DNA of 64,000 bases from positions 1 through 64,000 of IMG/VR virus record IMGVR_UViG_3300032213_001070. The stretch is one strand, 5' to 3'. The translations under genes were made by a program, and so were the position numbers. Positions within the stretch are counted from its first letter, which is position 1, and the number at the start of each line of letters is the position of its first letter. The notes under the pieces were generated by a model, which saw only the letters and a program-made list of their open reading frames with translations, was not told the origin of the DNA and did no database searches. The DNA is from a virus. Positions 1-64,000 of the stretch are shown here, one piece after another.

Positions 1-423
1 ATCACTGGTAAAGGTATGGACTTGAACTTTGGATTTGCATACACTTCTTATGTGATTCCTTTCTTGGCAAATGTTAAGTTTGTATTGAACCCAGCATTTG
101 ACAATGTTCATACTAATGATATTGAGAACCCAATCATTGATGGTTTCCCATTATCATCTTACTCATTCATTATCTTTGATATCACTGACAATACTAATGA
201 CAACATATTCTTGTTGAAATTGTCTTGGGATAATCAATTGAAATGGTGGTATCAAAATGGTACTATGGACTACATGGGACGTACACAAGGATTCCAGTCT
301 TCTGGACAATTCAATGGGTACCGTGTTATGATGTCTCAAACAATGCCAGCTATCTGGGTTAAGGATCCTACTAAAGTCCTTAAGATTGTTATGAGAAACC
401 CAATCACTGGTGGATCATTCTAA
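1..423 (+). CDS. Major capsid protein, C-terminal part (crAss-like, HK97 fold); 5' end outside window
   Basis: Frame is open from base 1. C-terminal ...AIWVKDPTKVLKIV resembles crAss-like MCP ends. Followed by a strong terminator and by the typical crAss-like structural gene order. Confidence 0.75.
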   Translation: MTGKGMDLNFGFAYTSYVIPFLANVKFVLNPAFDNVHTNDIENPIIDGFPLSSYSFIIFDITDNTNDNIFLLKLSWDNQLKWWYQNGTMDYMGRTQGFQSSGQFNGYRVMMSQTMPAIWVKDPTKVLKIVMRNPITGGSF

Positions 424-442
424 CCAGGACACTATAAAAAAC

Positions 443-471
443 AGGGAGGGGTTTGACTCCTCCCTTTTTTT
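443..471 (+). terminator. Rho-independent terminator after MCP
   Basis: Stem AGGGAGGGGT / ACTCCTCCCT with TTG loop, then a T-tract. Confidence 0.85.
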
Positions 472-517
472 AATTAAAAAGTATTATATTTAACCAACAA
501 AATAAAAACCAACAACA

Positions 518-1534
518 ATGGAAAATTTCACAATGGTTGAGACCGGTAAGGGCTCAGTAAGAAAAACGGCAATTGCAGTCCGTCCGTTCTTTGACAGCAG
601 ATCTTCTAACATGGGATTAGAAGAATATGGTATGACTCTATTTGATGGAGTTACACATACAGAGCAACTTGCTTGCTTAGAAAACAATGGTGTGACCAGG
701 TATATTACCGGTCTTAATGAATATGCACCAGAGATAAAACTATTAGATCCTGATACAAGAGAATCTAAAGTAAAAGCAATCAGAGAAGCTGTAGCTGAAC
801 TTGAAAAAGAATTAGCTGCAAATATGATTAATGCAGAAGATGTAGATTTTTGGAATAAAGTAAAATTGCTTTCTCCAAGTAACTCTGACTTCTGGAACAA
901 AATAACTCTAGCATGTGGTAATGAACCAGTATACTTGGATCCAAAAGATCCATTTGATAGAATCAAGCTTTATGCTATTGAAGCCGGTGGCTTTTCAATT
1001 GTAGCAAAAAGTTTTGATGATGCTAGATCAAAACCAGTACCACCAAAGTTTTATCTTGATAAAGAAGAAGAAACAGTAATGGTAAGAACTGAATACAAGA
1101 AGTTGCGTAACAAAGCACTTTCTGAACTTCAGAAACTATTTGACAAAAACAGTACTAAGTTATTCTACATTGCTAAAGTTGTAGATATTAGTAGTACACA
1201 ATATAGAAAATCCACTCCAACTGATGTTCTGTATGAGAATATGGATATGTATATCAACGGGGATGGGGGAGAAACCAACAAAGAAAGAGCTGCCAAATCA
1301 TTTATGGAAGCAGCAAATATGGACATGGAAACACTAAAAATTAAATCAATTGTACGTGATTCCAGTTTTTTTAAGTATATTATAAGTAAGCCAGATGGTT
1401 ATTTATATCATAATAAGTCTAGTAGCTTATTAGGTAGAAATGTATCAGATGTAATTGAGTACTTGAAGAACCCTCTAAATGAGGATATTTTAAAGGATCT
1501 CAATGCTGCTTGTGAGAAGTATTGGAATTCTTAA
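518..1534 (+). CDS. Conserved crAss-like protein downstream of MCP (gene 75-like position), function unknown
   Basis: 338-aa ORF with A-rich leader; position directly after MCP. Confidence 0.6.
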   Translation: MENFTMVETGKGSVRKTAIAVRPFFDSRSSNMGLEEYGMTLFDGVTHTEQLACLENNGVTRYITGLNEYAPEIKLLDPDTRESKVKAIREAVAELEKELAANMINAEDVDFWNKVKLLSPSNSDFWNKITLACGNEPVYLDPKDPFDRIKLYAIEAGGFSIVAKSFDDARSKPVPPKFYLDKEEETVMVRTEYKKLRNKALSELQKLFDKNSTKLFYIAKVVDISSTQYRKSTPTDVLYENMDMYINGDGGETNKERAAKSFMEAANMDMETLKIKSIVRDSSFFKYIISKPDGYLYHNKSSSLLGRNVSDVIEYLKNPLNEDILKDLNAACEKYWNS

Positions 1535-1546
1535 ATTTAAAATAAA

Positions 1547-1915
1547 ATGAAAACTAAAATGAAAAAGTACCAGGATGGTGGACCAGCTGATGCAATGCAA
1601 AAAGCAATGGGTCAGAAACCTACATCTACTAAAAAAACAATGAAGTATGTAAAAAAGCATGGTTCAGGTTATATTCCACCTGCTGGTAAGAAAATGCAAT
1701 CAGGTGGTACTAGTGGTGGATACCCTACTACAGGTGGTGGTAAAAAAATGAAAACTGGTGGAATGGTAAATCCTAATGCTAAATTACAAGCTGGTAAAAA
1801 AGCTGGTAGTAAAGGTGTTATGCATAGTTTGAGTGCTAAGGCAGTTGTACAAAAGAAAGCTAAAGGTAGATCAGGTGGTACTAATAAATCAGTAGCAAGA
1901 CCTAAAAAAGGATAA
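1547..1915 (+). CDS. Small Lys/Gly-rich basic protein with repeated KKxxxGG motifs
   Basis: 122 aa; KKYQDGG, KKMQSGG, KKMKTGG; TAATG overlap with the next ORF. Confidence 0.75.
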   Translation: MKTKMKKYQDGGPADAMQKAMGQKPTSTKKTMKYVKKHGSGYIPPAGKKMQSGGTSGGYPTTGGGKKMKTGGMVNPNAKLQAGKKAGSKGVMHSLSAKAVVQKKAKGRSGGTNKSVARPKKG

Positions 1916-2253
1916 TGCCTAAAGATGCTTGTTATAGTAAAGTAAAAGCACAGTATGCTGTGTTTCCTTCTGCTAGGGCTTCTCAAGCTATTGCCAAATG
2001 CCGTAAAGGTAAAGGCACTGTTAGAAAGACTGAGAAAGGAACAGAGCTTAAAAGATGGCAAGCCGAGAAATGGCAAGATACAAAATCTGGAAAACCTTGT
2101 GGTGCCGGTGGTTCTAATGAATACTGCCGGCCTACCAAGAGGGTTTCTAGTAAGACACCTAAAACTAAATATGAACTAACTCCTTCTAAACTAGCTGCTA
2201 AGAAAGCTGAGAAGTCTAAAGTAGGTATGGGAAGAAGAGTTAAAAAAGTATAA
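1915..2253 (+). CDS. Small basic phage protein (DUF5872-like by recall)
   Basis: 112 aa; LKRW..EKW.D..SGKPCG...YCRP.KRVS.KTP motif; translationally coupled. Confidence 0.7.
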   Translation: MPKDACYSKVKAQYAVFPSARASQAIAKCRKGKGTVRKTEKGTELKRWQAEKWQDTKSGKPCGAGGSNEYCRPTKRVSSKTPKTKYELTPSKLAAKKAEKSKVGMGRRVKKV

Positions 2254-2255
2254 CC

Positions 2256-2498
2256 ATGGCAATTAAAAAAACAACAACTAAAAAATCAACACCAGCTAAG
2301 AAAAGTTCTTCAGTTGGTATTTCCATTTTTGGTGGGGGTAAAGCAGAACAAAGAAAATGGGAAATTGAATCTGCTATGTCTACATTACAAAGAGCTTCTG
2401 AGATTCAGAAGAATACAAAGCTTATGAATGATGTAAAGAAAATGGCTGCTGAAAAGGCAAAAGAATTTAACAGCATTGCTGCTGGTAAAAAGATTTAA
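2256..2498 (+). CDS. Small basic hypothetical protein
   Basis: 80 aa, Lys-rich, tightly packed in the operon. Confidence 0.7.
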   Translation: MAIKKTTTKKSTPAKKSSSVGISIFGGGKAEQRKWEIESAMSTLQRASEIQKNTKLMNDVKKMAAEKAKEFNSIAAGKKI

Positions 2499-2523
2499 TT
2501 TGTAATATTTAAAACTATATAAA

Positions 2524-2853
2524 ATGCAATCTCCAAAAAAAGGTACTGTTAAAAAAACAGTTAAGAAAGAACCACAGTCTGATAGAAAACTAAAAGATCA
2601 AGCAAGCCGTGCTATAAAAGACTTTAAAAAAGGATTTACAGATTCTTATAAACCAATTGTTGAAGGTATAAAAATGGCTGTACCCTCTAAGAGCACTAGA
2701 GAAGGTTTTGTTAAAGGTCTTAATACTGCAGTTCCAAAGAGCAAGTATATTAGAAAAGCTATTGAAGGTACACCTGAATACAAAGTAGCCAAAGGTATTA
2801 AAAAAGCTGCCGGATTTAAAAAAGGTGGAATGATTAAAACTAAGAAAAAATAA
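2524..2853 (+). CDS. Small basic protein ending in FKKGGMIK
   Basis: 109 aa, Lys-rich, internal AVP.KS duplication. Confidence 0.7.
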   Translation: MQSPKKGTVKKTVKKEPQSDRKLKDQASRAIKDFKKGFTDSYKPIVEGIKMAVPSKSTREGFVKGLNTAVPKSKYIRKAIEGTPEYKVAKGIKKAAGFKKGGMIKTKKK

Positions 2854-2855
2854 TC

Positions 2856-3146
2856 ATGACACAGGCAAAGGCTAAGAAAGTAAAAGTTACTGCCGGTGGT
2901 GAAAAGCATGTAGTATATAAAAAGACTACTAAGAAAGGTGAGGGAAAGGTTGGCCACATAATGGTCAACCATCCTACCAAAGACAAAGGTCAGTGGGATA
3001 CAATAGATCTTACTGCAAAAGGTAGAGCTAAGACTGTTAAACAAGGAGTAGCCGCTACAAAGAAATGGCATAAGGATAACCCGGATTATAAATATAAAGG
3101 TAAAGGTAATGGCAAAGTCACCAGCATGGCAAAGAAAAGAAGGTAA
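2856..3146 (+). CDS. Small basic hypothetical protein
   Basis: 96 aa, Lys-rich; overlaps the next ORF by 38 nt. Confidence 0.65.
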   Translation: MTQAKAKKVKVTAGGEKHVVYKKTTKKGEGKVGHIMVNHPTKDKGQWDTIDLTAKGRAKTVKQGVAATKKWHKDNPDYKYKGKGNGKVTSMAKKRR

Positions 3147-3381
3147 GAATCCAGAAGGAGGTCTTAATGCTAAAGGAGTAGCAAGTTATAGAGCAGCTAA
3201 TCCAGGTAGTAAACTTCAGACAGCTGTAACTACTAAACCTTCTAAGTTAAAACCTGGAAGTAAAGATGCTAAGAGACGCAAGAGCTTCTGTAGCAGAATG
3301 TCTGGGATGCCTGGACCTATGAAAGATGAAAAAGGAAGACCTACAAGAAAAGCTCTTTCTTTAAGAAAATGGAACTGTTAA
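3109..3381 (+). CDS. Small basic phage protein (DUF6321-like by recall)
   Basis: 90 aa; AWQRKEGKNP.GGLN.KG...RRKSFC.RM.GM...SLRKWNC pattern. Confidence 0.7.
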   Translation: MAKSPAWQRKEGKNPEGGLNAKGVASYRAANPGSKLQTAVTTKPSKLKPGSKDAKRRKSFCSRMSGMPGPMKDEKGRPTRKALSLRKWNC

Positions 3382-3391
3382 ATTATATATA

Positions 3392-3787
3392 ATGAAAAAG
3401 GTAGTTAAAAAGTCAGCAACTAAAAAAGCTTTACCAAAAGCACAATTAGGTCTTATTACTAAAACAATTAAAGGAGCTGCTAAAGGAGCTGTCAAAGGTG
3501 GTAAGAGTGCACTTAAAGCTGCTAGAAAAGAAGCAAGTGCTGCTAAATCAAAAGGATTTGGTGAGAGTGGGCAGTATGCAAGAGCAAGTGATATGCGTAA
3601 AAGTGATAACTATAGAGCTGGAAGAGGTTATTCAGATCCAGTAGGTGATAGAGATGATGCTAACAAAGTTAAATTAGTAGGTATGGCTGCAATAGGAACA
3701 GCAGCAGGAGCCGGAATGTTAGCTAACAGAAAAAGCGGACCTTCAAAAAAATCAACTACTAATAAGAAAACTAAAAAAAATAAATAA
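3392..3787 (+). CDS. Small basic protein with PKAQLG motif and short hydrophobic C-terminal segment
   Basis: 131 aa, Lys/Ala/Gly-rich. Confidence 0.7.
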   Translation: MKKVVKKSATKKALPKAQLGLITKTIKGAAKGAVKGGKSALKAARKEASAAKSKGFGESGQYARASDMRKSDNYRAGRGYSDPVGDRDDANKVKLVGMAAIGTAAGAGMLANRKSGPSKKSTTNKKTKKNK

Positions 3788-3788
3788 A

Positions 3789-4451
3789 ATGAAAACTTGT
3801 AAATCAGGATGTGGAGGCAAAATGAAAGCCGGAGGATCTGTAAAGAAAATAAAGAAAATGGCTCATGGTGGTCAAGCTCTAAATAAAGCTAAAGGATTTG
3901 CCCCTGCACAAAAAGGCGGTGACAATGTATCTAAACAAATTTATGGTATACCTAATGCTGGTACTACTGGTCCAAATAGAACTGCTGGATATGACTATAA
4001 AAAAGGTGGCTCAGTTAAAAAATTAAAGAAAGCACAAAACGGTGCTGAAGTTGATCTTGATGCTCCACCATTTAAAACTAGAAGTTCTAAAATTGGTGTT
4101 GGTCTTATAGGTTCTGGAATAGCCGGTATGGCAACAAAAGCTATTGCAGATAAAGTAAAAGCTAGAAAAGCTGCTAAAAAAGCTTCTGAAGAAAAAAAGA
4201 AAAATGAAACTACTAAAGCTAAATTTGGTGCAGAAGTAAAAGTGCAAAGAGGTTATCCAGGTAAAATCAGATCTTCTGAAGCTCAAGGATACACAGCTGT
4301 TGGTAAAAGAGAGCCAGGAAGAACTAAGTTTCCTAAACTTGCTAAAGGTGGTTTTCCAGATCTAACAGGAGATGGTAAAGTAACTAAAGCGGATGTTCTT
4401 AAAGGTAGAGGTGTTATCAAGAAAAAAGGTGGTGCAGTTAAAAAGAAATAA
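3789..4451 (+). CDS. Basic protein with multiple xxxGG motifs and a C-terminal EF-hand/dockerin-like loop
   Basis: 220 aa; KMKAGG, KMAHGG, YKKGG, KAQNG, KAKFG, LAKGG, KKKGG; DLTGDGKVTKAD loop. Confidence 0.75.
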   Translation: MKTCKSGCGGKMKAGGSVKKIKKMAHGGQALNKAKGFAPAQKGGDNVSKQIYGIPNAGTTGPNRTAGYDYKKGGSVKKLKKAQNGAEVDLDAPPFKTRSSKIGVGLIGSGIAGMATKAIADKVKARKAAKKASEEKKKNETTKAKFGAEVKVQRGYPGKIRSSEAQGYTAVGKREPGRTKFPKLAKGGFPDLTGDGKVTKADVLKGRGVIKKKGGAVKKK

Positions 4452-4453
4452 TC

Positions 4454-4618
4454 ATGGCAACTAAAAAGAAGTCAGATAAAAACTGGATACAGAAAGCTAC
4501 AGCCTCTATTAAACGTAGAGGCACTGCAGGTAAGTGTACTCCAATAACTAAACCTGGTTGCACAGGAAAAGCTAAGGCTCTTGCTAAAACATTTAAGAAG
4601 ATTGCTAAAAATAGATAA
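4454..4618 (+). CDS. 54-aa basic protein (not in ORF track)
   Basis: Translates as MATKKKSDKNWIQKATASIKRRGTAGKCTPITKPGCTGKAKALAKTFKKIAKNR and fills the gap between the flanking genes with 2-nt spacing on each side. Confidence 0.7.
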   Translation: MATKKKSDKNWIQKATASIKRRGTAGKCTPITKPGCTGKAKALAKTFKKIAKNR

Positions 4619-4620
4619 TA

Positions 4621-5319
4621 ATGCTTAATAGTACTATTACCATAAAAGTTAAAGAACGTCTCAATAAGTTAGACAGCCAAGACTATGACAACATAGAATG
4701 CTGGACTATTGTTGAGGCTTTCAACAAGGCTCAGGTTGAGTGGGCTAGAAGACAGCTGCATGGTATTAACCAAGTAAGAGAAGGTGATGAGCAGTCTACC
4801 CGTAGAAAAGATGACTTACAAATCTTACTAGTTACAGAAACATTAGCTGCAGTTGATAAAGAGTACTATTACCGTGGTGTTATTCCACAGGATTATCTAC
4901 AGTGGAAAAGAGTTGACATCTTTGCTAACAAAGAATGCTGTGATAAAAGAAGAATGACTGTATATTTAGCAGAAGAAGGAAATCTTAATCAACTTCTCAG
5001 AGATAAAGCTAAACAACCTAACTTTGAATGGGCAGAAACATTTGCTACACTTAAAGGTGGTAATGTTAATGTATATACTAATGGTGAGTTTGATATAAAT
5101 AACATTGATCTTATTTATTATAGGCAACCTATTAAGATACAGATTCAAGGATGTGTAGATCCTTACACCAATATTACATCTACTGCAAATGTAGAATGTG
5201 AGTTTAAAGATGATATAATAGAATTAATAATTGATGAGGCTGTAAGTATTATAGCTGGAGATATTGAGTCAGGAAACCAATTCTCTAGAGGTACGGATAC
5301 AGCTGAACGTAACAACTAA
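4621..5319 (+). CDS. Head-tail ring (adaptor) protein, crAss-like
   Basis: 232 aa; LNKLDS...FNKAQ...EQS.RR.DDLQ.LL...YYRQP...CEF...IIDEAV pattern typical of crAss ring proteins. Confidence 0.65.
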   Translation: MLNSTITIKVKERLNKLDSQDYDNIECWTIVEAFNKAQVEWARRQLHGINQVREGDEQSTRRKDDLQILLVTETLAAVDKEYYYRGVIPQDYLQWKRVDIFANKECCDKRRMTVYLAEEGNLNQLLRDKAKQPNFEWAETFATLKGGNVNVYTNGEFDINNIDLIYYRQPIKIQIQGCVDPYTNITSTANVECEFKDDIIELIIDEAVSIIAGDIESGNQFSRGTDTAERNN

Positions 5320-5324
5320 TAATA

Positions 5325-5777
5325 ATGGAAAAACCTAGAATGTTAAAAAGAGATACTGCAGCAAATGCCTCATACTCAAGTGCTCCAGCAGGAGGTTCTG
5401 TAGATACTATGACAGCAGCATGTGTATCAGAACTAATGAATGCTGCAACAAGTATTCACAAGCTACATTTAAAAGTAACTGGTACTGGATCATATGCAGC
5501 ACATAAAGCTCTTAATGATTTATATGATGCATTACCTGGACATGCTGATGATTTAGCAGAAGGATATCAAGGAGCAGCAGAGAAGTTACTTACTTATTCA
5601 GAAGTAGCTCCAAGAGTACTTAATTCAGTAGATGAAGCTTTAGGATATATTAGAGAGATGGCAACTATGGTATCTGGTTTACAAGCTAAGATGCCATACT
5701 CAGAATTAGTAAATGATCTAGATACTATTAAGTCTACACTTAATTCTGCTAAGTATAAATTACTTTTCTTAAAATAA
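5325..5777 (+). CDS. Dps/ferritin-like four-helix bundle protein
   Basis: 150 aa; H.LH..V.G..SYAAH.AL.DLYD.L....D.LAE.YQG resembles the Dps ferroxidase signature. Confidence 0.7.
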   Translation: MEKPRMLKRDTAANASYSSAPAGGSVDTMTAACVSELMNAATSIHKLHLKVTGTGSYAAHKALNDLYDALPGHADDLAEGYQGAAEKLLTYSEVAPRVLNSVDEALGYIREMATMVSGLQAKMPYSELVNDLDTIKSTLNSAKYKLLFLK

Positions 5778-5808
5778 TTTGGATTATTGAAAAACTTTTA
5801 CTATATTA

Positions 5809-5817
5809 TAGTATATT
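5809..5817 (+). promoter_or_regulatory. Putative late-promoter motif TAGTATATT
   Basis: The same 9-mer occurs intergenically at 10608, 13324 and 23275, each upstream of a plus-strand gene. Confidence 0.4.
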
Positions 5818-5843
5818 TATTTATTAACTAAAACAAAAAAACA

Positions 5844-7382
5844 ATGAGTTATTTTAATCATGCTTTTCAAAAGACGTTTGTTGGAACCAATGGTTTTGTA
5901 AACACGCTTTCTGGAAAATTAGGCTCACCTGGTAATATACTTACTGGTGGTCAATTTGCATTTGTAGATGCAAAAACTTGGACTCTACAAACAGCTGCTC
6001 CTGGAGGATGTTGTCCTTTAGTTCTTGCTGCAGGTTCAATCTATCAAAGAGATAAGATTGGTCCTTTCCATGGTGGATACTTAGAGACTAACAAATCTAA
6101 AGTAATCAATCCTAAATATGTTAGCAAATTCTACCGTGTAGATCCATGTTTACCACAAAATGAAGTAGTTCATTTAGGTAATACAGCTTACACAGATGAC
6201 GTTGCTTTAACATTGGCTATTGATACTGCTGGAGCAAATCTTGTTGATGGTGTTTACTCTGATGTTGAATTATGTCCTGCAGGAGCTGCTCCAGGTGGAC
6301 AAAATGCTTATGCTAATATTACTGTAGTAGATGGTGAAGTTACATTTGTTGAATTAACAAATGGTGGTTCAGGATTTACAACAGGTGATCTTATTCTTCC
6401 ATGTGTTGATTTACCAAATACAGGTGAAGATACACAACCTGAGTTTGAAGTAACTGCTGGTGTAGGTGCTAACTGTTGTAAAAAATTCTATTGTGGTGAA
6501 ACATATACATTACGTGTTGATGTTAAAGGTTCTCCTGCATTAAGATTACTTAACCACAACTCTTATATCATTGCTTCTGCATATGGTGGATGTTGTCCAG
6601 AAGGATCTATTGCTCCAGTAGAAATTGATTCAACATTAATTTTTATTCAATGGGCTACTGCAATTGTAAGATATCCTGTTATATCTCCATTCTTGTTACC
6701 AATTGTTATTGACCAAACTGGTACTCCTTGGTATGCTCCAGGAACAGATGCTGCTTTCTTAGCTGATGAGGGTGTTGATACTTGGGATCACTATGTATCT
6801 CCAGGATATATTGAAGATGCATGTGCTGGTTTAGTATTAGTAGGTGCTTATGTAGATACTAAGTTTGAAAACTGTACATTCCAATTGACTGACTTCTATG
6901 AAGTTGAGCCAGTTAGAATCTATGCATCTGAAGTTGATCTTAATGGTGATCCATGTTTGTTTGACGGAGTATGTGTTATCAAAGAATGTGAAGGAAGACA
7001 AGCTATGGGATTAGGTGAATCAGTTGCACGTGATGTAATCTTATCTGAGCAATACAGACAAAACTTCTTCCACAGTGATTTCAGGATTCGTGAGATTACA
7101 CAAGGATACAGTGTGTTTGATTACATTAACCGTAACAACTTGTATACAAGATATTACTTGTTACATAATGTTCCACGCTTCAATAACCCAACTAGTACAT
7201 TTGATAATGATCAATACTTGTTAGAGATCATCACTGATGGTATAGAAAGTGATTTTCAAGGGTTTGTTAACACTTGGTTAGGAAGCTGCGGATCACCTTG
7301 TGTTACTTTGGAAAATGAATCTTGTGTTCAAGATGCATGTTGTGCAATTTATCCTTATCCAGGACAAGTTTGTCCAGACTAA
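5844..7382 (+). CDS. Abundant virion structural protein (auxiliary capsid or similar), Cys-rich
   Basis: 512 aa; flanked by a putative promoter and a terminator; contains a Gly-rich beta module (G.NA.A.ITV.DG.VT.V.LTNGGSGF). Confidence 0.5.
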   Translation: MSYFNHAFQKTFVGTNGFVNTLSGKLGSPGNILTGGQFAFVDAKTWTLQTAAPGGCCPLVLAAGSIYQRDKIGPFHGGYLETNKSKVINPKYVSKFYRVDPCLPQNEVVHLGNTAYTDDVALTLAIDTAGANLVDGVYSDVELCPAGAAPGGQNAYANITVVDGEVTFVELTNGGSGFTTGDLILPCVDLPNTGEDTQPEFEVTAGVGANCCKKFYCGETYTLRVDVKGSPALRLLNHNSYIIASAYGGCCPEGSIAPVEIDSTLIFIQWATAIVRYPVISPFLLPIVIDQTGTPWYAPGTDAAFLADEGVDTWDHYVSPGYIEDACAGLVLVGAYVDTKFENCTFQLTDFYEVEPVRIYASEVDLNGDPCLFDGVCVIKECEGRQAMGLGESVARDVILSEQYRQNFFHSDFRIREITQGYSVFDYINRNNLYTRYYLLHNVPRFNNPTSTFDNDQYLLEIITDGIESDFQGFVNTWLGSCGSPCVTLENESCVQDACCAIYPYPGQVCPD

Positions 7383-7403
7383 TCTTATAGACTAAAAACA
7401 ACT

Positions 7404-7438
7404 AAGGGGAGCTGAGTTTCATACTCCTCCCCTTTTTT
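7404..7438 (+). terminator. Rho-independent terminator
   Basis: AAGGGGAG(CT)GAGT / ACTCCTCCCCTT stem, then a T-tract. Confidence 0.8.
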
Positions 7439-7449
7439 ATTATTTCACT

Positions 7450-7992
7450 ATGGCTAATCATATACTAAGTTTAGAGGTTCCAACTGTAATGAATTCTTGT
7501 ATCTTAAAGATATTTGATACAAGTGTTTATACTACACTGCTTCCGGTAACATGTCCAACATTAAATATAACAGTACCCGGATTTGGATACTCTGTACAAC
7601 TAGATACTACACAAGATTTTGTAGAGACTATAACAGCATGTGACTTACAGCTACAAACAACAGATTGTGGAACAGTTACTGTAGATATACCTGATGGTGT
7701 ATACATTATTAAGTATAGTGTATCTCCTAATGATACAGTATATGTAGAGTATAATCATATGAGAATCACTCAGGCATTGAATAAGTATTATAACATCCTA
7801 TGTGATGTAGATGCTGCAGCATGTGATCCTCCCTTCAAAATAAAACAAAAACTTGAAGAGTTAAGATTAATTTTTATGTATCTTCAAGCTGCAAAAGGTA
7901 AAGTAGAGTTTTGTCATGAGCCACAGAAAGGTATGAGCTTGTACAATTATGCTTTAAAACTTTTGAATAAAATGAATTGTACTAATTGTTAA
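7450..7992 (+). CDS. Probable tail hub / fibre-attachment protein
   Basis: 180 aa; PDGVY.IKYSV.P motif and helical C-terminus ending CTNC; position in the crAss-like tail block. Confidence 0.45.
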   Translation: MANHILSLEVPTVMNSCILKIFDTSVYTTLLPVTCPTLNITVPGFGYSVQLDTTQDFVETITACDLQLQTTDCGTVTVDIPDGVYIIKYSVSPNDTVYVEYNHMRITQALNKYYNILCDVDAAACDPPFKIKQKLEELRLIFMYLQAAKGKVEFCHEPQKGMSLYNYALKLLNKMNCTNC

Positions 7993-8012
7993 CTAATTAA
8001 AACCAACAACTT

Positions 8013-8219
8013 ATGGCAACTTGTGCAAACTGTGGAGCTAGTCTATCATGCGGATGTCAGAAAAGAACACTACCAAATGGTAAAAGCGGATGTGCTAACT
8101 GTGCTAATAAAGTAAACCAACAATCAAAAGTAGAACAAAAAAAACCAGTAACTCCAACTACTAATAAAGTTTGGGGACCTGATAGATATAAACATTTACA
8201 AAAGTTTATTAAGAAATAA
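8013..8219 (+). CDS. 68-aa Cys-rich protein (Zn-ribbon/metallothionein-like)
   Basis: CANC...CGC...CANC; leader AAAACCAACAAC; TAATG overlap with the next gene. Confidence 0.65.
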   Translation: MATCANCGASLSCGCQKRTLPNGKSGCANCANKVNQQSKVEQKKPVTPTTNKVWGPDRYKHLQKFIKK

Positions 8220-10600
8220 TGGCTGCAATAACTACTACATATTATACTTTAAATGATTGTTGTACCGGTCAACCTTATATTGTAAATGACCAAATATTAT
8301 GTTTTGTATATACAGGACTTTGTGAACCAGGAACATGTCCTCAGGACTTGTTATCATTAATAATTACTAGTGTATCAAGTGAAGCCACACCAGACTATAT
8401 AACTGGCTGTTTTAACTTAACACAAGTACAATCAGTTCCTCCGGGAGCCTTTACAACTAACTACCTTAATGCTATTGCATCTGTAGAAACTGTATCCATA
8501 TGTGAAGAATGTCAAACTTGTCCGGTTTATTATACTTTAAATGATTGTTGTACAAATCAGCCAATTAATTGGCCACCTAATGAAGGAGGTCTTCAAGGAA
8601 CATTATATTTAGAGTTTGATGGAACATGTTATGAGGGTGAATTTGATAACACACCTTGTCCAAATGATCTTACTAATTTAATAATAACTGAAGTTCTTAA
8701 TGAGGCGCAAGTAAATATAACAGGTTGTTTAAAACTAACTAGCGTTTCAATAACAGAAATTCCAGTTGGTGCTGATATTGATGAATGGGAAAATATTATG
8801 TCAGAGGTATCAACAGTACCTACATGTGCTGAATGTCAAGAGTGTTGTTATAAACTTACTAACTGTGAAACTGATGAAATTATATACAGTAATACTAGCA
8901 CATTAATTCAACATTTTGGTAACACAGTAACTTTAAATGGACAAGAAGGTTGTTGGGAAGTTGGTATATCAGCTGGTAATTGTGATTGTCTAACAGTTAC
9001 TATAACAACTGCTGAAACTTCTGGAAACTATACAGCAAATGCAATAGGCACATATTCTGGATATAATCTATATGAATATCAAATTGGAGAAGAAACTTAT
9101 TATATATGGAGTGTTGCACAAGCAGAAGTATGGTACATAACCCAAGGTGGTTATGGTGAAGATGAAGATTGGCCTTTAATTGCTGAAATTAAATTTAATG
9201 GTGAATGTCCTGATTCAATTACTGAAGGTTTTAGTTGGATCTATTATATATCAGGAGATACTCTGACAACAGAACAATGTCCAGCAGAATGTGATTGTCC
9301 AATACCTGTAACTGTATTACAATCTTTTGAGGATTGTCCATCTTGTTTACCAATAGTAGCTTATAAGTTTACTAACTGTAATAATCAAACTTTAGTACAA
9401 TACAGTACAGAAGATTACTCAGAATATGTTGGTAAAACAGTAGAATTAGAATGTGGTGATTGTTGGTTTGTATCTCAAATAGATTACACACCGCCCTCAA
9501 CTCAGACTATAACTATACTATATACATTTGATTCATGTATTGCATGTAATAGAACTTACTATAAACTTACAGACTGTTTAGATCCTAATAATGTAACTTA
9601 TACTTATACTGATCTGTCAGCCCTTTTTGTTTCAACAGTACAACAAGATTGTACAGAATGTATCAATGTTGCATTCAAATGTAATAATGTTGATTATTCA
9701 TTTGACTTACCAGTTACAGGAACAAATGATGGAAAAAGAAAATTTAGAATTACAAACATAAGTATATGTAATTATGCTAATGCAGATATTGAAATTCTTT
9801 GGGCTCAAGATCCAATACCTCACTGGTCATTTGCAGTTTTAGGTACTGAGATTTCATCAATATCTAATGATACAGAATGTCCTTTTGGTTCATATCCAAA
9901 TTCATCGGCTATAGAAGTTCCTTTTACAAATATTGTAGTTGCCCCCTGTGCTGTTCCTCCTGTAATAAAAATTAAAGGATGTGATAGTTGTTTTACAGTA
10001 GAAGAAACTAGAGAGCCTATTAATGCTGGTATAGTAACTGTAACAGATTCATTTATTGATTGTCCAGAATGCTTAGAAACATTTCCATGTGTATGCAATA
10101 GAATTACAAATCAAGATACTATAGCTAAAGACTTTACATACTTAGATTGTTTATTTGAAGAAGTAACTATTAATCTACAACCAAATGAAACAAGTGATAA
10201 AGTATGTTTAATTAATTGGGTGCTTAGTCCAGAAGAAGAAGCATTAGTATATATTGAACACTTTGGAGACTGTGTAAATGGACAATGTTCAGCAGAGCCT
10301 CTTCCAAAAAGAAAAGTAAAACCAGGATACTCAACACCTTCATGTGATATAGAAAAGTATGAAAAGATTACATGTAAGTCATCAGAGATTTATTACAAGC
10401 AAGTCCTAAGACTTAGATATGGATTATCTAACTGTTGTCCAGAGGATGAAGAAAAATGGTTAGTTAAGAAAGAACTTATTGATCTTGATGCCTTAAGAGA
10501 TCCGGATTATGTATGTCAACCAGTAACAAGCTGTTGTGGACAGACAATTAATACATGTGGGTGCGGATGTAATCAAACACTCAAAACTTGCAATTCTTAA
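8219..10600 (+). CDS. Cys-rich repeat virion protein (putative fibre/spike or decoration)
   Basis: 793 aa; five Y.[LF].[ND]C...C..C repeats. Confidence 0.6.
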   Translation: MAAITTTYYTLNDCCTGQPYIVNDQILCFVYTGLCEPGTCPQDLLSLIITSVSSEATPDYITGCFNLTQVQSVPPGAFTTNYLNAIASVETVSICEECQTCPVYYTLNDCCTNQPINWPPNEGGLQGTLYLEFDGTCYEGEFDNTPCPNDLTNLIITEVLNEAQVNITGCLKLTSVSITEIPVGADIDEWENIMSEVSTVPTCAECQECCYKLTNCETDEIIYSNTSTLIQHFGNTVTLNGQEGCWEVGISAGNCDCLTVTITTAETSGNYTANAIGTYSGYNLYEYQIGEETYYIWSVAQAEVWYITQGGYGEDEDWPLIAEIKFNGECPDSITEGFSWIYYISGDTLTTEQCPAECDCPIPVTVLQSFEDCPSCLPIVAYKFTNCNNQTLVQYSTEDYSEYVGKTVELECGDCWFVSQIDYTPPSTQTITILYTFDSCIACNRTYYKLTDCLDPNNVTYTYTDLSALFVSTVQQDCTECINVAFKCNNVDYSFDLPVTGTNDGKRKFRITNISICNYANADIEILWAQDPIPHWSFAVLGTEISSISNDTECPFGSYPNSSAIEVPFTNIVVAPCAVPPVIKIKGCDSCFTVEETREPINAGIVTVTDSFIDCPECLETFPCVCNRITNQDTIAKDFTYLDCLFEEVTINLQPNETSDKVCLINWVLSPEEEALVYIEHFGDCVNGQCSAEPLPKRKVKPGYSTPSCDIEKYEKITCKSSEIYYKQVLRLRYGLSNCCPEDEEKWLVKKELIDLDALRDPDYVCQPVTSCCGQTINTCGCGCNQTLKTCNS
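8240..8553 (+). repeat. 26-bp perfect direct repeat (8240-8265, 8528-8553) marking an in-frame domain duplication
   Basis: TATTATACTTTAAATGATTGTTGTAC twice, 288 nt (96 codons) apart, encoding YYTLNDCCT. Confidence 0.9.
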
Positions 10601-10621
10601 TAATAATTAGTATATTATAAT

Positions 10622-12316
10622 ATGAGACCTTTAAACTTAGATAACAGACCATGCAGCCCAATATCAAGTAACTGTGTTATTTGGCAAGGTCCAGACATTC
10701 CATGTATTAAATTATGTACAGGAGATACAGTATCTGATATAATAGCAAGCTTAGGTGCTGAGTTATGTACAATAATGGATCAGTTAAAAGTAAGTAACTA
10801 TGATCTATCTTGTCTTAACTTAACTGCTTGTCCTCCAGAAGATTTCCAAGCTTTAATTCAATTATTGATAAATAAGATTTGTGAACTTAATGGTATACCA
10901 GCAGGTGAAGAAAAAGCTGCTGGATGTCCAGATTGTGTTGTATCTGTAGCACCTTGTTTTGTTGAAGGTAATCAAACTACTATGCAATTAATTGATTATG
11001 TTCAAATGATTGCAAATAGAATATGTGATATATTAGATCAGATAGATGTAATAAATAATCAAATTACAAATCTAGATAATAGAGTTACTGTATTAGAAAA
11101 CACACCTCCACCAACATTTACTTTACCAAGTATTGATACAAATTGTTTGGCAAATTACATGCCAATACCAGGTACTACATCTGCTCCAATAGATCAAGTT
11201 CTTGATGCATTGTTAAGTAATAGTACAAATGGTTACTGTTCACTTATTGAAGCTACAGGGCTACCGGCAGATTTAGCTAGTGCTGTTATAAGTCAATGTA
11301 TTGATTCAACAGATTTATCTTTAAAATCAGAATCAGAAGGAGATTCACCTGTACAAACAATGGCTCAAGAATATTTTGGTTCATGGATTAATACTCCAAC
11401 AACTGTAGGAGATGCTATTACTAATCTTTGGATTTCATTATGTGATATGTATAATTATTTAATAAACGGTTTTCCAAAAACAGTTGTAGCAGCAGGTACA
11501 AATGTTACTGTAACTTCTTCTGTAGTTGGTGCTGTCACTACATATACTGTAAATGCCGATGATCCTTATGATAGTGGTTGGAAAGATATTCCATTTTATG
11601 ATGCTATAAAAGGATACGGACTTGCACCATTAACTGTAGCCGGACCCAAAATTAGAATTGTAGGAAGAGTAGTGACAATTAATGGTTTATATCCATTACC
11701 CTTAGCAACAAATAATACAGGTCTGACTTTGGTAAATAATGTTACTAGTTGGACAACAACAAACTCTCCATATATATTTAGAGGATCTAATGGAGGTTAT
11801 GAAAAACTTGCTACAACTGCAAGAATGGAATCTATTAATCCGATCTTACCAACTGTATTAAGACCGGATATATTTCATTATTTAAATTCTGTAGCACATT
11901 TAATGTACCGCTCATTGCAAGTTGATCCAGCAGGAGCTCCTCCAGAACTGAGACCGATTTTGCAAGCATTTTGTCCATATTTTTATATTACACCTGCTGG
12001 TAAATTTGGATTTGGAACAGCAGAAGAAAGAGAAGGATTTGGTGATGTATCTCTTGGTTTCCCAGGACAATTAGCTGAATCATGTTCAATATATACAGCA
12101 GGAGATTTTGTACCTAACTATGCAGCATATGGTTCAGGTTATACAGGTGCTGTAAATAATAGAACAAGTCCTGCTAGTGTATATGAAATTCCATTTGATG
12201 TTGATACAAGAGATGGATATCAGCTTGGAGGATTTTATGCTTACTTTAATAATAGATATCATTTAAGTAAAACAACACCTATGCAAGATATTATTGACGC
12301 ATTTAATAATTTATAA
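10622..12316 (+). CDS. Putative tail fibre / receptor-binding protein
   Basis: 564 aa; Cys-rich N-terminus, a coiled coil (INNQITNLDNRVTVLE), and a C-terminal DSGWKDI...RIVGRVVTING fibre-tip-like region. Confidence 0.55.
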   Translation: MRPLNLDNRPCSPISSNCVIWQGPDIPCIKLCTGDTVSDIIASLGAELCTIMDQLKVSNYDLSCLNLTACPPEDFQALIQLLINKICELNGIPAGEEKAAGCPDCVVSVAPCFVEGNQTTMQLIDYVQMIANRICDILDQIDVINNQITNLDNRVTVLENTPPPTFTLPSIDTNCLANYMPIPGTTSAPIDQVLDALLSNSTNGYCSLIEATGLPADLASAVISQCIDSTDLSLKSESEGDSPVQTMAQEYFGSWINTPTTVGDAITNLWISLCDMYNYLINGFPKTVVAAGTNVTVTSSVVGAVTTYTVNADDPYDSGWKDIPFYDAIKGYGLAPLTVAGPKIRIVGRVVTINGLYPLPLATNNTGLTLVNNVTSWTTTNSPYIFRGSNGGYEKLATTARMESINPILPTVLRPDIFHYLNSVAHLMYRSLQVDPAGAPPELRPILQAFCPYFYITPAGKFGFGTAEEREGFGDVSLGFPGQLAESCSIYTAGDFVPNYAAYGSGYTGAVNNRTSPASVYEIPFDVDTRDGYQLGGFYAYFNNRYHLSKTTPMQDIIDAFNNL

Positions 12317-12317
12317 T

Positions 12318-13223
12318 ATGGCAACAACAAATACATGTAAAAAATGCGGATGTGAGGATAGCTTTATGCCAAGTCCTGCTCCATGTCCTACTCCGATAGG
12401 ATGTCCTACACCACAACCTTGTTCTGAAGTATTTGATGCACAGTGTGTAATATATAATGGTGCAGACATTATTTGTAATGAACAGATTGTTTTAGCACAA
12501 GGTACTACAGTTGCACAAGCTTTAACAGATTTGATTACATACATTCAAACACTTACTAATACTAAATGTGATCCACTTACATGTGTAAATGCTTATGACT
12601 ACCTGACTGAATATTCTTTAGAAAATGCAGGACCGATTGTATCTCCAGCAAATGTTTTTGATTTAGCTTTAGATACAGGAATAATAATTCCAATTGATGA
12701 AAACTCAGTTTGTTGTCCTAAGTGTGGACCTTATGTGCTTGCTTCAGTAGAAACATTTTTAAAATTTGCTGATGCATGGTGTATTACTGATGGCCTAGCT
12801 TGTGCAGTAAGCTGCTGTATAAATGTATATGCAGGTACAATAACATATGAACAATATATAGATGCTATGGGTCAAGAGTACACATGTCAAAATGGATTTG
12901 CTCAAGAAACACTTGCATTAACTAGTTTATTTACAACACCAGCAGATCAACAAAGAATACTAGATAAAGGTATTGTTGAACATGGAAGTTTAAATGAAGA
13001 TTTAACATCTAACATATCTAACTTAACAACAATGATTCAAGCATTTTTTGCTTCAGAATATAATGAGAGTAGTCTTAGTGAAATACTTGATAGAATATTA
13101 GATAAAGGTTTGGTAGTTTACTGTACAGCTGATAATGTTATTATAGCTTCAGTTGAAACATTTTTATCATACAGTGATAATGTAGGTATTATACCAAGAC
13201 CTTGCTGTACACCACTAGCTTAA
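12318..13223 (+). CDS. Cys-rich virion protein (start probably MATTNTC at 12318)
   Basis: Shares the N-terminal C.....CVI[YW].G.DI.C motif with the upstream gene; internal ASVETFL and ILDKG repeats. Confidence 0.6.
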   Translation: MATTNTCKKCGCEDSFMPSPAPCPTPIGCPTPQPCSEVFDAQCVIYNGADIICNEQIVLAQGTTVAQALTDLITYIQTLTNTKCDPLTCVNAYDYLTEYSLENAGPIVSPANVFDLALDTGIIIPIDENSVCCPKCGPYVLASVETFLKFADAWCITDGLACAVSCCINVYAGTITYEQYIDAMGQEYTCQNGFAQETLALTSLFTTPADQQRILDKGIVEHGSLNEDLTSNISNLTTMIQAFFASEYNESSLSEILDRILDKGLVVYCTADNVIIASVETFLSYSDNVGIIPRPCCTPLA

Positions 13224-13262
13224 AGAAGTTGCAGGTTTGTTGGTTTCTGTAACAACAAAGGC

Positions 13263-13295
13263 AAAGCCCTCACACTTGTGGGGGTTTTGTTTTTT
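13263..13295 (+). terminator. Rho-independent terminator ending the Cys-rich operon
   Basis: AAAGCCCTCACA / TGTGGGGGTTTT stem followed by Ts. Confidence 0.8.
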
Positions 13296-13335
13296 ACTTA
13301 CATTTGTTAAAGTCATTTATTTTTAGTATATTAAT

Positions 13336-13917
13336 ATGAAGGAATTTAAGAAACCAAATGTTAAAGCACCAAGGTTCAGACCTAGTGTGTATAACTTACT
13401 TAATAAAGAGTTCTTTGAAAGTTTTAGAGAAAGATACCCAAAGTATAAAGATCTTGATGATGATCAGTTAAAAAACATAATTAAACTATTTAATCAGATC
13501 ATGTGGCAAAATGTAATTGACAATAGAGACGGAGTCCAAATACCAGAACAAATTGGTTGGTTATTTATAGGATCATGTCCAGCAAGTAAAAAGAATAATA
13601 TAGATTTTGCTAAGTCAAAACAATATGGAGTAACTGTTACTAATAAGAATTGGGCTACAGATGGTAAACTAGCTAAAATATTCTTTTCAAACTTTGCACC
13701 AAAACATAAGATAAGAAATAGAGAGTTTTGGATGTTTGTAGCTTGTAGAGATTTTAAGAGAGCTGTTGCAAAGTCATATCCAGAAAATTGGCAAATGTAT
13801 ATTGCAGCAGATCCAAAGAAGCAAGCTAGATTACTTTATACAAAATCTGAATACAAGGATATAAAAAGAAAAGAACAAGCTAAAACTTTAGAAACATATA
13901 ATGAATTTGAACTATGA
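13336..13917 (+). CDS. IHF/HU-like protein of the crAss-like tail block
   Basis: 193 aa; helix-helix then GVQIPEQIGWLFI beta-hairpin; occupies the IHF-like position before the tail genes. Confidence 0.5.
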   Translation: MKEFKKPNVKAPRFRPSVYNLLNKEFFESFRERYPKYKDLDDDQLKNIIKLFNQIMWQNVIDNRDGVQIPEQIGWLFIGSCPASKKNNIDFAKSKQYGVTVTNKNWATDGKLAKIFFSNFAPKHKIRNREFWMFVACRDFKRAVAKSYPENWQMYIAADPKKQARLLYTKSEYKDIKRKEQAKTLETYNEFEL

Positions 13918-14579
13918 CAACAATTGGTGAAGCTATATCAAGAGTTAGAAATACACTAAAAGCTGTTAAGGAAGATCCATTCTTAACAGATAGGACTATA
14001 TATTTCTCTCTTCAAAAATATGCTCAAACTCTTATTAAGAGAGAAGATAATCAATTCAGACTTATGAAGATGAGTCAGATCTTTAAAGTATTACCTTATG
14101 TAGAACTTATTGATGTTGATAGAGTAGAAGCTGGTTGTATTGGAGTATATTCAGAATGTTATTTTAAAAGATCTAAAGAAAAACTACCTACCATACTTAA
14201 TGGTATGTTTGGTCCTATTATCCGTACAGTATCTTCTATAGATGGATCTATAGAGATGTTTAGAACAGATCCGGGTACTTGGGTTTCTATAACTAAATCA
14301 ACTACATTTAAATATAACAAAAGACCATATTTCTGGTTTATAAATGGATATCTCTACTGTCCTAATGTAGACTGGGATGCAATAAGAGTAGAAGCAATAT
14401 TTGAAGGAGTATTAGATACATGTGATACAAAAGATCAATGTTTAATAAGACAAGATGATCCTTTTGTTTTACCAGAATATTTATTCTCAGAAGTAGAGCA
14501 ATTTGTAGTAAAAGAATTAACTATGTCTATGTCAGTTCCAACAGATGGTCCTGATGATAGTCAAAACGCACTTAGATAA
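13914..14579 (+). CDS. Tail ring/tubular protein
   Basis: 221 aa; ATGA overlap; C-terminal DDPFVLPEYL pattern; gene order. Confidence 0.55.
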   Translation: MTTIGEAISRVRNTLKAVKEDPFLTDRTIYFSLQKYAQTLIKREDNQFRLMKMSQIFKVLPYVELIDVDRVEAGCIGVYSECYFKRSKEKLPTILNGMFGPIIRTVSSIDGSIEMFRTDPGTWVSITKSTTFKYNKRPYFWFINGYLYCPNVDWDAIRVEAIFEGVLDTCDTKDQCLIRQDDPFVLPEYLFSEVEQFVVKELTMSMSVPTDGPDDSQNALR

Positions 14580-15613
14580 TGGATTTTAATTACACACTCC
14601 GCTATAGAACATTTGATCAACTCTTAGAAGATGTAACAATTGATCTAAACACATTTGCTCTAGAAAATATGATAGAGCCTCAGCAGCTTATTAAATTAGT
14701 TAGAAAACTAAACTATGAGCTTGGTCTTAGAATCAATCAACAGAAAGAAGTTGTTCTAGAGATATGTCATGGTAATGTAAAACTGCCAGATGATTTTAAT
14801 GTATGGAACTATGCTTTGGTATGTTCTGAAGTAACTGAACATGTTGGTTATGATATGGGCGGTACTAATATTCAAGAAGTACCCTACAAAGAAGTACCTA
14901 GCACTGTAAATACTTGTGCTCCTGATACAGTTAATTGTAGAACATGTAATTCTAATCCATGTAATAAAACTGCAGCATGTGATCTTAATCATCCTATAGT
15001 AGATCCTATACCTACAGAGTATGATCCTAATAATCCTTATGGTAATACCTGTATTGCTCCTAGAGTATTCATGAACTGTAAGAATGAAAAGTATGAATTA
15101 ATACAAGTAATTAATCCAGCTGTTACAAGAATCTATAGATCTCTTACTCCATTGAGAATGAAAAGAAGTCAAGAGATAGAATGTGATTGTCCTAATCTGT
15201 ATTATAACACACTTGATCAAGGGTGGTTAAAGAATGGATATTTATTTACTACATTCCAAACCGGAAAAGTATATGTTAATTATATGGGTGAGTTAGAAGA
15301 TGAGAATGGAAACTTAATGGTTCCTGACCATCCATTAATTAATGAATACTATGAGTATGCTCTTAAGAAAAGAATTATAGAAAACTTAGCTCTTAATGGA
15401 GAGGATGTAGCACAAAGACTTAACATAATTATACCTGATTATAAAGCTGCTAGAAACAATGCATTAAGTCTCGTTAATACACCAAACTTCAGAGAAATGG
15501 AAGAACTATGGTGGCAGAATAGAAGAGCTCAGTATGCTAAGTATTATGATATGTTTAAATCATATCAAAGAGGAAATTATTCAAGAACTTGGAATGATAA
15601 TAGAGTAATCTAA
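14579..15613 (+). CDS. Tail ring/tubular protein with Cys-rich insertion
   Basis: 344 aa; V.LP.D and DENG.LM.PD motifs of crAss tail tubular proteins. Confidence 0.55.
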   Translation: MDFNYTLRYRTFDQLLEDVTIDLNTFALENMIEPQQLIKLVRKLNYELGLRINQQKEVVLEICHGNVKLPDDFNVWNYALVCSEVTEHVGYDMGGTNIQEVPYKEVPSTVNTCAPDTVNCRTCNSNPCNKTAACDLNHPIVDPIPTEYDPNNPYGNTCIAPRVFMNCKNEKYELIQVINPAVTRIYRSLTPLRMKRSQEIECDCPNLYYNTLDQGWLKNGYLFTTFQTGKVYVNYMGELEDENGNLMVPDHPLINEYYEYALKKRIIENLALNGEDVAQRLNIIIPDYKAARNNALSLVNTPNFREMEELWWQNRRAQYAKYYDMFKSYQRGNYSRTWNDNRVI

Positions 15614-18600
15614 TGGCTAAGAGTAACATTCAAAATACAACAGATAATCAAACTAAATCATTTGTTAAAGGTCTTAACAAAGATTCAGAACCTTCATATA
15701 TAACTGATGGTATGTGGACACATGCTGTTAATGCAATGAATAATACAGCTGAAGGTGATGTAGGTACTTTATCAAATGAGAACTCAAATTTTTTATGCGC
15801 TACTGCTGGTGATACAATGCCTGCAATTATTACACACAAATATATTGTAGGAGCTATACAAATATTTTCAGATAAGTGGGCAATATTTACCGCAGGTCAT
15901 AATGCACAGGGACAACCTGTTATGTCTGAGGTTGGTTTATTTGAAGAAGATGTATGTAGATATAGACCTATTGTTCAAGATATCTGTTTAAGATTTGATA
16001 AAAGATATCTTATCTCTGGATCAGCTAGAGAAAAAGAAGATTGTACTTGGCAAGTATATTGGGCAGATGGTAATAATCCAGATAGGTATTTAAATATTGG
16101 TGATCCAAAAACATGGCCAGGACCAGATTATAGTTGGTTAGGCGGTGGTGCATCTAGTATGAACTACTATTCTAATGGTACAGTAATAGATTTTTTATGG
16201 CCTGGGGTAGCATGGAATGAAGTAGCACAAACAGTAAATAACTGTACTACATTTATAAAACAAAACTCTCTTGATTGTGATCAAACAAGGTTAGCAAGAT
16301 TAATGAAGACACCATGTCTTAAGTTAACTAGAGGTCAGCAAGGGGGGACAATGGCAAATGGAACTTACTTTGCAGTTATAGCTTATACCATAAAGGGTCA
16401 AAAAGTAACAGATTATTTTGCTCCTAGTAACAATCAGTTTTTATTTACCCCAAATGATCTTGAGAGTTCATTAACACTTGAAGTATCAGCAGACTTTGAA
16501 AACTTTGATGAGTTTGTATTAGTTATGGTGCAAAATATAAATCAAGGTACAGTTGCAAAACAAATTGGATTTTATTCTACTAGAACAAGTGTAATTGCAC
16601 TTGATCAAATTGACCCAAGTCTGGTAACTATCCCAATAGAGCAGTTACCTATTCAGACACCGGTTTTTGAAAAGTCGGATCAAATGACTGATGTAAATAA
16701 CTATTTACTCAGAGTAGGGCCTACATCAAAGTTTGATTTTAACTATCAACCGCTTGCTAATCTTATTAGAGCCAAGTGGGCTTCAGTAGAATATCCAGCA
16801 GACTATTATATGAATGGAGGTAGTAATACTAATTATCTTAGAGATGAGGTATATGCTTTCTTTATACGTTGGGTATATGACACTGGGGATAAATCTGCAT
16901 CATATCATATTCCGGGAAGAGCTCCTAATCCAACTGGCTTTACTATTCCGGGTACATCAACTGTAGTAGCAGAAACACAAGATATTAATGTAGCCAACGC
17001 ATTAGCTACAGATGATAGAGCATTTGAAGTTTATAATACTGCATATTCTACAGCTAGTATATATACAGGAACAACACTTGCTGATGGAGGTGTAGTTATT
17101 GGTGCCGGAGATATGGGCTATTGGGAATCTACTGAAGTGTACCCAGATGACAGACCTGATATATGGAATTCAAGTTATTATTGTTGGACAACACCAGCTG
17201 GTCAAAGTCCGCAGCATGATTTATGTGGTCAACCTATAAGACATCATAAGTTTCCAGAAAACTTTTTAAATAATAGTTCTAGTACTGTTACAACACATTT
17301 TAGAAATAACGCAAACCCTTCTACTATTGGTAATGATTATTTCATAAGACTAATGGGTGTATACTTTGAGAATATAATATTACCTAAAGACCAAGATGGT
17401 AATGATATACCAGGTATAGTTGGTTATGAAATCCTTAGAGGTTCAAGAGAAGGTAACAAGACAATAGTTGCTAAAGGTATGCTAAATAACTTTAGAACTT
17501 ATGATATAAAAGGATCGGCTGCAAAAGGAAGAACAGGTTTATATGCTAACTATCCTTTTAATACAATTGAACCCATAGGACCTAATGCAGGTGATATGGT
17601 GGGAGTTGATGATCCTTATTTTCACAATATGGCTCAAAGCATTCCAACTGATATCATATCTTTTCATTCACCTGATACAATGTTTAGAACTCCGTTCTTA
17701 AATACAACAGAGTTAAAATTATATGGTAACTTATTTGGATACAGTACACAGCAATTTATAGAACCAGATAAACATCCTAAGTTTAAACTATTAGGTGATG
17801 CTGCTTTATTTCCTATGTTTCTTTTGGGTATTGCTGAAGCAATCATTTCCGCAACAGGTAAAAGAACATATGACTTACCTGCAATTGCTCCTGCTAGTGG
17901 TGTAAGTGATGCATTTGGAGCTGTTCCTGCTGCATATGTTACTGCAGCAACAGCATTAGGACTACCTGTTACGGGTCCATTAGCTATTTATAATACTTTT
18001 TTAGATACATACTATGCTTCAGGAGTTGCATTAGCCGATGCAGGTTTGGCTATAATAGGTGCTCCAACAGCAGCAGGTTTAGCTGAAGCAGCATTAGTTA
18101 ATGCTCTTAATGTATCTGCAATAGCACAAGTAAATGCTCCTATAGTTCAAACAGGTACTATTGAGTTTCCAAAGTATGCATATCTACCAACACCACTTAG
18201 AGCTTTAGGTGCAGTTAATCAGCTAATCTTTTATTTTTCAGAAGGTGCAAGTGTTGTTTTAGATTTAATGTATGCTTTAGGACCATATAGACAATATGCA
18301 TTACAACAAATAGCCCATGGATTTTATAGCAGTATAAATAGAAATGCTGTTAATGATTTATTTAGATTTAAGATTGAAGAAAGTTTCTATATGAGAGACA
18401 ATATTCAAGAAGTATCAAGATATCAAGATGCTATATCTGGACTATATAAATCTTATAGTATTAATAATCTTAAAAGACCTGACTCAGTTGTAATAAGAAC
18501 CAAGACAGGTCCTTACTTTGCTCCAGCTTACCCAAATGGTATAAACATAGGACCAAGTTTATTAAATACAGATAAATCTCTTGTAACTTTAGGTACTGTT

Positions 18601-20988
18601 GAACAAGCAAATGATTTTTTACAAGGTGGTTTTTTTGCTCCCGGGCCTAGACCTGATTTTGATAATACTGAAGTTCCTTTTAGTTTGCCTATTGGTAGTC
18701 ATTATGCGGCTATTAAAGGAAGAGTAAGAAATCAATATGGACAGTTAACAGGTATTAAGCAAATTGTAATAACACCATGTGAACAAAAATTCAATCCATT
18801 AACAATACCGACTTTAGGTCCTTATTCATTAGCAGGATGCACAGGTACGTTTACTTATAAAGTAATTAATCAAAGTCCAATATTATTTAATGGTGATACA
18901 TATGTAAACAGATATACTGAAAAAAACACAATGTGTTTTTATTATGATTGGTTATATGGGCAACCCGATGGTTTTGAATACAACTACTACATAAGACAGC
19001 TTATACCTAATGTAAGATTTAATGTAAATAGCATTAGATATGATGTATCAGATTTAGGAGCATTAATAAACTTTAATAGCCCATCTCTTCCTGGAACAGG
19101 GGGTAATCCAACTGACTTTTATAATTTAGATTATTACAGAAATAGTTCTAGAAAATATAATTATGTTACAGATCAACCACAGGGTATACCAGATACATAC
19201 CCTGGTGTATTCTTTGCAAAAGAATCTAAGTTCTATATAGCAAACTCTTCTGTTAGAGATTTCTTTGTAGAATCAGAAGTACTTATAGACTTTAGAAAAC
19301 AAGGAGACTATGACTGGGAAAAACATTATGATCCTTATAGATTTACTAATTATCAAGTATTCTTTAATGCAGATCCACAAATACTAGGAAGAGGTAATGT
19401 ATATATCTATGACTACTCATTGAGTGTATCTAAGTTATATAATCAGTATTTTTCATCAGGTATAGTACAAAGTAAATACTATGATCCTACAGTTGCTAAG
19501 TTATGTTATACATACTTTCCTGATAGAATTATATACTCTTTACCACAACAGGATGAGTCTATGAAAGATAGTTGGTTTGTATTCTTAGCAAACAACTATA
19601 AAGAATTTAAGTCTCAGATTTCTGGAGTTAAGTCTATAAACAAATCCGGTATCTTTATTACTTTCAAAAATGATAGTCCTTTAATGTATCAGGGTGTTGA
19701 TACTTTACAGACAGATCTAGGTACTAAGATTACTATAGGTGACGGAGGTTTATTTAGTCAACCACAACAGTCAATTACAAATGCTGATAGACCATATGAA
19801 TATGGTTCATCACAAAACAGACTCTCTGTAATTTCATCTCCTGCTGGATTATTTTATACATCTCAAAACCAAGGAAAAATATTTAGTTATTCTGGTGGTT
19901 TAGATGAGATATCTCAAAATGGTATGAAGTGGTGGTTTATTTTGTTTATGCCTTACAAACTTACAGAGGATTTTCCTGACTACCCATGGCAAGACAATCC
20001 AGTAGCTGGAATTGGTATGCAAGCAGTATATGATAACAATAATACTATCTTATACTTTGCTAAGAAAGATTACAAAGTTAAAGAACAATATAAAGATAAA
20101 TTAGAATATGTACCATTAGAAGCTAAAGGAAAAGGTGATTACTTTAGGTTATCAGATCAACCGGCATCAAGATTTTTACTAGGAGATCCAACTGTATTTG
20201 ATAATGCATCATGGACAATGAGCTATGATCCTAAGAATAAGTTCTGGATTAGTTTCCATGACTGGCACCCGGATCTTACAATTCCTACAAAAGATGTGTT
20301 CTTAACTAGTAAGAATAATACTATATGGAAACATAATTTGCTATGTAATGATTACTGTAAGTTCTATGGAGTTAACTATCCATTTGAAATAGAAATTCCA
20401 ATACCTACTGGACAGTCAGTTACAACAGTAAAGTCTATAGAGTATATACTAGAATGCTATAGAAGATCTGCCTTTAACTGTGTAGATCAATTCCATGTAT
20501 TAGACTTTAACTTTGATCATGCTGTTATCTATAATACAGAACAAGTTTCCGGATATCTAAATCTTAATCTATTCCCTAAGAATAATATATCTTTGAGTCT
20601 ACAGTATCCTAAGTTAAATCCTAACCTAGCATCTTATGATGTACTTTATTCTAAAGAAGAACAGAAGTATAGAATAAATCAATTCTGGGATATAACTAGA
20701 GATAGAGCAGAGTTTCCTATTGGGTCTAATTACCCTCCAACGGGACCTCTAATTCCAGGAACTACAATCTTGCAAGGTAATTATGATGATCAATATATTT
20801 GGTTAACTGGTCCTGATGGATATAGCAGAACTCTTAATCCGGCAAATATGGATTATACTAAACCATTATTGCAAAGAAAAAAATTCAGACATTACTTAAA
20901 TTACATAACTTTAAGAAAAGATATTTCTGGAGATGTAAACATGATCTTCAAATTACTTAATACAAAGAATCAGCAATCACCTAGATAA
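15613..20988 (+). CDS. Tail stabilisation/muzzle protein (P22 gp10-like, crAss-type)
   Basis: 1791 aa; N-terminal F.KGLNKD...W.HA.N..N...G..G.LSNE motif, YW.DG.NP, and C-terminal WISFHDW.P. Confidence 0.7.
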   Translation: MAKSNIQNTTDNQTKSFVKGLNKDSEPSYITDGMWTHAVNAMNNTAEGDVGTLSNENSNFLCATAGDTMPAIITHKYIVGAIQIFSDKWAIFTAGHNAQGQPVMSEVGLFEEDVCRYRPIVQDICLRFDKRYLISGSAREKEDCTWQVYWADGNNPDRYLNIGDPKTWPGPDYSWLGGGASSMNYYSNGTVIDFLWPGVAWNEVAQTVNNCTTFIKQNSLDCDQTRLARLMKTPCLKLTRGQQGGTMANGTYFAVIAYTIKGQKVTDYFAPSNNQFLFTPNDLESSLTLEVSADFENFDEFVLVMVQNINQGTVAKQIGFYSTRTSVIALDQIDPSLVTIPIEQLPIQTPVFEKSDQMTDVNNYLLRVGPTSKFDFNYQPLANLIRAKWASVEYPADYYMNGGSNTNYLRDEVYAFFIRWVYDTGDKSASYHIPGRAPNPTGFTIPGTSTVVAETQDINVANALATDDRAFEVYNTAYSTASIYTGTTLADGGVVIGAGDMGYWESTEVYPDDRPDIWNSSYYCWTTPAGQSPQHDLCGQPIRHHKFPENFLNNSSSTVTTHFRNNANPSTIGNDYFIRLMGVYFENIILPKDQDGNDIPGIVGYEILRGSREGNKTIVAKGMLNNFRTYDIKGSAAKGRTGLYANYPFNTIEPIGPNAGDMVGVDDPYFHNMAQSIPTDIISFHSPDTMFRTPFLNTTELKLYGNLFGYSTQQFIEPDKHPKFKLLGDAALFPMFLLGIAEAIISATGKRTYDLPAIAPASGVSDAFGAVPAAYVTAATALGLPVTGPLAIYNTFLDTYYASGVALADAGLAIIGAPTAAGLAEAALVNALNVSAIAQVNAPIVQTGTIEFPKYAYLPTPLRALGAVNQLIFYFSEGASVVLDLMYALGPYRQYALQQIAHGFYSSINRNAVNDLFRFKIEESFYMRDNIQEVSRYQDAISGLYKSYSINNLKRPDSVVIRTKTGPYFAPAYPNGINIGPSLLNTDKSLVTLGTVEQANDFLQGGFFAPGPRPDFDNTEVPFSLPIGSHYAAIKGRVRNQYGQLTGIKQIVITPCEQKFNPLTIPTLGPYSLAGCTGTFTYKVINQSPILFNGDTYVNRYTEKNTMCFYYDWLYGQPDGFEYNYYIRQLIPNVRFNVNSIRYDVSDLGALINFNSPSLPGTGGNPTDFYNLDYYRNSSRKYNYVTDQPQGIPDTYPGVFFAKESKFYIANSSVRDFFVESEVLIDFRKQGDYDWEKHYDPYRFTNYQVFFNADPQILGRGNVYIYDYSLSVSKLYNQYFSSGIVQSKYYDPTVAKLCYTYFPDRIIYSLPQQDESMKDSWFVFLANNYKEFKSQISGVKSINKSGIFITFKNDSPLMYQGVDTLQTDLGTKITIGDGGLFSQPQQSITNADRPYEYGSSQNRLSVISSPAGLFYTSQNQGKIFSYSGGLDEISQNGMKWWFILFMPYKLTEDFPDYPWQDNPVAGIGMQAVYDNNNTILYFAKKDYKVKEQYKDKLEYVPLEAKGKGDYFRLSDQPASRFLLGDPTVFDNASWTMSYDPKNKFWISFHDWHPDLTIPTKDVFLTSKNNTIWKHNLLCNDYCKFYGVNYPFEIEIPIPTGQSVTTVKSIEYILECYRRSAFNCVDQFHVLDFNFDHAVIYNTEQVSGYLNLNLFPKNNISLSLQYPKLNPNLASYDVLYSKEEQKYRINQFWDITRDRAEFPIGSNYPPTGPLIPGTTILQGNYDDQYIWLTGPDGYSRTLNPANMDYTKPLLQRKKFRHYLNYITLRKDISGDVNMIFKLLNTKNQQSPR

Positions 20989-23243
20989 TGTTTAATAAAA
21001 AAGTTTTACAACAAGCAGTTAAGGATTTAGATAAGGCTAAGAAACCAGCTAAGTCAAAAGATATTATTGTAGACCCTAGAGGTCAATGGGCTTTCCCGGG
21101 AGAAGTAACTAGAATACCTTCTAATACAATTACTATGGAAGGAGTAGATTATCCTGTACTTGGTATACCCAATTATGGAGAACCAAAGATAATGATGCCG
21201 GGACAGTACTATGAGTTTCCAGAAGCTGACTATGTTGATGAGTATCCTGAGTTTGCTGAAGGCGGTAGTGCAGGATGCCCTAAAGGATTTTATTATAATG
21301 GAAAAGAATGTGTTAAAAGTTTTGTTCCTGTAGCAAAACAAACACCAAAAGCAAAATCAGTTACAAAAAATAAAAAAGAACAAGAATTACTTGATTACGG
21401 TAAAAAAACTTTACCTAATAAAAAAGTTACAAGTAAACCTATTGACAATATACCTTTTTATGGTGATATTAGTAATGCTGTGCAACCTGATGATTTAATA
21501 GAAAATATAGTAGAAGTTGCAGACCCTACTGGAGTTTTTTCTTGGGATGATGCTTATAGAGCAAAAACAGCATGGGATAAATCAGGTTCTAAATATCCTA
21601 GTGCAAATCAAGTTTTAGATATGTTTGGAGCCGTTCCAGGCTTAGGTAAATTAGGAAAACTAAAGTATTTAAAAAATGCAAGTGCTATAAAAAATTCTAT
21701 GAAATATGTAGCACCTGCATTTGGAGTTATTCCTTGGCAACAAATAGTAAACGCAGTTGATACAGGTCAAGATATTAATCAAGACAATATTAAATTTCAA
21801 GATGGTGGAGAATATGTAGAACTAGATCTTACTCCAGAAGAAATACAAGAGTATGCTAAAGGAGGTTACATTGTAGAAGATATCTCTGTACCTTTATTAA
21901 CAAAAGCACAAAGAGGTTTATTTAAGAAAAAAGATAAACAAGACCCAAACAAGTTAGAATATAGAGAACCTGTAAAAGTAGAAGATGATCTTGTAGAATC
22001 AGTAACTCCTTTTCCAGAGGCTCCTGAAGATTTTAAAAAAGGTGTAGCTAACTTAAAAGAAGTAGAAGCAGGTCCTTATTGGCTTGGTATATCAAGAGAA
22101 TATTCTGGTAAACATAATAAACAAGCATATATAGATAAAAAGAAAAGACAATATCTTAGAAATACCAATAGAGGTTTAGCAAAAGCTGCTGGGCTTAATA
22201 TGGAAAATTTTCCTAAAGATGTAGAAAAGAACTTTATCAATGAATACAACTACAAGAGAAATAACTATGTAGTAAAGAATCTTTTTAAAAATGCAGGTGT
22301 ATCACCTAATAAGAGAGAAGAATGGGTTGATACAATAAATTCAGATAATAATGCAGATGTAAGAGCATTAATTAAAAATTCTAAATATGGTAATAAACTT
22401 AAACCAAGTATTTGGGCTAGAACCTTAGCAGGTCTTGGTACAATGGCTTCTAAGTTTAGTCCAGAGATTGCTGATGCAATGGAGCGGGGTGATTTACCTG
22501 GTTTAACTAGAGAAGAACAAAGAGCTATTAAAAATGCAAATATTAAAGGCATTCCTGTAGGAGGCATAGAAGCATTAGCAGGAGCAGACGCAGTTGGTGT
22601 AGCACTGGCTAATGCAGTAGAAGCATCTGGTAATGAATCATACGGAGGTGATTATAAAAAAGCACCCGGATTATTATCAGGAGATGTAATGCCAAAGATT
22701 ACTGATGATCAGATAGCTGTATTAAATCCGTCTACATATACTGTTGGTTATGATTTGGCTCCTGTAGGAAAAGGTCTTTTAAAAGGTGTAACTAAAATTG
22801 GTAAAGCAAGTGTTAAAGCTGGAAAAGCCGGTATTAAATCAGGTAAGAAATTTGGAAAAAGTATATCTGAAATAGATTTAAAACCTGCTATGGGAAAGTT
22901 ACAAGCTCATTTTGACAGACCTCCCGGACCACTTATGCTTGGTATGTCTAAAGGTGCTATCTTTGATAAAGAAATTAAGAACCCTGATTACTTTACTGAT
23001 TTAATGAAGATTAATAAATATAGTCCAAAGCAAAAGAAGTATTATGAAGGGCTTGTTAACTCAGTTAAGAAGCAAGGTAACATGGCTAGTCAAAAACAAT
23101 ATGATGAACTTCAAAGGCTTAAAACTGGAGATACTAATTATGGTAAAAAAGGTTATGCAAAAGGAGGAATTGTATCTGATTTATCCAGAAAAGAAATTGA
23201 TAAGCTTGTAGCTCAAGGTTATATAGTAGAAACTGTGGACTAA
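20988..23243 (+). CDS. Probable internal cargo protein, modular, with xxxGG motifs
   Basis: 751 aa; N-terminal DPRGQW.FPG..T.IPSN.ITM.GV.YP domain; FAEGG, FQDGG, YAKGG motifs. Confidence 0.6.
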   Translation: MFNKKVLQQAVKDLDKAKKPAKSKDIIVDPRGQWAFPGEVTRIPSNTITMEGVDYPVLGIPNYGEPKIMMPGQYYEFPEADYVDEYPEFAEGGSAGCPKGFYYNGKECVKSFVPVAKQTPKAKSVTKNKKEQELLDYGKKTLPNKKVTSKPIDNIPFYGDISNAVQPDDLIENIVEVADPTGVFSWDDAYRAKTAWDKSGSKYPSANQVLDMFGAVPGLGKLGKLKYLKNASAIKNSMKYVAPAFGVIPWQQIVNAVDTGQDINQDNIKFQDGGEYVELDLTPEEIQEYAKGGYIVEDISVPLLTKAQRGLFKKKDKQDPNKLEYREPVKVEDDLVESVTPFPEAPEDFKKGVANLKEVEAGPYWLGISREYSGKHNKQAYIDKKKRQYLRNTNRGLAKAAGLNMENFPKDVEKNFINEYNYKRNNYVVKNLFKNAGVSPNKREEWVDTINSDNNADVRALIKNSKYGNKLKPSIWARTLAGLGTMASKFSPEIADAMERGDLPGLTREEQRAIKNANIKGIPVGGIEALAGADAVGVALANAVEASGNESYGGDYKKAPGLLSGDVMPKITDDQIAVLNPSTYTVGYDLAPVGKGLLKGVTKIGKASVKAGKAGIKSGKKFGKSISEIDLKPAMGKLQAHFDRPPGPLMLGMSKGAIFDKEIKNPDYFTDLMKINKYSPKQKKYYEGLVNSVKKQGNMASQKQYDELQRLKTGDTNYGKKGYAKGGIVSDLSRKEIDKLVAQGYIVETVD

Positions 23244-23257
23244 ACTTTATAAGTTTA
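23241..23257 (+). promoter_or_regulatory. Palindromic operator-like site
   Basis: TAAACTT-TAT-AAGTTTA; a 16/17 identical copy lies at 29121-29137. Confidence 0.45.
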
Positions 23258-23300
23258 CCCATTAAATTAAAAATTAGTATATTTAATTATAAACACAATT

Positions 23301-26054
23301 ATGGCAAAAGTAAGAATACGCAAAGCCGGTCCAGGAGAGAAACCTGGATATTATAATAAAACAGCAATGTTCTTGAAAAAGGCACAGGACGGAATGCAAG
23401 TAGAATCATATGCTCCTACTAGCCAAGAAGAAATGCTCCAAGCTTATTATATGTATGCATATGGTCAACTAGTTAATGATGTTGAACCAGATAATGTGTA
23501 TAATGAATTAGTTGACAAAGGTCTACCGCAACAAATTGCAGTTAGACTTATTGACTCTCTCATGGATAGATTAACAGAAGAAGGAGAAATCAGTCCAGAG
23601 TATAAACAAAACAAAGAGGCACAAGCACAAGCAGAAGCAAAACAAGAACAACCTGCAGAAGAGACATCAGAAGAAGAAACACCTGCAGAAGCAGAAGATG
23701 AGTCTATGTATGAAGAAGATCAAGAGATGGCTGACTTAGAAGAAGGCTATGCTGATGATAGATCATACATGCAAGATGGAGGTGAGCAAGAGGAAGAAGA
23801 TGTTGAATATAGTGAAGATGGTGCATCAGCTGTAATAGATCAGTATGATGAAGTAAAGCAAGGATCACAAGATGAAGTTACAAACATTGATGAGTTGATT
23901 GCAAATACTCCAGGTATACAACCTGGTTTAAACTTTCCTGGTTTAGCAGAATATGTTCCAGATTATCAAGAGATAGAGTGGCAACCAATTGATGCTTTAG
24001 AAACTTCTCAAGCTGAAGTACCGCAAGAAATGAAGCATGGTGGTGCTCATAATAAAAGAAACTTTGTAAAAAATGTAATGTCTCTTCTAAAAAAACAAGA
24101 TGGTGGTGAAGGAGAAGAGGAGCAAAAAGAAGATAAATCATTAGGCAAAGGTAATCCTATGGATACTATAACTGATGATGTAAAAAAACATAAGAACAAT
24201 TTCCTAGATGCTATTAAGACTAAAGCTACTAAAGTTAAGACAGAAGAGATGTATGATAAGATGATGAAGTCAAATGACCCATCATTACAGCAAATGGCAA
24301 TGCAAGGAGAACAGCCTGAAGAACAACCATATCAAATGGGTGGAATGACAGGTGGTGAAGATCCATTATACAAATTTTTTGGTGGTGGTGAAGAAGATCC
24401 TGATTACTATGAAGCAGACTTTTTACCAGAAGCTCAGTATGGAGCTAATGTTCCAAATGCAACTGAGATTAATGACTATATTAAAAAAGTCATTGAACAA
24501 AATAAAAAAAATAACAAGGGTAATAAATCAACAGTAGTACCTAAGGCTACAATTAAATATGTACCTAGATATCATACTGGACCTGGATCATTCCGTAATG
24601 TTATGCTACCTTGGAATCCTATATTTGGTAACAGATATATGTTACAAGGTAGTCCGTACATGTTAGGATCACGTATGCCATATATGGATCCATTAACTGG
24701 AATGAAACCTGTTGCTAGACACGTCAGCAAAAGAGGAATCTTAGGTAGACCAAAACAATGGACAGATATATACTCTGTAGATGCTATGGGTAAATTACCT
24801 AATATGGATCCTAGTGTATTTAAATATTTAGGATTATCTAATAACTCAACTCCTAATAAGGTTTTACCAACAAGTGGTAGGTCAGATACTTCAGGACTTA
24901 CTCTTCCTTCTAAAACAGCTATAAAAGCTGGTGAAAGAGAAATGGCTAGAAATGCTAGAAGATTAGCTAGAAATCCAGAGTTACTTGAAGTTGGACCTCC
25001 TGCAGCTAAAACAGTTCCTGATAACTCTGAGACAGAAAAATTCTTACATCAAAGAAAACAACAAGGATATGTTTTAGATGAGAATGGTAACTGGATAAAG
25101 ATAGGTACTCCAAAAATGGAAATCAGAAAACCAGAGAGAGAATCTAAACTAGCAGGAGTTGATAGAATTAATTATGAGAAAACAATTAGAGAATCTGGTT
25201 CTAGAGCTGATCAGGAAAGACCAATTGGTAATAGAGCATATGAGGAAAGAAACAGAAGAATATCTCCTTCAAAAGAAAAACTGAATGAGCTCTATAGTAG
25301 AGATGTAATGGAAGAGCAAAGATATGGAGGAATACATAGATTTATCCCAAAAGCAAATAATGGTTTAACTATTAATAATCCTAATCTTCCACAGCCAGGT
25401 CCAGCTAATCCTGATCTTGCTGTAGGAAATCAAGCAGGAATGTTAACTATGCAACCACAACAACAAGCATGGTCATCATTAACACCTAATGTACCACAAC
25501 AACAATCTAATCAACCTATATCATTACCAACCAGAAGTTCTAAAGAAGTTGGTCAACAATTAATGGACAGTAGTAAAAAGAAACTAGAAGGTGAAGCTGA
25601 CATGGATCCTAAAGGTAACTTAGTAGGAGTTGACTATAAAAGAAAACGTAACTTTGATGGTGAAGCAGCAGTAAACATATTTAATGCAGGTATGAGAGGT
25701 GTAACAGGATTCTTAAATAGAAGAGATGATAAGAGAAAAGAAGCACAAATGTATGATAATATGACATCTGACAATCTTTATGCAGCACAAGCTACTAAAC
25801 ACCGTGGTGACTGGGTAGACTTAGGTTCTCAAATGGGTCAATTCCGTTTTGATCAAATGGGTCAAGACAGAAGCGGTTTCTCATCATATGGTAAATATGG
25901 TGGTTACATGCAGGATGGTGGAGAAATGGACTATGCTCCTGAAGAAGATTACCAAGATTTTACACCTAGTTATGAAGAGGGTGATGAAGTTTATATGACT
26001 GAGGATGACATTCAACAATTTATGGCCAATGGTGGTCAAATAGAATATATATAA
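23301..26054 (+). CDS. Probable internal cargo protein, acidic/low-complexity, many xxxGG motifs
   Basis: 917 aa; no Cys seen; Glu-rich tracts. Confidence 0.6.
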   Translation: MAKVRIRKAGPGEKPGYYNKTAMFLKKAQDGMQVESYAPTSQEEMLQAYYMYAYGQLVNDVEPDNVYNELVDKGLPQQIAVRLIDSLMDRLTEEGEISPEYKQNKEAQAQAEAKQEQPAEETSEEETPAEAEDESMYEEDQEMADLEEGYADDRSYMQDGGEQEEEDVEYSEDGASAVIDQYDEVKQGSQDEVTNIDELIANTPGIQPGLNFPGLAEYVPDYQEIEWQPIDALETSQAEVPQEMKHGGAHNKRNFVKNVMSLLKKQDGGEGEEEQKEDKSLGKGNPMDTITDDVKKHKNNFLDAIKTKATKVKTEEMYDKMMKSNDPSLQQMAMQGEQPEEQPYQMGGMTGGEDPLYKFFGGGEEDPDYYEADFLPEAQYGANVPNATEINDYIKKVIEQNKKNNKGNKSTVVPKATIKYVPRYHTGPGSFRNVMLPWNPIFGNRYMLQGSPYMLGSRMPYMDPLTGMKPVARHVSKRGILGRPKQWTDIYSVDAMGKLPNMDPSVFKYLGLSNNSTPNKVLPTSGRSDTSGLTLPSKTAIKAGEREMARNARRLARNPELLEVGPPAAKTVPDNSETEKFLHQRKQQGYVLDENGNWIKIGTPKMEIRKPERESKLAGVDRINYEKTIRESGSRADQERPIGNRAYEERNRRISPSKEKLNELYSRDVMEEQRYGGIHRFIPKANNGLTINNPNLPQPGPANPDLAVGNQAGMLTMQPQQQAWSSLTPNVPQQQSNQPISLPTRSSKEVGQQLMDSSKKKLEGEADMDPKGNLVGVDYKRKRNFDGEAAVNIFNAGMRGVTGFLNRRDDKRKEAQMYDNMTSDNLYAAQATKHRGDWVDLGSQMGQFRFDQMGQDRSGFSSYGKYGGYMQDGGEMDYAPEEDYQDFTPSYEEGDEVYMTEDDIQQFMANGGQIEYI

Positions 26055-26063
26055 TTTTATATT

Positions 26064-29000
26064 ATGTTAAGAAGAGTAAGAATTAAAAAGCTACCCCAAG
26101 CTAAAACAGGATACCAAGTAAGAGGATCATTATATAATGATGTACCTTCTATGGGTGGTGGCGCAGACTATAATGCATATATAGGTGAACCACATTTAAA
26201 AGCTAGTAAATATATTACTGCTGTTCCTAGAGAAGAAGCTAACTTAGAAGCAGAAGGTGGTGAAACTGTATTTGGTGATATCAATGGAGATGGTATGCCA
26301 GAACATAAAACTATCAAAGGCCCTAGACACTCTGAAGGCGGAGTACCTTTAAAACTTCCTGATGATAGTTTTATTTTCAGTGATACTAAGTCAATGAAAA
26401 TGAAAGAACCAAACTTCCTTGCTATGTTTGGTAAAAAAACCGGATCATATACACCAGCAGAACTTGCTAAACAGTATGATGTAGAAAGATATAGAAAGAT
26501 ACTACAGGATCCTAATTCAGATATGTTAGATAAAAAGACAGCTGAATTAATGTTAAAAAACTATACACTTAAGTTAGGAGCTTTAGCATTAGCACAAGAA
26601 AGCAAGAAAGGATTCCCGCAGGGTATACCGGCAGTAGCTAGACCATATATGGAAGCTATGGGTATTAAAGATGAAGATGTATTACCTGATCAACAAATTA
26701 CTTCTACTATTAAGGAATTAGATCAACAACAAAAGAATAATCAAAGAAGTGCTGCTACTATGGCTTCACCTACTGAAGAACAAGATGAAGAGTATGGTGA
26801 TGAAGCTGAAGAAGCACAAATGATGAATAGTGATAGACCTGTTGCAACACCAGAACCTATGGAAGATGAAGCTGCAGGAATGACACCAGAAGAAGCTGAA
26901 ATGCAGTTTGGTGGCATGTTATCATCTGATAGAGCATTTGCTTTCCAAAATGGTGGATGGCTTCCAGAAGAAGTTGCAGTATTTACAGGTACTGTACCTT
27001 ATGCTGAATATGGTATGGCTATGGGGGTTAATCCTCAAAACTATGAAGGTAGAAAAAAACATATCCATGGAGCAACAAGATTTTTCCAAAATGGAGGTAA
27101 CTTACCAAAAGCTCAAGGAGGAATAGAAGTTGATATAACTGGTATGACACCTCAACAAAGAGATAAAGCCTTAGATGAAGCAAGAACTAAAAATCCAGGT
27201 AAAGAAATCAATGTTATTGAAAATGGTAAAAAGAAATCAGCTAAGTATAAAAAGTTAAAAGCACAAGAGCTTACAGATATAGAAGGAGTGGATATGAAGA
27301 CATTTGGAAATACTCCAAACTCTGTAGCTGCTGCTGCTCAATATAAACTTCTTGAGAAGAACTTAAAAGATCCTAAAGTAATGAACAAGCTTTATGAAGA
27401 AACAATAAGTTCATTAAAAGATAAAAGATCTTATGTGGGTAAAGATGGTGTACAAGGAAAAACTTGGGAAGAAAGAGGAAATGCTTTACCATCTCCTGCA
27501 GAAGTAAGAGATCAGTTCTTAACACATCAGAAAAGAAACTTATCATTCCGTGGACAAAATATAGATCCTAACTTATTTACAGATACTGGTGCAGGATTAG
27601 CTCCTGCTGCAGAACTTATAAAAAGAGGTGCTATTAATCCTAAGACTGGTAAAAAAATTACTAATGAAGAAGAAGCAAAAGAAGCTAAAGAACATATGCG
27701 TCAAACATATGGTGGTGGAAGAAAAGGTTATACTAAAGATGGTGAAATAATTGATGTTTCTATAGATGAGGTATCAGGTAAGATTGGTATACCATTAGAG
27801 AAAGATGAAAAATCAAGAGCCTTGCAACAAGCTACTTTCCATGGTTATACACATATGGCAGAGAATAAAGGTAATTATGATGCAGATACTCAATATGCAC
27901 TTAAGAACTTTATTCCAGAATCATTACAAGCTGGAGTGGGAGATGAGATAAGTATGGGTAAAGGTTTGTTTAAAAATAAAGGTGTACAGATATCTCCTAT
28001 TGATGACTTTTATAAACTTGATGATGAAGAATATAAATCTAAAGCTGGTAACACTACATTAGGTCACTTAGCAGGTGCTGGTCTTGAAGAGTATACTTTT
28101 GAAGATATAAATGAAGGACCTTGTGAATGTGAAGATGGGTCTAAACCACAACGTAAAGAAGATGGTACATGTCCATGTGAAACTAAACCTAAAGGTGAAA
28201 AACCATGCCCATGTGAAAAATCTGATGGTACAAAAATTGATGTTGGTGTTAATCCTAATACTGGAGAATGTAATCCATGTGTAGAAGAACAACCCGTTGA
28301 TATTGAACAACCAGCTGAATGGTGGTTACAAGATACTATTAAAACTGCCGGAGCATTTGGAGATTTAATGAGTATTAAGAAACATATGCCTTGGGCACCA
28401 AGAGTTGATCTTGAAACACCAAGACCTACATTCTTAGATCCTACTAGAGAGTTAGCTGCTAATGCTGAACAAGCAAATATTCAGACACAGGCTGCTGCAC
28501 AATTTGCAGGACCTCAAGCATTATCCGCAAGAGCATCTAGTATTCAAGGTACTGCTGCTAAAAATGCCGCAGATGTATTATCTAAATATAACAATGCTAA
28601 TGTTAATATAGCAAATCAGTTTGAGACACAAGCAACTAATATCCGGAATCAAGAACAGATGATGAATCAAGCTGGTACTCAAAGACTGTATGATCAAAAC
28701 ACAGTAGCTAATCAGCAGTTTGATAATGCTAAGCTTGCTATGAGAAGTAACTTGAGAAATCAGTATACTAATGCTATTACTAATAGAGCTAAGACAGCTG
28801 CTCTTAATGATCTGTATCCTCAGTATGCGGTTAGCCCGGCTACCGGTGGATTTAATAGATTCCAGAATCCAAAAGATTTTACTGGAGAAAAAACCAGTAC
28901 TACTAAAACATATGATGAATGGCTTAAGTATTATATAGACCAAGGTAACACACCTGAACAAGCTTCTACAAATGCAAAGAATGCAGTAAATACTCAAGCT

Positions 29001-29123
29001 TCTAGTGGTGGAACTACTGACAAAGCAGCTATGGCAAAACAAATGGGTTATGGAGCATATGGAGGTCAGTTAAAGAAAGGTGGATTTGTGTATGCCGATG
29101 TTATCTATCCATTTATACTATAA
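26064..29123 (+). CDS. Probable internal cargo protein with conserved crAss-type N-terminal domain
   Basis: 1019 aa; EAEGGET...GP.H.EGGVP..LP..SFIFSD motif; Q/N/A-rich coiled-coil C-terminus. Confidence 0.65.
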   Translation: MLRRVRIKKLPQAKTGYQVRGSLYNDVPSMGGGADYNAYIGEPHLKASKYITAVPREEANLEAEGGETVFGDINGDGMPEHKTIKGPRHSEGGVPLKLPDDSFIFSDTKSMKMKEPNFLAMFGKKTGSYTPAELAKQYDVERYRKILQDPNSDMLDKKTAELMLKNYTLKLGALALAQESKKGFPQGIPAVARPYMEAMGIKDEDVLPDQQITSTIKELDQQQKNNQRSAATMASPTEEQDEEYGDEAEEAQMMNSDRPVATPEPMEDEAAGMTPEEAEMQFGGMLSSDRAFAFQNGGWLPEEVAVFTGTVPYAEYGMAMGVNPQNYEGRKKHIHGATRFFQNGGNLPKAQGGIEVDITGMTPQQRDKALDEARTKNPGKEINVIENGKKKSAKYKKLKAQELTDIEGVDMKTFGNTPNSVAAAAQYKLLEKNLKDPKVMNKLYEETISSLKDKRSYVGKDGVQGKTWEERGNALPSPAEVRDQFLTHQKRNLSFRGQNIDPNLFTDTGAGLAPAAELIKRGAINPKTGKKITNEEEAKEAKEHMRQTYGGGRKGYTKDGEIIDVSIDEVSGKIGIPLEKDEKSRALQQATFHGYTHMAENKGNYDADTQYALKNFIPESLQAGVGDEISMGKGLFKNKGVQISPIDDFYKLDDEEYKSKAGNTTLGHLAGAGLEEYTFEDINEGPCECEDGSKPQRKEDGTCPCETKPKGEKPCPCEKSDGTKIDVGVNPNTGECNPCVEEQPVDIEQPAEWWLQDTIKTAGAFGDLMSIKKHMPWAPRVDLETPRPTFLDPTRELAANAEQANIQTQAAAQFAGPQALSARASSIQGTAAKNAADVLSKYNNANVNIANQFETQATNIRNQEQMMNQAGTQRLYDQNTVANQQFDNAKLAMRSNLRNQYTNAITNRAKTAALNDLYPQYAVSPATGGFNRFQNPKDFTGEKTSTTKTYDEWLKYYIDQGNTPEQASTNAKNAVNTQASSGGTTDKAAMAKQMGYGAYGGQLKKGGFVYADVIYPFIL

Positions 29124-29137
29124 ACTTTATATGTTTA
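29121..29137 (+). promoter_or_regulatory. Second copy of the palindromic operator-like site
   Basis: TAAACTTTATATGTTTA, overlapping the stop codon of the upstream gene like the first copy. Confidence 0.45.
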
Positions 29138-29206
29138 TTAAACTTTAAAAATTTTAATAGCTTTACAACAAAGAAAAAACAAAACAACTTTTAAATACTT
29201 ATAAAT

Positions 29207-32200
29207 ATGGCGACCTATTTAAGTGGCGTTACTGATTATATTCCGGACTACCAGCCATTTCAGCCAGACCTGAACTTTTATGCTAATGTGTTACAAACAA
29301 AGCAAAGTCAGTATGATACAAACTGGAAGCAGGTAAATAATCTATATGCTGAATTACACAATTCTGATCTTACACATGACTTAAATGTTAAGAAAAAAGA
29401 TGAGCTATTAAAACAAATAGACTTCAACTTAAAAAGAGTTAGTGGACTTGATTTATCATTAGAACAAAATGTAAACCAAGCTACCCAAGTATTTAGACCA
29501 TTCTATGAGGATAAGTACTTGATGAAAGATATGGCTTGGACAAAAAACTATAATTCAACATTAAGTAGAGCATTGAATCTTAATAACTCTCAGGATGAAA
29601 AGATGAGATCTCAATACTGGGATGAAGGTGTTAAAGAAATGCAATACCGCAAACAAGAGTTTAAAGACTCTACACTAGATGAAACACTAAACTTTGGTAA
29701 TGTTAAATATACTCCAAAGGTTGATGTTTTATCTAAGTATCAAGAAATATTTAAAAAGTCAGGCTTATCAGTTGATATTAAAGATGTAGATGCTTCAGGA
29801 ATGTATTTTGTAAGAGAGAAGAATGGAAAAGTATTACTTGCTCCTTTACAAAAGTTGTTTATGACATCATATATAAATGATCCGGCAACACAAGCTTTCT
29901 ATGCAACTCAAGCATATGTAAAAAGAAAAGACTATGCAGAACAAAATGCATCTAAATTTAATGGTAACAAAGCTGAAGCTGAAAAAGAATACTTAAGAGA
30001 TCAGTATAAGTGGTTACAGAACAAAGCTAAAGAAGAAAATGTAGATGCTAAAGATGCTGTATCTGTAAATAAAAACAAAACAGCAACTGTTGAAAAACAA
30101 ATTCTTGATAAAGATGCAAATCCTTATAGTGAGTCTTATTTAGATACTTTAAATAAAGCAATGGCTATTGATGAAACAGTAGCTAATCATGCTGATAAAA
30201 TAAATAAAGAAGTAAATGGAGATGGTACATCTTCAGTAACAATGTCTAGACCACAAGGAGATCCTTCTCAGTTAGACTTTTCTAATATGACGTTAGCTAG
30301 GCTTAAAGTTGATTCAGCTTTTGCATCTTCATTAGCTGAGAGAGACATTAATGCAGCTGCTGATATTTATTCATATACAAATTATGTTTATGAAAAATCA
30401 GTTAATCCGGTAGGACTAGAAGGATTAAGACATAGAAACTCTATTGCAAGACTTGACTATGCTAGTCAACTTAAAATGCGTGAAATTGATTATAAGTCAC
30501 AAAAAGATATAGAAAAAGCTAGGGTAGAGCAAGGCCTTGCAGATGGTACCATCTGGTATGATAAAGATAATAAGATGCATATAGATTACGGTGATGCTTA
30601 CAAAGCTAACTGGGGATCTACATCAGGACAAGTAGGCAGTGAATATAATGTCATGGCTAAAAATGTTAAAGATAGAGATGAGGTAGTATCAAGTTTAACA
30701 GGAGACTATATTGGCCGAACACTTACACATCTTAATAATCTTGCAGAGGGTGATTCACAAATAACTAGCAAAGAACTTTGGAATGCTGTATCATTCTTAG
30801 ATCCTAATAGTAAAGAAGCAAAAGATAGATATAAGACTAGAGATGGTAAACAACTAGTTGCTCAACTTTATAAAAAGTATCAAGAGAACCCAGGCAAGTT
30901 TGTATTAGAATTTTCTAAGACCAATCAAGTTCTTAAACTTAAAAAGTTTATGGACTCATGGTCATCAAGAAATGCAGGGCATCCGATTGCATATGAATAT
31001 AACTCTGATGCAAGTAATGTTAAAATTGAAAGGTTTAAAAGATTTAATGAAGCTTCAAAAATAGTAGATCAACATAACTATAACAAGATAAGTAAGAATC
31101 TTATTTCAACATTAGAGTCAAATGAAGACTTTAAGAATCTAAAAGATGAAACAAAACAAAAGATAGTTGATGTATATATTAAAAACCTAAAGACTGGTAA
31201 ACAACCTGAAAAAGGTAAACAAACCTGGTCTGGTAAAACAAGAGATGAAAGTGAGCAAGAGGTTTTTGAAAAGTTTTTAGATCAGCAATTAGGGTATAAT
31301 AAGTTTGCAACTAAAAGACACATTGCTACAAGAGGTGAAATTGAAGCAGGTATAGAAAGTGGTGACAGACCGTACCGTAGTGGATTCAGAAATAAAACAG
31401 GAATAAATATTGGTAACCTCTTTGATGTTATGACTAATGCTTATAATAAAACTATAAACCAAACAGGTGATGATGGTTTAATGAGTTATGCAGGTGTTGT
31501 AAGAAAACAAGGTGGTAGATATGCATTAGCCACAAATGATCTTGTAGCTAAAGATGTTATTCTTTCTAAACCAGGTTACGGAGGTTTCCGTGATTTTCAG
31601 CAAGCTATGCAAGATATAAGCAGAATCCGATTTAGCCAGGATCCTAGTAAGTATGCAGTTACTTATGGTGGCACAACTATATCAGCTGCTGAAAAGAATA
31701 GATTAGATCCGGGTAAAGTAAAAGCAATGCTAAAAGAATTGCAGTTATCAGCCGGCAAAAAGAGTACAACTAAGTTTACAATTGCTAGAGATGGTATGGC
31801 TTTAGAAAATCTAGACTTAAGAGCATTTAGAATTAAACCTTCTAAGGAAATATTAGATAAGTATTTTAAAACAGCTGATGGTAAAGTAAACACATCTGTA
31901 GTAAATGATATACTTAAAAATGGTATAAGCTTTATTGCACCTAAAAGTGAGTGGACAAATGATTTTATACTTGAGAATGAACTGACTCCAACTGAAATGA
32001 TACTTAATGCCAAAAAGAAAATTGAGTATGTTCAAGGTAATGGAGCTGGTAAGTATATAATAGAAAAAGTTAATAATGTACCTGGAGTAGATTATAGAGT
32101 TAATTATACAGGCTATTATATAAATAGAGATGGAACAGTAAGAACTTTAACTGATTACCTTCCATTGCAAAAATCAGGAAATAAAGTTGATGACAGTGAA

Positions 32201-32344
32201 GATACTTTACAAAATATGCTTAGAGAAATTGATGAAAAAAATAAAGAAACTTATAAGCAAATTCAAATGAGTGGAGACACTGAAGCAATGAGAAGAGTAA
32301 AAGAATTTTTTGCAAACCCTGTAAAAGGAGGTTATCAATATTAA
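29207..32344 (+). CDS. Probable ejection protein
   Basis: 1045 aa, predicted helical, no Cys seen; lies immediately before the giant-gene block. Confidence 0.6.
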   Translation: MATYLSGVTDYIPDYQPFQPDLNFYANVLQTKQSQYDTNWKQVNNLYAELHNSDLTHDLNVKKKDELLKQIDFNLKRVSGLDLSLEQNVNQATQVFRPFYEDKYLMKDMAWTKNYNSTLSRALNLNNSQDEKMRSQYWDEGVKEMQYRKQEFKDSTLDETLNFGNVKYTPKVDVLSKYQEIFKKSGLSVDIKDVDASGMYFVREKNGKVLLAPLQKLFMTSYINDPATQAFYATQAYVKRKDYAEQNASKFNGNKAEAEKEYLRDQYKWLQNKAKEENVDAKDAVSVNKNKTATVEKQILDKDANPYSESYLDTLNKAMAIDETVANHADKINKEVNGDGTSSVTMSRPQGDPSQLDFSNMTLARLKVDSAFASSLAERDINAAADIYSYTNYVYEKSVNPVGLEGLRHRNSIARLDYASQLKMREIDYKSQKDIEKARVEQGLADGTIWYDKDNKMHIDYGDAYKANWGSTSGQVGSEYNVMAKNVKDRDEVVSSLTGDYIGRTLTHLNNLAEGDSQITSKELWNAVSFLDPNSKEAKDRYKTRDGKQLVAQLYKKYQENPGKFVLEFSKTNQVLKLKKFMDSWSSRNAGHPIAYEYNSDASNVKIERFKRFNEASKIVDQHNYNKISKNLISTLESNEDFKNLKDETKQKIVDVYIKNLKTGKQPEKGKQTWSGKTRDESEQEVFEKFLDQQLGYNKFATKRHIATRGEIEAGIESGDRPYRSGFRNKTGINIGNLFDVMTNAYNKTINQTGDDGLMSYAGVVRKQGGRYALATNDLVAKDVILSKPGYGGFRDFQQAMQDISRIRFSQDPSKYAVTYGGTTISAAEKNRLDPGKVKAMLKELQLSAGKKSTTKFTIARDGMALENLDLRAFRIKPSKEILDKYFKTADGKVNTSVVNDILKNGISFIAPKSEWTNDFILENELTPTEMILNAKKKIEYVQGNGAGKYIIEKVNNVPGVDYRVNYTGYYINRDGTVRTLTDYLPLQKSGNKVDDSEDTLQNMLREIDEKNKETYKQIQMSGDTEAMRRVKEFFANPVKGGYQY

Positions 32345-32349
32345 TCAAT

Positions 32350-35300
32350 ATGGCTGAAGAAACAAATATACCAGATGATGGAGTAAATGAGCTTTCACAA
32401 AAAAGTCCATTTATTGCACCAGCTTCTATAGGAATGACTGAATATAAACCTATTACTCCTCCAGTACTTGATATTCATGATCTTAACTTAAAATCTAATA
32501 TTGATAATCCAGCATTAAGAGTTAAAGATACTACTACCGGATCTGCACCATATCATCCAAAAAGAGTTGATTCAAGTGATGCTCCTAAGTTTGGAGGTCT
32601 TGATGGAATATTTGCAAAAACAAAAGCTCAGTTAGTACAGAATGTAGATAATAAAGTATACAATAAAATGTACGCTTATGACTCTTCACCAAAAGGAGCA
32701 CATAAAGCTAGGTATAAAGCATATGGTCAAGAGACATATGATAAGATTGGTTTCTCACCGGAGATAGATAATGAAACATGGTTTAATGCAAACACAACCA
32801 TGTATGATGATTGGAAGCGTATGGCTACCAATGCAGCATGGCCAATGATGAAACTTGGTTTTATTAGTCCTATAAAATCATATGGTAAACTTTTTGGTCA
32901 AGCTGATATAGGTCAGGACTTAGCAGAGGCTAGAGATTATGAAGAATACAATGCTATAGGTTATTCTACTAAAGGTGGTATAGGTGGATTTGCAATTAAC
33001 TTGCAGAATTCAGCAGCATACTCTGTGGGTATAATCACTGAGTCTGTAGTTGAAGGAGCTCTTATTGGAGCTGCTGTAGGTGCAGTAGCAGGAGAAGGAA
33101 TTGGAGCAGCCCCAGGAGCTGCACTTGGTGGTATATTTGAAGGTATATCAGCAATAGGAAGATTACCAAAGACTCTGTATCAAATGAGCAAGAATCTTGG
33201 TAAGATGACTATGAATCTTAAAAAGCTTCAGAATCTTTCAGAGGTTAAGAATGTATTTGCAAATGCAGGTAGAACTATGGGGAATTTTGTAAATCCTTTT
33301 ACAAATACCACAGAAGCTGCAATGAAATATGTATTTAAAAATCCTGATGATCTTACCAACTTAGCTAGAAGTGCAAGAACAGCTGGAGCTATGTGGCATG
33401 ATGTAAAGAATATAAATGCTGCATTATCTGAAGGAAGACTTGAAGGAGGATTTACAGAACAAAGAGTATATGATGATCTCTATAACAAATACTATGATAA
33501 GTACGGAGTAGCTCCTACAGATGAGTTACAAAAAGATATGCGTAAGCAAGCAAAAGTAGCTGGATTCCAAAACACTTGGAAGAACACATTGCTTGTAAAC
33601 TATAGTAATAAGATAGCTTTCCCGTCAATCACTAGAGCAGGTTTTATGAAAGGTCTTCCAACCTTCAGTAAAACATTCGGAACAGTAGGACCTTATCAGT
33701 TAATATATGACCCGGCTAAGAAAGTTGCAAAAGAAGCTTACCGTATTGAAAAGGTATCTTTAAAGAATGCTGCTAAGTCATTAGTTAAACCAGCTACATA
33801 TGGTAAAACTGCTCTTAATTACTTTAAGGCAAATCTAGTAGAAGGTTTTCAAGAGACTGCACAGGATGTATTGTCAAATGCAACAGAAGAGTATTACACA
33901 AACAGCTTTAAAAATAAAGACCGACAGAACTTTGATTACTCAATGGCTACTCTTGGTTCAGCATTAAAGAAACAAATCAGTGCTCAAGGTGCTGAAACAT
34001 TTGCTTCTGGATTTGCTATGGGTACCATACTTGGTATTCCCGGAGGAGTAAAAGAATATTTAAGTGTAGGATACAATAAGTATTTTAAGAACCGTGCTAA
34101 CTATGATCAGTATGTTGCTGAAAGAGAAGGTGAAGCACAAAGCATTGTTGATGCATTAAATACAATGGACAAGAATGCTAAACACTTCTTTGATCCTAGA
34201 CTTAATAATTATGTTAATCAGATGCTTGTAGGTAAAGTAGCTGATGACCCGGATAATGTTTCTGCTAAAGAAGCTAAAGATGCAAGCTTTGCAGGTTTTA
34301 AATCTGCTGTGAGAACTGCATTAAGAACCGGTACCTTTGATATGTTCATTGATAACTTTCAAGGATACAAACAAGCTAGCCCAGAAGACATTGAAGCAGC
34401 ATGGAGTCTAGAACCTGGACAAGGTACAAAAGCATTAGAGTATATTGATAGTGCAACAAAGACTGCAAAAGATATTGCTTCTAGATGGCAATTCTCTAAA
34501 AATAAATTTAAAGAAGTTGTTAATCCAAATCAGTTTGCTGAAGATACGCCAGAGAGACAAATGGCTGATATTTATAATGAAGCTTACTTGACTGGATTAG
34601 ACAATCTTGTATTTATGGGCTCAGCATTTGATAATAACTCTGAGAGATTGTCAAAGATGTATACCAAGCTTTCTTCTTTATCTGCTATACAAAATTCAAG
34701 ATTCTCAAACTTTGCAAACATTGTAGAGCCAGAAAAACTGCAGAAAGAGATTGCTATGCTCCGTACAGATGTAGAGTTAGGAAAAAATGCTACAACTCCA
34801 GAAGCAAAAGAACAGTATAAAAAACAAAAAGATTTATTAGAAAAACTAGAAAACTATCAATCACAACAGTTTGGAGCTACAGTACAGTTTCTTAAAAAAC
34901 TAAGAGATACTCAGAAGAGTATAATGGAATCTGAGGAAGGTATTTCTGCAAGTGAAGCTCAACAAAAAGCTTTAGATCAAGTTGTTGAAGAGTATGATGA
35001 ACAAGGATTAAATTCTTTTGAAGACTATAAAAATAGTTATAGAGAGTTACTAGACACTCTTGCTGGGTCAGAAGAAGACAAAGTAAAATTAAATAGAGAG
35101 TTAGATGATGCTGGAGGCTTTGATGAGTTTTTTCAAATGCTTATGGATTCATATCTACTTAGAAATGAAAATACTAACCTTAATAAGTTTATCAATCTAT
35201 TGAATGATCCAAAAGGTTTCTATGAGCATGTTCAGAGAAACTTTGACTGGATGAAAAAGCTGTATGATAACAGACAAGACTATTATACTGATGTTGTAAA

Positions 35301-38300
35301 TAATTCTATGTTGGCTATCCAGAGAAACAGTCTTTTGGAAGAGTTAGCTGAAAAAGGTATTTATGTAGACTTAGAAGAGTTTGCTGAATGGACAGAAGAT
35401 AATAACAACCTACCAACTTACTTTATTGATCAGGTAAATAACAGAATCATAAACCAAGATAGTTATTTGTATGATCAGTACATACAACTATTTGTTGATG
35501 CTTCTCAGATTGATAGTAAAAACCCACCGGTAAAGAAATCTGACAAAGATCAAAAGCTACAGAAGATAGTTGATGATTATAATGATCAAAGAGATGGTGA
35601 ACTTGAAACTGTTAAGAATACATATGACCGCACATTAAAAGAACTAGTTGGATATACTCAGGAAGAGATTGATGAGATGATCAGTCAAGCAACAGCAGAG
35701 TCTGAGATGTCAGAAGATGATGTTAAAGATGAAGTTAAGCTTATAGAAAAAGCATTAAAGCAACTTGATTCAAATAATGTAGTTGAGATACAAGCAGTGT
35801 TTGATATTGCTGTAGACAAAAATATGTTTACCGCACAAGAGTATAATCTTAAAAAAGAAGATATATTCAGTGATGATGCTTTACTAGAAGAAATGCAAGC
35901 TATTTCAGAAAGATTTACTGATGTAGATGAAGTAGAAGCACAAGATGCCGCAGCAAATGTAATGATCTTAAAACCATTACTTGAATCAAGACTTGAAGTA
36001 TTAAATACATATGATCAAACAAAAGGTCTAGAAGGTGTACCACAGTATGAAGACACAAAGCCATATGCTGACTATACTAAAGCTGTAGATGAGATAAACA
36101 AAAAGTATGACAATCTTATTGATGAGGCTGAAGGTAGATTAGCTGCAGAAACAAGAGCTGATGTAGAGGCTAAGAGACCAGAAGCAATGAAGAAAACTAT
36201 TAAGCAAATCAGAGACTTAATAGAAACCAAAGAAGATATAGTTCAGACTAAGAGAAACTATATTGTAGATGGTGAGCTTCATGATAGAATGTCTAATAGA
36301 ATCAAGACTGGATATGATACTTATGGATACACCGGTGAATCTGATTTAGTTGATGTATATGATAGTACTATTGGTGCTGCTTTAGAAGGTACTGCTGATA
36401 CTAAAGCTGATCTAGAAGCTCAGAAAGCTGATATAGAAAAACAGAAAGAAGTCTATAAAAAAATGACTAAAGGTACTCCCATTATTAAAGATAACATTAA
36501 AGGCACCAAGATAGGAGATAAATATGATGATAGATTAAAAGTGATAGTTATTGATGAAAGTTTAGCAGATAACTTTGATCCTAAAATTGCTGATGATAAT
36601 GGACAAGGTTATGAGGTTATAAGTAAAATTAAAGAATATGGTGAGATGGAAAATGGTGTTCAGACAAAAGCACCAAAAGTTGAAATTATAATTTTTAACA
36701 ATAAAGAAGATGCAAACGCCTTTTTTGAAGCAAGAAAAATTAAATTAGATAAAAATATAGCTGATGCAGAACTAGCTGCTTTAGAACAACCAACTCCTCC
36801 GGGAGTTCTTACTCAAAATGTCATTGATGCCTTTATAAAAGAACTAGTTGATGCAGACCTACCAGGAGTAAACACTAATAAGTTTACTGTAGATATAGTA
36901 AGAGATGAGTTAGAAACTTTAATAGCTCCTGAAGGAACTAGGCTGACTAAGAAAACTCAAAAACAAATTGATAGCTTAAACTCTCAATTAGCTGATGTTG
37001 AATCTAAGTTAGCTTCAGTAAAAGACAAGAAGAGATTAGCTACTCTTGAGAAGCAAAAGAAAAGACTTGAAGAAGTTATTAAGGATGAAGAGACTGGTAA
37101 ATACCGGGAGCCTTTTGAAATGACAAATGATAACATTAAATCATTTGTACTCAACACAGTAAAAGAAAATGCATTTGAAGAATCAAGAGATGCCGGAAAT
37201 ATTCTAGATCCTATGCTTAAAAACTTCTTAGATACTGAAACATCTAAGAAACCTGCATATGATCCTAAGCTTATGAGTAAGGAAGCATATGATAACTTAT
37301 TTGATGATGAGACAGGCTACTTAACTAAGTTTAAAAAGATGGCAGATGCTGGTGAAATATATATTTTCACTAAGAATCTTTATGTACATTCTAACAATCT
37401 AGTAGATGAGAATGGTAAAAAGTTACCTCCAGTTGCTGGTGAGATTGATATGATTATAGTAGACCGCAAAGGTAGAGCTTTCATAGCAGACTTAAAGACC
37501 GGTAAAGTAGCTAAGTGGCTTAACTATAAAACAAGAGGTACTAAGTCATTTGAAAAACAAATAGAGAATACTATGCAACAAACCGGTTACTCTAACTTGT
37601 TAGAGAACATGGGTACTACTGTTGATGGTATAATGATATTCCCGCTTGAGATTGGCTTTGATAGCAAAGGTTTTATCAAATCTGCTAATGCTCCTACTAA
37701 TCCGTCATTGTTTGCTGGAGAAGAAGTTATTGGAGATGAAGGTACACTACCTTACACAATCCAATTAGACAAAGGAAACAACACACAGATCAAGAATGAA
37801 GAGACTGGGCAATATGAGAATATATCTATTGATCAGTTTATGCAGAGATTGATTCCTGTAAAAGGTAAGAAGACTACACAAATAAAAACTAAACCGGCAC
37901 CAACAGATGTAATTCCTGAAGAAGAAAGAGCACTTGCTGATGAGTTCATGCTTAAGATGGCTAATGCTAAAGAGTTTGATGACCTTACAGAAGTAGCATT
38001 GGAGCTTGATGAAATGAAACCTAACTTAAGCAAAGAAACATATAACATGCTTAAGTATCAGTTGGATACTAGAATGTCAATGGATCTAAATATCCCTAAT
38101 GATATTATTCTAAATACCGATGAAATTTATATCTTTACACAGCCGGTAAAAGCCCTTAAAATAACTGAAGGATATAGAGTTAAAATTGATATGTTAGATC
38201 CTGAAACTCAAAAAGTTATAATATCAAGAGTAGGTCCCGGAAGAACAAGAAGTATTGAAATGAGTATTAAAGATTTTACAGAAAATACCATGACAGAAGA

Positions 38301-38502
38301 ACAATTAAATAACCTTCCAAAAGAAGAACCTACATATCAACCTTCTCAAGAAGAGATAGATATGTTAAATGAAAGTCTTGAAAATACAAATGAAGGTTTA
38401 TCTGAGTTTGAACAACTTGCAAAGTTAGAGGCGGATGCATATGCAGAAGGTGTAACACTTGATTCTTTAGAAAACAATTTCCTTAATAATATTAAATGTT
38501 AA
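32350..38502 (+). CDS. Giant ejection protein with hydrophobic N-terminal segment and PD-(D/E)xK nuclease domain
   Basis: 2050 aa; Gly/Ala hydrophobic stretch at ~32977-33159; GEIDMIIVD...FIADLKTG...QQTGYSNLLE at ~37435-37610; ends in Cys. Confidence 0.7.
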   Translation: MAEETNIPDDGVNELSQKSPFIAPASIGMTEYKPITPPVLDIHDLNLKSNIDNPALRVKDTTTGSAPYHPKRVDSSDAPKFGGLDGIFAKTKAQLVQNVDNKVYNKMYAYDSSPKGAHKARYKAYGQETYDKIGFSPEIDNETWFNANTTMYDDWKRMATNAAWPMMKLGFISPIKSYGKLFGQADIGQDLAEARDYEEYNAIGYSTKGGIGGFAINLQNSAAYSVGIITESVVEGALIGAAVGAVAGEGIGAAPGAALGGIFEGISAIGRLPKTLYQMSKNLGKMTMNLKKLQNLSEVKNVFANAGRTMGNFVNPFTNTTEAAMKYVFKNPDDLTNLARSARTAGAMWHDVKNINAALSEGRLEGGFTEQRVYDDLYNKYYDKYGVAPTDELQKDMRKQAKVAGFQNTWKNTLLVNYSNKIAFPSITRAGFMKGLPTFSKTFGTVGPYQLIYDPAKKVAKEAYRIEKVSLKNAAKSLVKPATYGKTALNYFKANLVEGFQETAQDVLSNATEEYYTNSFKNKDRQNFDYSMATLGSALKKQISAQGAETFASGFAMGTILGIPGGVKEYLSVGYNKYFKNRANYDQYVAEREGEAQSIVDALNTMDKNAKHFFDPRLNNYVNQMLVGKVADDPDNVSAKEAKDASFAGFKSAVRTALRTGTFDMFIDNFQGYKQASPEDIEAAWSLEPGQGTKALEYIDSATKTAKDIASRWQFSKNKFKEVVNPNQFAEDTPERQMADIYNEAYLTGLDNLVFMGSAFDNNSERLSKMYTKLSSLSAIQNSRFSNFANIVEPEKLQKEIAMLRTDVELGKNATTPEAKEQYKKQKDLLEKLENYQSQQFGATVQFLKKLRDTQKSIMESEEGISASEAQQKALDQVVEEYDEQGLNSFEDYKNSYRELLDTLAGSEEDKVKLNRELDDAGGFDEFFQMLMDSYLLRNENTNLNKFINLLNDPKGFYEHVQRNFDWMKKLYDNRQDYYTDVVNNSMLAIQRNSLLEELAEKGIYVDLEEFAEWTEDNNNLPTYFIDQVNNRIINQDSYLYDQYIQLFVDASQIDSKNPPVKKSDKDQKLQKIVDDYNDQRDGELETVKNTYDRTLKELVGYTQEEIDEMISQATAESEMSEDDVKDEVKLIEKALKQLDSNNVVEIQAVFDIAVDKNMFTAQEYNLKKEDIFSDDALLEEMQAISERFTDVDEVEAQDAAANVMILKPLLESRLEVLNTYDQTKGLEGVPQYEDTKPYADYTKAVDEINKKYDNLIDEAEGRLAAETRADVEAKRPEAMKKTIKQIRDLIETKEDIVQTKRNYIVDGELHDRMSNRIKTGYDTYGYTGESDLVDVYDSTIGAALEGTADTKADLEAQKADIEKQKEVYKKMTKGTPIIKDNIKGTKIGDKYDDRLKVIVIDESLADNFDPKIADDNGQGYEVISKIKEYGEMENGVQTKAPKVEIIIFNNKEDANAFFEARKIKLDKNIADAELAALEQPTPPGVLTQNVIDAFIKELVDADLPGVNTNKFTVDIVRDELETLIAPEGTRLTKKTQKQIDSLNSQLADVESKLASVKDKKRLATLEKQKKRLEEVIKDEETGKYREPFEMTNDNIKSFVLNTVKENAFEESRDAGNILDPMLKNFLDTETSKKPAYDPKLMSKEAYDNLFDDETGYLTKFKKMADAGEIYIFTKNLYVHSNNLVDENGKKLPPVAGEIDMIIVDRKGRAFIADLKTGKVAKWLNYKTRGTKSFEKQIENTMQQTGYSNLLENMGTTVDGIMIFPLEIGFDSKGFIKSANAPTNPSLFAGEEVIGDEGTLPYTIQLDKGNNTQIKNEETGQYENISIDQFMQRLIPVKGKKTTQIKTKPAPTDVIPEEERALADEFMLKMANAKEFDDLTEVALELDEMKPNLSKETYNMLKYQLDTRMSMDLNIPNDIILNTDEIYIFTQPVKALKITEGYRVKIDMLDPETQKVIISRVGPGRTRSIEMSIKDFTENTMTEEQLNNLPKEEPTYQPSQEEIDMLNESLENTNEGLSEFEQLAKLEADAYAEGVTLDSLENNFLNNIKC

Positions 38503-38506
38503 TTAG

Positions 38507-41500
38507 ATGATTACTTGTCCAATTACCCGGCAGCCTCTTGAAGATTTTTACAAGTATGTATACCGTGCTATTAATGATAAATTAAAAGACAATAAGACAT
38601 TTGATGTAAATCAATTTATGGAAGATTTATTTAAAAAGTCTTCTGAAAAGTCTGATCCTGAAACTGCAGCTAAGTGGTTACAGAGTACCCCAAGAGTAAT
38701 TAATCTAATTGTTACTAAATCATTCAGTGATAAGATTCCTTTAGTTAAAGGTCTAGATGGCATCTATGGTTTAATGACTGACTTTTCTAAACCAGACGGA
38801 GAAGGTCTTAAGAATGTACTAGCTAAGTATGTAAAGAAACAAGATGTAAAAGATCTTAAACCTGTGATAGCTCATCAGTTATCATTAGAGTTTAGTACTG
38901 AAGAAGATGAGCCGGAGGGAGAAGATATACCAAAGAATTCACCTTCAGTTACTGCAAGACTTAAATCTACAATTCCATTTTCCGGAACCTTACCATCATT
39001 TACACCAGTAGATCCAAAGCAAAAGTCAGATACTTATATAGAGAAACTAGATAAACCAAGAGCACAGATATTAACCAATCTAACCAGGTTAGCAAATGCT
39101 TTTAATTCTACTGATCCTTTTTCTGATTTTGTTTATCAAAATAAAAAGATCAGAATAAAAGCTGTTAACCTATATGCATTCTCACAACAGAACTTTAATG
39201 ATCTAGATCCTACTACTCAGGAAGAGATAAGGCTATCTGGAGTTATGGTGGCTATAGGTAATGCACAAGCCAATGTTACTCAAGCTGACAAAAGAGTATT
39301 ATTAGTTGTTACAGATGATAGTGGTCAGAATCTTTACTTTGATGAAGAGGGTAATATAACCAACAAAGGCAATGGGAAACTATTGTATCAGTTTATGCGG
39401 GATGTTAGAAACACAGCAAAAGGATATGTGGTTACTGATATCTATGGTAATGAAGAACAATTGATGCCTATTTCAGAGTATGTGGCAAAAAACTATAACT
39501 CTGAGATTGATGGAGATCTTAATACCTTTACTGAGAAGGTTAAAGACCAACGGGAGAAAGAACTTAAGAGACTGTTTGAATTACGGGAAAAAGCATTGGG
39601 GTCAGAAGTTATGTTAGAGTTTGAGGGCCTAACGGAGGGAGTATCATCTGAAGTTACTGCAACAAGGTTACCTCTATCTGATTTCTTAAAAATACCAGGT
39701 TCTACTAAAGCTAACTTGAAGACAATTAGAACTCTTAAAAAAGCAGAGGGTAAGTTTTTTAAAGGTTATGCTGTAATAAATCTAAATGGAACAGAGTTTC
39801 AAGTTAGAAGATCATCTATGCCTGATTCTGTAGCTGACCAAATTGCTGCAGTTATGTTTGATCCTAACATACCTTTTGAAACTAAAAAGGATTTTTACTC
39901 ACAGTTTATTCCAGAAGATAGTGACACTAAACTGGCATATACTATGCGTAAGCATGAGATCATACCTGACATGGAGAAGAAGTCATTTAGAATTAAACTC
40001 TATGATCAAGTAGGAGAGAAAGAAGGGTTCATGACAAAGCCTACTCATGATTTTAAAATTTCTGAAGCTTCATTGAAAAAAGCTAGTGAAGAGTCATTAG
40101 CAAATGGTAGAAAACTACTTAGTGATATATTTAAAACTGGTAGATCAAACGGTAAAGCTACATACATGTCATACAAATCTGATCTACTAAATAGTGAAGA
40201 TTACCTTGTATATGATACTCAGACAAAACAGATTGATGTTGCAAACTATATTAATTTCTTATCAGGACTAGATGGTTATGTAATGTTGGTTGATGGAGAC
40301 CCAGGGTTTTATAATAAAACATTACTCTTTAATGAACCTACAGAACTTTCTAAAGATTTAAAAGAACAACCAGAAGAAGAAGAAGACTGGTTTGATCAGC
40401 AAATAAGAGAAGCTAGAGAATTTGCTGAAAAGCAAAAAGCATTAGAAAATGCAAGCAAGACTCCTGTAGAGATAGAGTTTGACTTTATTATTGATAGAGC
40501 ATTATCTCCAGAATACAAAGCTCAACTGGAGCAGCAAGGTGTAAAAGCAAAAAGTAATAATTACTATTATGCAGCTAGTCTCATCCAATCTATAAATACA
40601 GACAGAAGATATAGTAGAGAAGTAGCAGAACAACTCCGAGACATGCTCTCAGGTTATATTGGAGCTTTATCTGATGCACAGATAAAAACAATTAACTCAG
40701 CAATAAATGCTGCATTTCCGCAACTTAGTACACCTGTACAAAATGCAGTTGATATAATACAGAAAACTATTGAGCCGGAGATGCCGGATCCAACTACTGG
40801 TATTATAGAACCAGGTAGCAATCTTACACAAGATGAGCAAGATACACTTGATGAATTTGGTTTATTCCGTGCAGGTTATATTGCTGATGAAATTGGAGCT
40901 AAGGATTTAAAGAATGTACTTAACTGGTGGAACAAAACTAAGATAGGCAAAGAACTACAAAAGCATATTAAACTAGAGCATGCTTATAATCTAGCTAACT
41001 CAGATGTATTTGCAAAGTTTGTAGTTAGTGGTGCCACTCTTACCAATCCGGATATTAAAGCACAGATCCAGATTAATCCAAACAAAGGTACCTTGGTAGA
41101 TATCTATCATGAGGCTTTCCATGCATTCACACAGTTATATCTTACCCGTCAAGAGAAATACAATCTTTATGATGAGGTAAAAAACTATACAGATGCTAAT
41201 GGTAAAGAGCCATATAAAAACTTTTCATATAAGGATATAGATGAACTTCTTGCTGAAGACTTCAGAACCTATATGAAAACTAATTATATCAAGAAAGGTT
41301 CTCCTGTAAGAAATAGATTGTTTAGAAAGATCTTAAACTTTATCCGGGCTTTATTTGGTAAAAAACCAATCAATCCTACTGAAGTTGTTACAGAAACTAT
41401 GAATGTTCCAGCTGTTAGAGAGTTGTTTGAAAACTTAAATTACTCTTCAAACAAAAAATCATTTGTAAGAAAATATCAGGCTAACATAAGTAATGTAGAT

Positions 41501-44500
41501 TGGTTTGAGCTTGACCGGGGTATCAGCAAACTAAATAGACCAACAGATACGGCATTAAGCACACAAGACTCTCAGCTTATATCTGACTCAATGGATATGA
41601 TTATCTCAGATATAGTTGATGATTATTACAAAGCTAGATTAAAGACAGGTAAAGTTACAAAGTCTGGTACTATTGGATTATTGCTTGATCCTGAAAAAAG
41701 ACATGGTACTTATAAGATTATAGAAAAAAGATTACAGAAAAAACTTGATGAGTTTAAAACTAAATTACATTCTCAACCTGGTATAGCTCCATTTAGTGAG
41801 ATAAAGAATTTAGAAGATATCCAAGAGAATGCTGTAGCTGTTTTAAAATCTGCTAAAGGTGAGGATAAATATGTATTCCTTAAGTCACAGATTGATGGTT
41901 TTGATAATCTTAATCCTGAAATCAAAAAAGGTACAAGGATTAAAGGTGAATCTTGGCGCGGTATAAAAATAGTAGGTGACTTCTATTCACATAAATCTAT
42001 TAAAAAAGATAAAACACCTGTAAGTATTCTTGTTGTATCTAGTTTAGAAGATGCAAGACAACAGTTTGAAAATTATGTAGCAGGTGGTGCTAAAGAATAT
42101 ACTGACTTTGAAGAGAAAGATGTTCCTGATTACATGCTATCTGCAGAACAAGAGTTACTGTTAGATAATGTAAGAATACTACAAGCTGCATTAGATAACT
42201 ATGGTGACCCAGAATGGGAACTAAAAGGTATCCCACCTACTGGTACAATTGCATTCCACTTACAAAATTCTGACTTTGAACTTTCTAAAACTAAATATGA
42301 GTTAGATAAGAGCTTGCTAAATGAAGAAAATGAAGAAGAAGATGACCAAGAAAAAGATCAGTCACGTGATTCTGAAACTCCATTTGGTGGTGAAGCATCT
42401 AACAAAAAGTCTTTACTGCAACTTGCATCTAAAGAAGTTATATACATACTTAAGAGTCTTAGTAAAGTTAATAGAGAGGGAGAAGTGTCTTATAACAGAC
42501 TTGGGTTCAAAGAGCGCGCAGACTTTAGAAAAGTTTGGAATATAGTTACTAAAACTATTGGAGGTTTAAGAGATAGAGTTGATGCATATGATAAGTTAAT
42601 GGAAGAAGCTAAGAACTTCTCAGAGATAGCACAACTTATTGAAACTAAACTTCCGGATCCAAAAGCTATTTCAAGTATATTTGAGCAAGGTGTTAGTAAT
42701 TCATTCTGGCAAACATTTGCAAAACCATCTGTAAAGTATTGGCAGTTTACTGTATTTCCTCAGTATGAGTCAGTAACAAATGAACTAACAGGTGAATCAG
42801 AAAATATTATTACTAGTTATGAATCTGAGGTAACTCAATCATCAATAGAAGTAGACAGTACTGTTAGAAAGTTTGAAGCTTTGTTTAAAAGCAGTCTTGC
42901 TAATGATTACATAGAAAAGAATTCTGCTAATCAATCACAGTTGAAACTAGCCAATCTAGTTAAGGGCTTTGAAGATAAATCTAATCCGGGACAACTAGAT
43001 AAGAATAGATCATTTGAATTTGCAGCAGCATTAGGTATAAAGTTAGATGATTTACCAGTAATTAGAAAGAGTCTTGAGACTAAGTCTGATTATTATGGCC
43101 TACCTTATATATATGATATTGCCAAAGATTTTTTAGCTATACAGTCTGCAGAGAAAAAGATAGGACAGCAAGAAGAGTTCTTAAATAAGTTTATTAGTAA
43201 TCCTATTGGAACCCTCCGTGGGGAAATACCAAAAGGAGTATTAAAAACATTTAAGAAAGAAGTAACAGAGAAGAACATCTTAAAGAGACTAGCAGAACTG
43301 CAGTCTCAGTATGGATATGATTCTGCTAATCCAGGAGTATTGCTTCCTGATGGAAACAGAGTATTTGAGAATGTAAATCATAGTGAGGTAACTGTAACTG
43401 TTGATGCACTTAACAGAGTTACTAAATTAAGTGACTTATGGGAATCAGATGAATTCGGTTATATGGATCATTTAAAACCTGGTAAATCATTCTTTACTCT
43501 AAGATCAAAAGTCTTTGGGGCCCTGTTTGATATGTCTAAAAATACATCTGAAGAAAATTTATTTGATAAGAAGAGCAACAGATCCTTAGAACTTATTCAG
43601 ACAGCAGGTACACAAATAGCTGATGTTGAAGGTGTTAACACATCTGACTTAGATAAAGCTGGTAAGTTTATGCAGGAGTTTCATACTTTCTTATTAAATG
43701 GTGTAGCTGAGTTTATCCGACATGCTGAGAAAAAATCTGCATTTGGTATAAGACAAGTAGGTGGAAAACAGAAAGTGATTGTTAACGGTATTACAAATGG
43801 TGTTGATCAAAGCTTGTACATTGATATGAACAAGTTTATAAAACCAGGAGAAACACAACTAAGTCCAGGTGAGATAGTTGCTGTTGGTGGGTACTTCTTA
43901 GATTATATTGCTGTTGAGTTTGATAGAATCAGATACTTTAAACAAAACCCTAATGTTCTTGAAACTATAAAAGGTTATAACAGAGAGATCAAAGATGAAC
44001 AAGGAAATGTTATTGCCCGTGCTGGTGAATTGTTTACTGTGTTTGATAACATCTTAAGAGATAAGACCAAGAAAGACTTATACAAGCTTACTTCAGATCC
44101 GGCATTAGATTTACCTACATATGTAAGAAACAATCAAGAGTTATTCCTTAAAATACAAACAGATATTACTGATTACTTTAATGAGAAACTTGAGTCTCTT
44201 ACTAAAGAGTATGTAGATAACTTAAATTTCATGGATGAGAAACTCTATGAAAAAGCAGGCATTTTAGAAAAAGATAGAAAAGGTGGATTAGCTACAGAAC
44301 CGTTAGTTAAAGCATATCTTTATAACAGCTGGATTCATAAGTTTGAGATGTTTAATATCTTTAATGGTGATGCATCTCAATTTAATCATGATAAACAAGA
44401 GGTACAGAAAAGAGCTCCGGGATCTACATCAGATGGTGATGCATTCTTGAATGATAAGTACATGCATAAGTTTATTAATAGTGTACTAAATAATAAAACA

Positions 44501-47500
44501 TATGCTAAAGCTTTAGCTAAAGAACTTGGCAGAGATGACCTAGATAAATTTGTTTCTAATGGTAAGTTAAACACTGGAGTAATTGCGGATGCTGAAAGAA
44601 AATCTGTATATCTAGATGAAATGCTTGGAGCATGGGAGGAAAAATACCGTAAGGATTTAACTCCTATAATCAAAAATAAAACAGAATTAGAAAAAGCAAT
44701 TAGTAAAAAGCTAGCTAAAGATGCTAAGGCTTATAAAGAAATGAAAGAGTCTGATGGTGCTGCATTTGTTACATTTGATGCATACCGTATTCTTAAGATT
44801 CAAGGTAACAGCTGGGCTCCTGCACAAGAGGAGTTATACCAAAAGATTATTGCTGGTGAAGAAGTAGACCCTTTAAAAGTAAAAGAGTTCTTCTCTATAT
44901 ATAAATTACACTACTATGGGGCAATTGCAAATTCTCCCATAGCAGCAACAGCAATGCATAAGTTTGCGGTAGCTCCTATAATACCTAGCTTAGCAACTAA
45001 AGGAACACAGCTCTATAATTTACATGTTAAAATGTTAGAAAACAATTTACAGTATGTAACATTTGGTTCTGGTTCTAAAGTATCTACTCTTACTACTACT
45101 GGTAGCTTTGATAACATATTTGCTGATGCCAATCAAAAAGCGGTATCAATGGATGCTCCTATTAAAACTAATCAAATACACATTGAGTATCTTAAAGATG
45201 TGACTAAAGTAGCTACTAAACTTAAGAAAGAAATTAGCTACCCAACACAAAAAAGGGTATTGTTGTTAGATGGTTTATTTAATGTAGGTGAAGCAATCAA
45301 TAAAACAAGTGGAGAAATAGCTTCTAATTATAAAGCAGCAGTAGATAACTACACTGAAGTATTAACTCTTGACTTATTAAATAAAATAGGTTATGAGTTT
45401 GATAAAAATACAGGAAGCTATGTTGGTAAACTTGATAAGTTTATTGAACTTATTAGAGATGAATTAGGAGCCAAAGAAGTTCCTGATCATTTAATTAAAC
45501 TACTAGACACAACATTAGCAGGTAATCTGACAATGGATTTTTCTATTCACCCAGAGGCTGATACACTGGAAAAGGTTATTGTTAACCGTATTCAGAAGAG
45601 TGTGATTACTCAGAAGACTAAAGGTGAATCAATGGTTCAGGCACCATCTACATTCTATAATGGAGTATGGGATACTGCATTTGAAAGAGATGAAGCTATC
45701 AAAAAGAATGATGAGTTAATTAAAAAATTCTTAGGTTCAAATGTTTTACCTTTCTATAGAACAGGGTTTGATGAAAAGGGTAACAGAATAGCTACTCAAG
45801 CTATGAAGGTTGCTATTCCATTCAATGGTGACTTTTTAAATTTATTAAATTTAAAGCACCCGGATGGAGAACCAATTGGAAACAGAGACCGCCTAAATGA
45901 TTTAATTAAGAATGATGCTTGGTTAAATGAAAACAAAGACTTAATTACTATTGCTGGTCCAAGGATCCCGACTGATGCTGCCAACACAATGGAATTTGCT
46001 GAAGTATGGCACTTTATTGACCCTGCTCAAGGTAATACAGTAATTGTACCAACAGAGATAGTTGCAAAAGCTGGATCTGACTTTGACGTTGATAAGATAT
46101 ATTTCATGATGCCTAATATCAATTCAAAAGGAGAATTAGTAAAGGCACCTGCTGAAAGTATGGAAGATCTTAAAGCTTTGGTAGATAAATCTAATAAAGC
46201 AAGTAAGAAAGAAAGAAAAGAAAAAGGATTGATGAATCCTCAAGCTTTAATAGATCAGTATAAGAAAGCAGCTCAAAATAAACTTATTGAAAGTACAAAG
46301 GCAATCCTTTCATTACCAGACAATTATGCTAGCTTAACTAAACCAAATAATACATACTTGGTAGAAGATGAGGTAGAGTTCTATGACACATATGCTAGAG
46401 GTTATAACAATAAGTTAAATGCCCATCAAGAAGGTGTAAGAATGAATGGTAAAGATGAAGTTATGAGCCCATCAAGAATATTTGATGAGGACTATAACTT
46501 AAGTGTCCATGAGTCTAACTTATCGGGAAGCTTACCATTAGGTATAATGGCTAAGAAAAATAAAGTACATAGTTTGTTTAAGAGTATAGGTGCTCTTATG
46601 CCTAAGTCATACAGAGCTACTGTATGGAATGATGAAACAAAAAGATATGATGAGTTAGAGGCAGAGTATGATGTTGTTATCAATATGAAGCATAACAAAA
46701 CTAGAAATGCTAAAGGACAAGAAGTAGTTTCTCTATCTAATGAAAACAATGTAGATGGTGAAAAAATTGGTGATATATTCTCACATGGTCTTCAGGGATT
46801 ACTTGACCGAGCTAAGAATCCTTTTCCATTTAAATTGCAGATTGTAAAAGAAGCATTATCTACTATCAACCATCTTATTGAAGCTGGTGTAAGTGTACCA
46901 GAAACATTTGCATTTGTTAATAACCCATGGATTGTTAAGTATATTGAATACCAAATGCGTTTTGGTGGTTCAACATCTAAGTTCATGTCTATACCAATTC
47001 TTAAACATCAGGTTAAGGCTGCAGCAATGAAGCAAACTATTGATGATATGATTTCAGCCGGTGGTACTAGTATGAAAAAGTTTATAAGTGAGCTAGTTAA
47101 TATTGCAAATCAAAAAAGATTAGCTGACACAGTTACAATGCTAAAAAAACAAGAGAAGTCAAAGAAATATAATTACATGCTAGAAGGTATTGATGTACCA
47201 TTTACAGCAACTGTAGAAGATATGGTTTTCAAAAAAGGCTTCCAGTTAAATAAGATTGCGCTTTTAAAAGAAGTTGATCCTACTAAAGGGTTTGATAAAC
47301 AGAAGGTAGTATTCAGTAAATCAAAAAGTATAACAAACAATGATAACTTTTACTATGCTGCACAGGCTGCATGGCAAAAAACTTTTGGAAATACTTATGC
47401 TAATGAATCAGAATTAAAATCTCTTGTAAGAGGTGGATTGTCTCCAACACCACAGAACCTAGCTATCTTGTTACATATGTTGCAATTAGAAAAGCAATTC

Positions 47501-49720
47501 AAAGGAATGGATGAGCTAGAAATGGCATTTAGTCCGGATACTGGATTACTTGATACTACATTACAAGTTAAAAAAAGAGATCAAGCTTTGAAATTATTCT
47601 CAGAAGGTTCTAAGATTGATAAAGATTTCTTAAATAGATTAAGATATGATTCCATTCTATCATCATTCTACAAGAGTGATATGATAATGGATTTAGTAAC
47701 ACCATTATTCTCATTAAGATTGAATGACCAAATATCAAACTTTATTGAGAAGAAGATTAATCTAAACAAAGATATCATAGCTCAAAAGTATGGCCCAGGA
47801 ATTAAAGGTCAAGAGAGATTTATTAACATGTACAATAATGCAGTAGTAAATTACATCTTCCAAAACACTATGTCTAATTATCCTGATGAGTCTGGACAAC
47901 CAGTTCTTATTCCAGATACAATACATACCTTTCCTGTTACTCAAGTAGAAAAAGGTCCTGCGGTTATATTAAATGAAAAAGGCTTTAGAGTAAATTTTAA
48001 AAAAGCTCAGGAAGATTATAAAAACAAAATCTTCTTAACTACTAACAATACAGATGAGAGCTATGCTAAAACTGGTCAGGATGCATTTACTCCACGGGAG
48101 AATCCTTTCCCAACATTCTCAAGCTACTTAAAGTTCATTACAGAAAAAGAATATTTAAGCAGTATATACCCTGATCAGACTGATGTCTTTTTAACTCAGA
48201 CAGCACTTATGAATAACTTTAACCGTGCTTTTATTATGGGTACAACAAAGTATTCATATACTAATATGGTTATGGATATCATTAGTGAGTTTGAAGATCA
48301 AAACATAAAAGAAAACTATCCGGTATTAGCTCAGCTAGCACCAGCTAAGTTTGTTAAAGATGTAAATGTTATTGAGTTAAATGATAAGGCAACAGCCAAA
48401 GGAGTTATTGCAGAAGATTATTATAAGAATCTAAAACAATTAGCGGATCCAACAGTAAGAAAAGTTACCTATACAGATAAGACTAAACAAAAACAAGATA
48501 ACCAAAGAATAACTGATGTATTCAAGGACTTCTCACTGCTTATGTTTTATCAACATGGTACAGGATATTCTAGATTAGGTTTTGGAAAAGTATTAGATCC
48601 AGAATCTTTTGTAAAAAAAATGCAGTATGCTTCTAATGCTTTCTTGAATAACAATCTATCAGAAGAAACATTTGAAAGAATCTATAACAGATTCATTACT
48701 AAGTCACAGTTTAAAGATTATACTATTGACCCAAGTAATCCAGATGCTTTTGAATCTTCAGAAGATATACTAAGTGAATTCTCTGAAGAAGACTTGATAG
48801 AAATGGGATTACTACAACCAGGACAAAAACCTACTCAACCATCTACTAGTATTAAACCTTCTGATTTTACTAATCATTCTGGTGGTGCATATGGAGGGGA
48901 TACTTTCTGGGATATTATTGGTAGAGAATTTGGAGTTACTAATCATAAACACTATAAAGATGCGGGTAATCCTAATTTATCTCAAAAATTAAGAAATGCA
49001 GGTGTTAAAGCTACAATTCTTACTAAAGAACAGATGGATACTGCAAGAATTGAGGTGGAAAAATTACTTGGAGAAAAATATCCTGATACTTTACAAGGAA
49101 ACTTACAAGTAAGAAATTATTATCAAGTAGCTAATGCAGATGCTGTATTTGCTGTTGCTGAAATAGATTCTGGTACAAAGCCTGGAGTTTTTGGTGGAAC
49201 AAATACTGCTGTTCAATTAGGTATAAAACTAGGTAAACCTGTATATGTATTTGATTTAGATACCAAGAAATGGTATACACAAGATACAGAGTATCTTGAA
49301 ACTGGTTATGATAAAACTAAACATGAATGGAATTACAATGGTTGGATAGAAATACCTACACCTACTCTTACTAAAAACTTTGCTGGTGTAGGATCAAGAG
49401 ATATTGAATCTTATAATGTACAAAAGGATGGTAAATGGGTGCCAAGAGATAAATACAAAGGTAAAGAAACTGAAGAAGCTGCTAAACAAGCTATTAGAGA
49501 TGTATATACTAATACATTTGCAACTCCTACCACTCAACCTACAGCTATTCAGACTGCTGCAGCAACACCGTTAGATAAAATAAATGAATTTTATAACAGT
49601 CTTACTCAGGAACAAAAAGATAAATTAGGTAACTTAGATGACTTGATTGCTGAGTATAATGATGTTCCGTTTGACTATCCGGTAGAAGATTATATTGAAA
49701 GTATTAAATGTAAGTTATAA
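38507..49720 (+). CDS. Virion DNA-dependent RNA polymerase polyprotein (crAss-type) with zincin and SLOG-like domains
   Basis: 3737 aa; catalytic GSDFDVDK (DFDVD at 46079-46093), PRIP, ESDG; HEAFH...ELLAEDF zincin motif at 41108; C-terminal SGGA.G.D...GGT..AV...AG.GSR domain. Confidence 0.85.
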   Translation: MITCPITRQPLEDFYKYVYRAINDKLKDNKTFDVNQFMEDLFKKSSEKSDPETAAKWLQSTPRVINLIVTKSFSDKIPLVKGLDGIYGLMTDFSKPDGEGLKNVLAKYVKKQDVKDLKPVIAHQLSLEFSTEEDEPEGEDIPKNSPSVTARLKSTIPFSGTLPSFTPVDPKQKSDTYIEKLDKPRAQILTNLTRLANAFNSTDPFSDFVYQNKKIRIKAVNLYAFSQQNFNDLDPTTQEEIRLSGVMVAIGNAQANVTQADKRVLLVVTDDSGQNLYFDEEGNITNKGNGKLLYQFMRDVRNTAKGYVVTDIYGNEEQLMPISEYVAKNYNSEIDGDLNTFTEKVKDQREKELKRLFELREKALGSEVMLEFEGLTEGVSSEVTATRLPLSDFLKIPGSTKANLKTIRTLKKAEGKFFKGYAVINLNGTEFQVRRSSMPDSVADQIAAVMFDPNIPFETKKDFYSQFIPEDSDTKLAYTMRKHEIIPDMEKKSFRIKLYDQVGEKEGFMTKPTHDFKISEASLKKASEESLANGRKLLSDIFKTGRSNGKATYMSYKSDLLNSEDYLVYDTQTKQIDVANYINFLSGLDGYVMLVDGDPGFYNKTLLFNEPTELSKDLKEQPEEEEDWFDQQIREAREFAEKQKALENASKTPVEIEFDFIIDRALSPEYKAQLEQQGVKAKSNNYYYAASLIQSINTDRRYSREVAEQLRDMLSGYIGALSDAQIKTINSAINAAFPQLSTPVQNAVDIIQKTIEPEMPDPTTGIIEPGSNLTQDEQDTLDEFGLFRAGYIADEIGAKDLKNVLNWWNKTKIGKELQKHIKLEHAYNLANSDVFAKFVVSGATLTNPDIKAQIQINPNKGTLVDIYHEAFHAFTQLYLTRQEKYNLYDEVKNYTDANGKEPYKNFSYKDIDELLAEDFRTYMKTNYIKKGSPVRNRLFRKILNFIRALFGKKPINPTEVVTETMNVPAVRELFENLNYSSNKKSFVRKYQANISNVDWFELDRGISKLNRPTDTALSTQDSQLISDSMDMIISDIVDDYYKARLKTGKVTKSGTIGLLLDPEKRHGTYKIIEKRLQKKLDEFKTKLHSQPGIAPFSEIKNLEDIQENAVAVLKSAKGEDKYVFLKSQIDGFDNLNPEIKKGTRIKGESWRGIKIVGDFYSHKSIKKDKTPVSILVVSSLEDARQQFENYVAGGAKEYTDFEEKDVPDYMLSAEQELLLDNVRILQAALDNYGDPEWELKGIPPTGTIAFHLQNSDFELSKTKYELDKSLLNEENEEEDDQEKDQSRDSETPFGGEASNKKSLLQLASKEVIYILKSLSKVNREGEVSYNRLGFKERADFRKVWNIVTKTIGGLRDRVDAYDKLMEEAKNFSEIAQLIETKLPDPKAISSIFEQGVSNSFWQTFAKPSVKYWQFTVFPQYESVTNELTGESENIITSYESEVTQSSIEVDSTVRKFEALFKSSLANDYIEKNSANQSQLKLANLVKGFEDKSNPGQLDKNRSFEFAAALGIKLDDLPVIRKSLETKSDYYGLPYIYDIAKDFLAIQSAEKKIGQQEEFLNKFISNPIGTLRGEIPKGVLKTFKKEVTEKNILKRLAELQSQYGYDSANPGVLLPDGNRVFENVNHSEVTVTVDALNRVTKLSDLWESDEFGYMDHLKPGKSFFTLRSKVFGALFDMSKNTSEENLFDKKSNRSLELIQTAGTQIADVEGVNTSDLDKAGKFMQEFHTFLLNGVAEFIRHAEKKSAFGIRQVGGKQKVIVNGITNGVDQSLYIDMNKFIKPGETQLSPGEIVAVGGYFLDYIAVEFDRIRYFKQNPNVLETIKGYNREIKDEQGNVIARAGELFTVFDNILRDKTKKDLYKLTSDPALDLPTYVRNNQELFLKIQTDITDYFNEKLESLTKEYVDNLNFMDEKLYEKAGILEKDRKGGLATEPLVKAYLYNSWIHKFEMFNIFNGDASQFNHDKQEVQKRAPGSTSDGDAFLNDKYMHKFINSVLNNKTYAKALAKELGRDDLDKFVSNGKLNTGVIADAERKSVYLDEMLGAWEEKYRKDLTPIIKNKTELEKAISKKLAKDAKAYKEMKESDGAAFVTFDAYRILKIQGNSWAPAQEELYQKIIAGEEVDPLKVKEFFSIYKLHYYGAIANSPIAATAMHKFAVAPIIPSLATKGTQLYNLHVKMLENNLQYVTFGSGSKVSTLTTTGSFDNIFADANQKAVSMDAPIKTNQIHIEYLKDVTKVATKLKKEISYPTQKRVLLLDGLFNVGEAINKTSGEIASNYKAAVDNYTEVLTLDLLNKIGYEFDKNTGSYVGKLDKFIELIRDELGAKEVPDHLIKLLDTTLAGNLTMDFSIHPEADTLEKVIVNRIQKSVITQKTKGESMVQAPSTFYNGVWDTAFERDEAIKKNDELIKKFLGSNVLPFYRTGFDEKGNRIATQAMKVAIPFNGDFLNLLNLKHPDGEPIGNRDRLNDLIKNDAWLNENKDLITIAGPRIPTDAANTMEFAEVWHFIDPAQGNTVIVPTEIVAKAGSDFDVDKIYFMMPNINSKGELVKAPAESMEDLKALVDKSNKASKKERKEKGLMNPQALIDQYKKAAQNKLIESTKAILSLPDNYASLTKPNNTYLVEDEVEFYDTYARGYNNKLNAHQEGVRMNGKDEVMSPSRIFDEDYNLSVHESNLSGSLPLGIMAKKNKVHSLFKSIGALMPKSYRATVWNDETKRYDELEAEYDVVINMKHNKTRNAKGQEVVSLSNENNVDGEKIGDIFSHGLQGLLDRAKNPFPFKLQIVKEALSTINHLIEAGVSVPETFAFVNNPWIVKYIEYQMRFGGSTSKFMSIPILKHQVKAAAMKQTIDDMISAGGTSMKKFISELVNIANQKRLADTVTMLKKQEKSKKYNYMLEGIDVPFTATVEDMVFKKGFQLNKIALLKEVDPTKGFDKQKVVFSKSKSITNNDNFYYAAQAAWQKTFGNTYANESELKSLVRGGLSPTPQNLAILLHMLQLEKQFKGMDELEMAFSPDTGLLDTTLQVKKRDQALKLFSEGSKIDKDFLNRLRYDSILSSFYKSDMIMDLVTPLFSLRLNDQISNFIEKKINLNKDIIAQKYGPGIKGQERFINMYNNAVVNYIFQNTMSNYPDESGQPVLIPDTIHTFPVTQVEKGPAVILNEKGFRVNFKKAQEDYKNKIFLTTNNTDESYAKTGQDAFTPRENPFPTFSSYLKFITEKEYLSSIYPDQTDVFLTQTALMNNFNRAFIMGTTKYSYTNMVMDIISEFEDQNIKENYPVLAQLAPAKFVKDVNVIELNDKATAKGVIAEDYYKNLKQLADPTVRKVTYTDKTKQKQDNQRITDVFKDFSLLMFYQHGTGYSRLGFGKVLDPESFVKKMQYASNAFLNNNLSEETFERIYNRFITKSQFKDYTIDPSNPDAFESSEDILSEFSEEDLIEMGLLQPGQKPTQPSTSIKPSDFTNHSGGAYGGDTFWDIIGREFGVTNHKHYKDAGNPNLSQKLRNAGVKATILTKEQMDTARIEVEKLLGEKYPDTLQGNLQVRNYYQVANADAVFAVAEIDSGTKPGVFGGTNTAVQLGIKLGKPVYVFDLDTKKWYTQDTEYLETGYDKTKHEWNYNGWIEIPTPTLTKNFAGVGSRDIESYNVQKDGKWVPRDKYKGKETEEAAKQAIRDVYTNTFATPTTQPTAIQTAAATPLDKINEFYNSLTQEQKDKLGNLDDLIAEYNDVPFDYPVEDYIESIKCKL

Positions 49721-50646
49721 TGAGTTGTATTAATAAGGCAGATAAAGCATATAAAGCTCTCCAAAATGTTTATGGAGATGCACTGGCAGAAGCTTTTGTA
49801 CGGGCTCATCCTTTTAATAAAGGTAAGTCTGAAGATATAAACTTTGATATACCTAGTAAAAAGGAAGTTAAAGATTGGCTTACTGAACAAAAACAAAACA
49901 TACCAAAGAATATTAAGAGAGCCTTAGAACTTAACCCATATCTTTCTGAGACTGCACTTAAAAGCATGCTTAAAGGTGTTGTTAGTACATTTAAAGACAG
50001 AATGTTTATAACTACAGGTTGGTTGTTTTCCGGATCCAGTGCATTAGGTCAAGAGGTATTTGAAACTATCTATAAGCCTAACATGGCTGTTATGAATAAT
50101 CTAGCAGACAACTACCCGGATATCTTCAGATTAATCCCTACTAAGAATGCATATACAACTATGGTTGAAATAACACCAAGAGTTAAAGCAGAAGAAGAGG
50201 CAGAAGAAGGTGAGGTTCTAGAAGATGATGAACTTAAAACAGATGAGCCTGCAATAGTTGAAAGCATAAGAACATACAGGTCAATTGTAGATAATAACAA
50301 TGGCCGTAAACCTATAGAGTTTATGGCTGGTGACTTAAAGTGGCAGTTAAACAATAAAGGTTTATACAATCTTGTAGATAAGTTTACTAATGCTGTATAT
50401 GTTAGAAATATAAATTTAGAAACTGGTGAAATGATTCCTGAAGTATTACCAGAGACCCCGGTAGATGAAGCAAAAAGAGATAGAATCTTTAGATCAGTTA
50501 TGCAAATGATTAAAGAACAAAAACTAGATGAGTATCTTGCTGTAAAAGGTATTGACACTGCAGATATATATGAAGCTTTAAGAGATGCTGAAACTGATAA
50601 TGATTTGAATAAAGTTATAGAAACAATATTAAAAGCAGTATGTTAA
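49720..50646 (+). CDS. Small ejection/adaptor protein with N- and C-terminal Cys
   Basis: 308 aa; overlaps both neighbours; begins MSC and ends AVC. Confidence 0.65.
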   Translation: MSCINKADKAYKALQNVYGDALAEAFVRAHPFNKGKSEDINFDIPSKKEVKDWLTEQKQNIPKNIKRALELNPYLSETALKSMLKGVVSTFKDRMFITTGWLFSGSSALGQEVFETIYKPNMAVMNNLADNYPDIFRLIPTKNAYTTMVEITPRVKAEEEAEEGEVLEDDELKTDEPAIVESIRTYRSIVDNNNGRKPIEFMAGDLKWQLNNKGLYNLVDKFTNAVYVRNINLETGEMIPEVLPETPVDEAKRDRIFRSVMQMIKEQKLDEYLAVKGIDTADIYEALRDAETDNDLNKVIETILKAVC

Positions 50647-53600
50647 GTTGTCCTAGAAAAAATAGTAGAGAGTGGCAAGCTATTCTTGCAGAAACTCACG
50701 GTAATGAGGAAGAGGCTCAAAGACTATGGGTTGAAAGAGAGTTTGATACTAATCCTGATCTTAATGAAGTAGTTAAAGATGAGAACTATGAGGATGAAAG
50801 ACAAGGTGAACCAGGGCAGGAAGAGCTAGAACCTAATGATGATTTTTCTAGATTAATACAGAGAATCAAGATATATATCAATAGACAGATTGAGATTCTT
50901 AACAGTAAGAAAATTGCTAATAAAAAGTATAAGCAATCTAAACTTAAAAAACTTCTTACTGAGATGGAGGCATTAGAAGGTGTAGCATCTATAAATATAT
51001 TTGTAAAAGATGCTTATGATAAATCTCTACAGGTAAGAGCTAGAATGAATAAGCTACTTGCTAATAAAGGTAAGATGTCTTCTAAAGAGGTAATGATTGA
51101 GCTTACCGGATTAAATGATTTTGCAAATAGCTACTCTATATTAGATGAGATTGACTCAGCTGATATTTTAAATTACTTTACCACAGCTTCAGAACAAGAA
51201 ATGATGGGTCCAATAACTCCACAAAAAATGTTAACGGATGCTATTTCAATAAGACAAAAGGTAAAAGAAAAAGTAATTACTCAGGGTATACCTTTATTAG
51301 CAGAGTTCTTAGTAGAATACAAATCTACTTTACAAGATACTACTATTGCAGATACTGTTGCTGCTCTTGAAAAAGAAATAGAAGATATACAGAATAATGC
51401 TAAGATGCCAGATGAGAAAAAAGAAAAGCTCATCAAAGAAAAACAAGATAGGATTAAAACATTTGAGACATTTGATGTTGACCAAGCTTCTATTGAAAAG
51501 ATACTTAAAGAAGCATCAAGTGATATTGGTGTGCTTGATTTCTTAATCTCCCCTCTTATTACATCTTCTGACAGTGCATTAGCATTATTTGCTAAAGCAA
51601 TCAAGAGCCAGTTAGAATTTGCTAGACAAAAAGATATTAAAGTCAGAGACAGTTTGGTAAAAGCTTTTGAAAAATATAGAGCTGTTGCCCCGGCAAGTTC
51701 TGATAATACTGCAAAGTTTAATGAAGGTATCTATGAGGAAGTAGATATACCTATCTATGATGAAAAGGATGAGATATCCGGCTATAGAAAAGAAGTTCAG
51801 TTTGTACAGAAGTATGACATGAGTAAATTTAATAAAGCCAGAAGTGAGTTCTTTAAACAACTTGGTGCTTTACCAAAACCTGTAGGAGAAAAACCTACTA
51901 AAGAAGAGAAAGCCAAAAGCAAAGCTTGGTGGGAGGCTAGAAATAAATGGTATAAAGAAAATACTCAACCTAGACCAAAAGCAGAAAGAGATGCTATAAT
52001 TCTTCAGATGCAGACTGATAGAGACAATAAACTCATTAGTCAAGAAGATTATGAAAAATGGGAAAGAAAAAACATTAGAGAATACAAAGGTGAAGTGACT
52101 TACTTTGAAGATTTAGCTGTACCTGCAGATAAATATAAAAGTGATAAATGGAATGCCATGTATGATTCTAATGATGTTGCAAAGAATGAGAAAGGTAGAT
52201 ATCATGCTGAGTTACTTAGAATATATCAAGAAGCTCAGGATAAATTACCAGAATCACAACAACCAGGATTCAGAGTACCATCTGTATCTAAGTCTGACTT
52301 AGAAAGATTAATGCAGAACGGTATCAAAGATTTAATAAAAACTAATGTTAGTGAAGCAGTTAGACTTCAGTCATGGGATACAGAGTTTGCATTAGGAACT
52401 TTATCAGAAGAAGATGCTAAGTTCTTACCGGTATACTATAATCAACCCATAGATGCAAAAGATGTAACATTAGATTTAGCTTCTTCAGTATTGTTATTTA
52501 GTGCAATGGCAAATAAATATGAGGCACTTAACAATGTAAATGCTGAGATATCTTTAATGAAAACTATTGTTGGTGCCCGCAGTGTACCTGTTACAAATAG
52601 TAAAGGACAAGCTGTACTAGATGCTTTTGCTAACAAGCTAGGTTATGAGGAGTACATCCGGCAGAATGGAGAATCTTATTCTAAAAAACACTTGAATGCA
52701 TTTATAGATATGGTTATCTATGGTGAAATGCAAAAAGCTGAAGAAATCTTTGGTGGTTTATCACTTACTAAGATTACTAATACTGCTATGTCTTATTCAG
52801 CTATCACAACTATTGCTGCTGACTTGCTTAAAGGTGTAGCTAATAACCTACAGGGAAACATTCAAGTACTTATAGAAGCGGTAGGTGGTCAGTTCTTTAA
52901 CCGCGCCAACTTAAGAAGAGGTAAATCTTTTCTAGCAAAAAATCTACCTAGTATATTAGGAGACTTTGGTAAACCTGCACCAACAAGTTTAGTTGGAAAA
53001 CTAGTAGAGAAGTATGATCCTATGCAAGGTAACTTCAAAGATAACTATGGTAAAAAGATAAGTATGGGTGTAGCTAATAAACTTTTCCGTACAGATACAT
53101 TATTCTTTAACCAGCACTTTGGGGAATATGAGATTCAAGTATCTACTATGTTAGCTTTATTTGATAATATCAAAGTACTAGATACTCAAACTAATGAAGA
53201 GATAACTTTACTACAAGCCTATAATATCTATGGTGCTGATGAAGCACAAAGCAAAATAAAAATTGCTAAAATGGATAGCAAAGGTCAACCGGTTACAGAT
53301 GACCAAGGTAATCAGGTATATGTACCATTTGGAGAAACCCAGAGACAAGATATACAAAATAGACTACATGGATTAAACAAATACATGCATGGTGTCTATA
53401 ATGACTTTGACAAAGGCACATTACAAAAGTATTCATTAGGTAGACTAGCAATCATGTGGAGAAAGCATGTTGTTCCTGGATATAAAAGAAGATTTAAAAG
53501 AGTATCCATGGACCATGAAATTGGGACACCAACAGAAGGATACTATAGAACTTTTATTATGACAATGAGATCAGATCTTAAACAGTATAAATATAATATT

Positions 53601-54071
53601 ATTAAGAACTGGTCAACTTATACACCATTTCAAAAAGCTCAGATTTCAAAAGTACTTACTGAGATAAGTATAATCTTAGCACTAACAACATTAGGGTTTG
53701 TATTAACTAGATTGCTGGTTAATCCTGATGATGATGAAAGAGATCCAATCCAAAATAACTATGCTTATAACTTTTTACTTTATGAGACATTAAGGATGAG
53801 ATCTGAGACTGCATCTTATATTAATCCTATAGATGCTATCCGTGTAATGAGATCACCATCAGCTATGACAAGTACTATAGATAGACTTATTAAGTTTGTC
53901 AATCAAGTATTACCTTGGAATATAACTGAAGAATATAAAAGAGAATCAGGTGTGTGGAATAAAGGAGATAATAAAGCTTGGGCTGCATTTGTAAAACTAA
54001 TGGGTATCTCAGGTTATAATATGGATCCTGAACAAGCATACAAATCATTTGAGGCAAGTTTCTTTAAATAA
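50640..54071 (+). CDS. Large ejection protein with C-terminal hydrophobic helix
   Basis: 1143 aa; begins MLSCPRKNSREW; ISIILALTTLGFVLTRLLV segment near the C-terminus. Confidence 0.65.
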   Translation: MLSCPRKNSREWQAILAETHGNEEEAQRLWVEREFDTNPDLNEVVKDENYEDERQGEPGQEELEPNDDFSRLIQRIKIYINRQIEILNSKKIANKKYKQSKLKKLLTEMEALEGVASINIFVKDAYDKSLQVRARMNKLLANKGKMSSKEVMIELTGLNDFANSYSILDEIDSADILNYFTTASEQEMMGPITPQKMLTDAISIRQKVKEKVITQGIPLLAEFLVEYKSTLQDTTIADTVAALEKEIEDIQNNAKMPDEKKEKLIKEKQDRIKTFETFDVDQASIEKILKEASSDIGVLDFLISPLITSSDSALALFAKAIKSQLEFARQKDIKVRDSLVKAFEKYRAVAPASSDNTAKFNEGIYEEVDIPIYDEKDEISGYRKEVQFVQKYDMSKFNKARSEFFKQLGALPKPVGEKPTKEEKAKSKAWWEARNKWYKENTQPRPKAERDAIILQMQTDRDNKLISQEDYEKWERKNIREYKGEVTYFEDLAVPADKYKSDKWNAMYDSNDVAKNEKGRYHAELLRIYQEAQDKLPESQQPGFRVPSVSKSDLERLMQNGIKDLIKTNVSEAVRLQSWDTEFALGTLSEEDAKFLPVYYNQPIDAKDVTLDLASSVLLFSAMANKYEALNNVNAEISLMKTIVGARSVPVTNSKGQAVLDAFANKLGYEEYIRQNGESYSKKHLNAFIDMVIYGEMQKAEEIFGGLSLTKITNTAMSYSAITTIAADLLKGVANNLQGNIQVLIEAVGGQFFNRANLRRGKSFLAKNLPSILGDFGKPAPTSLVGKLVEKYDPMQGNFKDNYGKKISMGVANKLFRTDTLFFNQHFGEYEIQVSTMLALFDNIKVLDTQTNEEITLLQAYNIYGADEAQSKIKIAKMDSKGQPVTDDQGNQVYVPFGETQRQDIQNRLHGLNKYMHGVYNDFDKGTLQKYSLGRLAIMWRKHVVPGYKRRFKRVSMDHEIGTPTEGYYRTFIMTMRSDLKQYKYNIIKNWSTYTPFQKAQISKVLTEISIILALTTLGFVLTRLLVNPDDDERDPIQNNYAYNFLLYETLRMRSETASYINPIDAIRVMRSPSAMTSTIDRLIKFVNQVLPWNITEEYKRESGVWNKGDNKAWAAFVKLMGISGYNMDPEQAYKSFEASFFK

Positions 54072-54077
54072 ATAACT

Positions 54078-54218
54078 ATGGCAAAGACAGCAACATCAAC
54101 AGTAAAAGCATATACCAAGGTTAAAAAATCTAGACCAGGTGTGCATAGCAAAACCAAGAATTCTAGAATGAAAGGTGCTAAGCACTACAAGAAGGCTTAT
54201 AGAGCACAAGGGAGGTAG
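54078..54218 (+). CDS. 46-aa basic protein (not in ORF track)
   Basis: Translates as MAKTATSTVKAYTKVKKSRPGVHSKTKNSRMKGAKHYKKAYRAQGR; the K.YR.QG ending is common in small phage proteins. Confidence 0.65.
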   Translation: MAKTATSTVKAYTKVKKSRPGVHSKTKNSRMKGAKHYKKAYRAQGR

Positions 54219-54225
54219 CAGAAAG

Positions 54226-54253
54226 AAAAAAAAGGGGAACCCGAAAGTTCCCC
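54226..54253 (-). terminator. Terminator at the convergence of the two transcription units
   Basis: GGGGAAC-CCGAAA-GTTCCCC hairpin with an A-tract on the left, giving a U-tract for minus-strand transcripts. Confidence 0.8.
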
Positions 54254-54255
54254 AA

Positions 54256-54429
54256 TTAATCTTCTTCACAACAGTCACATTCTTCTGACTCTAATTGTCC
54301 ATACTCATTATCAAACCAGTCTTTGGCTTCTTGTTTTGTTGGATAATCTTTAAGTCCTGCTTCTATAGCAGCTGCAAATCCTGCCATATAGGCTTCCATC
54401 ATTGCTTTTCTGAATGCTACTGGATGCAT
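54256..54429 (-). CDS. 57-aa acidic protein (not in ORF track)
   Basis: Translates as MHPVAFRKAMMEAYMAGFAAAIEAGLKDYPTKQEAKDWFDNEYGQLESEECDCCEED; starts 1 nt after the MazG-like stop and ends just before the terminator. Confidence 0.6.
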   Translation of the reverse strand: MHPVAFRKAMMEAYMAGFAAAIEAGLKDYPTKQEAKDWFDNEYGQLESEECDCCEED

Positions 54430-54430
54430 G

Positions 54431-54817
54431 TTAATCTACTTTAATAAATTTACTGATATCAGGTCTGAAGTATCCCGGACCTTTTAATATTTTTCCATCT
54501 TCTCTAAGAATAGGCTTACCATCTTCACCTAATTTACTCATATTACTTTCTTGTATTTCATCAAATACATCTTGTATAATATACTGCATACCATGTTTAA
54601 GTATAGTTCCGCATAATATATATAGCTTATCACCTAGTGCATCTGCTATATCTACTAGTGAGTTTTTGTGACATGCTTCAAGATACTCATCATTCTCTTC
54701 AGCCATCAGTCTATGTCTTAGTACTGCTTCATCTTTCTCAAGATTCTGTGGCCATTGACCATCTATTTGATTAAAGGCTCTATGAAATTCTGCTACTGCT
54801 TTTAATTGTTTTTCCAT
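54431..54817 (-). CDS. MazG-like / PRA-PH NTP pyrophosphohydrolase
   Basis: EE..EY.EA......IADALGD.LY..G...SNMSKL..DGKP..REDGK.LKGP motif. Confidence 0.85.
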   Translation of the reverse strand: MEKQLKAVAEFHRAFNQIDGQWPQNLEKDEAVLRHRLMAEENDEYLEACHKNSLVDIADALGDKLYILCGTILKHGMQYIIQDVFDEIQESNMSKLGEDGKPILREDGKILKGPGYFRPDISKFIKVD

Positions 54818-54828
54818 AATGTAAATTT

Positions 54829-54859
54829 AAAAAAAAAGGGGACACATTGCTGCATCCCC
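54829..54859 (-). terminator. Rho-independent terminator
   Basis: Minus strand reads GGGGATGCA-GCAA-TGTGTCCCC followed by a T-tract. Confidence 0.85.
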
Positions 54860-54895
54860 GGATTGATTATTGTTCCTATATTAACTATAGGGCAA

Positions 54896-56128
54896 TTAGA
54901 AGAAATCTGGAATGCTGCTTCCATCATCTTCTGTTTCTTCATCATTACTTAAATCTAATTCAAAATCTACACTAGATTCTTTTTTCTCTACAGGAATAGA
55001 ATCTAGATCAGCTACTGCTGGTGTACCCACAGAAGATTCTGTAGCCTCAAGCATTTCATAATCGGCAGGACTAGCACTTAAGCTAAAGTCATCTACACTA
55101 TATTCAAATGCATTATTCTCAGGTTCAGGTGCCGGCATTTGAGGAATATCCTCATCATCTTCTGGATCTGGTTCTGGAACAACCGGTGCTTCAAATGTGT
55201 TACCTGCAGGATCAGTGTAGTGTATTACTTCATCATTCACCCATGGTAATTCTTCTTCTGTAACTTCAATAGTATCTTCTTCAACAAATGAATCTTCTAC
55301 AGCTTCAGTTTCCTCTAGAATGATTTCTTCTGATTGGTGCAGATCATCTGCACAGTTATCTTCTTCTTGCACCACTTGATTATCAGGCACTTGCGTAACT
55401 GGAGCAGTAGCCGGTGCAAAATTACATATGGTCCCTATAAAGTAATGTAATATTCTCTGATCTTCCATCCAAGTTTTAGGATGTGAATGCTGTAATGAGT
55501 TAGTTACAAAGTTATAGAATGCCCACAAGCTATCTGTATTAGCAAATACTTGTTGTGGTTTCTTCATTTGATCTCTAATCATACTAGCTTGTTCAGTAGT
55601 AAGAATTTCATACTCTGCAAACAGGACACCCAAAAGTTGTGCTTGTCTTCTTTTGTTCAAGCTTACTCCTTCCATAGAAGCTTTATCAGCACATAACTGA
55701 TTATAATACATATGTGCATTAGAAATATATTGGTCTATAGTATCTTTTACTTCAGTATCTGCAGTACCAGTATGCTTTCTAACCCAGCTACCTATATCCC
55801 CGGAGATCATAACTGATCCGCTTTGATTGATATAAGCACCAACTACACATTTAAATTTCACTTGTTTGTTATAACTGTTTGTCCATGCAAACATCATTGA
55901 CAACTCAGGATCCTGATTGAAGTTCAATCTATAGATACCTTGAGCTATTTGTCCATCGGCAGTACATCTATACTCCTCTTCTACAATTCCAAATCCTGCA
56001 GTAGCAAGAGCTTGGTATGCATAATCCATTACAAATTGGTGGCTAATTACAGTATAACTAGCACCATGGTTTGGTAAAGGCACACTAACTAGGTGCGCCT
56101 TTGTTGTGTTCTGTATTTTCTTTGGCAT
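54896..56128 (-). CDS. DUF932-like protein with long acidic C-terminal tail
   Basis: Y..ISH, NSYNK, RKHTG and W.FYN.VT motifs; about 170-aa D/E-rich tail. Confidence 0.6.
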   Translation of the reverse strand: MPKKIQNTTKAHLVSVPLPNHGASYTVISHQFVMDYAYQALATAGFGIVEEEYRCTADGQIAQGIYRLNFNQDPELSMMFAWTNSYNKQVKFKCVVGAYINQSGSVMISGDIGSWVRKHTGTADTEVKDTIDQYISNAHMYYNQLCADKASMEGVSLNKRRQAQLLGVLFAEYEILTTEQASMIRDQMKKPQQVFANTDSLWAFYNFVTNSLQHSHPKTWMEDQRILHYFIGTICNFAPATAPVTQVPDNQVVQEEDNCADDLHQSEEIILEETEAVEDSFVEEDTIEVTEEELPWVNDEVIHYTDPAGNTFEAPVVPEPDPEDDEDIPQMPAPEPENNAFEYSVDDFSLSASPADYEMLEATESSVGTPAVADLDSIPVEKKESSVDFELDLSNDEETEDDGSSIPDFF

Positions 56129-58033
56129 TTAAAATAATTTTAATTGATTTCTATTTGGCTCTAACCCAGCTATCTCTTTCTTTATCTTATCTAGATAATA
56201 GCTTAGATTAATCTTGTAATCATCAAATGGTTTTTCTTCATGGTCAATATAAATAGTCTGCATCCATTGGCCGGATTCTATTTGAGTTTCTCTACCATCA
56301 AACAAGTTAGTCTTAATAACCTTACAGCCGGAGTTAGATACATAATATCTAATAGTATCCTGCAGTTTTGTCTTCTCATACTCACCATTAACAATAGCAT
56401 GTGAATAAAATTCCCAGTCACCTTTTATCTTTTTACCACCACAATAATCAAATATGTTTTGGTTTTGTTTTAGATAATCTTCAGGCTCAATACCATCTAC
56501 AAAATATGCATGTAGAGCTTTAGGAACTATCAGGAAACTTTTATTCTTATGCAACGCCAGGTTTTCATACTCAAATCTACCTTTACATTTAGATTTACCA
56601 TCTTCAGTAACTGCTATGTAGTTATTTACATCACCCAATACAAACTTAGAATACTTATCATGTTCCAGTTGTAGATTAGTAATCCTTTCCCATTCTGCAC
56701 ATATCTCCATATACTTATCTACTTTGTCTCTTGGAATCAGAGTTTCCAAACCATCTGTATTCTGAGCTAACGGTATAGATCCTGGTATACCTTCAGTAAG
56801 CATTTCATACAGTAGAGTTAGACTCAACTGACCATTAATTGTAATCCTCATGGTAAACTCTGGATCATATAGAAAACTATTCTCATCATTACTGAGTCCA
56901 TAAGTTGAGTTAAGAATAATCTTATATACATAATTCTTAGGATCCTTCTTAGGTATCTTCTTTCTTTCTTCAAAAAACCACTCATATAGTTCACAAAAAT
57001 CTGCTTGTGGTAAATGTCCCGGAGCCCATCCATTTCTAATAGCTAGATTAGGATAGAAACTAGTAACATCTGAAGTCATGATGATCATATCATCAGTAGA
57101 CTCATACACTCTACTAGTTCTAGCACCATGGATACCACCAAGACCATAATCAGTTTTAACTCCTTTATACTGCACTGAATACTTAAATCCTCCTTTAGTC
57201 TCACCTGGATAAATAACAACTTCCCTAAATTTCTTTAACAGGTTCTGAAATGTAGCTGTCTTAAATTCTATATAAGGTAGTATGATATCATTAACAACAA
57301 TCTGAGGTCTATGAGTTCTCATCTGTCTCAGTTCATATTTCTTTATACCAGTCTGTTTACTCAAGAAATGTAGAAACAATTCTTTAGATATCCGTGGCTC
57401 AGAGGCTGAGAACAAATCAATATTATATTCATCTGTCAAAGCTCTCCTAAGATTAATCTGCTCTTTACTGAGCTGCATAATCTGTTTAGTAGACCTAACA
57501 TCATTAATACAGTAATTGATAATATCCGGAATCTGTTCCGCTACTACTTCAGTAGTATGATGAATAGGCATATCTATGATATTCTTCCAATCCATTGTAT
57601 ACTGAATCCATTTCAAGCTAGATCTCTTAGCTGGATTATCCCAGTGGTTAAGTTTAAATACATCTACCTGTCTGATGTGTAAATCTCTAGGACTAAATTC
57701 TAAGAACTCTCCATCACTCTGTCTTCTGATTACATCTTGTGCTTTAGAATATATGAACCTAGCAATCTCATCACCAGTCATATCAAGTAAGTCATGACCT
57801 TTAGCCAAGCAGTGTTCAGTGATTTGACTGTCAAATCCTAAACCATTAAAGCTAATATGCCATTCATTATTATTTACATTATGCATTAAGAAAGTTAAGA
57901 AAGGAACAATGTCATTTCTAGACTCATGCATTACAAATATCTCTCTGTCTTCAGATTTTATATCTTCAAAGACTGCAATGAAACAATTAGATAATGTTTC
58001 ATAATCCATTACATAGTGTGTTTTCATACCCAC
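56129..58033 (-). CDS. polB: Family B DNA polymerase with 3'-5' exonuclease (start may be the ATG at 58027)
   Basis: ExoI DYET, ExoII FNGLGFD, ExoIII YCINDV; Pol motifs SDVTSFYP, KIILNSTYG, NTDG. Confidence 0.9.
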   Translation of the reverse strand: MGMKTHYVMDYETLSNCFIAVFEDIKSEDREIFVMHESRNDIVPFLTFLMHNVNNNEWHISFNGLGFDSQITEHCLAKGHDLLDMTGDEIARFIYSKAQDVIRRQSDGEFLEFSPRDLHIRQVDVFKLNHWDNPAKRSSLKWIQYTMDWKNIIDMPIHHTTEVVAEQIPDIINYCINDVRSTKQIMQLSKEQINLRRALTDEYNIDLFSASEPRISKELFLHFLSKQTGIKKYELRQMRTHRPQIVVNDIILPYIEFKTATFQNLLKKFREVVIYPGETKGGFKYSVQYKGVKTDYGLGGIHGARTSRVYESTDDMIIMTSDVTSFYPNLAIRNGWAPGHLPQADFCELYEWFFEERKKIPKKDPKNYVYKIILNSTYGLSNDENSFLYDPEFTMRITINGQLSLTLLYEMLTEGIPGSIPLAQNTDGLETLIPRDKVDKYMEICAEWERITNLQLEHDKYSKFVLGDVNNYIAVTEDGKSKCKGRFEYENLALHKNKSFLIVPKALHAYFVDGIEPEDYLKQNQNIFDYCGGKKIKGDWEFYSHAIVNGEYEKTKLQDTIRYYVSNSGCKVIKTNLFDGRETQIESGQWMQTIYIDHEEKPFDDYKINLSYYLDKIKKEIAGLEPNRNQLKLF

Positions 58034-58068
58034 TTGTTCAGTTAAGCTGTTCCCCCGTTTTAGTTAAT

Positions 58069-58098
58069 AAAAAAAGAGGGTGTTTGGTACCCACCCTC
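58069..58098 (-). terminator. Rho-independent terminator
   Basis: Minus strand GAGGGTG...CACCCTC followed by a T-tract. Confidence 0.75.
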
Positions 58099-58118
58099 CC
58101 TTTTAATTTAGAAGAACG

Positions 58119-58514
58119 CTACTTTGTAGCTTTTTTACCTAGGCTTTCTGTTTCACCCAAGAATTTTTTGTAATCAAACTTCTTTGCATTTACTGCAAAC
58201 AAAGATATAACATCTTCCATAGCTGCTTTGTCTTCTACATAGAACTCTTGGAATACTTCAATCTTATGTCTTTCTTCTCTAAAGTTTCTACCATTGGTTC
58301 TTGCACTTTTTACTGTCATTGGATCACCATTGTCATCCAACTTAGGTAGCATATGCAAAGCCTGCTTGGTTATTTTAGAAATTATTACAAAGACTTTAGT
58401 ATCCGGATCAAAGATACATTCTACATAAGGACATGAATCCGCTATAGGAATCAATCTAAAAGTTTGCTTATCATTCCAAGTTGCTTGGATAAGCATCATT
58501 GTGTTTTCACTCAT
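58119..58514 (-). CDS. Hypothetical protein
   Basis: 131-aa ORF with A-rich leader, upstream promoter-like site and downstream terminator. Confidence 0.7.
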   Translation of the reverse strand: MSENTMMLIQATWNDKQTFRLIPIADSCPYVECIFDPDTKVFVIISKITKQALHMLPKLDDNGDPMTVKSARTNGRNFREERHKIEVFQEFYVEDKAAMEDVISLFAVNAKKFDYKKFLGETESLGKKATK

Positions 58515-58534
58515 TTTTTAGTTGGTTTTAATTT

Positions 58535-59107
58535 TTACAAAGATAATCTAGAATTATTAATATTCTCAAAATTTGCAACAGCAGTTAGTAACATTTCTTT
58601 ATCTAGATTTGGTTTGTCACATAGTTCCCCTACTTCTTCTAATAGTTTTTGAGGTACATCAAGTAACTCAGCATATCTCTTAAAGAACTTTTCAGGAAAC
58701 ATATAGCTTGTTACATAAATATAATTACCACTATGTTTGTCAAAAAAATTAACTATTTTACGCTTTATATCATCACTTATTTTACTATATCTACCATTTA
58801 TCATATGGTCCCAATCATTACCTAAATCAACAAAATCAAATACAAATACAGCTTGATTATCATGTAGTTTGCTATAATTGCAAAGTCTACTATGTTTTAT
58901 TAAAACATCATTTTCAAAATCTGCATAATCATCATCTGTTGTATCATACACACAAATAAGTTTTTTATCCTCAGAGGAGTACATCTCTGCCCAAGCAAAA
59001 TAAGTTTCTACTGGAACAATCTGTGTACCTCTTTTAATGTCTAAGAGCGGATAAACAAATATCTTAGACTTTTGGAAATACTTTCTATAAAGCGCATTAA
59101 TTACCAT
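58535..59107 (-). CDS. Hypothetical protein
   Basis: 190-aa ORF within the operon. Confidence 0.7.
   Translation of the reverse strand: MVINALYRKYFQKSKIFVYPLLDIKRGTQIVPVETYFAWAEMYSSEDKKLICVYDTTDDDYADFENDVLIKHSRLCNYSKLHDNQAVFVFDFVDLGNDWDHMINGRYSKISDDIKRKIVNFFDKHSGNYIYVTSYMFPEKFFKRYAELLDVPQKLLEEVGELCDKPNLDKEMLLTAVANFENINNSRLSL
58538..58545 (-). promoter_or_regulatory. Bacteroidota-type -7 promoter element TATCTTTG
   Basis: Matches TAnnTTTG about 24 nt upstream of the 58514 start. Confidence 0.45.
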
Positions 59108-59112
59108 AAATA

Positions 59113-60117
59113 CTACAATTTTATATTACCTAATGCTAGCTCATATGGTAGATCATACCTCTTGTTTTCATAGTGCCACTTAATCTTTTGCACTATATCT
59201 TCAAACTGATCAGCCCATTTGGCTAGTGTTTCTGAAGAAACTTGGTAAGGATAAACTTGATTGTACTTATCAATTACTATAAAAGTAACTTGTACATTCC
59301 AATCATCGGTAATACTGAACCTTTCTTTAGCTAGTAGTACATAGATAACGGCCTGGACCCAATATCTATAATACTCCACAGAGTCAGGAAAGTCTTGTAT
59401 TGACTTACCAAGAGTCTTTAAGTCATTAATAAAGATAGTTTTTGAGTTATGATCAACAACTACATTGTCAAGGACACCGTGGAAACCAAAAGGTAGATTG
59501 TCTAGTTCAGCTTTTACAAACAACTCATTGTAAGCTTCAATAGATTTGTCTTCTACATCTCTGTCTAGTTGTAGCAATGCCCGCACATTACTGTTATTCT
59601 TTAGTATTTCAACTGAAACTTTACAGCCATCTAAAGTTGGTTGATCTACTGTTGTTTTATCTAGACTAAGTTTAAGAAATTCAAAATACTCTGTGTTCTC
59701 TGATGTCAGAATCTTGTCAAGTCTTTGCTGATCTGTTTTGAGTGTCTGATAGAGATTTGCTGTAAGTAGCTGTGTGAGTATATCTTGTGAGTAGTCTGAC
59801 AAATTTAATGTATTATTTCCAACTGTCAAGTGATATTTAAAAATATTATCAATAATTTTTCTCTGACTATCAGTAGGAAACTTACCCGGCATAGTTACAA
59901 AATGCTCATCATACTTATCTGGCTCAAACAAAAGACAGTGCAGAACGCGCCCTCCTACAAGATGCGCGTCTGTACCATCTTCCCTCTGATTCAAAACATA
60001 ATGATTATAAAACATGGCCGGTGAAAACAATAACTTGTTGATGCCGCTATAACTGAAGTAAAACTTCTGTCTATAGAATCTATCTAGTTCCTCAGAACCA
60101 ATCAAAGTCTGTATCAT
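59113..60117 (-). CDS. PD-(D/E)xK exonuclease (RecE/ExoVIII- or Cas4-like)
   Basis: SYS.I..L, G...H...FEP, G.LD.V......I.DLKT, Y..QA..Y motifs. Confidence 0.8.
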   Translation of the reverse strand: MIQTLIGSEELDRFYRQKFYFSYSGINKLLFSPAMFYNHYVLNQREDGTDAHLVGGRVLHCLLFEPDKYDEHFVTMPGKFPTDSQRKIIDNIFKYHLTVGNNTLNLSDYSQDILTQLLTANLYQTLKTDQQRLDKILTSENTEYFEFLKLSLDKTTVDQPTLDGCKVSVEILKNNSNVRALLQLDRDVEDKSIEAYNELFVKAELDNLPFGFHGVLDNVVVDHNSKTIFINDLKTLGKSIQDFPDSVEYYRYWVQAVIYVLLAKERFSITDDWNVQVTFIVIDKYNQVYPYQVSSETLAKWADQFEDIVQKIKWHYENKRYDLPYELALGNIKL

Positions 60118-61360
60118 CTTGTTTTATTTGATTGTTATTTGTCTCTAGTTCAGGCTCCGGTTTTTCCTCTTCAAGTTCTATTGGATCTGATACAGCTTCA
60201 GTTGTCTCTAATACTGTTAAATCAGCTTCTATGTCTTCATTAGCTATTTCAACCTCATTAGCCACCCTAGCCACCCTAGGAGAGTTATCCTCAGGCACCT
60301 CAGGAATAAAGTCATCAACATGTTCATAGATATAATTTGCATTTAACTGTTTGAGTAAGTCTTCACTAATAGTAACAGTTTTAACTTTAAAGTAATCAGT
60401 GTCTCCAGTTTTTCCAATTTCATTAGAATACCTTCTCATCAAAACATCTAGTTTATCTGTAGTTAAGACACCTTTGTCAATAAGAGACTTGACAATGTCA
60501 TCTATATCAGTACCTAAATAGCTTTTGTTTTTCTTAAGAAATCCAATAAGAGACTTAAAATTCACATGGTTCTTAGTATGACAACTAGATATCTGGTAAC
60601 TATATTCTTTAAACAACATCTCTAAAAACAGCAAAGACTCAATGTAATTAGAATTAGCCATAATCTCCATAGCCAAGATATGATTATCATTATCATTACT
60701 CTCAAACATTTGGCTTATCTGTTCATACATAGCTTCATCTATAATAGTAGCATCATCACCATTTATATGCTTTAGAATTGACATCTCATCATATACAGTA
60801 GCACCTACCATCTTATGACATAAGTCAGCATGATCATCATCAATAGCATTATACCACTTAGAAGAATTCATATTATCACTGTGTGATTTTAGAGCTGCAT
60901 TATCCCCATGTCTAATGTCATTATATACAGAATAATCAAACAATACTTTGTCTTCTTGATAGTTTTCTAATGCTTCTCGGATGTTTTCTCTGTACCTGTC
61001 ATCCATATACATATTTGGATCATTCATTAACTCATTGAAGTCTGTAAGATCCATGCTGTATCTCCATACACCACTAGTAATTTTATCCTTTGTATTCTTT
61101 GCAGCAAATATATGTGTTGCTTCATCTATATTTCTTACAGTTCTTATCCCATGTTGTAAAGCTAGATCTTTAAGCTTTATTCTTGGAACATTGACTCCTG
61201 GTAGAAAATAAAGTTTGTCACCTTTTGTAGGAACATATTCATCAAGATATGTGGGAAACATATCTTCAGTCCTATCTTCCATACAGAATAAAGGTTCTAC
61301 TTTAATCATTACCTCTCTTTCACTTGATTCTACTTCTGATATTACAATATATCTTTTCAT
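60092..61360 (-). CDS. Hypothetical protein with BRCT-like N-terminal region and acidic tail
   Basis: 422 aa; KLYFLPGV..PR.KLK......IRTVR....ATHIF. Confidence 0.55.
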   Translation of the reverse strand: MKRYIVISEVESSEREVMIKVEPLFCMEDRTEDMFPTYLDEYVPTKGDKLYFLPGVNVPRIKLKDLALQHGIRTVRNIDEATHIFAAKNTKDKITSGVWRYSMDLTDFNELMNDPNMYMDDRYRENIREALENYQEDKVLFDYSVYNDIRHGDNAALKSHSDNMNSSKWYNAIDDDHADLCHKMVGATVYDEMSILKHINGDDATIIDEAMYEQISQMFESNDNDNHILAMEIMANSNYIESLLFLEMLFKEYSYQISSCHTKNHVNFKSLIGFLKKNKSYLGTDIDDIVKSLIDKGVLTTDKLDVLMRRYSNEIGKTGDTDYFKVKTVTISEDLLKQLNANYIYEHVDDFIPEVPEDNSPRVARVANEVEIANEDIEADLTVLETTEAVSDPIELEEEKPEPELETNNNQIKQDDTDFDWF

Positions 61361-61454
61361 AGTTTAAAAATTAATAAGGGGAGTATTACCTCCCCCTATG
61401 TTTGTTTGTATTTAAATTATTTTTCTTTAAAAGGGAAAAAGCTTAATGCTTCAA

Positions 61455-62624
61455 TTACTTGACAGCCATCTTCACCACGTCCTTATTCATCATAAGTTGT
61501 GCAAACTTAACCTTGTTTCCATTGACAATCTCCTTGATGATATAGTATCTAAGGTCATCAGTAAATGCATCACAGTCTGTAGTAAGCTTGATTAGTCTTT
61601 GAGTCATTCCGCTCGGAACAGGCTTAGTATCTGCAAACACCAATGAATAATTTATTAATCTGGTTGCAATCACACTAGATATGTCTGCTCTAAAGTCATC
61701 ATCTTTACCTACAGCATTTGTTAATGCATTCATTACATATTGCTCATCTTTAGTAAGTGTATCTTCAGGTGAGATAATCTTATCCAACTTGTTGTTAATG
61801 AACATAGTAAACATAGAACTAAAGTCTACACCAACAGAACCCTCACCAATCATTTGAATTAGAGGCAGGTCTGCTTCAAACTTAGGAATAGAGCTAATAG
61901 CATTAAAGAAAGTAGTAATAGATCTTGGATTAACTCTTTGAGTTACCAATTCTGGGTGCATCAACATAAAGTTAATACATCTACCATCTATTCCTGCAGT
62001 CTCAGCCCACTTAGCCCATACGTTTACATCATACTTCAACTCCACAGATACAAATCTTGTCTTCTGAGCTACATCCAAGCTAGTTACATTATAGTCACCA
62101 TTGTCCGGATTAGTAGTCAAGATCACATGCCAGTTCTTAGGAAGCTTCCATGATACATATTCCTGTCTATCTAAGATCTCCATAGTAGCTTGCATAAATC
62201 TATGGTCAGCCCGGGTATAGTCATCAAGAATCAAGAAACCACCTTCTCCTTTACCTTGAATCCATTCAGGAGCAGCATGTGACATACGCTTACCAATAAC
62301 TTTGTAACCTTTCTTAATGGCTGCATCTATCTGAGCTTCATTAATCCAAGTAGTTTTACCTTCTGCATTCTGTATTTCAAATTCTTTTACAGGAAAACCA
62401 ACTAAGTCACCTAATTCTTCCAACTGAGATAAATTCAGCTTTACTACTTGCATGTCCATTTCTTTACCCAACTGCATGATAGCAGAAGTCTTACCCAGAC
62501 CAGCATCACCCTCAATATTAATAGCTACGGGAACCTTACCCTCTGCTTGAATATACTGATTGTTGTTAACCATGTGCTTAATAAAGCTCTTTAACTCTTC
62601 TACATTCAATTGTACTTGACTCAT
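61455..62624 (-). CDS. MoxR-type AAA+ ATPase
   Basis: Walker A GDAGLGKT, Walker B LILDDYTRA, TTNP, AQKTRF and NPRS motifs. Confidence 0.85.
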   Translation of the reverse strand: MSQVQLNVEELKSFIKHMVNNNQYIQAEGKVPVAINIEGDAGLGKTSAIMQLGKEMDMQVVKLNLSQLEELGDLVGFPVKEFEIQNAEGKTTWINEAQIDAAIKKGYKVIGKRMSHAAPEWIQGKGEGGFLILDDYTRADHRFMQATMEILDRQEYVSWKLPKNWHVILTTNPDNGDYNVTSLDVAQKTRFVSVELKYDVNVWAKWAETAGIDGRCINFMLMHPELVTQRVNPRSITTFFNAISSIPKFEADLPLIQMIGEGSVGVDFSSMFTMFINNKLDKIISPEDTLTKDEQYVMNALTNAVGKDDDFRADISSVIATRLINYSLVFADTKPVPSGMTQRLIKLTTDCDAFTDDLRYYIIKEIVNGNKVKFAQLMMNKDVVKMAVK

Positions 62625-62634
62625 AATCTTTAAT

Positions 62635-63642
62635 TTATAATTCTAATTTAATTACTTTACCTGGTAAATCATTATTCATATAGGACTGCTCTGATAAAAC
62701 CCATAGGATGTTCCCTTTTGGTTTTACAGAATAACCACATTCACCATCAGTAAAATACACCAGGCTAGTATATTTCTTTAGGTTTTCATTATAATATTCC
62801 AGGACGGGATCAAACTCAGTCCCACCTCTTCCGTGTATATTCATTTCATGCTTTCCTGTATAAGGTTTGATAGAATGTATTTTAGTATCACATTGTACTA
62901 TAGTAATATCAACACCTGCCTTATAGATATGATGAATCTCATTCATAAACTCTTTGAGCTCATCATCACTTACAGAACCTGAAGTATCTATAGCTAAAAG
63001 CATATGTTGTTTCATCTTAATCTTGAGACCCGGATTGTCACTAAATCTTCTATTCTCTTTCCGCCTGATTTTCTTGGTAAATACTTTTGTACTGATTCCA
63101 GTAAACCTACGGATATACCCTCTCCAGTCAAACTTAGGTGGTACAATCTCCTCAACTACAATAACTCCTTCTATCTCACCAGGAACAGTACCACGTTTCT
63201 TAACAGTTTGCTCCTTAGCATCACTAAGCACTTTCTGCAATTGCTTTTCAATTAACTTTTGCTCAGCTTCAGTAAGATTATCAAACTCTTCCCAGGTACC
63301 ATGATCAGGAACATTACCCATATCAATATTGTCAAGAAGATTGTCCATTGCTTGATTACCGCAAGTACCATTCTTCTCTTTCTCATCTTTAAACTCTTTA
63401 AGCTTGTCATAGTAATATCTACAACCTGCTCTAAGTTCAAGATTCATATCAGCATAGTCTTCTATAAAAATACCTCTACCAGGAGCATTCTTAAGTATCT
63501 CAGCTATTTCTTCAGGACTAGCTCCTGTTTCTATAGCTGCAGACATTTCAAGTTTTAGTTTTTCATTCAATGCTTCATATTCTTCTTTAGAATATTCTCC
63601 GCCCGGCAACCAAGACTTTTCAATGTACTGATTGATTTCCAT
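62635..63642 (-). CDS. Metallopeptidase-vWA protein (DUF2201-like), exon 2
   Basis: vWA MIDAS DTSGS, GRGGT.F.P and FTDG motifs; begins MEINQYI after the intron. Confidence 0.85.
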   Translation of the reverse strand: MEINQYIEKSWLPGGEYSKEEYEALNEKLKLEMSAAIETGASPEEIAEILKNAPGRGIFIEDYADMNLELRAGCRYYYDKLKEFKDEKEKNGTCGNQAMDNLLDNIDMGNVPDHGTWEEFDNLTEAEQKLIEKQLQKVLSDAKEQTVKKRGTVPGEIEGVIVVEEIVPPKFDWRGYIRRFTGISTKVFTKKIRRKENRRFSDNPGLKIKMKQHMLLAIDTSGSVSDDELKEFMNEIHHIYKAGVDITIVQCDTKIHSIKPYTGKHEMNIHGRGGTEFDPVLEYYNENLKKYTSLVYFTDGECGYSVKPKGNILWVLSEQSYMNNDLPGKVIKLEL

Positions 63643-63951
63643 CATTTGTGTTAGCTGCATGTTTCCCTGCAGATCGGACTATACCTTCACCCCAGTAGGG
63701 TGGCTTATTGTAGTCTCTGAACCTCTTTCTTTAAAATAGTTTTCAAATTTATTCTTCTTTCTGTCTAACTTTTTAAAGAAATTTGGCTGCGGATCACCCA
63801 TTTGGACATCTCTATCTTTTTTACTATACCTGAATAATTAGTTCAGCCACATACTACCTCACGGTGCATGCTTAGTAGATAGAGCTTTAGGATTTTCCCG
63901 TCAATTTAAAGCTTTCTCTTACACATTACTGTGCAACGGGACTAGGAATTA
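63643..63951 (-). ncRNA. Self-splicing group I intron (309 nt, IC-like with P5abc)
   Basis: Minus strand carries P AAUUGACGGGAA, Q GAUCCGCAGC, R UUCAGAGACUA and S AAGGUAUAGUCC. The 5' exon ends in U and the intron ends in G. Removal restores in-frame ANVAMD|MEINQYI. Confidence 0.92.
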
Positions 63952-64000
63952 ATCCATTGCAACATTTGCAAGTCTCTTATCACTAAACTTAAAGTAAGTA
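63952..64000 (-). CDS. Metallopeptidase-vWA protein, exon 1 (runs off window)
   Basis: Reads ...TYFKFSDKRLANVAMD followed at once by an intron-encoded TAA. Confidence 0.85.

What the first reader, a model, noticed from the sequence alone, without database searches (positions are those of the whole stretch)
21819..26090. Second, non-covalent C-to-N docking code among the upstream cargo proteins
Seen: the 751-aa and 917-aa proteins end in the same short motif, SDLSRKEIDKLVAQGYIVETVD* (23175-23240) and EVYMTEDDIQQFMANGGQIEYI* (25986-26051). A third copy, ELDLTPEEIQEYAKGGYIVED, is internal at 21819-21881. The genes that follow the two terminal copies begin with the same basic strand, MAKVRIRK (23301) and MLRRVRIKK (26064). 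Inference: a small beta-alpha-beta acceptor binds the KVRI[RK]K strand of the next gene product, analogous to NRPS/PKS docking domains. This would extend gene-order chaining to the front of the cargo block, and the extra internal copy could give branching or 1:2 stoichiometry.
Basis: partly seen in the sequence, partly recalled or inferred. Interest (0 to 1): 0.72.

Follow-up and report, generated by a model that had tools for sequence, protein, structure and literature searches.

The report
End-to-end clasps on phage cargo proteins
In this uncultured crAss-like phage, each of two proteins that are probably packed in the particle and injected ends in a small acidic module, the next protein starts with a basic strand, and relatives lack both pieces exactly where the two genes are fused, so the pieces most likely clip the proteins head-to-tail.

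Summary
A 22-residue acidic motif ends the 751-aa and 917-aa proteins and occurs once inside the 751-aa protein. The next genes start with MAKVRIRK and MLRRVRIKK. These genes follow the crAss muzzle gene, so they are cargo proteins by position.

- **Co-occurrence:** in about 180 related loci, all 146 non-redundant terminal motifs are followed by a strand-starting gene. Fourteen strand-starting genes follow a protein with no terminal copy. Every complete upstream protein among these still has an internal copy.
- **Protein-level selection:** third codon positions vary most.
- **Fusion test:** in two distant clades, natural fusions of the two neighbouring proteins lack exactly the motif and the strand. 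One genome with such a fusion keeps the pairs at its other junctions. One lineage has both elements degenerate together.
- **Structure prediction:** AlphaFold2 on a stop-codon read-through construct gives strand-helix-strand plus the next protein's strand at pLDDT about 80. The same strand alone is coil at pLDDT 59.

Best reading (0.6): non-covalent head-to-tail docking by beta-sheet augmentation, which works like PKS/NRPS docking domains without being a member of that family. Binding is unproven, partner specificity (a "code") is not shown, and the branching idea is untested. I found no paper describing this. The scan has noted the same pattern before on other DNA.

The parts
15613..20988 (+). 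Muzzle protein gene (1791 aa). It places the following genes in the cargo block of a crAss-like phage.
   Evidence: Pfam crAss_MUZ PF25731, E 1.6e-27; PHROG virion structural protein.
20988..23243 (+). Cargo protein 1 (751 aa). It has no N-terminal strand, one internal motif copy and one terminal motif copy.
   Evidence: ORF. The position directly behind the muzzle gene, with a TAATG overlap, is kept in all relatives.
21813..21881 (+). Internal copy of the acidic motif (residues 276-298, YVELDLTPEEIQEYAKGGYIVED).
   Evidence: HMM 29.2 bits. Internal copies are conserved in most relatives.
21879..21917 (+). Segment DISVPLLTKAQRG, which follows the internal copy. Most relatives have DISVPSLxxxQxGG here; some have ELPxAQxG.
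   Evidence: The profile of the N-terminal strand does not detect it.
23166..23240 (+). Terminal motif of cargo 1 (type A: ...GIVSDLSRKEIDKLVAQGYIVE + TVD, then stop).
   Evidence: HMM 28.7 bits. There are 69 non-redundant type A junctions in relatives; the last 25 residues have mean net charge -4.6.
23241..23300 (+). Spacer of 57 nt after the stop codon. It holds the hairpin TAAACTT-TAT-AAGTTTA (23241-23257, includes the stop codon) and then an AT-rich box ...AAAAATTAGTATATTTAAT. This is probably a terminator/promoter pair and is not part of the protein clasp.
   Evidence: Spacer length is 56-59 nt in most relatives (46-64 over all type A junctions), and its sequence is conserved in relatives. 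The palindrome pattern occurs 5 times in the window against 0.23 expected. A second copy lies right after the cargo 3 stop.
23301..26054 (+). Cargo protein 2 (917 aa). It has an N-terminal strand and a terminal motif.
   Evidence: ORF. There are 134 homologues at E <= 0.001; of the 120 listed, 110 end in the type B motif and nearly all start with the strand.
23304..23324 (+). N-terminal basic strand of cargo 2 (AKVRIRK, type a).
   Evidence: The first 10 residues of type a proteins have mean net charge +5.6.
25980..26051 (+). Terminal motif of cargo 2 (type B: GDEVYMTEDDIQQFMANGGQIE + YI, then stop).
   Evidence: HMM 38.3 bits. AlphaFold2 gives strand E27-30, helix H32-40 and strand E44-51 at pLDDT about 80. 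The motif is absent from the natural cargo2-cargo3 fusions.
26052..26063 (+). Stop codon plus a 9-nt spacer (TAATTTTATATT). The close spacing suggests translational coupling of cargo 2 and cargo 3.
   Evidence: The gap is 1-10 nt, median 9, in 94 non-redundant type B junctions.
26064..29123 (+). Cargo protein 3 (1019 aa). It has an N-terminal strand, a flexible linker, a conserved domain around PRxxANLEAEGGE, and a conserved C-terminal end ...GGFVYADVIYPFIL.
   Evidence: AlphaFold2 gives the domain pLDDT 80-88 and the linker below 50.
26070..26096 (+). N-terminal basic strand of cargo 3 (RRVRIKKLP, type b).
   Evidence: V5 and I7 are invariant in 25 relatives. It is a beta-strand at pLDDT about 81 next to the motif, and coil at pLDDT 59 when cargo 3 is folded alone. 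It is absent from the fusions.

Best explanation
The 22-residue acidic motif is a small strand-helix-strand module at the very C-terminus of cargo proteins 1 and 2. The basic strand M-x(0-5)-(K/R)-V-(R/K)-I at the very N-terminus of the next gene's product adds to it as a further beta-strand (beta-sheet augmentation, helped by opposite charges). This would tether the separately translated cargo proteins non-covalently, head to tail, in gene order: cargo 1, then cargo 2, then cargo 3.

The likely use is co-packaging in fixed proportion and ordered, threaded N-to-C ejection through the tail.

Shown here: the two elements exist, sit at the termini, are under protein-level selection and co-occur. 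Both are jointly absent where the genes are fused, and both are degenerate together in one lineage. The AlphaFold2 model is compatible with pairing.

Inferred: physical binding, the geometry of the contact, and the role in packaging and ejection order.
For: 1. **Co-occurrence.** Among 634 non-redundant + strand gene junctions of 147 loci, 146 have a terminal motif and all 146 are followed by a strand-starting gene. In 474 junctions neither element is present (two apparent exceptions there were failures of my regular expression).
2. **Fusion against split, clade 1.** Eight representative clusters, less than 50% identical to each other, are single proteins joining cargo 2 to cargo 3. P0147 aligns to window cargo 2 up to residue 871 and to cargo 3 from residue 12. 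Cargo 2 residues 872-917, which hold the motif, and the first 11 residues of cargo 3 (MLRRVRIKKLP) are missing. The motif HMM finds no copy in any fusion.
3. **Same genome control.** L156/L157 carry a fused cargo2-3 protein without either element, yet keep motif-strand pairs at their two other junctions.
4. **Fusion against split, clade 2.** In a second, distant clade, L184 has the split form with motif and strand, and P0257 is the fused form lacking both.
5. **Joint degeneration.** In L146/L161/L162 the motif is truncated and the strand altered together.
6. **The strand belongs to the terminus, not to the domain.** It stays at the extreme N-terminus when about 700 residues are inserted before the conserved domain (P0232, P0252, P0256). 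It is tandemly duplicated in some phages.
7. **Structure prediction.** AlphaFold2 on a read-through construct with a paired alignment of 39 loci gives strand-helix-strand plus the next protein's strand, all at pLDDT about 80. The same strand is coil at pLDDT 59 when cargo 3 is folded alone.
8. **Charge complementarity.** The motif tails carry -4.6 to -8.0 net charge and the strands +3.4 to +5.6.
9. **Protein-level selection**.
10. **Deep conservation.** The cultured Leptolyngbya phage Lbo-JY46, whose muzzle is 25% identical, has the same kind of junction.
11. **Precedent.** In cyanopodophage A4 the C-terminal helix of ejection protein gp27 inserts into gp26 next to gp26's N-terminus, with a Cys1715-Cys5 disulfide (PMC12002296).
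Against: - No binding experiment and no multimer prediction with separate chains was possible.
- The AlphaFold2 construct links the two elements by a 4-residue read-through linker, which favours a hairpin. I saw only secondary structure and pLDDT, not contacts.
- Co-occurrence is largely inherited by common descent and synteny.
- Covariation between motif and strand did not exceed shuffles.
- At the cargo1-to-cargo2 junction, 14 non-redundant cases keep the strand with no terminal motif. No cargo1-cargo2 fusion was found to repeat the fusion test there.
- A newly split junction in one lineage (L091, L097, L098, L103, L105) has no such pair, so not every cargo junction uses it.
- Loss of the inner strand in fusions is also expected if the strand were a per-protein packaging signal.
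Confidence: 0.6

Rival explanations
1. The two elements are independent terminal signals. The N-terminal basic strand would be a per-protein packaging or threading signal, like the T4 capsid targeting sequence. The C-terminal motif would bind a third partner such as the portal, the tail barrel or a scaffold. They would sit next to each other only because of gene order.
For: A fused protein needs only one N-terminal signal, so loss of the inner strand in fusions fits this reading too. The strand persists in 14 cases without a terminal motif upstream. The strand cores at the two junctions are nearly identical, as expected of a generic signal. In crAss001, resolved cargo fragments bind the portal and the tail barrel (PMC10172136).
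Against: Cargo 1 and the downstream cargo proteins (1045, 2050 and 3737 aa and so on) lack the strand, so it is not a general packaging signal. This reading does not predict that the C-terminal motif is lost in the same fusions, or that motif and strand degenerate together. AlphaFold2 orders the strand only when the motif is present.
Confidence: 0.2
2. The elements are seam or hinge pieces. The motif and the strand/LPxAQxGG segment would be generic module boundaries of modular cargo polyproteins, acting as folding or spacer elements. Genes would simply tend to break at such seams, with no binding between the ends.
For: Internal motif copies exist and are flanked by the recurrent hydrophobic-Q/K-x-G-G peptides that punctuate these proteins. 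Module content between seams varies greatly: cargo 1 ranges from 324 to 2789 aa.
Against: The N-terminal strand is never found internally. In fusions the seam is not kept but removed on both sides, precisely. Terminal copies end 2-4 residues before the stop codon in nearly all cases, which suggests that a free C-terminus matters.
Confidence: 0.12
3. The elements are protease-processing or peptide-ligation sites. They would mark sites where a maturation protease cuts, or where the two proteins are joined covalently and the elements are removed, in the manner of a split intein.
For: The fused homologues look like the product expected if the elements were excised. Gly-Gly peptides recall sites cut by some viral and bacteriocin-leader proteases (my own knowledge).
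Against: There is no Cys or Ser at the position of a first intein residue, and no Asn plus Cys/Ser/Thr at the downstream boundary. The cargo proteins are almost free of Cys. In type A copies Gly-Gly is replaced by x-Gly-Tyr, and the spacing differs by one residue from the LSxxELxxIxGG leader consensus. I did not annotate the rest of the window, so whether it encodes a protease remains untested.
Confidence: 0.05

Closest known systems
Docking domains of modular PKS/NRPS assembly lines, especially short-linear-motif / beta-hairpin docking pairs (my own knowledge)
   Same: Complementary short elements sit at the C-terminus of one polypeptide and the N-terminus of the next. They follow gene order, bind non-covalently, and become dispensable when the two polypeptides are fused. 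The proposed contact is beta-sheet augmentation.
   Different: There is no sequence or Pfam relation. The predicted shape is strand-helix-strand plus one strand, not a helical bundle or an alpha-beta-beta-alpha-alpha domain. The context is phage virion cargo, not biosynthetic enzymes. Partner specificity is not shown.
Cyanopodophage A4 ejection proteins gp27 and gp26 in the pre-ejectosome (PMC12002296)
   Same: These are ejection proteins of a podophage joined C-terminus to N-terminus. The C-terminal helix of gp27 inserts into gp26, next to residue 5 of gp26.
   Different: In A4 the contact is a helix in a cleft, locked by a disulfide (Cys1715-Cys5). Here it is an acidic mini-module and a basic strand without cysteine. 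The A4 proteins form a five-fold ring, not a proposed linear thread. I did not test for sequence relation.
Cargo proteins C1 (gp45) and C2 (gp46) of Bacteroides phage crAss001 (PMC10172136)
   Same: The genes lie directly behind the muzzle gene. The proteins are stored in the tail and capsid and are ejected N-to-C in a partly unfolded state. The authors state that ejection order probably depends on packing and on interactions between the cargo proteins.
   Different: No terminal docking elements are described there. The window's cargo proteins gave no hit to any Pfam or PHROG family. I did not examine gp45 or gp46 for the motif.
Donor-strand complementation in chaperone-usher pili (my own knowledge)
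   Same: An N-terminal extension strand with alternating hydrophobic residues from the next subunit completes the sheet of the previous subunit, giving an ordered head-to-tail non-covalent chain.
   Different: Pilins have an incomplete Ig-like fold and need a chaperone and an usher. Here the acceptor is a module of about 25 residues. Whether it is incomplete without the strand is unknown.
Capsid targeting sequence of the phage T4 internal proteins (my own knowledge)
   Same: A short conserved N-terminal peptide on proteins packed into the head and injected.
   Different: The T4 signal is shared by all the internal proteins, binds the scaffold core and is cleaved off. Here only proteins that follow a motif-bearing protein have the strand, and no cleavage is known.

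Membership tests
Crassvirales cargo proteins (C1/C2 type) | Encoded directly downstream of the muzzle protein gene in the structural block | tested here: met
   The muzzle gene is identified by Pfam PF25731. The three genes follow it in all related loci.
Crassvirales cargo proteins (C1/C2 type) | Present in the virion and ejected into the host | not testable with these tools
   The phage is uncultured and no proteomics is available. The assignment rests on position only.
Crassvirales cargo proteins (C1/C2 type) | Sequence homology to crAss001 gp45/gp46 | not tested
   No Pfam or PHROG family hit and no tblastn hit in cultured phages. I made no direct comparison with gp45 or gp46.
PKS/NRPS-type docking domain pairs | Complementary elements at the C-terminus of one protein and the N-terminus of the next, following gene order | tested here: met
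   146 of 146 terminal motifs are followed by a strand-starting gene.
PKS/NRPS-type docking domain pairs | Elements absent where the two proteins are fused into one chain | tested here: met
   Fusions in two clades lack exactly both elements.
PKS/NRPS-type docking domain pairs | Homology or shared fold with known docking domain classes | tested here: not met
   No Pfam hit. Foldseek against the PDB gave no match at E <= 0.001. The predicted shape is strand-helix-strand plus one strand.
PKS/NRPS-type docking domain pairs | Direct, partner-specific binding | not testable with these tools
   Only a single-chain AlphaFold2 proxy was possible. Covariation was uninformative.
Donor-strand complementation (pilus-like) | The N-terminal strand of the next subunit becomes ordered only in the presence of the acceptor | tested here: inconclusive
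   The strand is E at pLDDT about 81 with the motif and coil at pLDDT 59 without it. However, the construct has a short covalent linker.
Donor-strand complementation (pilus-like) | Ig-like pilin fold with a missing strand | tested here: not met
   The acceptor is about 25 residues, strand-helix-strand.
T4-type capsid targeting sequence | The same N-terminal signal on all packaged internal proteins | tested here: not met
   Cargo 1 and the 1045-, 2050-, 3737-, 308- and 1143-aa proteins start differently.
Split intein | Nucleophile (Cys/Ser) at the first residue of the N-part, and terminal Asn plus Cys/Ser/Thr after the C-part | tested here: not met
   The boundaries defined by the fusions are ...YG(K/Q)xGG | ... 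and ...KKLP | (Q/K)A(K/R)TG, with no such residues.
Double-glycine leader peptides (C39 peptidase substrates) | LSxxELxxIxGG with invariant Gly-Gly at the cleavage site | tested here: not met
   The spacing is one residue longer, and type A copies have x-G-Y instead of G-G.

The most novel reading that the evidence does not exclude
All proteins behind the muzzle gene would form one gene-order-collinear thread, the physical order of ejection. The joints would be of different kinds:
- the acidic module / basic strand clasp at the front (cargo 1-2-3);
- a conserved aromatic pair (...YPFIL, then MATYLQGVTDYIP...) in the middle;
- terminal cysteine pairs at the RNA polymerase end.

The clasp would be a portable junction cassette that lets these phages split or fuse cargo genes freely without losing the chain.
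Probability: 0.3. Interest if true: 0.88.

Novelty: new variant of a known kind. Interest (0 to 1): 0.78.

Why it matters
Crassviruses and their environmental relatives pack megadaltons of protein and inject it before the DNA. How the order and the proportions of these proteins are set is an open question, raised explicitly in the crAss001 structure paper.

A terminal clasp that strings the cargo proteins together in gene order would give a concrete and testable mechanism. It points to defined peptides for binding assays and mutants. One cultured relative, Leptolyngbya phage Lbo-JY46, carries the same kind of junction. The clasp would also explain why these genes can be split, fused and expanded so freely. 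A clasp of about 25 residues plus about 8 residues might also be of use as a small protein-tethering pair.

Tried and rejected
- **Close relatives among cultured phages.** None for cargo 2, cargo 3 or the 8-kb DNA. A first scan of viral contigs with cargo 2 found nothing. The muzzle protein then gave 64 loci.
- **Family assignment.** Pfam and PHROGs gave nothing for cargo 1, 2 and 3 and the 1045-aa protein.
- **A nucleotide-level signal as the cause of conservation.** Rejected: third codon positions are the most variable.
- **Stop-codon read-through or bypass across the 57-nt spacer.** Rejected: the next gene is in frame in only some loci.
- **Is the segment after internal copies (DISVPSL...) a cis version of the N-terminal strand?** A profile of the strand does not detect it.
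- **Covariation between motif and strand columns** (92 pairs, APC-corrected mutual information). Observed maximum 0.17, the same as the largest shuffle. Uninformative.
- **Fused cargo1-cargo2 proteins.** None among longer homologues or in the loci. This is weak evidence of absence.
- **A fused form of the third junction type (...LGYTFEQI, then MAKYRITS).** None found.
- **The look-up of encoding contigs.** I used the search for related loci instead. One such scan, with P0244, found nothing.
- **Foldseek of the model against the PDB.** No meaningful match.
- **Split intein and double-glycine leader readings.** Rejected on residue content and spacing.
- **Cellulophaga phage phi17:2.** It lacks the terminal pair but has the FQxGG peptides. 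For the gut phage csAssE-Sib I fetched only the annotation of the region behind its muzzle gene, where the gene order differs. I did not scan that region for the motif.

Full report
**What the region is.** The window belongs to an 84-kb IMG/VR viral record. The 1791-aa ORF at 15613-20988 matches the Pfam family of the crassvirus muzzle protein (PF25731, E 1.6e-27). Its closest cultured relatives are only distantly related: Leptolyngbya phage Lbo-JY46, Cellulophaga phages phi17:2 and phi4:1, and Flavobacterium phages. The three ORFs that follow are 751 aa (20988-23243), 917 aa (23301-26054) and 1019 aa (26064-29123). They occupy the position of the cargo proteins of crAss001, which are stored in the tail and capsid and ejected N-to-C (PMC10172136). 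They hit no Pfam or PHROG family. I call them cargo 1, 2 and 3. The name rests on position, not on proteomics.

A 22-column profile of the motif scores 38.3, 29.2 and 28.7 bits on the three stated places in a six-frame scan of the window. The next best hit is 5.2 bits.

**Conservation in relatives.**
- Using the muzzle protein I fetched 64 related viral loci, 45-80% identical. With the conserved N-terminal domain of cargo 3 I fetched 80 metagenome loci. Further queries added 39 more.
- In these loci the rest of cargo 1 and cargo 2 is extremely variable. Cargo 1 ranges from 324 to 2789 aa.
- The last ~25 residues and the first ~10 residues of the next gene are kept. Cargo 1 ends ...ELTxEEIxxYxxxGY(I/V)(I/V)E plus 2-3 residues (type A). 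The next gene starts M(K)K(K/R)VRI(Y/R)K.
- Cargo 2 ends ...EVxMTxEE(I/L)xxF(L/M)ANGGx(V/I)E(Y/F)(I/L) (type B). The next gene starts M(LR)(K/R)VRIKKxPxA(R/K)TGYQV.
- Some phages have an extra gene and a third junction of the same kind...GDEVxxATMxxLKxLG(Y/F)TFExI, then MAKYRITSxPQ.
- The motif profile hits nothing outside these proteins in 438,710 residues. The strand profile hits only N-termini.
- Codon-position entropy (p3 > p1 > p2; invariant Gly-Gly with variable third positions) shows selection on the protein, not on the DNA.
- The cultured cyanophage Lbo-JY46, with a muzzle 25% identical, has ...LSPEEVAKLIELGYDFEVV, a stop, an 11-nt gap and then MKIRIIGLPKAQ. The junction is therefore old.

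**Co-occurrence.**
- Among 634 non-redundant junctions between consecutive + strand ORFs, 146 have a terminal motif, and all 146 are followed by a strand-starting gene. (One search lists 144 plus two that my regular expression missed.)
- Fourteen junctions have the strand without a terminal motif. All are cargo1-to-cargo2 junctions. In 474 junctions neither element is present.
- These counts are inflated by common descent, so I looked for natural experiments.

**Natural experiments.**
1. *Fusions, first clade.* A profile search of 1.84 billion representative proteins with the cargo 3 N-terminal domain returned, among the best 150, eight clusters less than 50% identical to each other. Each is a single protein with the cargo 2 N-terminus, including its own strand, and the cargo 3 body. 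BLASTP shows that P0147 matches window cargo 2 up to residue 871 and cargo 3 from residue 12. The 46 residues holding the type B motif and the first 11 residues (MLRRVRIKKLP) are exactly what is missing. The motif profile finds no copy in any fusion.
2. *Control within one genome.* L156 and L157 come from two different metagenomes. Both carry such a fused 1475-aa protein with neither element, yet keep motif-strand pairs at their two other junctions.
3. *Fusions, second clade.* In a second, distant clade, L184 has the split form (...LTEDEIENLRAQGYNIEYLD, stop, then MARVRITKTPKALSGLEVKM). P0257 is the fused form: it joins upstream residue ~902 to downstream residue 10 and again drops both elements.
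4. *Joint degeneration.* In L146, L161 and L162, cargo 2 ends in a truncated motif (...KINISDFQDLMRLAGLK) and cargo 3 starts MNKRLTRLPKARTG, without V-R-I.
5. *The strand belongs to the N-terminus, not to the domain.* In P0232, P0252 and P0256 it stays at residues 1-10 although about 700 residues separate it from the conserved domain. In several phages it is duplicated in tandem. By my reading of the N-termini printed, 128 of the 134 stand-alone representatives start with the strand. Four others look like miscalled start codons and two lack it. The regular expression itself counted 117.

**Structure prediction.**
- The tool predicts single chains only. I therefore used the fact that cargo 3 is in frame with cargo 2 across the 9-nt spacer. 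I translated window 25908-26513 with TAA read as Gly. This gives 48 residues of cargo 2, a 4-residue linker and 150 residues of cargo 3.
- I paired it with the same construct from 38 other loci (alignment A2).
- AlphaFold2 predicts strand 27-30 (EVYM), helix 32-40, strand 44-51 (QIEYI plus linker) and strand 54-61 (LRRVRIKK), all at pLDDT about 80.
- A disordered stretch follows (residues 62-100, pLDDT 34-54), and then a folded domain (pLDDT 80-88). pTM is 0.43.
- The control was the same 150 residues of cargo 3 with the same 39 loci (A3). It leaves residues 1-10 as coil at pLDDT 59.
- The strand is therefore not part of cargo 3's own domain and becomes ordered next to the motif.
- Caveats: the short covalent linker favours a hairpin, and I could not inspect contacts or the strand register.

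**Other properties.**
- Charges are complementary. The last 25 residues carry -4.6 (type A), -8.0 (type B) and -4.8 (third type). The first 10 residues of the next protein carry +5.6, +5.0 and +3.4.
- Internal motif copies are common in cargo 1. They are followed in most relatives by DISVPSLxxxQxGG, and in some by ELPxAQxG.
- Of the non-redundant cases where cargo 1 lacks a terminal copy, every one with a complete cargo 1 (9 of 9) has at least one internal copy. The two without any copy are truncated ORFs. An internal copy may therefore act as the acceptor, but this is inference.

**What is not supported.**
- *A partner-specific code is not shown.* The strand core is nearly the same at both junctions, and covariation did not exceed shuffles. 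Order may come from adjacency instead. Cargo 2 and cargo 3 are separated by only 9 nt, which would favour co-translational pairing (inference).
- *The clasp is not universal.* A lineage that split cargo 2 again has a junction (...KKK, stop, then MYNKKxLRRF) without the pair. Cellulophaga phi17:2 lacks it.
- *The cargo1-to-cargo2 pair* lacks the fusion test, because no such fusion was found.

**Comparison with known systems.**
- The logic matches PKS/NRPS docking domains: terminal, collinear with gene order, and dispensable on fusion. It also matches donor-strand complementation in pili. There is no sequence or fold relation to either.
- The nearest precedent in phages is cyanopodophage A4. There the C-terminal helix of ejection protein gp27 inserts into gp26 and is locked by a Cys1715-Cys5 disulfide (PMC12002296).
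- The crAss001 paper states that ejection order probably depends on interactions between cargo proteins, but it describes no such elements.
- Full-text searches found no paper describing these terminal motifs.
- Earlier notes of this scan report the same acidic-tail / basic-head pattern in other crAss-like genomes. I treat those as leads only. The tests above were run here.

**Verdict.** The docking reading is the best-supported explanation (about 0.6), mainly because fused homologues in two clades lack exactly both elements. Binding, specificity and the role of the internal copy remain to be tested.

Noticed in passing
window 23241-23300 and 29121-29206: The stop codons of cargo 1 and cargo 3 lie inside a conserved short palindrome (TAAACTT-nnn-AAGTTTA). 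An AT-rich box follows (AAAATTAGTATATTTAAT / AAAATTTTAATAGCTTTACA) a fixed distance before the next ATG. The spacer length (most often 57-58 nt after cargo 1) and its sequence are conserved across relatives. This is probably a terminator/promoter pair that divides the cargo block into transcription units. In some relatives the palindrome is read as codons (...KLNKFIY).
   Followed up: partly
window 29080-29123 and 29207-29275: Cargo 3 ends in a conserved aromatic tail (...GGFVYADVIYPFIL). The next protein starts with a strongly conserved MATYLxGVTDYIPxYQPFQPDLNFY. Both are kept across relatives, and the tail is kept on the fused cargo2-3 proteins. This may be a third kind of junction pair.
   Followed up: no
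window 38497-38516, 49709-49726, 50641-50650: The downstream giant proteins end in Cys (...NNIKC, ...SIKCKL, ...KAVC) and the next proteins start M-x-x-C (MITC, MSC, MLSC).
   Followed up: no
window 1547-4451 and 20988-29123: The peptide hydrophobic-(Q/K)-x-G-G recurs in small basic proteins (1547-4451) and in the three cargo proteins. It flanks most motif copies. The N-terminal strand of some cargo 2 proteins runs directly into it (VRLYKAQEGG).
   Followed up: partly
L008, L023, L033, L048, L061 (first gene after the muzzle gene): In some relatives cargo 1 starts MKKLKVDKSKIxGKGLFT..., which looks like the start of a SET-domain methyltransferase. Cargo 1 seems to carry exchangeable enzyme modules.
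   Followed up: no
L031 20402-, L056 24407-; proteins P0174, P0180, P0203, P0252, P0256: The N-terminal strand is duplicated in tandem in cargo 3 (for example RVKITEAPELFKVKITQPP and RVRIKRLPSNKRKVRIKKYP), with no second terminal motif in the upstream protein.
   Followed up: no
L091, L097, L098, L103, L105: In this lineage cargo 2 is split in two. A new ~250-aa protein starts MYNKKxLRRF, which resembles the start of cargo 1, and carries the type B motif at its end.
   Followed up: partly
window 26200-26520: The conserved N-terminal domain of cargo 3 (PRxxANLEAEGGE ... GPRHSxGGVPLxLPDD(S/T)FIFSD) folds with pLDDT 80-88 but has no Pfam hit and no Foldseek match in the PDB. The profile search found 1536 proteins at E <= 0.001.
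   Followed up: partly

What the first reader, a model, noticed from the sequence alone, without database searches (positions are those of the whole stretch)
32350..54071. Gene-order head-to-tail cysteine chain linking the four last ejection proteins, including the virion RNAP
Seen: a manual scan of the 2050, 3737, 308 and 1143-aa proteins (7238 aa) finds only six Cys, all within 4 residues of a terminus and paired across the three gene junctions. The pairs are ...NNIKC* (38497) with MITC (38516), ...SIKCKL* (49709) with MSC (49726), and ...LKAVC* (50641) with MLSC (50649). The first protein has no N-terminal Cys and the last has no C-terminal Cys, as expected for the free ends of a linear chain. 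Two C-termini share IKC after an acidic amphipathic helix. Known: crAss-like phages package giant proteins including a vRNAP and are thought to eject them, unfolded, through a narrow tail. Inference: terminal docking helices locked by disulfides (or a metal bridge) join separately translated proteins into one redox-cleavable train of roughly 0.8 MDa. It would be pulled out in gene order and released in the reducing host cytoplasm. I know of no description of this system but cannot check the literature.
Basis: partly seen in the sequence, partly recalled or inferred. Interest (0 to 1): 0.92.

Follow-up and report, generated by a model that had tools for sequence, protein, structure and literature searches.

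The report
Cysteine-tipped chain of crAss cargo proteins
Four giant proteins of this crAss-like phage, including the RNA polymerase it carries in its particle, have no cysteine except one at each end that faces the next protein. Relatives keep this rule wherever the genes are split and drop it where they are fused, which points to untested end-to-end disulfide links.

Summary
The four proteins (2050, 3737, 308 and 1143 aa; 821 kDa) hold six Cys in 7238 residues. All six lie within 4 residues of the six termini that face each other; the two outer ends have none (chance about 5e-15).

The rule holds across Crassvirales.
- 104 of 105 protein junctions in 77 IMG/VR loci carry both Cys.
- Interior Cys is 0.005-0.016 %, against 0.96 % in other genes of the same contigs.
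- A new Cys pair appears where a gene is split (L007, L025, L049).
- One-piece fusions of 4-5.4 kaa lack the pair, and most have no Cys at all.
- P0018 has no Cys and reads gp47-gp50-gp49, the order the Cys topology implies.
- phi14:2, crAss001, DAC15, p-crAssphage-like and Suoliviridae genomes obey the rule, even where gp47 lies on the opposite strand from gp50.

The most likely reading is inter-protein disulfides that stitch the separately made pieces into one linear thread. No bond was shown here: the complex predictor was unavailable and no virion data exist.

A solved analogue exists. In cyanopodophage A4, gp27 Cys1715 bonds gp26 Cys5 (PMC12002296). I found no sequence or fold homology to it.

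This scan has reported the same pattern on at least eight other genomes. I rate it a new variant of a known kind.

The parts
32350..38502 (+). First chain member, 2050 aa (231 kDa), gp47-like. Its only Cys is the last residue (...NNIKC*); it has no N-terminal Cys.
   Evidence: hhalign of its family (A7) against crAss001 gp47 gives probability 97.3 %, E 2e-11, over a nuclease-like GE[IV]D...D[LV]KT region. 118 of 120 homologues end in Cys; interior Cys is 0.008 %.
38497..38518 (+). Junction 1: Cys codon 38497-38499, stop, 4-nt spacer, then ATG ATT ACT TGT (MITC, Cys codon 38516-38518).
   Evidence: The junction is conserved as ...FKC* / MISCPITQ in L009-L015.
38507..49720 (+). Virion RNA polymerase, 3737 aa (424 kDa), gp50-like. 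Its only Cys are at residues 4 and 3735.
   Evidence: 111 of 120 homologues carry a Cys at both ends; interior Cys is 0.005 %.
46079..46093 (+). Catalytic DFDVD motif of the two-barrel vRNAP (residues 2525-2529, context GSDFDVDKIY).
   Evidence: The context matches crAss001 gp50 (GSDFDVDKLY) and phi14:2 vRNAP, PDB 6VR4 (GSDFDIDKMY).
49709..49728 (+). Junction 2: ...SIKCKL* (Cys codon 49709-49711). The stop overlaps the ATG of MSC by 1 nt (Cys codon 49726-49728).
   Evidence: The last ~50 aa form a conserved module, FYNxLTxxQKxxLGNL...YIESLKCKL.
49720..50646 (+). 308-aa double-ended linker piece (35 kDa). Its only Cys are at residue 3 and at the last residue, 308.
   Evidence: C3 and C308 are invariant in 11 homologues. 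Its C-terminal half is fused to the vRNAP in L019- and L026-type relatives, which then lack the junction-2 Cys.
50641..50651 (+). Junction 3: ...LKAVC* (Cys codon 50641-50643) overlaps MLSC (Cys codon 50649-50651). The two genes overlap by 7 nt.
   Evidence: The junction is conserved in all loci.
50640..54071 (+). Last chain member, 1143 aa (131 kDa), homologue of crAss001 gp49 and phi14:2 gp076. Its only Cys is at residue 4; the C-terminus is free.
   Evidence: tblastn to crAss001 gp49 gives 3e-48; phmmer gives 3e-57. The family has 2578 clusters. The AF2 model has pLDDT 83. Residues 1-35 form a small helical hairpin, followed by a disordered acidic leash at 36-65.
53664..53720 (+). Hydrophobic helix ISIILALTTLGFVLTRLLV (residues 1009-1027) followed by the conserved NPDDD.
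   Evidence: D1031 is invariant and D1032 nearly so in 42 diverse homologues. It lies within AF2 helix 996-1027. A membrane role is inference only.

Best explanation
The four genes encode the virion-packaged RNA-polymerase module of a crAss-like phage: a gp47-like protein, the vRNAP (gp50-like), a 308-aa linker piece and a gp49-like protein. As ejected proteins they are purged of cysteine. The only Cys left mark the break points of what other crassviruses make as one 4-5.4 kaa polypeptide.

Most likely, the C-terminal tail of each piece docks on the N-terminal module of the next. Inside the particle the two facing thiols then form a disulfide. The pieces become one nearly linear thread of about 0.82 MDa, in the N-to-C order of the fused form. 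Because each link is end to end, the thread could still pass a narrow channel unfolded.

The link would fix 1:1:1:1 stoichiometry and order during packaging and ejection. It should open in the reducing cytoplasm.

Shown: the Cys pattern, its conservation, its gain on gene splitting and its absence in fusions, and the identity of the proteins. Inferred: the S-S bond itself, the docking, and the train-like ejection and reductive release.
For: (1) Window: six Cys in 7238 aa, all at the six facing termini. Chance is about 5e-15.

(2) Junction rule: 104 of 105 junctions in 77 IMG/VR loci have both a C-terminal and an N-terminal Cys. The last protein has an N-terminal Cys in 77/77 loci and a C-terminal Cys in 0/77. 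Interior Cys is 0.010 %, against 0.96 % in other ORFs of the same contigs.

(3) Wide samples: gp47-like proteins have a C-terminal Cys in 118/120 and an N-terminal Cys in 1/120. vRNAPs have both in 111/120. Among gp49-like representatives (50 %-identity clusters), 115/150 have a Cys at residues 2-8, it is the sole Cys in 91, and none has one in the last 8 residues.

(4) Splits: where the vRNAP is split, a new pair appears at the new ends...LKECY* / MSC[IV]NPN (L007, L025, L049).

(5) Fusions: 17 giants of 3953-5388 aa lack the N-terminal Cys. They hold 12 Cys in 81,693 residues, and 12 of them have none. P0018 (4520 aa, no Cys) contains gp47-like, gp50-like and gp49-like segments in exactly the order implied by the Cys topology.

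(6) Partial fusions keep only the Cys at the breaks that remain. Intestiviridae have a zincin protein ending ...C beside a fused gp50-gp49 starting MSC. Suoliviridae have a fused gp47-gp50 with no N-terminal Cys and a C-terminal Cys, beside MICPN....

(7) The pattern is not a DNA signal. In crAss001, DAC15 and IAS virus gp47 lies on the other strand from gp50-gp49, yet gp47 ends in Cys and gp50 starts with Cys.

(8) Precedent: cryo-EM of cyanopodophage A4 shows the C-terminal helix of gp27 in a cleft of gp26, locked by a Cys1715-Cys5 disulfide. These are the sole Cys of those two proteins.

(9) Disulfides do exist in crAss001 virions, between tail hub and ring proteins.
Against: - No bond was observed. 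There are no virion data for this phage, and the complex predictor was unavailable, so cognate docking is untested.
- Assembly happens in a reducing cytoplasm, and gut crassviruses live without oxygen. Oxidation would have to occur after packaging or release.
- Two thiols could equally hold a metal ion.
- Exceptions exist. In L084 the upstream Cys lies 27 residues from the end. P0113 and P0086 look full length and have no Cys, and their partners could not be fetched.
- No homology to the A4 pair was found by sequence or by fold search, so A4 is an analogue only.
- Where the linker piece is fused to the vRNAP, the junction region is replaced rather than read through. A simple 'S-S replaces the peptide bond' picture is therefore not shown for that junction.
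Confidence: 0.68

Rival explanations
1. The facing Cys pairs hold a shared metal ion (Zn, Fe or Cu) rather than forming a disulfide. The chain is then metal-bridged and released by loss of the metal.
For: Parity and junction pairing fit a bridge of any chemistry. A neighbouring cargo protein (26064-29123) has a metal-knot-like cluster of 8 Cys, so metals probably occur among the cargo.
Against: Each junction offers only two thiols. No conserved His, Asp or further Cys lies beside them in the terminal profiles. The one solved analogue is a disulfide.
Confidence: 0.08
2. The terminal Cys bond to something other than the neighbouring piece. Candidates are another copy of the same protein, the protein's own other end (cyclisation), or a capsid, portal or other cargo protein.
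For: Nothing here measures which thiol meets which. Exterior virion proteins of this phage are Cys-rich.
Against: Homotypic or third-party bonding needs no co-occurrence, yet 104/105 junctions have both Cys. The outer ends never have one: 1/120 first N-termini, and 0/77 and 0/150 last C-termini. Under cyclisation, fusing gp50 to gp49 should remove the N-terminal Cys of gp50. It is kept, together with the C-terminal Cys of gp47. One-piece fusions lose all terminal Cys.
Confidence: 0.07
3. There is no covalent link. The Cys are kept for a non-bonding reason, such as packing in a docking interface, N-terminal processing or a packaging signal. Alternatively they are tolerated only at disordered ends, where they cannot hinder unfolding.
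For: Cys purging of ejected proteins is known without any terminal Cys (N4 gp50, DEV gp71-73). Ends are the least harmful place for a stray Cys.
Against: Tolerance predicts scattered, unpaired terminal Cys. It does not predict near-invariant pairs at every break, none at the outer ends, and gain on splitting. C4 is one of only 8 invariant columns in 42 sequences of 24-50 % identity. A nucleotide-level signal is excluded by the non-adjacent gp47 and gp50 genes.
Confidence: 0.12

Closest known systems
Cyanopodophage A4 (Anabaena phage A-4L) pre-ejectosome pair gp27-gp26: Cys1715-Cys5 disulfide seen by cryo-EM (PNAS 2025, PMC12002296; gp26 = PDB 9K3A chain A)
   Same: Two consecutive genes encode large ejection proteins. 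The upstream one (1717 aa) has its sole Cys 3 residues from the C-terminus. The downstream one (1114 aa) has its sole Cys at residue 5 (MSKHC). The C-terminal helix docks in the partner and the two Cys form a disulfide inside the capsid.
   Different: It has one junction, not a chain of three to four. There is no vRNAP. It was described as a stabilising detail of a pentameric ring, not as a rule linked to gene splitting and fusion. No homology to the crass proteins was found by HMMER. The fold searches did not list it, which is inconclusive.
RNA-polymerase cargo module of cultured crassviruses: crAss001 gp47-gp50-gp49 (Bayfield et al. 2023, PMC10172136) and phi14:2 gp078-gp077-gp076 (vRNAP = PDB 6VR4)
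   Same: The proteins are homologous. They show the same terminal-Cys topology. In phi14:2, gp078 has Cys 1797/1797 only, gp077 has Cys 3 and 2179/2180 only, and gp076 has Cys 3 only. In crAss001, gp47 has Cys 2339/2341, gp50 has Cys 5 and 2404/2412 plus one interior Cys, and gp49 has Cys 5. They are reported as packaged cargo thought to be ejected partly unfolded.
   Different: The papers read here do not mention these cysteines. The present phage has four pieces, with an extra 308-aa linker protein, and a much longer vRNAP (3737 aa).
Cysteine-free ejection proteins of Schitoviridae (N4 gp50-52, DEV gp71-73; PMC11445570)
   Same: They are giant virion RNAPs and companion ejection proteins with strong suppression of Cys. 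This was explained by the need to pass the envelope unfolded and unbonded.
   Different: There Cys is absent altogether and the vRNAP is one polypeptide. Here Cys is absent except for paired terminal residues at protein breaks.
One-piece crass RNAP giants (for example P0018, 4520 aa; P0043, 5388 aa)
   Same: They hold the same domains in the same N-to-C order, gp47-like then gp50-like then gp49-like.
   Different: They are a single polypeptide with no Cys at all. The peptide backbone does what the Cys pairs are proposed to do in split forms.

Membership tests
Crassvirales virion RNA-polymerase cargo module (crAss001 gp47/gp50/gp49) | gp49-like protein | tested here: met
   tblastn of the 1143-aa protein hits crAss001 gp49 at 3e-48, and 82 Crassvirales records in all. 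phmmer gives 3e-57.
Crassvirales virion RNA-polymerase cargo module (crAss001 gp47/gp50/gp49) | Giant two-barrel RNAP with the DFDxD catalytic motif | tested here: met
   GSDFDVDKIY at residue 2525. The context matches crAss001 gp50 and phi14:2 vRNAP 6VR4. Pairwise phmmer to gp50 gave no hit, so homology rests on the motif, on position and on bridging giants.
Crassvirales virion RNA-polymerase cargo module (crAss001 gp47/gp50/gp49) | gp47-like RNAP-associated protein | tested here: met
   hhalign of A7 against crAss001 gp47: probability 97.3 %, E 2e-11, 148 columns. Only one domain aligns.
Crassvirales virion RNA-polymerase cargo module (crAss001 gp47/gp50/gp49) | Proteins are packaged in the virion and ejected | not testable with these tools
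   Known by mass spectrometry for crAss001 and phi14:2 (record annotation). No virion data exist for this phage.
A4-type head-to-tail disulfide between ejection proteins | Sole Cys at the C-terminus of the upstream protein and at the N-terminus of the downstream protein, in consecutive genes | tested here: met
   for the window. for A-4L: gp27 Cys 1715/1717, gp26 Cys 5.
A4-type head-to-tail disulfide between ejection proteins | Homology to A4 gp27 or gp26 | tested here: inconclusive
   There was no HMMER match. Foldseek and VIA-align on the 1143-aa model did not list 9K3A. For a 1143-residue helical model this is not decisive.
A4-type head-to-tail disulfide between ejection proteins | An actual S-S bond in the particle | not testable with these tools
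Cys-free ejection proteins (Schitoviridae type) | Complete absence of Cys | tested here: not met
   Interior Cys is zero, but six terminal Cys are present and conserved.
Split inteins / protein trans-splicing | Intein N- and C-fragments flanking the break | tested here: not met
   No Pfam family of any kind was found on the four proteins. The Cys lie 0-3 residues from the very ends, leaving no room for intein fragments.

The most novel reading that the evidence does not exclude
Crassviruses follow a general 'split-and-stitch' rule. The ejected RNA-polymerase module is always one linear thread, either a single 4-5.4 kaa polypeptide or up to five pieces tied end to end by disulfides. It is threaded through the tail as one molecule. 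Reduction in the host cytoplasm is the switch that frees and activates the polymerase. Cyanopodophage A4 would then be a convergent case of the same principle.
Probability: 0.4. Interest if true: 0.85.

Novelty: new variant of a known kind. Interest (0 to 1): 0.78.

Why it matters
How crassviruses move about 0.7-0.9 MDa of protein, including their RNA polymerase, through a narrow tail and in the right order and amounts is an open question raised by the crAss001 structure. A chain stitched only at the ends would explain three things. It would give equal stoichiometry. It would give ordered exit without hindering unfolding. It would provide a built-in redox release.

The idea can be tested at once on cultured phages (phi14:2, crAss001, DAC15) with non-reducing gels and disulfide-mapping mass spectrometry.

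It also gives annotators a simple rule for finding the true starts, ends and partners of these huge, otherwise featureless genes. Finally, it shows that gene fission in a virus can be compensated by two point changes.

Tried and rejected
- PHROGs and Pfam gave nothing for the four proteins.
- megablast to phage records found nothing.
- phmmer of the vRNAP against the PDB found nothing.
The neighbours of the Cys-free giants, and of the possible exceptions P0113 and P0086, therefore could not be fetched.
- Scans for P0018 and P0113 in viral and metagenome contigs found no relative.
- An HMM of the 308-aa linker found no counterpart in the N-terminal extensions of 1400-aa gp49 forms. 'Linker = split-off head of gp49' is not supported.
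- Aligning fused vRNAP-linker forms showed that the junction region is replaced, not read through.
- A jackhmmer run timed out.
- Fold searches of the 1143-aa model gave only generic helical bundles and did not list A4 gp26.
- A nucleotide-level junction signal was rejected, because gp47 and gp50 are not adjacent in crAss001, DAC15 or IAS virus.
- Split inteins were rejected (the Cys lie at the extreme ends).
- The sequencing-run search found one full holder, which may be the source sample. It also found small shares in freshwater, lake and sediment runs.
- Literature searches for a description of terminal Cys in crass cargo found none. The library lacks most subscription journals.
Full report
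OBSERVATION

The window is the first 64 kb of an 84,214-bp single-contig phage genome. Four consecutive plus-strand ORFs lie at 32350-38502, 38507-49720, 49720-50646 and 50640-54071. They encode proteins of 2050, 3737, 308 and 1143 aa, together 821 kDa.

A script count finds six Cys in 7238 residues:
- residue 2050 of 2050;
- residues 4 and 3735 of 3737;
- residues 3 and 308 of 308;
- residue 4 of 1143.

The N-terminus of the first protein and the C-terminus of the last have no Cys. The chance that six Cys all fall within four residues of a terminus is 4.5e-15. Other genes in the window hold 0.5-7.7 % Cys.

WHAT THE PROTEINS ARE

Pfam and PHROGs are silent on all four.
- The 1143-aa protein is a homologue of crAss001 gp49, annotated 'putative RNA-polymerase subunit'. 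tblastn gives 3e-48 and phmmer 3e-57, and 82 Crassvirales records are hit.
- The 3737-aa protein carries GSDFDVDKIY at residue 2525. This is the catalytic motif, in the same context as crAss001 gp50 and the crystallised phi14:2 vRNAP, PDB 6VR4.
- The family of the 2050-aa protein aligns to crAss001 gp47 over a nuclease-like domain (hhalign probability 97.3 %, E 2e-11).

The block is therefore the virion RNA-polymerase cargo module of a crAss-like phage, here cut into four pieces.

CONSERVATION

Close relatives (63-80 % identity, L001-L015) keep every terminal Cys, although protein lengths vary by hundreds of residues.

A profile search with the 1143-aa family finds 2578 clusters. Of the best 150 representatives (clusters at 50 % identity), the breakdown is as follows:
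- 115 have a Cys at residues 2-8, and in 91 of these it is the only Cys of the protein;
- none has a Cys in the last 8 residues;
- of the 35 without an N-terminal Cys, 17 are giants of 3953-5388 aa, 14 are fragments, and 4 are Cys-free proteins of unclear status.

Homologues of the 2050-aa protein end in Cys in 118 of 120 cases and start with Cys in 1 of 120. Their interior holds 22 Cys in 279,565 residues. vRNAP homologues carry Cys at both ends in 111 of 120 cases, with 24 interior Cys in 479,341 residues. This holds even though many carry added AlkB, NADAR, helicase or RNase H domains.

In 77 IMG/VR loci, 104 of 105 protein junctions have both a C-terminal and an N-terminal Cys. Interior Cys is 0.010 %, against 0.96 % in 371 other ORFs of the same contigs.

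SPLITS AND FUSIONS

The number of pieces varies between lineages, and the Cys follow the breaks.
- Where the vRNAP is split (L007, L025, L049), the new ends read ...LKECY* and MSC[IV]NPN....
- Where the linker piece is fused to the vRNAP (L019, L026 and others), that junction has no Cys.
- In Intestiviridae (p-crAssphage-like ZA, crAss002, cr107_1, cr3_1, cr110_1, Rudgehvirus), gp50 and gp49 are fused. Only the gp47-like C-terminus (...SFSCM...SFVCS...INFRC) and the giant's N-terminus (MSC, MAC) keep their Cys.
- In Suoliviridae (cr4_1, cr118_1), gp47 and gp50 are fused. The giant has no N-terminal Cys and has a Cys four residues from its end. The next protein begins MICPN.
- One-piece giants lack terminal Cys, and 12 of 17 have no Cys at all.
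- P0018 (4520 aa, no Cys) contains gp47-like, gp50-like and gp49-like segments in that order. This is the order the Cys topology implies for the split forms.

NOT A DNA-LEVEL FEATURE

In crAss001, DAC15 and IAS virus the gp47 gene lies on the opposite strand from gp50-gp49. Even so, gp47 has its Cys at the C-terminus, gp50 at both ends and gp49 at the N-terminus.

phi14:2 is the cleanest case:
- gp078 has Cys 1797/1797 only;
- gp077 (the vRNAP) has Cys 3 and 2179/2180 only;
- gp076 has Cys 3 only.

The constraint therefore acts on the proteins. 'Gene order' is incidental; what is conserved is the order of the fused polyprotein.

MECHANISM

Several features argue that the two Cys of a junction meet each other:
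- strict pairing at every break;
- none at the outer ends;
- loss of both on fusion;
- retention of just the remaining junction in partial fusions.

They argue against self-pairing, cyclisation or bonding to a third protein. A disulfide is the simplest bond between two lone thiols. The terminal profiles show no conserved His or further Cys that would complete a metal site, and Lys or Arg often sits next to the C-terminal Cys.

A link at the very ends leaves the assembly nearly linear, so it would not obstruct passage as an unfolded chain. Interior disulfides would. This explains why the interior is purged while the tips are kept.

The AF2 model of the last protein (pLDDT 83) shows a 35-residue N-terminal helical hairpin on a disordered acidic leash. 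The last ~50 residues of the vRNAP form a conserved module. Both are compatible with docking elements, but docking was not modelled because the complex predictor was unavailable.

WHAT IS KNOWN

Cys suppression in ejected proteins is described for N4 gp50 and for the DEV/Schitoviridae ejection operon, where Cys is simply absent.

crAss001 virions contain structural disulfides in the tail. The cargo section of that paper does not use the word cysteine. The phi14:2 vRNAP preprint does not mention cysteine or disulfide.

Earlier notes of this scan pointed me to cyanopodophage A4, which I checked. [quoted passage not shown] In the A-4L genome these are the only Cys of the two proteins (1717 and 1114 aa), and the genes are consecutive. 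This is a solved example of exactly the proposed link. I found no homology between the A4 pair and the crass proteins by sequence. The fold searches did not list 9K3A, which is inconclusive for so large a helical model. I treat A4 as an analogue.

EXCEPTIONS AND LIMITS

- In L084 the upstream Cys lies 27 residues from the end, and the interior has more Cys.
- L075 is a fused ORF that keeps one Cys at the old boundary.
- P0113 and P0086 look full length and have no Cys.
- Gut crassviruses tolerate a few interior Cys, about 0.02-0.3 % by my count. Aquatic relatives hold about 0.005-0.016 %.
- No experiment shows the bond, when it forms, or what happens on ejection.

VERDICT

The same pattern has been reported by this scan on at least eight other genomes. 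Against the literature I could search, the multi-junction rule and its tracking of gene fission and fusion in Crassvirales appear undescribed. I class it as a new variant of a known kind.

Noticed in passing
P0271-P0390 (vRNAP homologues); window 38507-49720: Many vRNAP giants carry extra enzyme domains by precomputed Pfam. These are AlkB-like dioxygenase (PF13532), NADAR/YbiA (PF08719), PF25176, PF18760, RecD-like helicase (PF13604, PF13245, PF13538) and RNase H (PF00075). They look like effector cargo fused to the ejected polymerase, and they stay Cys-free.
   Followed up: no
window 26064-29123 (residues 687-739): An otherwise Cys-free 1019-aa cargo protein holds 8 Cys in 53 residues as CxC, CxC, CxC and CxxC (PCECEDG...TCPCET...PCPCEK...ECNPC). 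This looks like a small metal-binding knot. crAss001 gp45 and DAC15 gp59 also have small Cys pairs.
   Followed up: partly
window 53664-53735: The last chain protein has a hydrophobic helix (ISIILALTTLGFVLTRLLV) followed by a conserved NPDDD, with D1031 invariant in 42 homologues. It may be a membrane-active element of the gp49 family.
   Followed up: partly
L100 (uncultured phage cr4_1, NC_055893) 6364-33412: Late genes show many in-frame stops under table 11: 38 in the 4491-aa giant and 30 in gp23. This indicates stop-codon recoding in this Suoliviridae genome. The terminal-Cys rule still holds.
   Followed up: no
L075 1-5130 (IMGVR_UViG_3300047095_001310): A fused ORF keeps a single Cys (...AQLSCYKG...) at about the point where the gp49-like domain begins. 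It may be a recent fusion that has not yet lost the junction Cys.
   Followed up: partly
L016, L018, L091-L101 versus L001-L090: Gut crassviruses have more interior Cys in the chain proteins than aquatic relatives. IAS virus has up to 9 in gp56, and Intestiviridae giants have 3-7. Aquatic relatives usually have none. This may reflect weaker selection against stray disulfides in an anoxic habitat.
   Followed up: no
L001-L090, ORFs outside the chain: Other ORFs of these contigs have a Cys in the first 8 residues in 13 % of cases (49/371). Their 0.96 % Cys content predicts about 7 %. Some other virion proteins may also have N-terminal Cys.
   Followed up: no
L018 21006-22285 (CrAssphage ZA) and L097 20615-20890: p-crAssphage-like genomes encode one or two thioredoxin-like proteins near the RNAP block. 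Whether they act on the terminal Cys is unknown.
   Followed up: no
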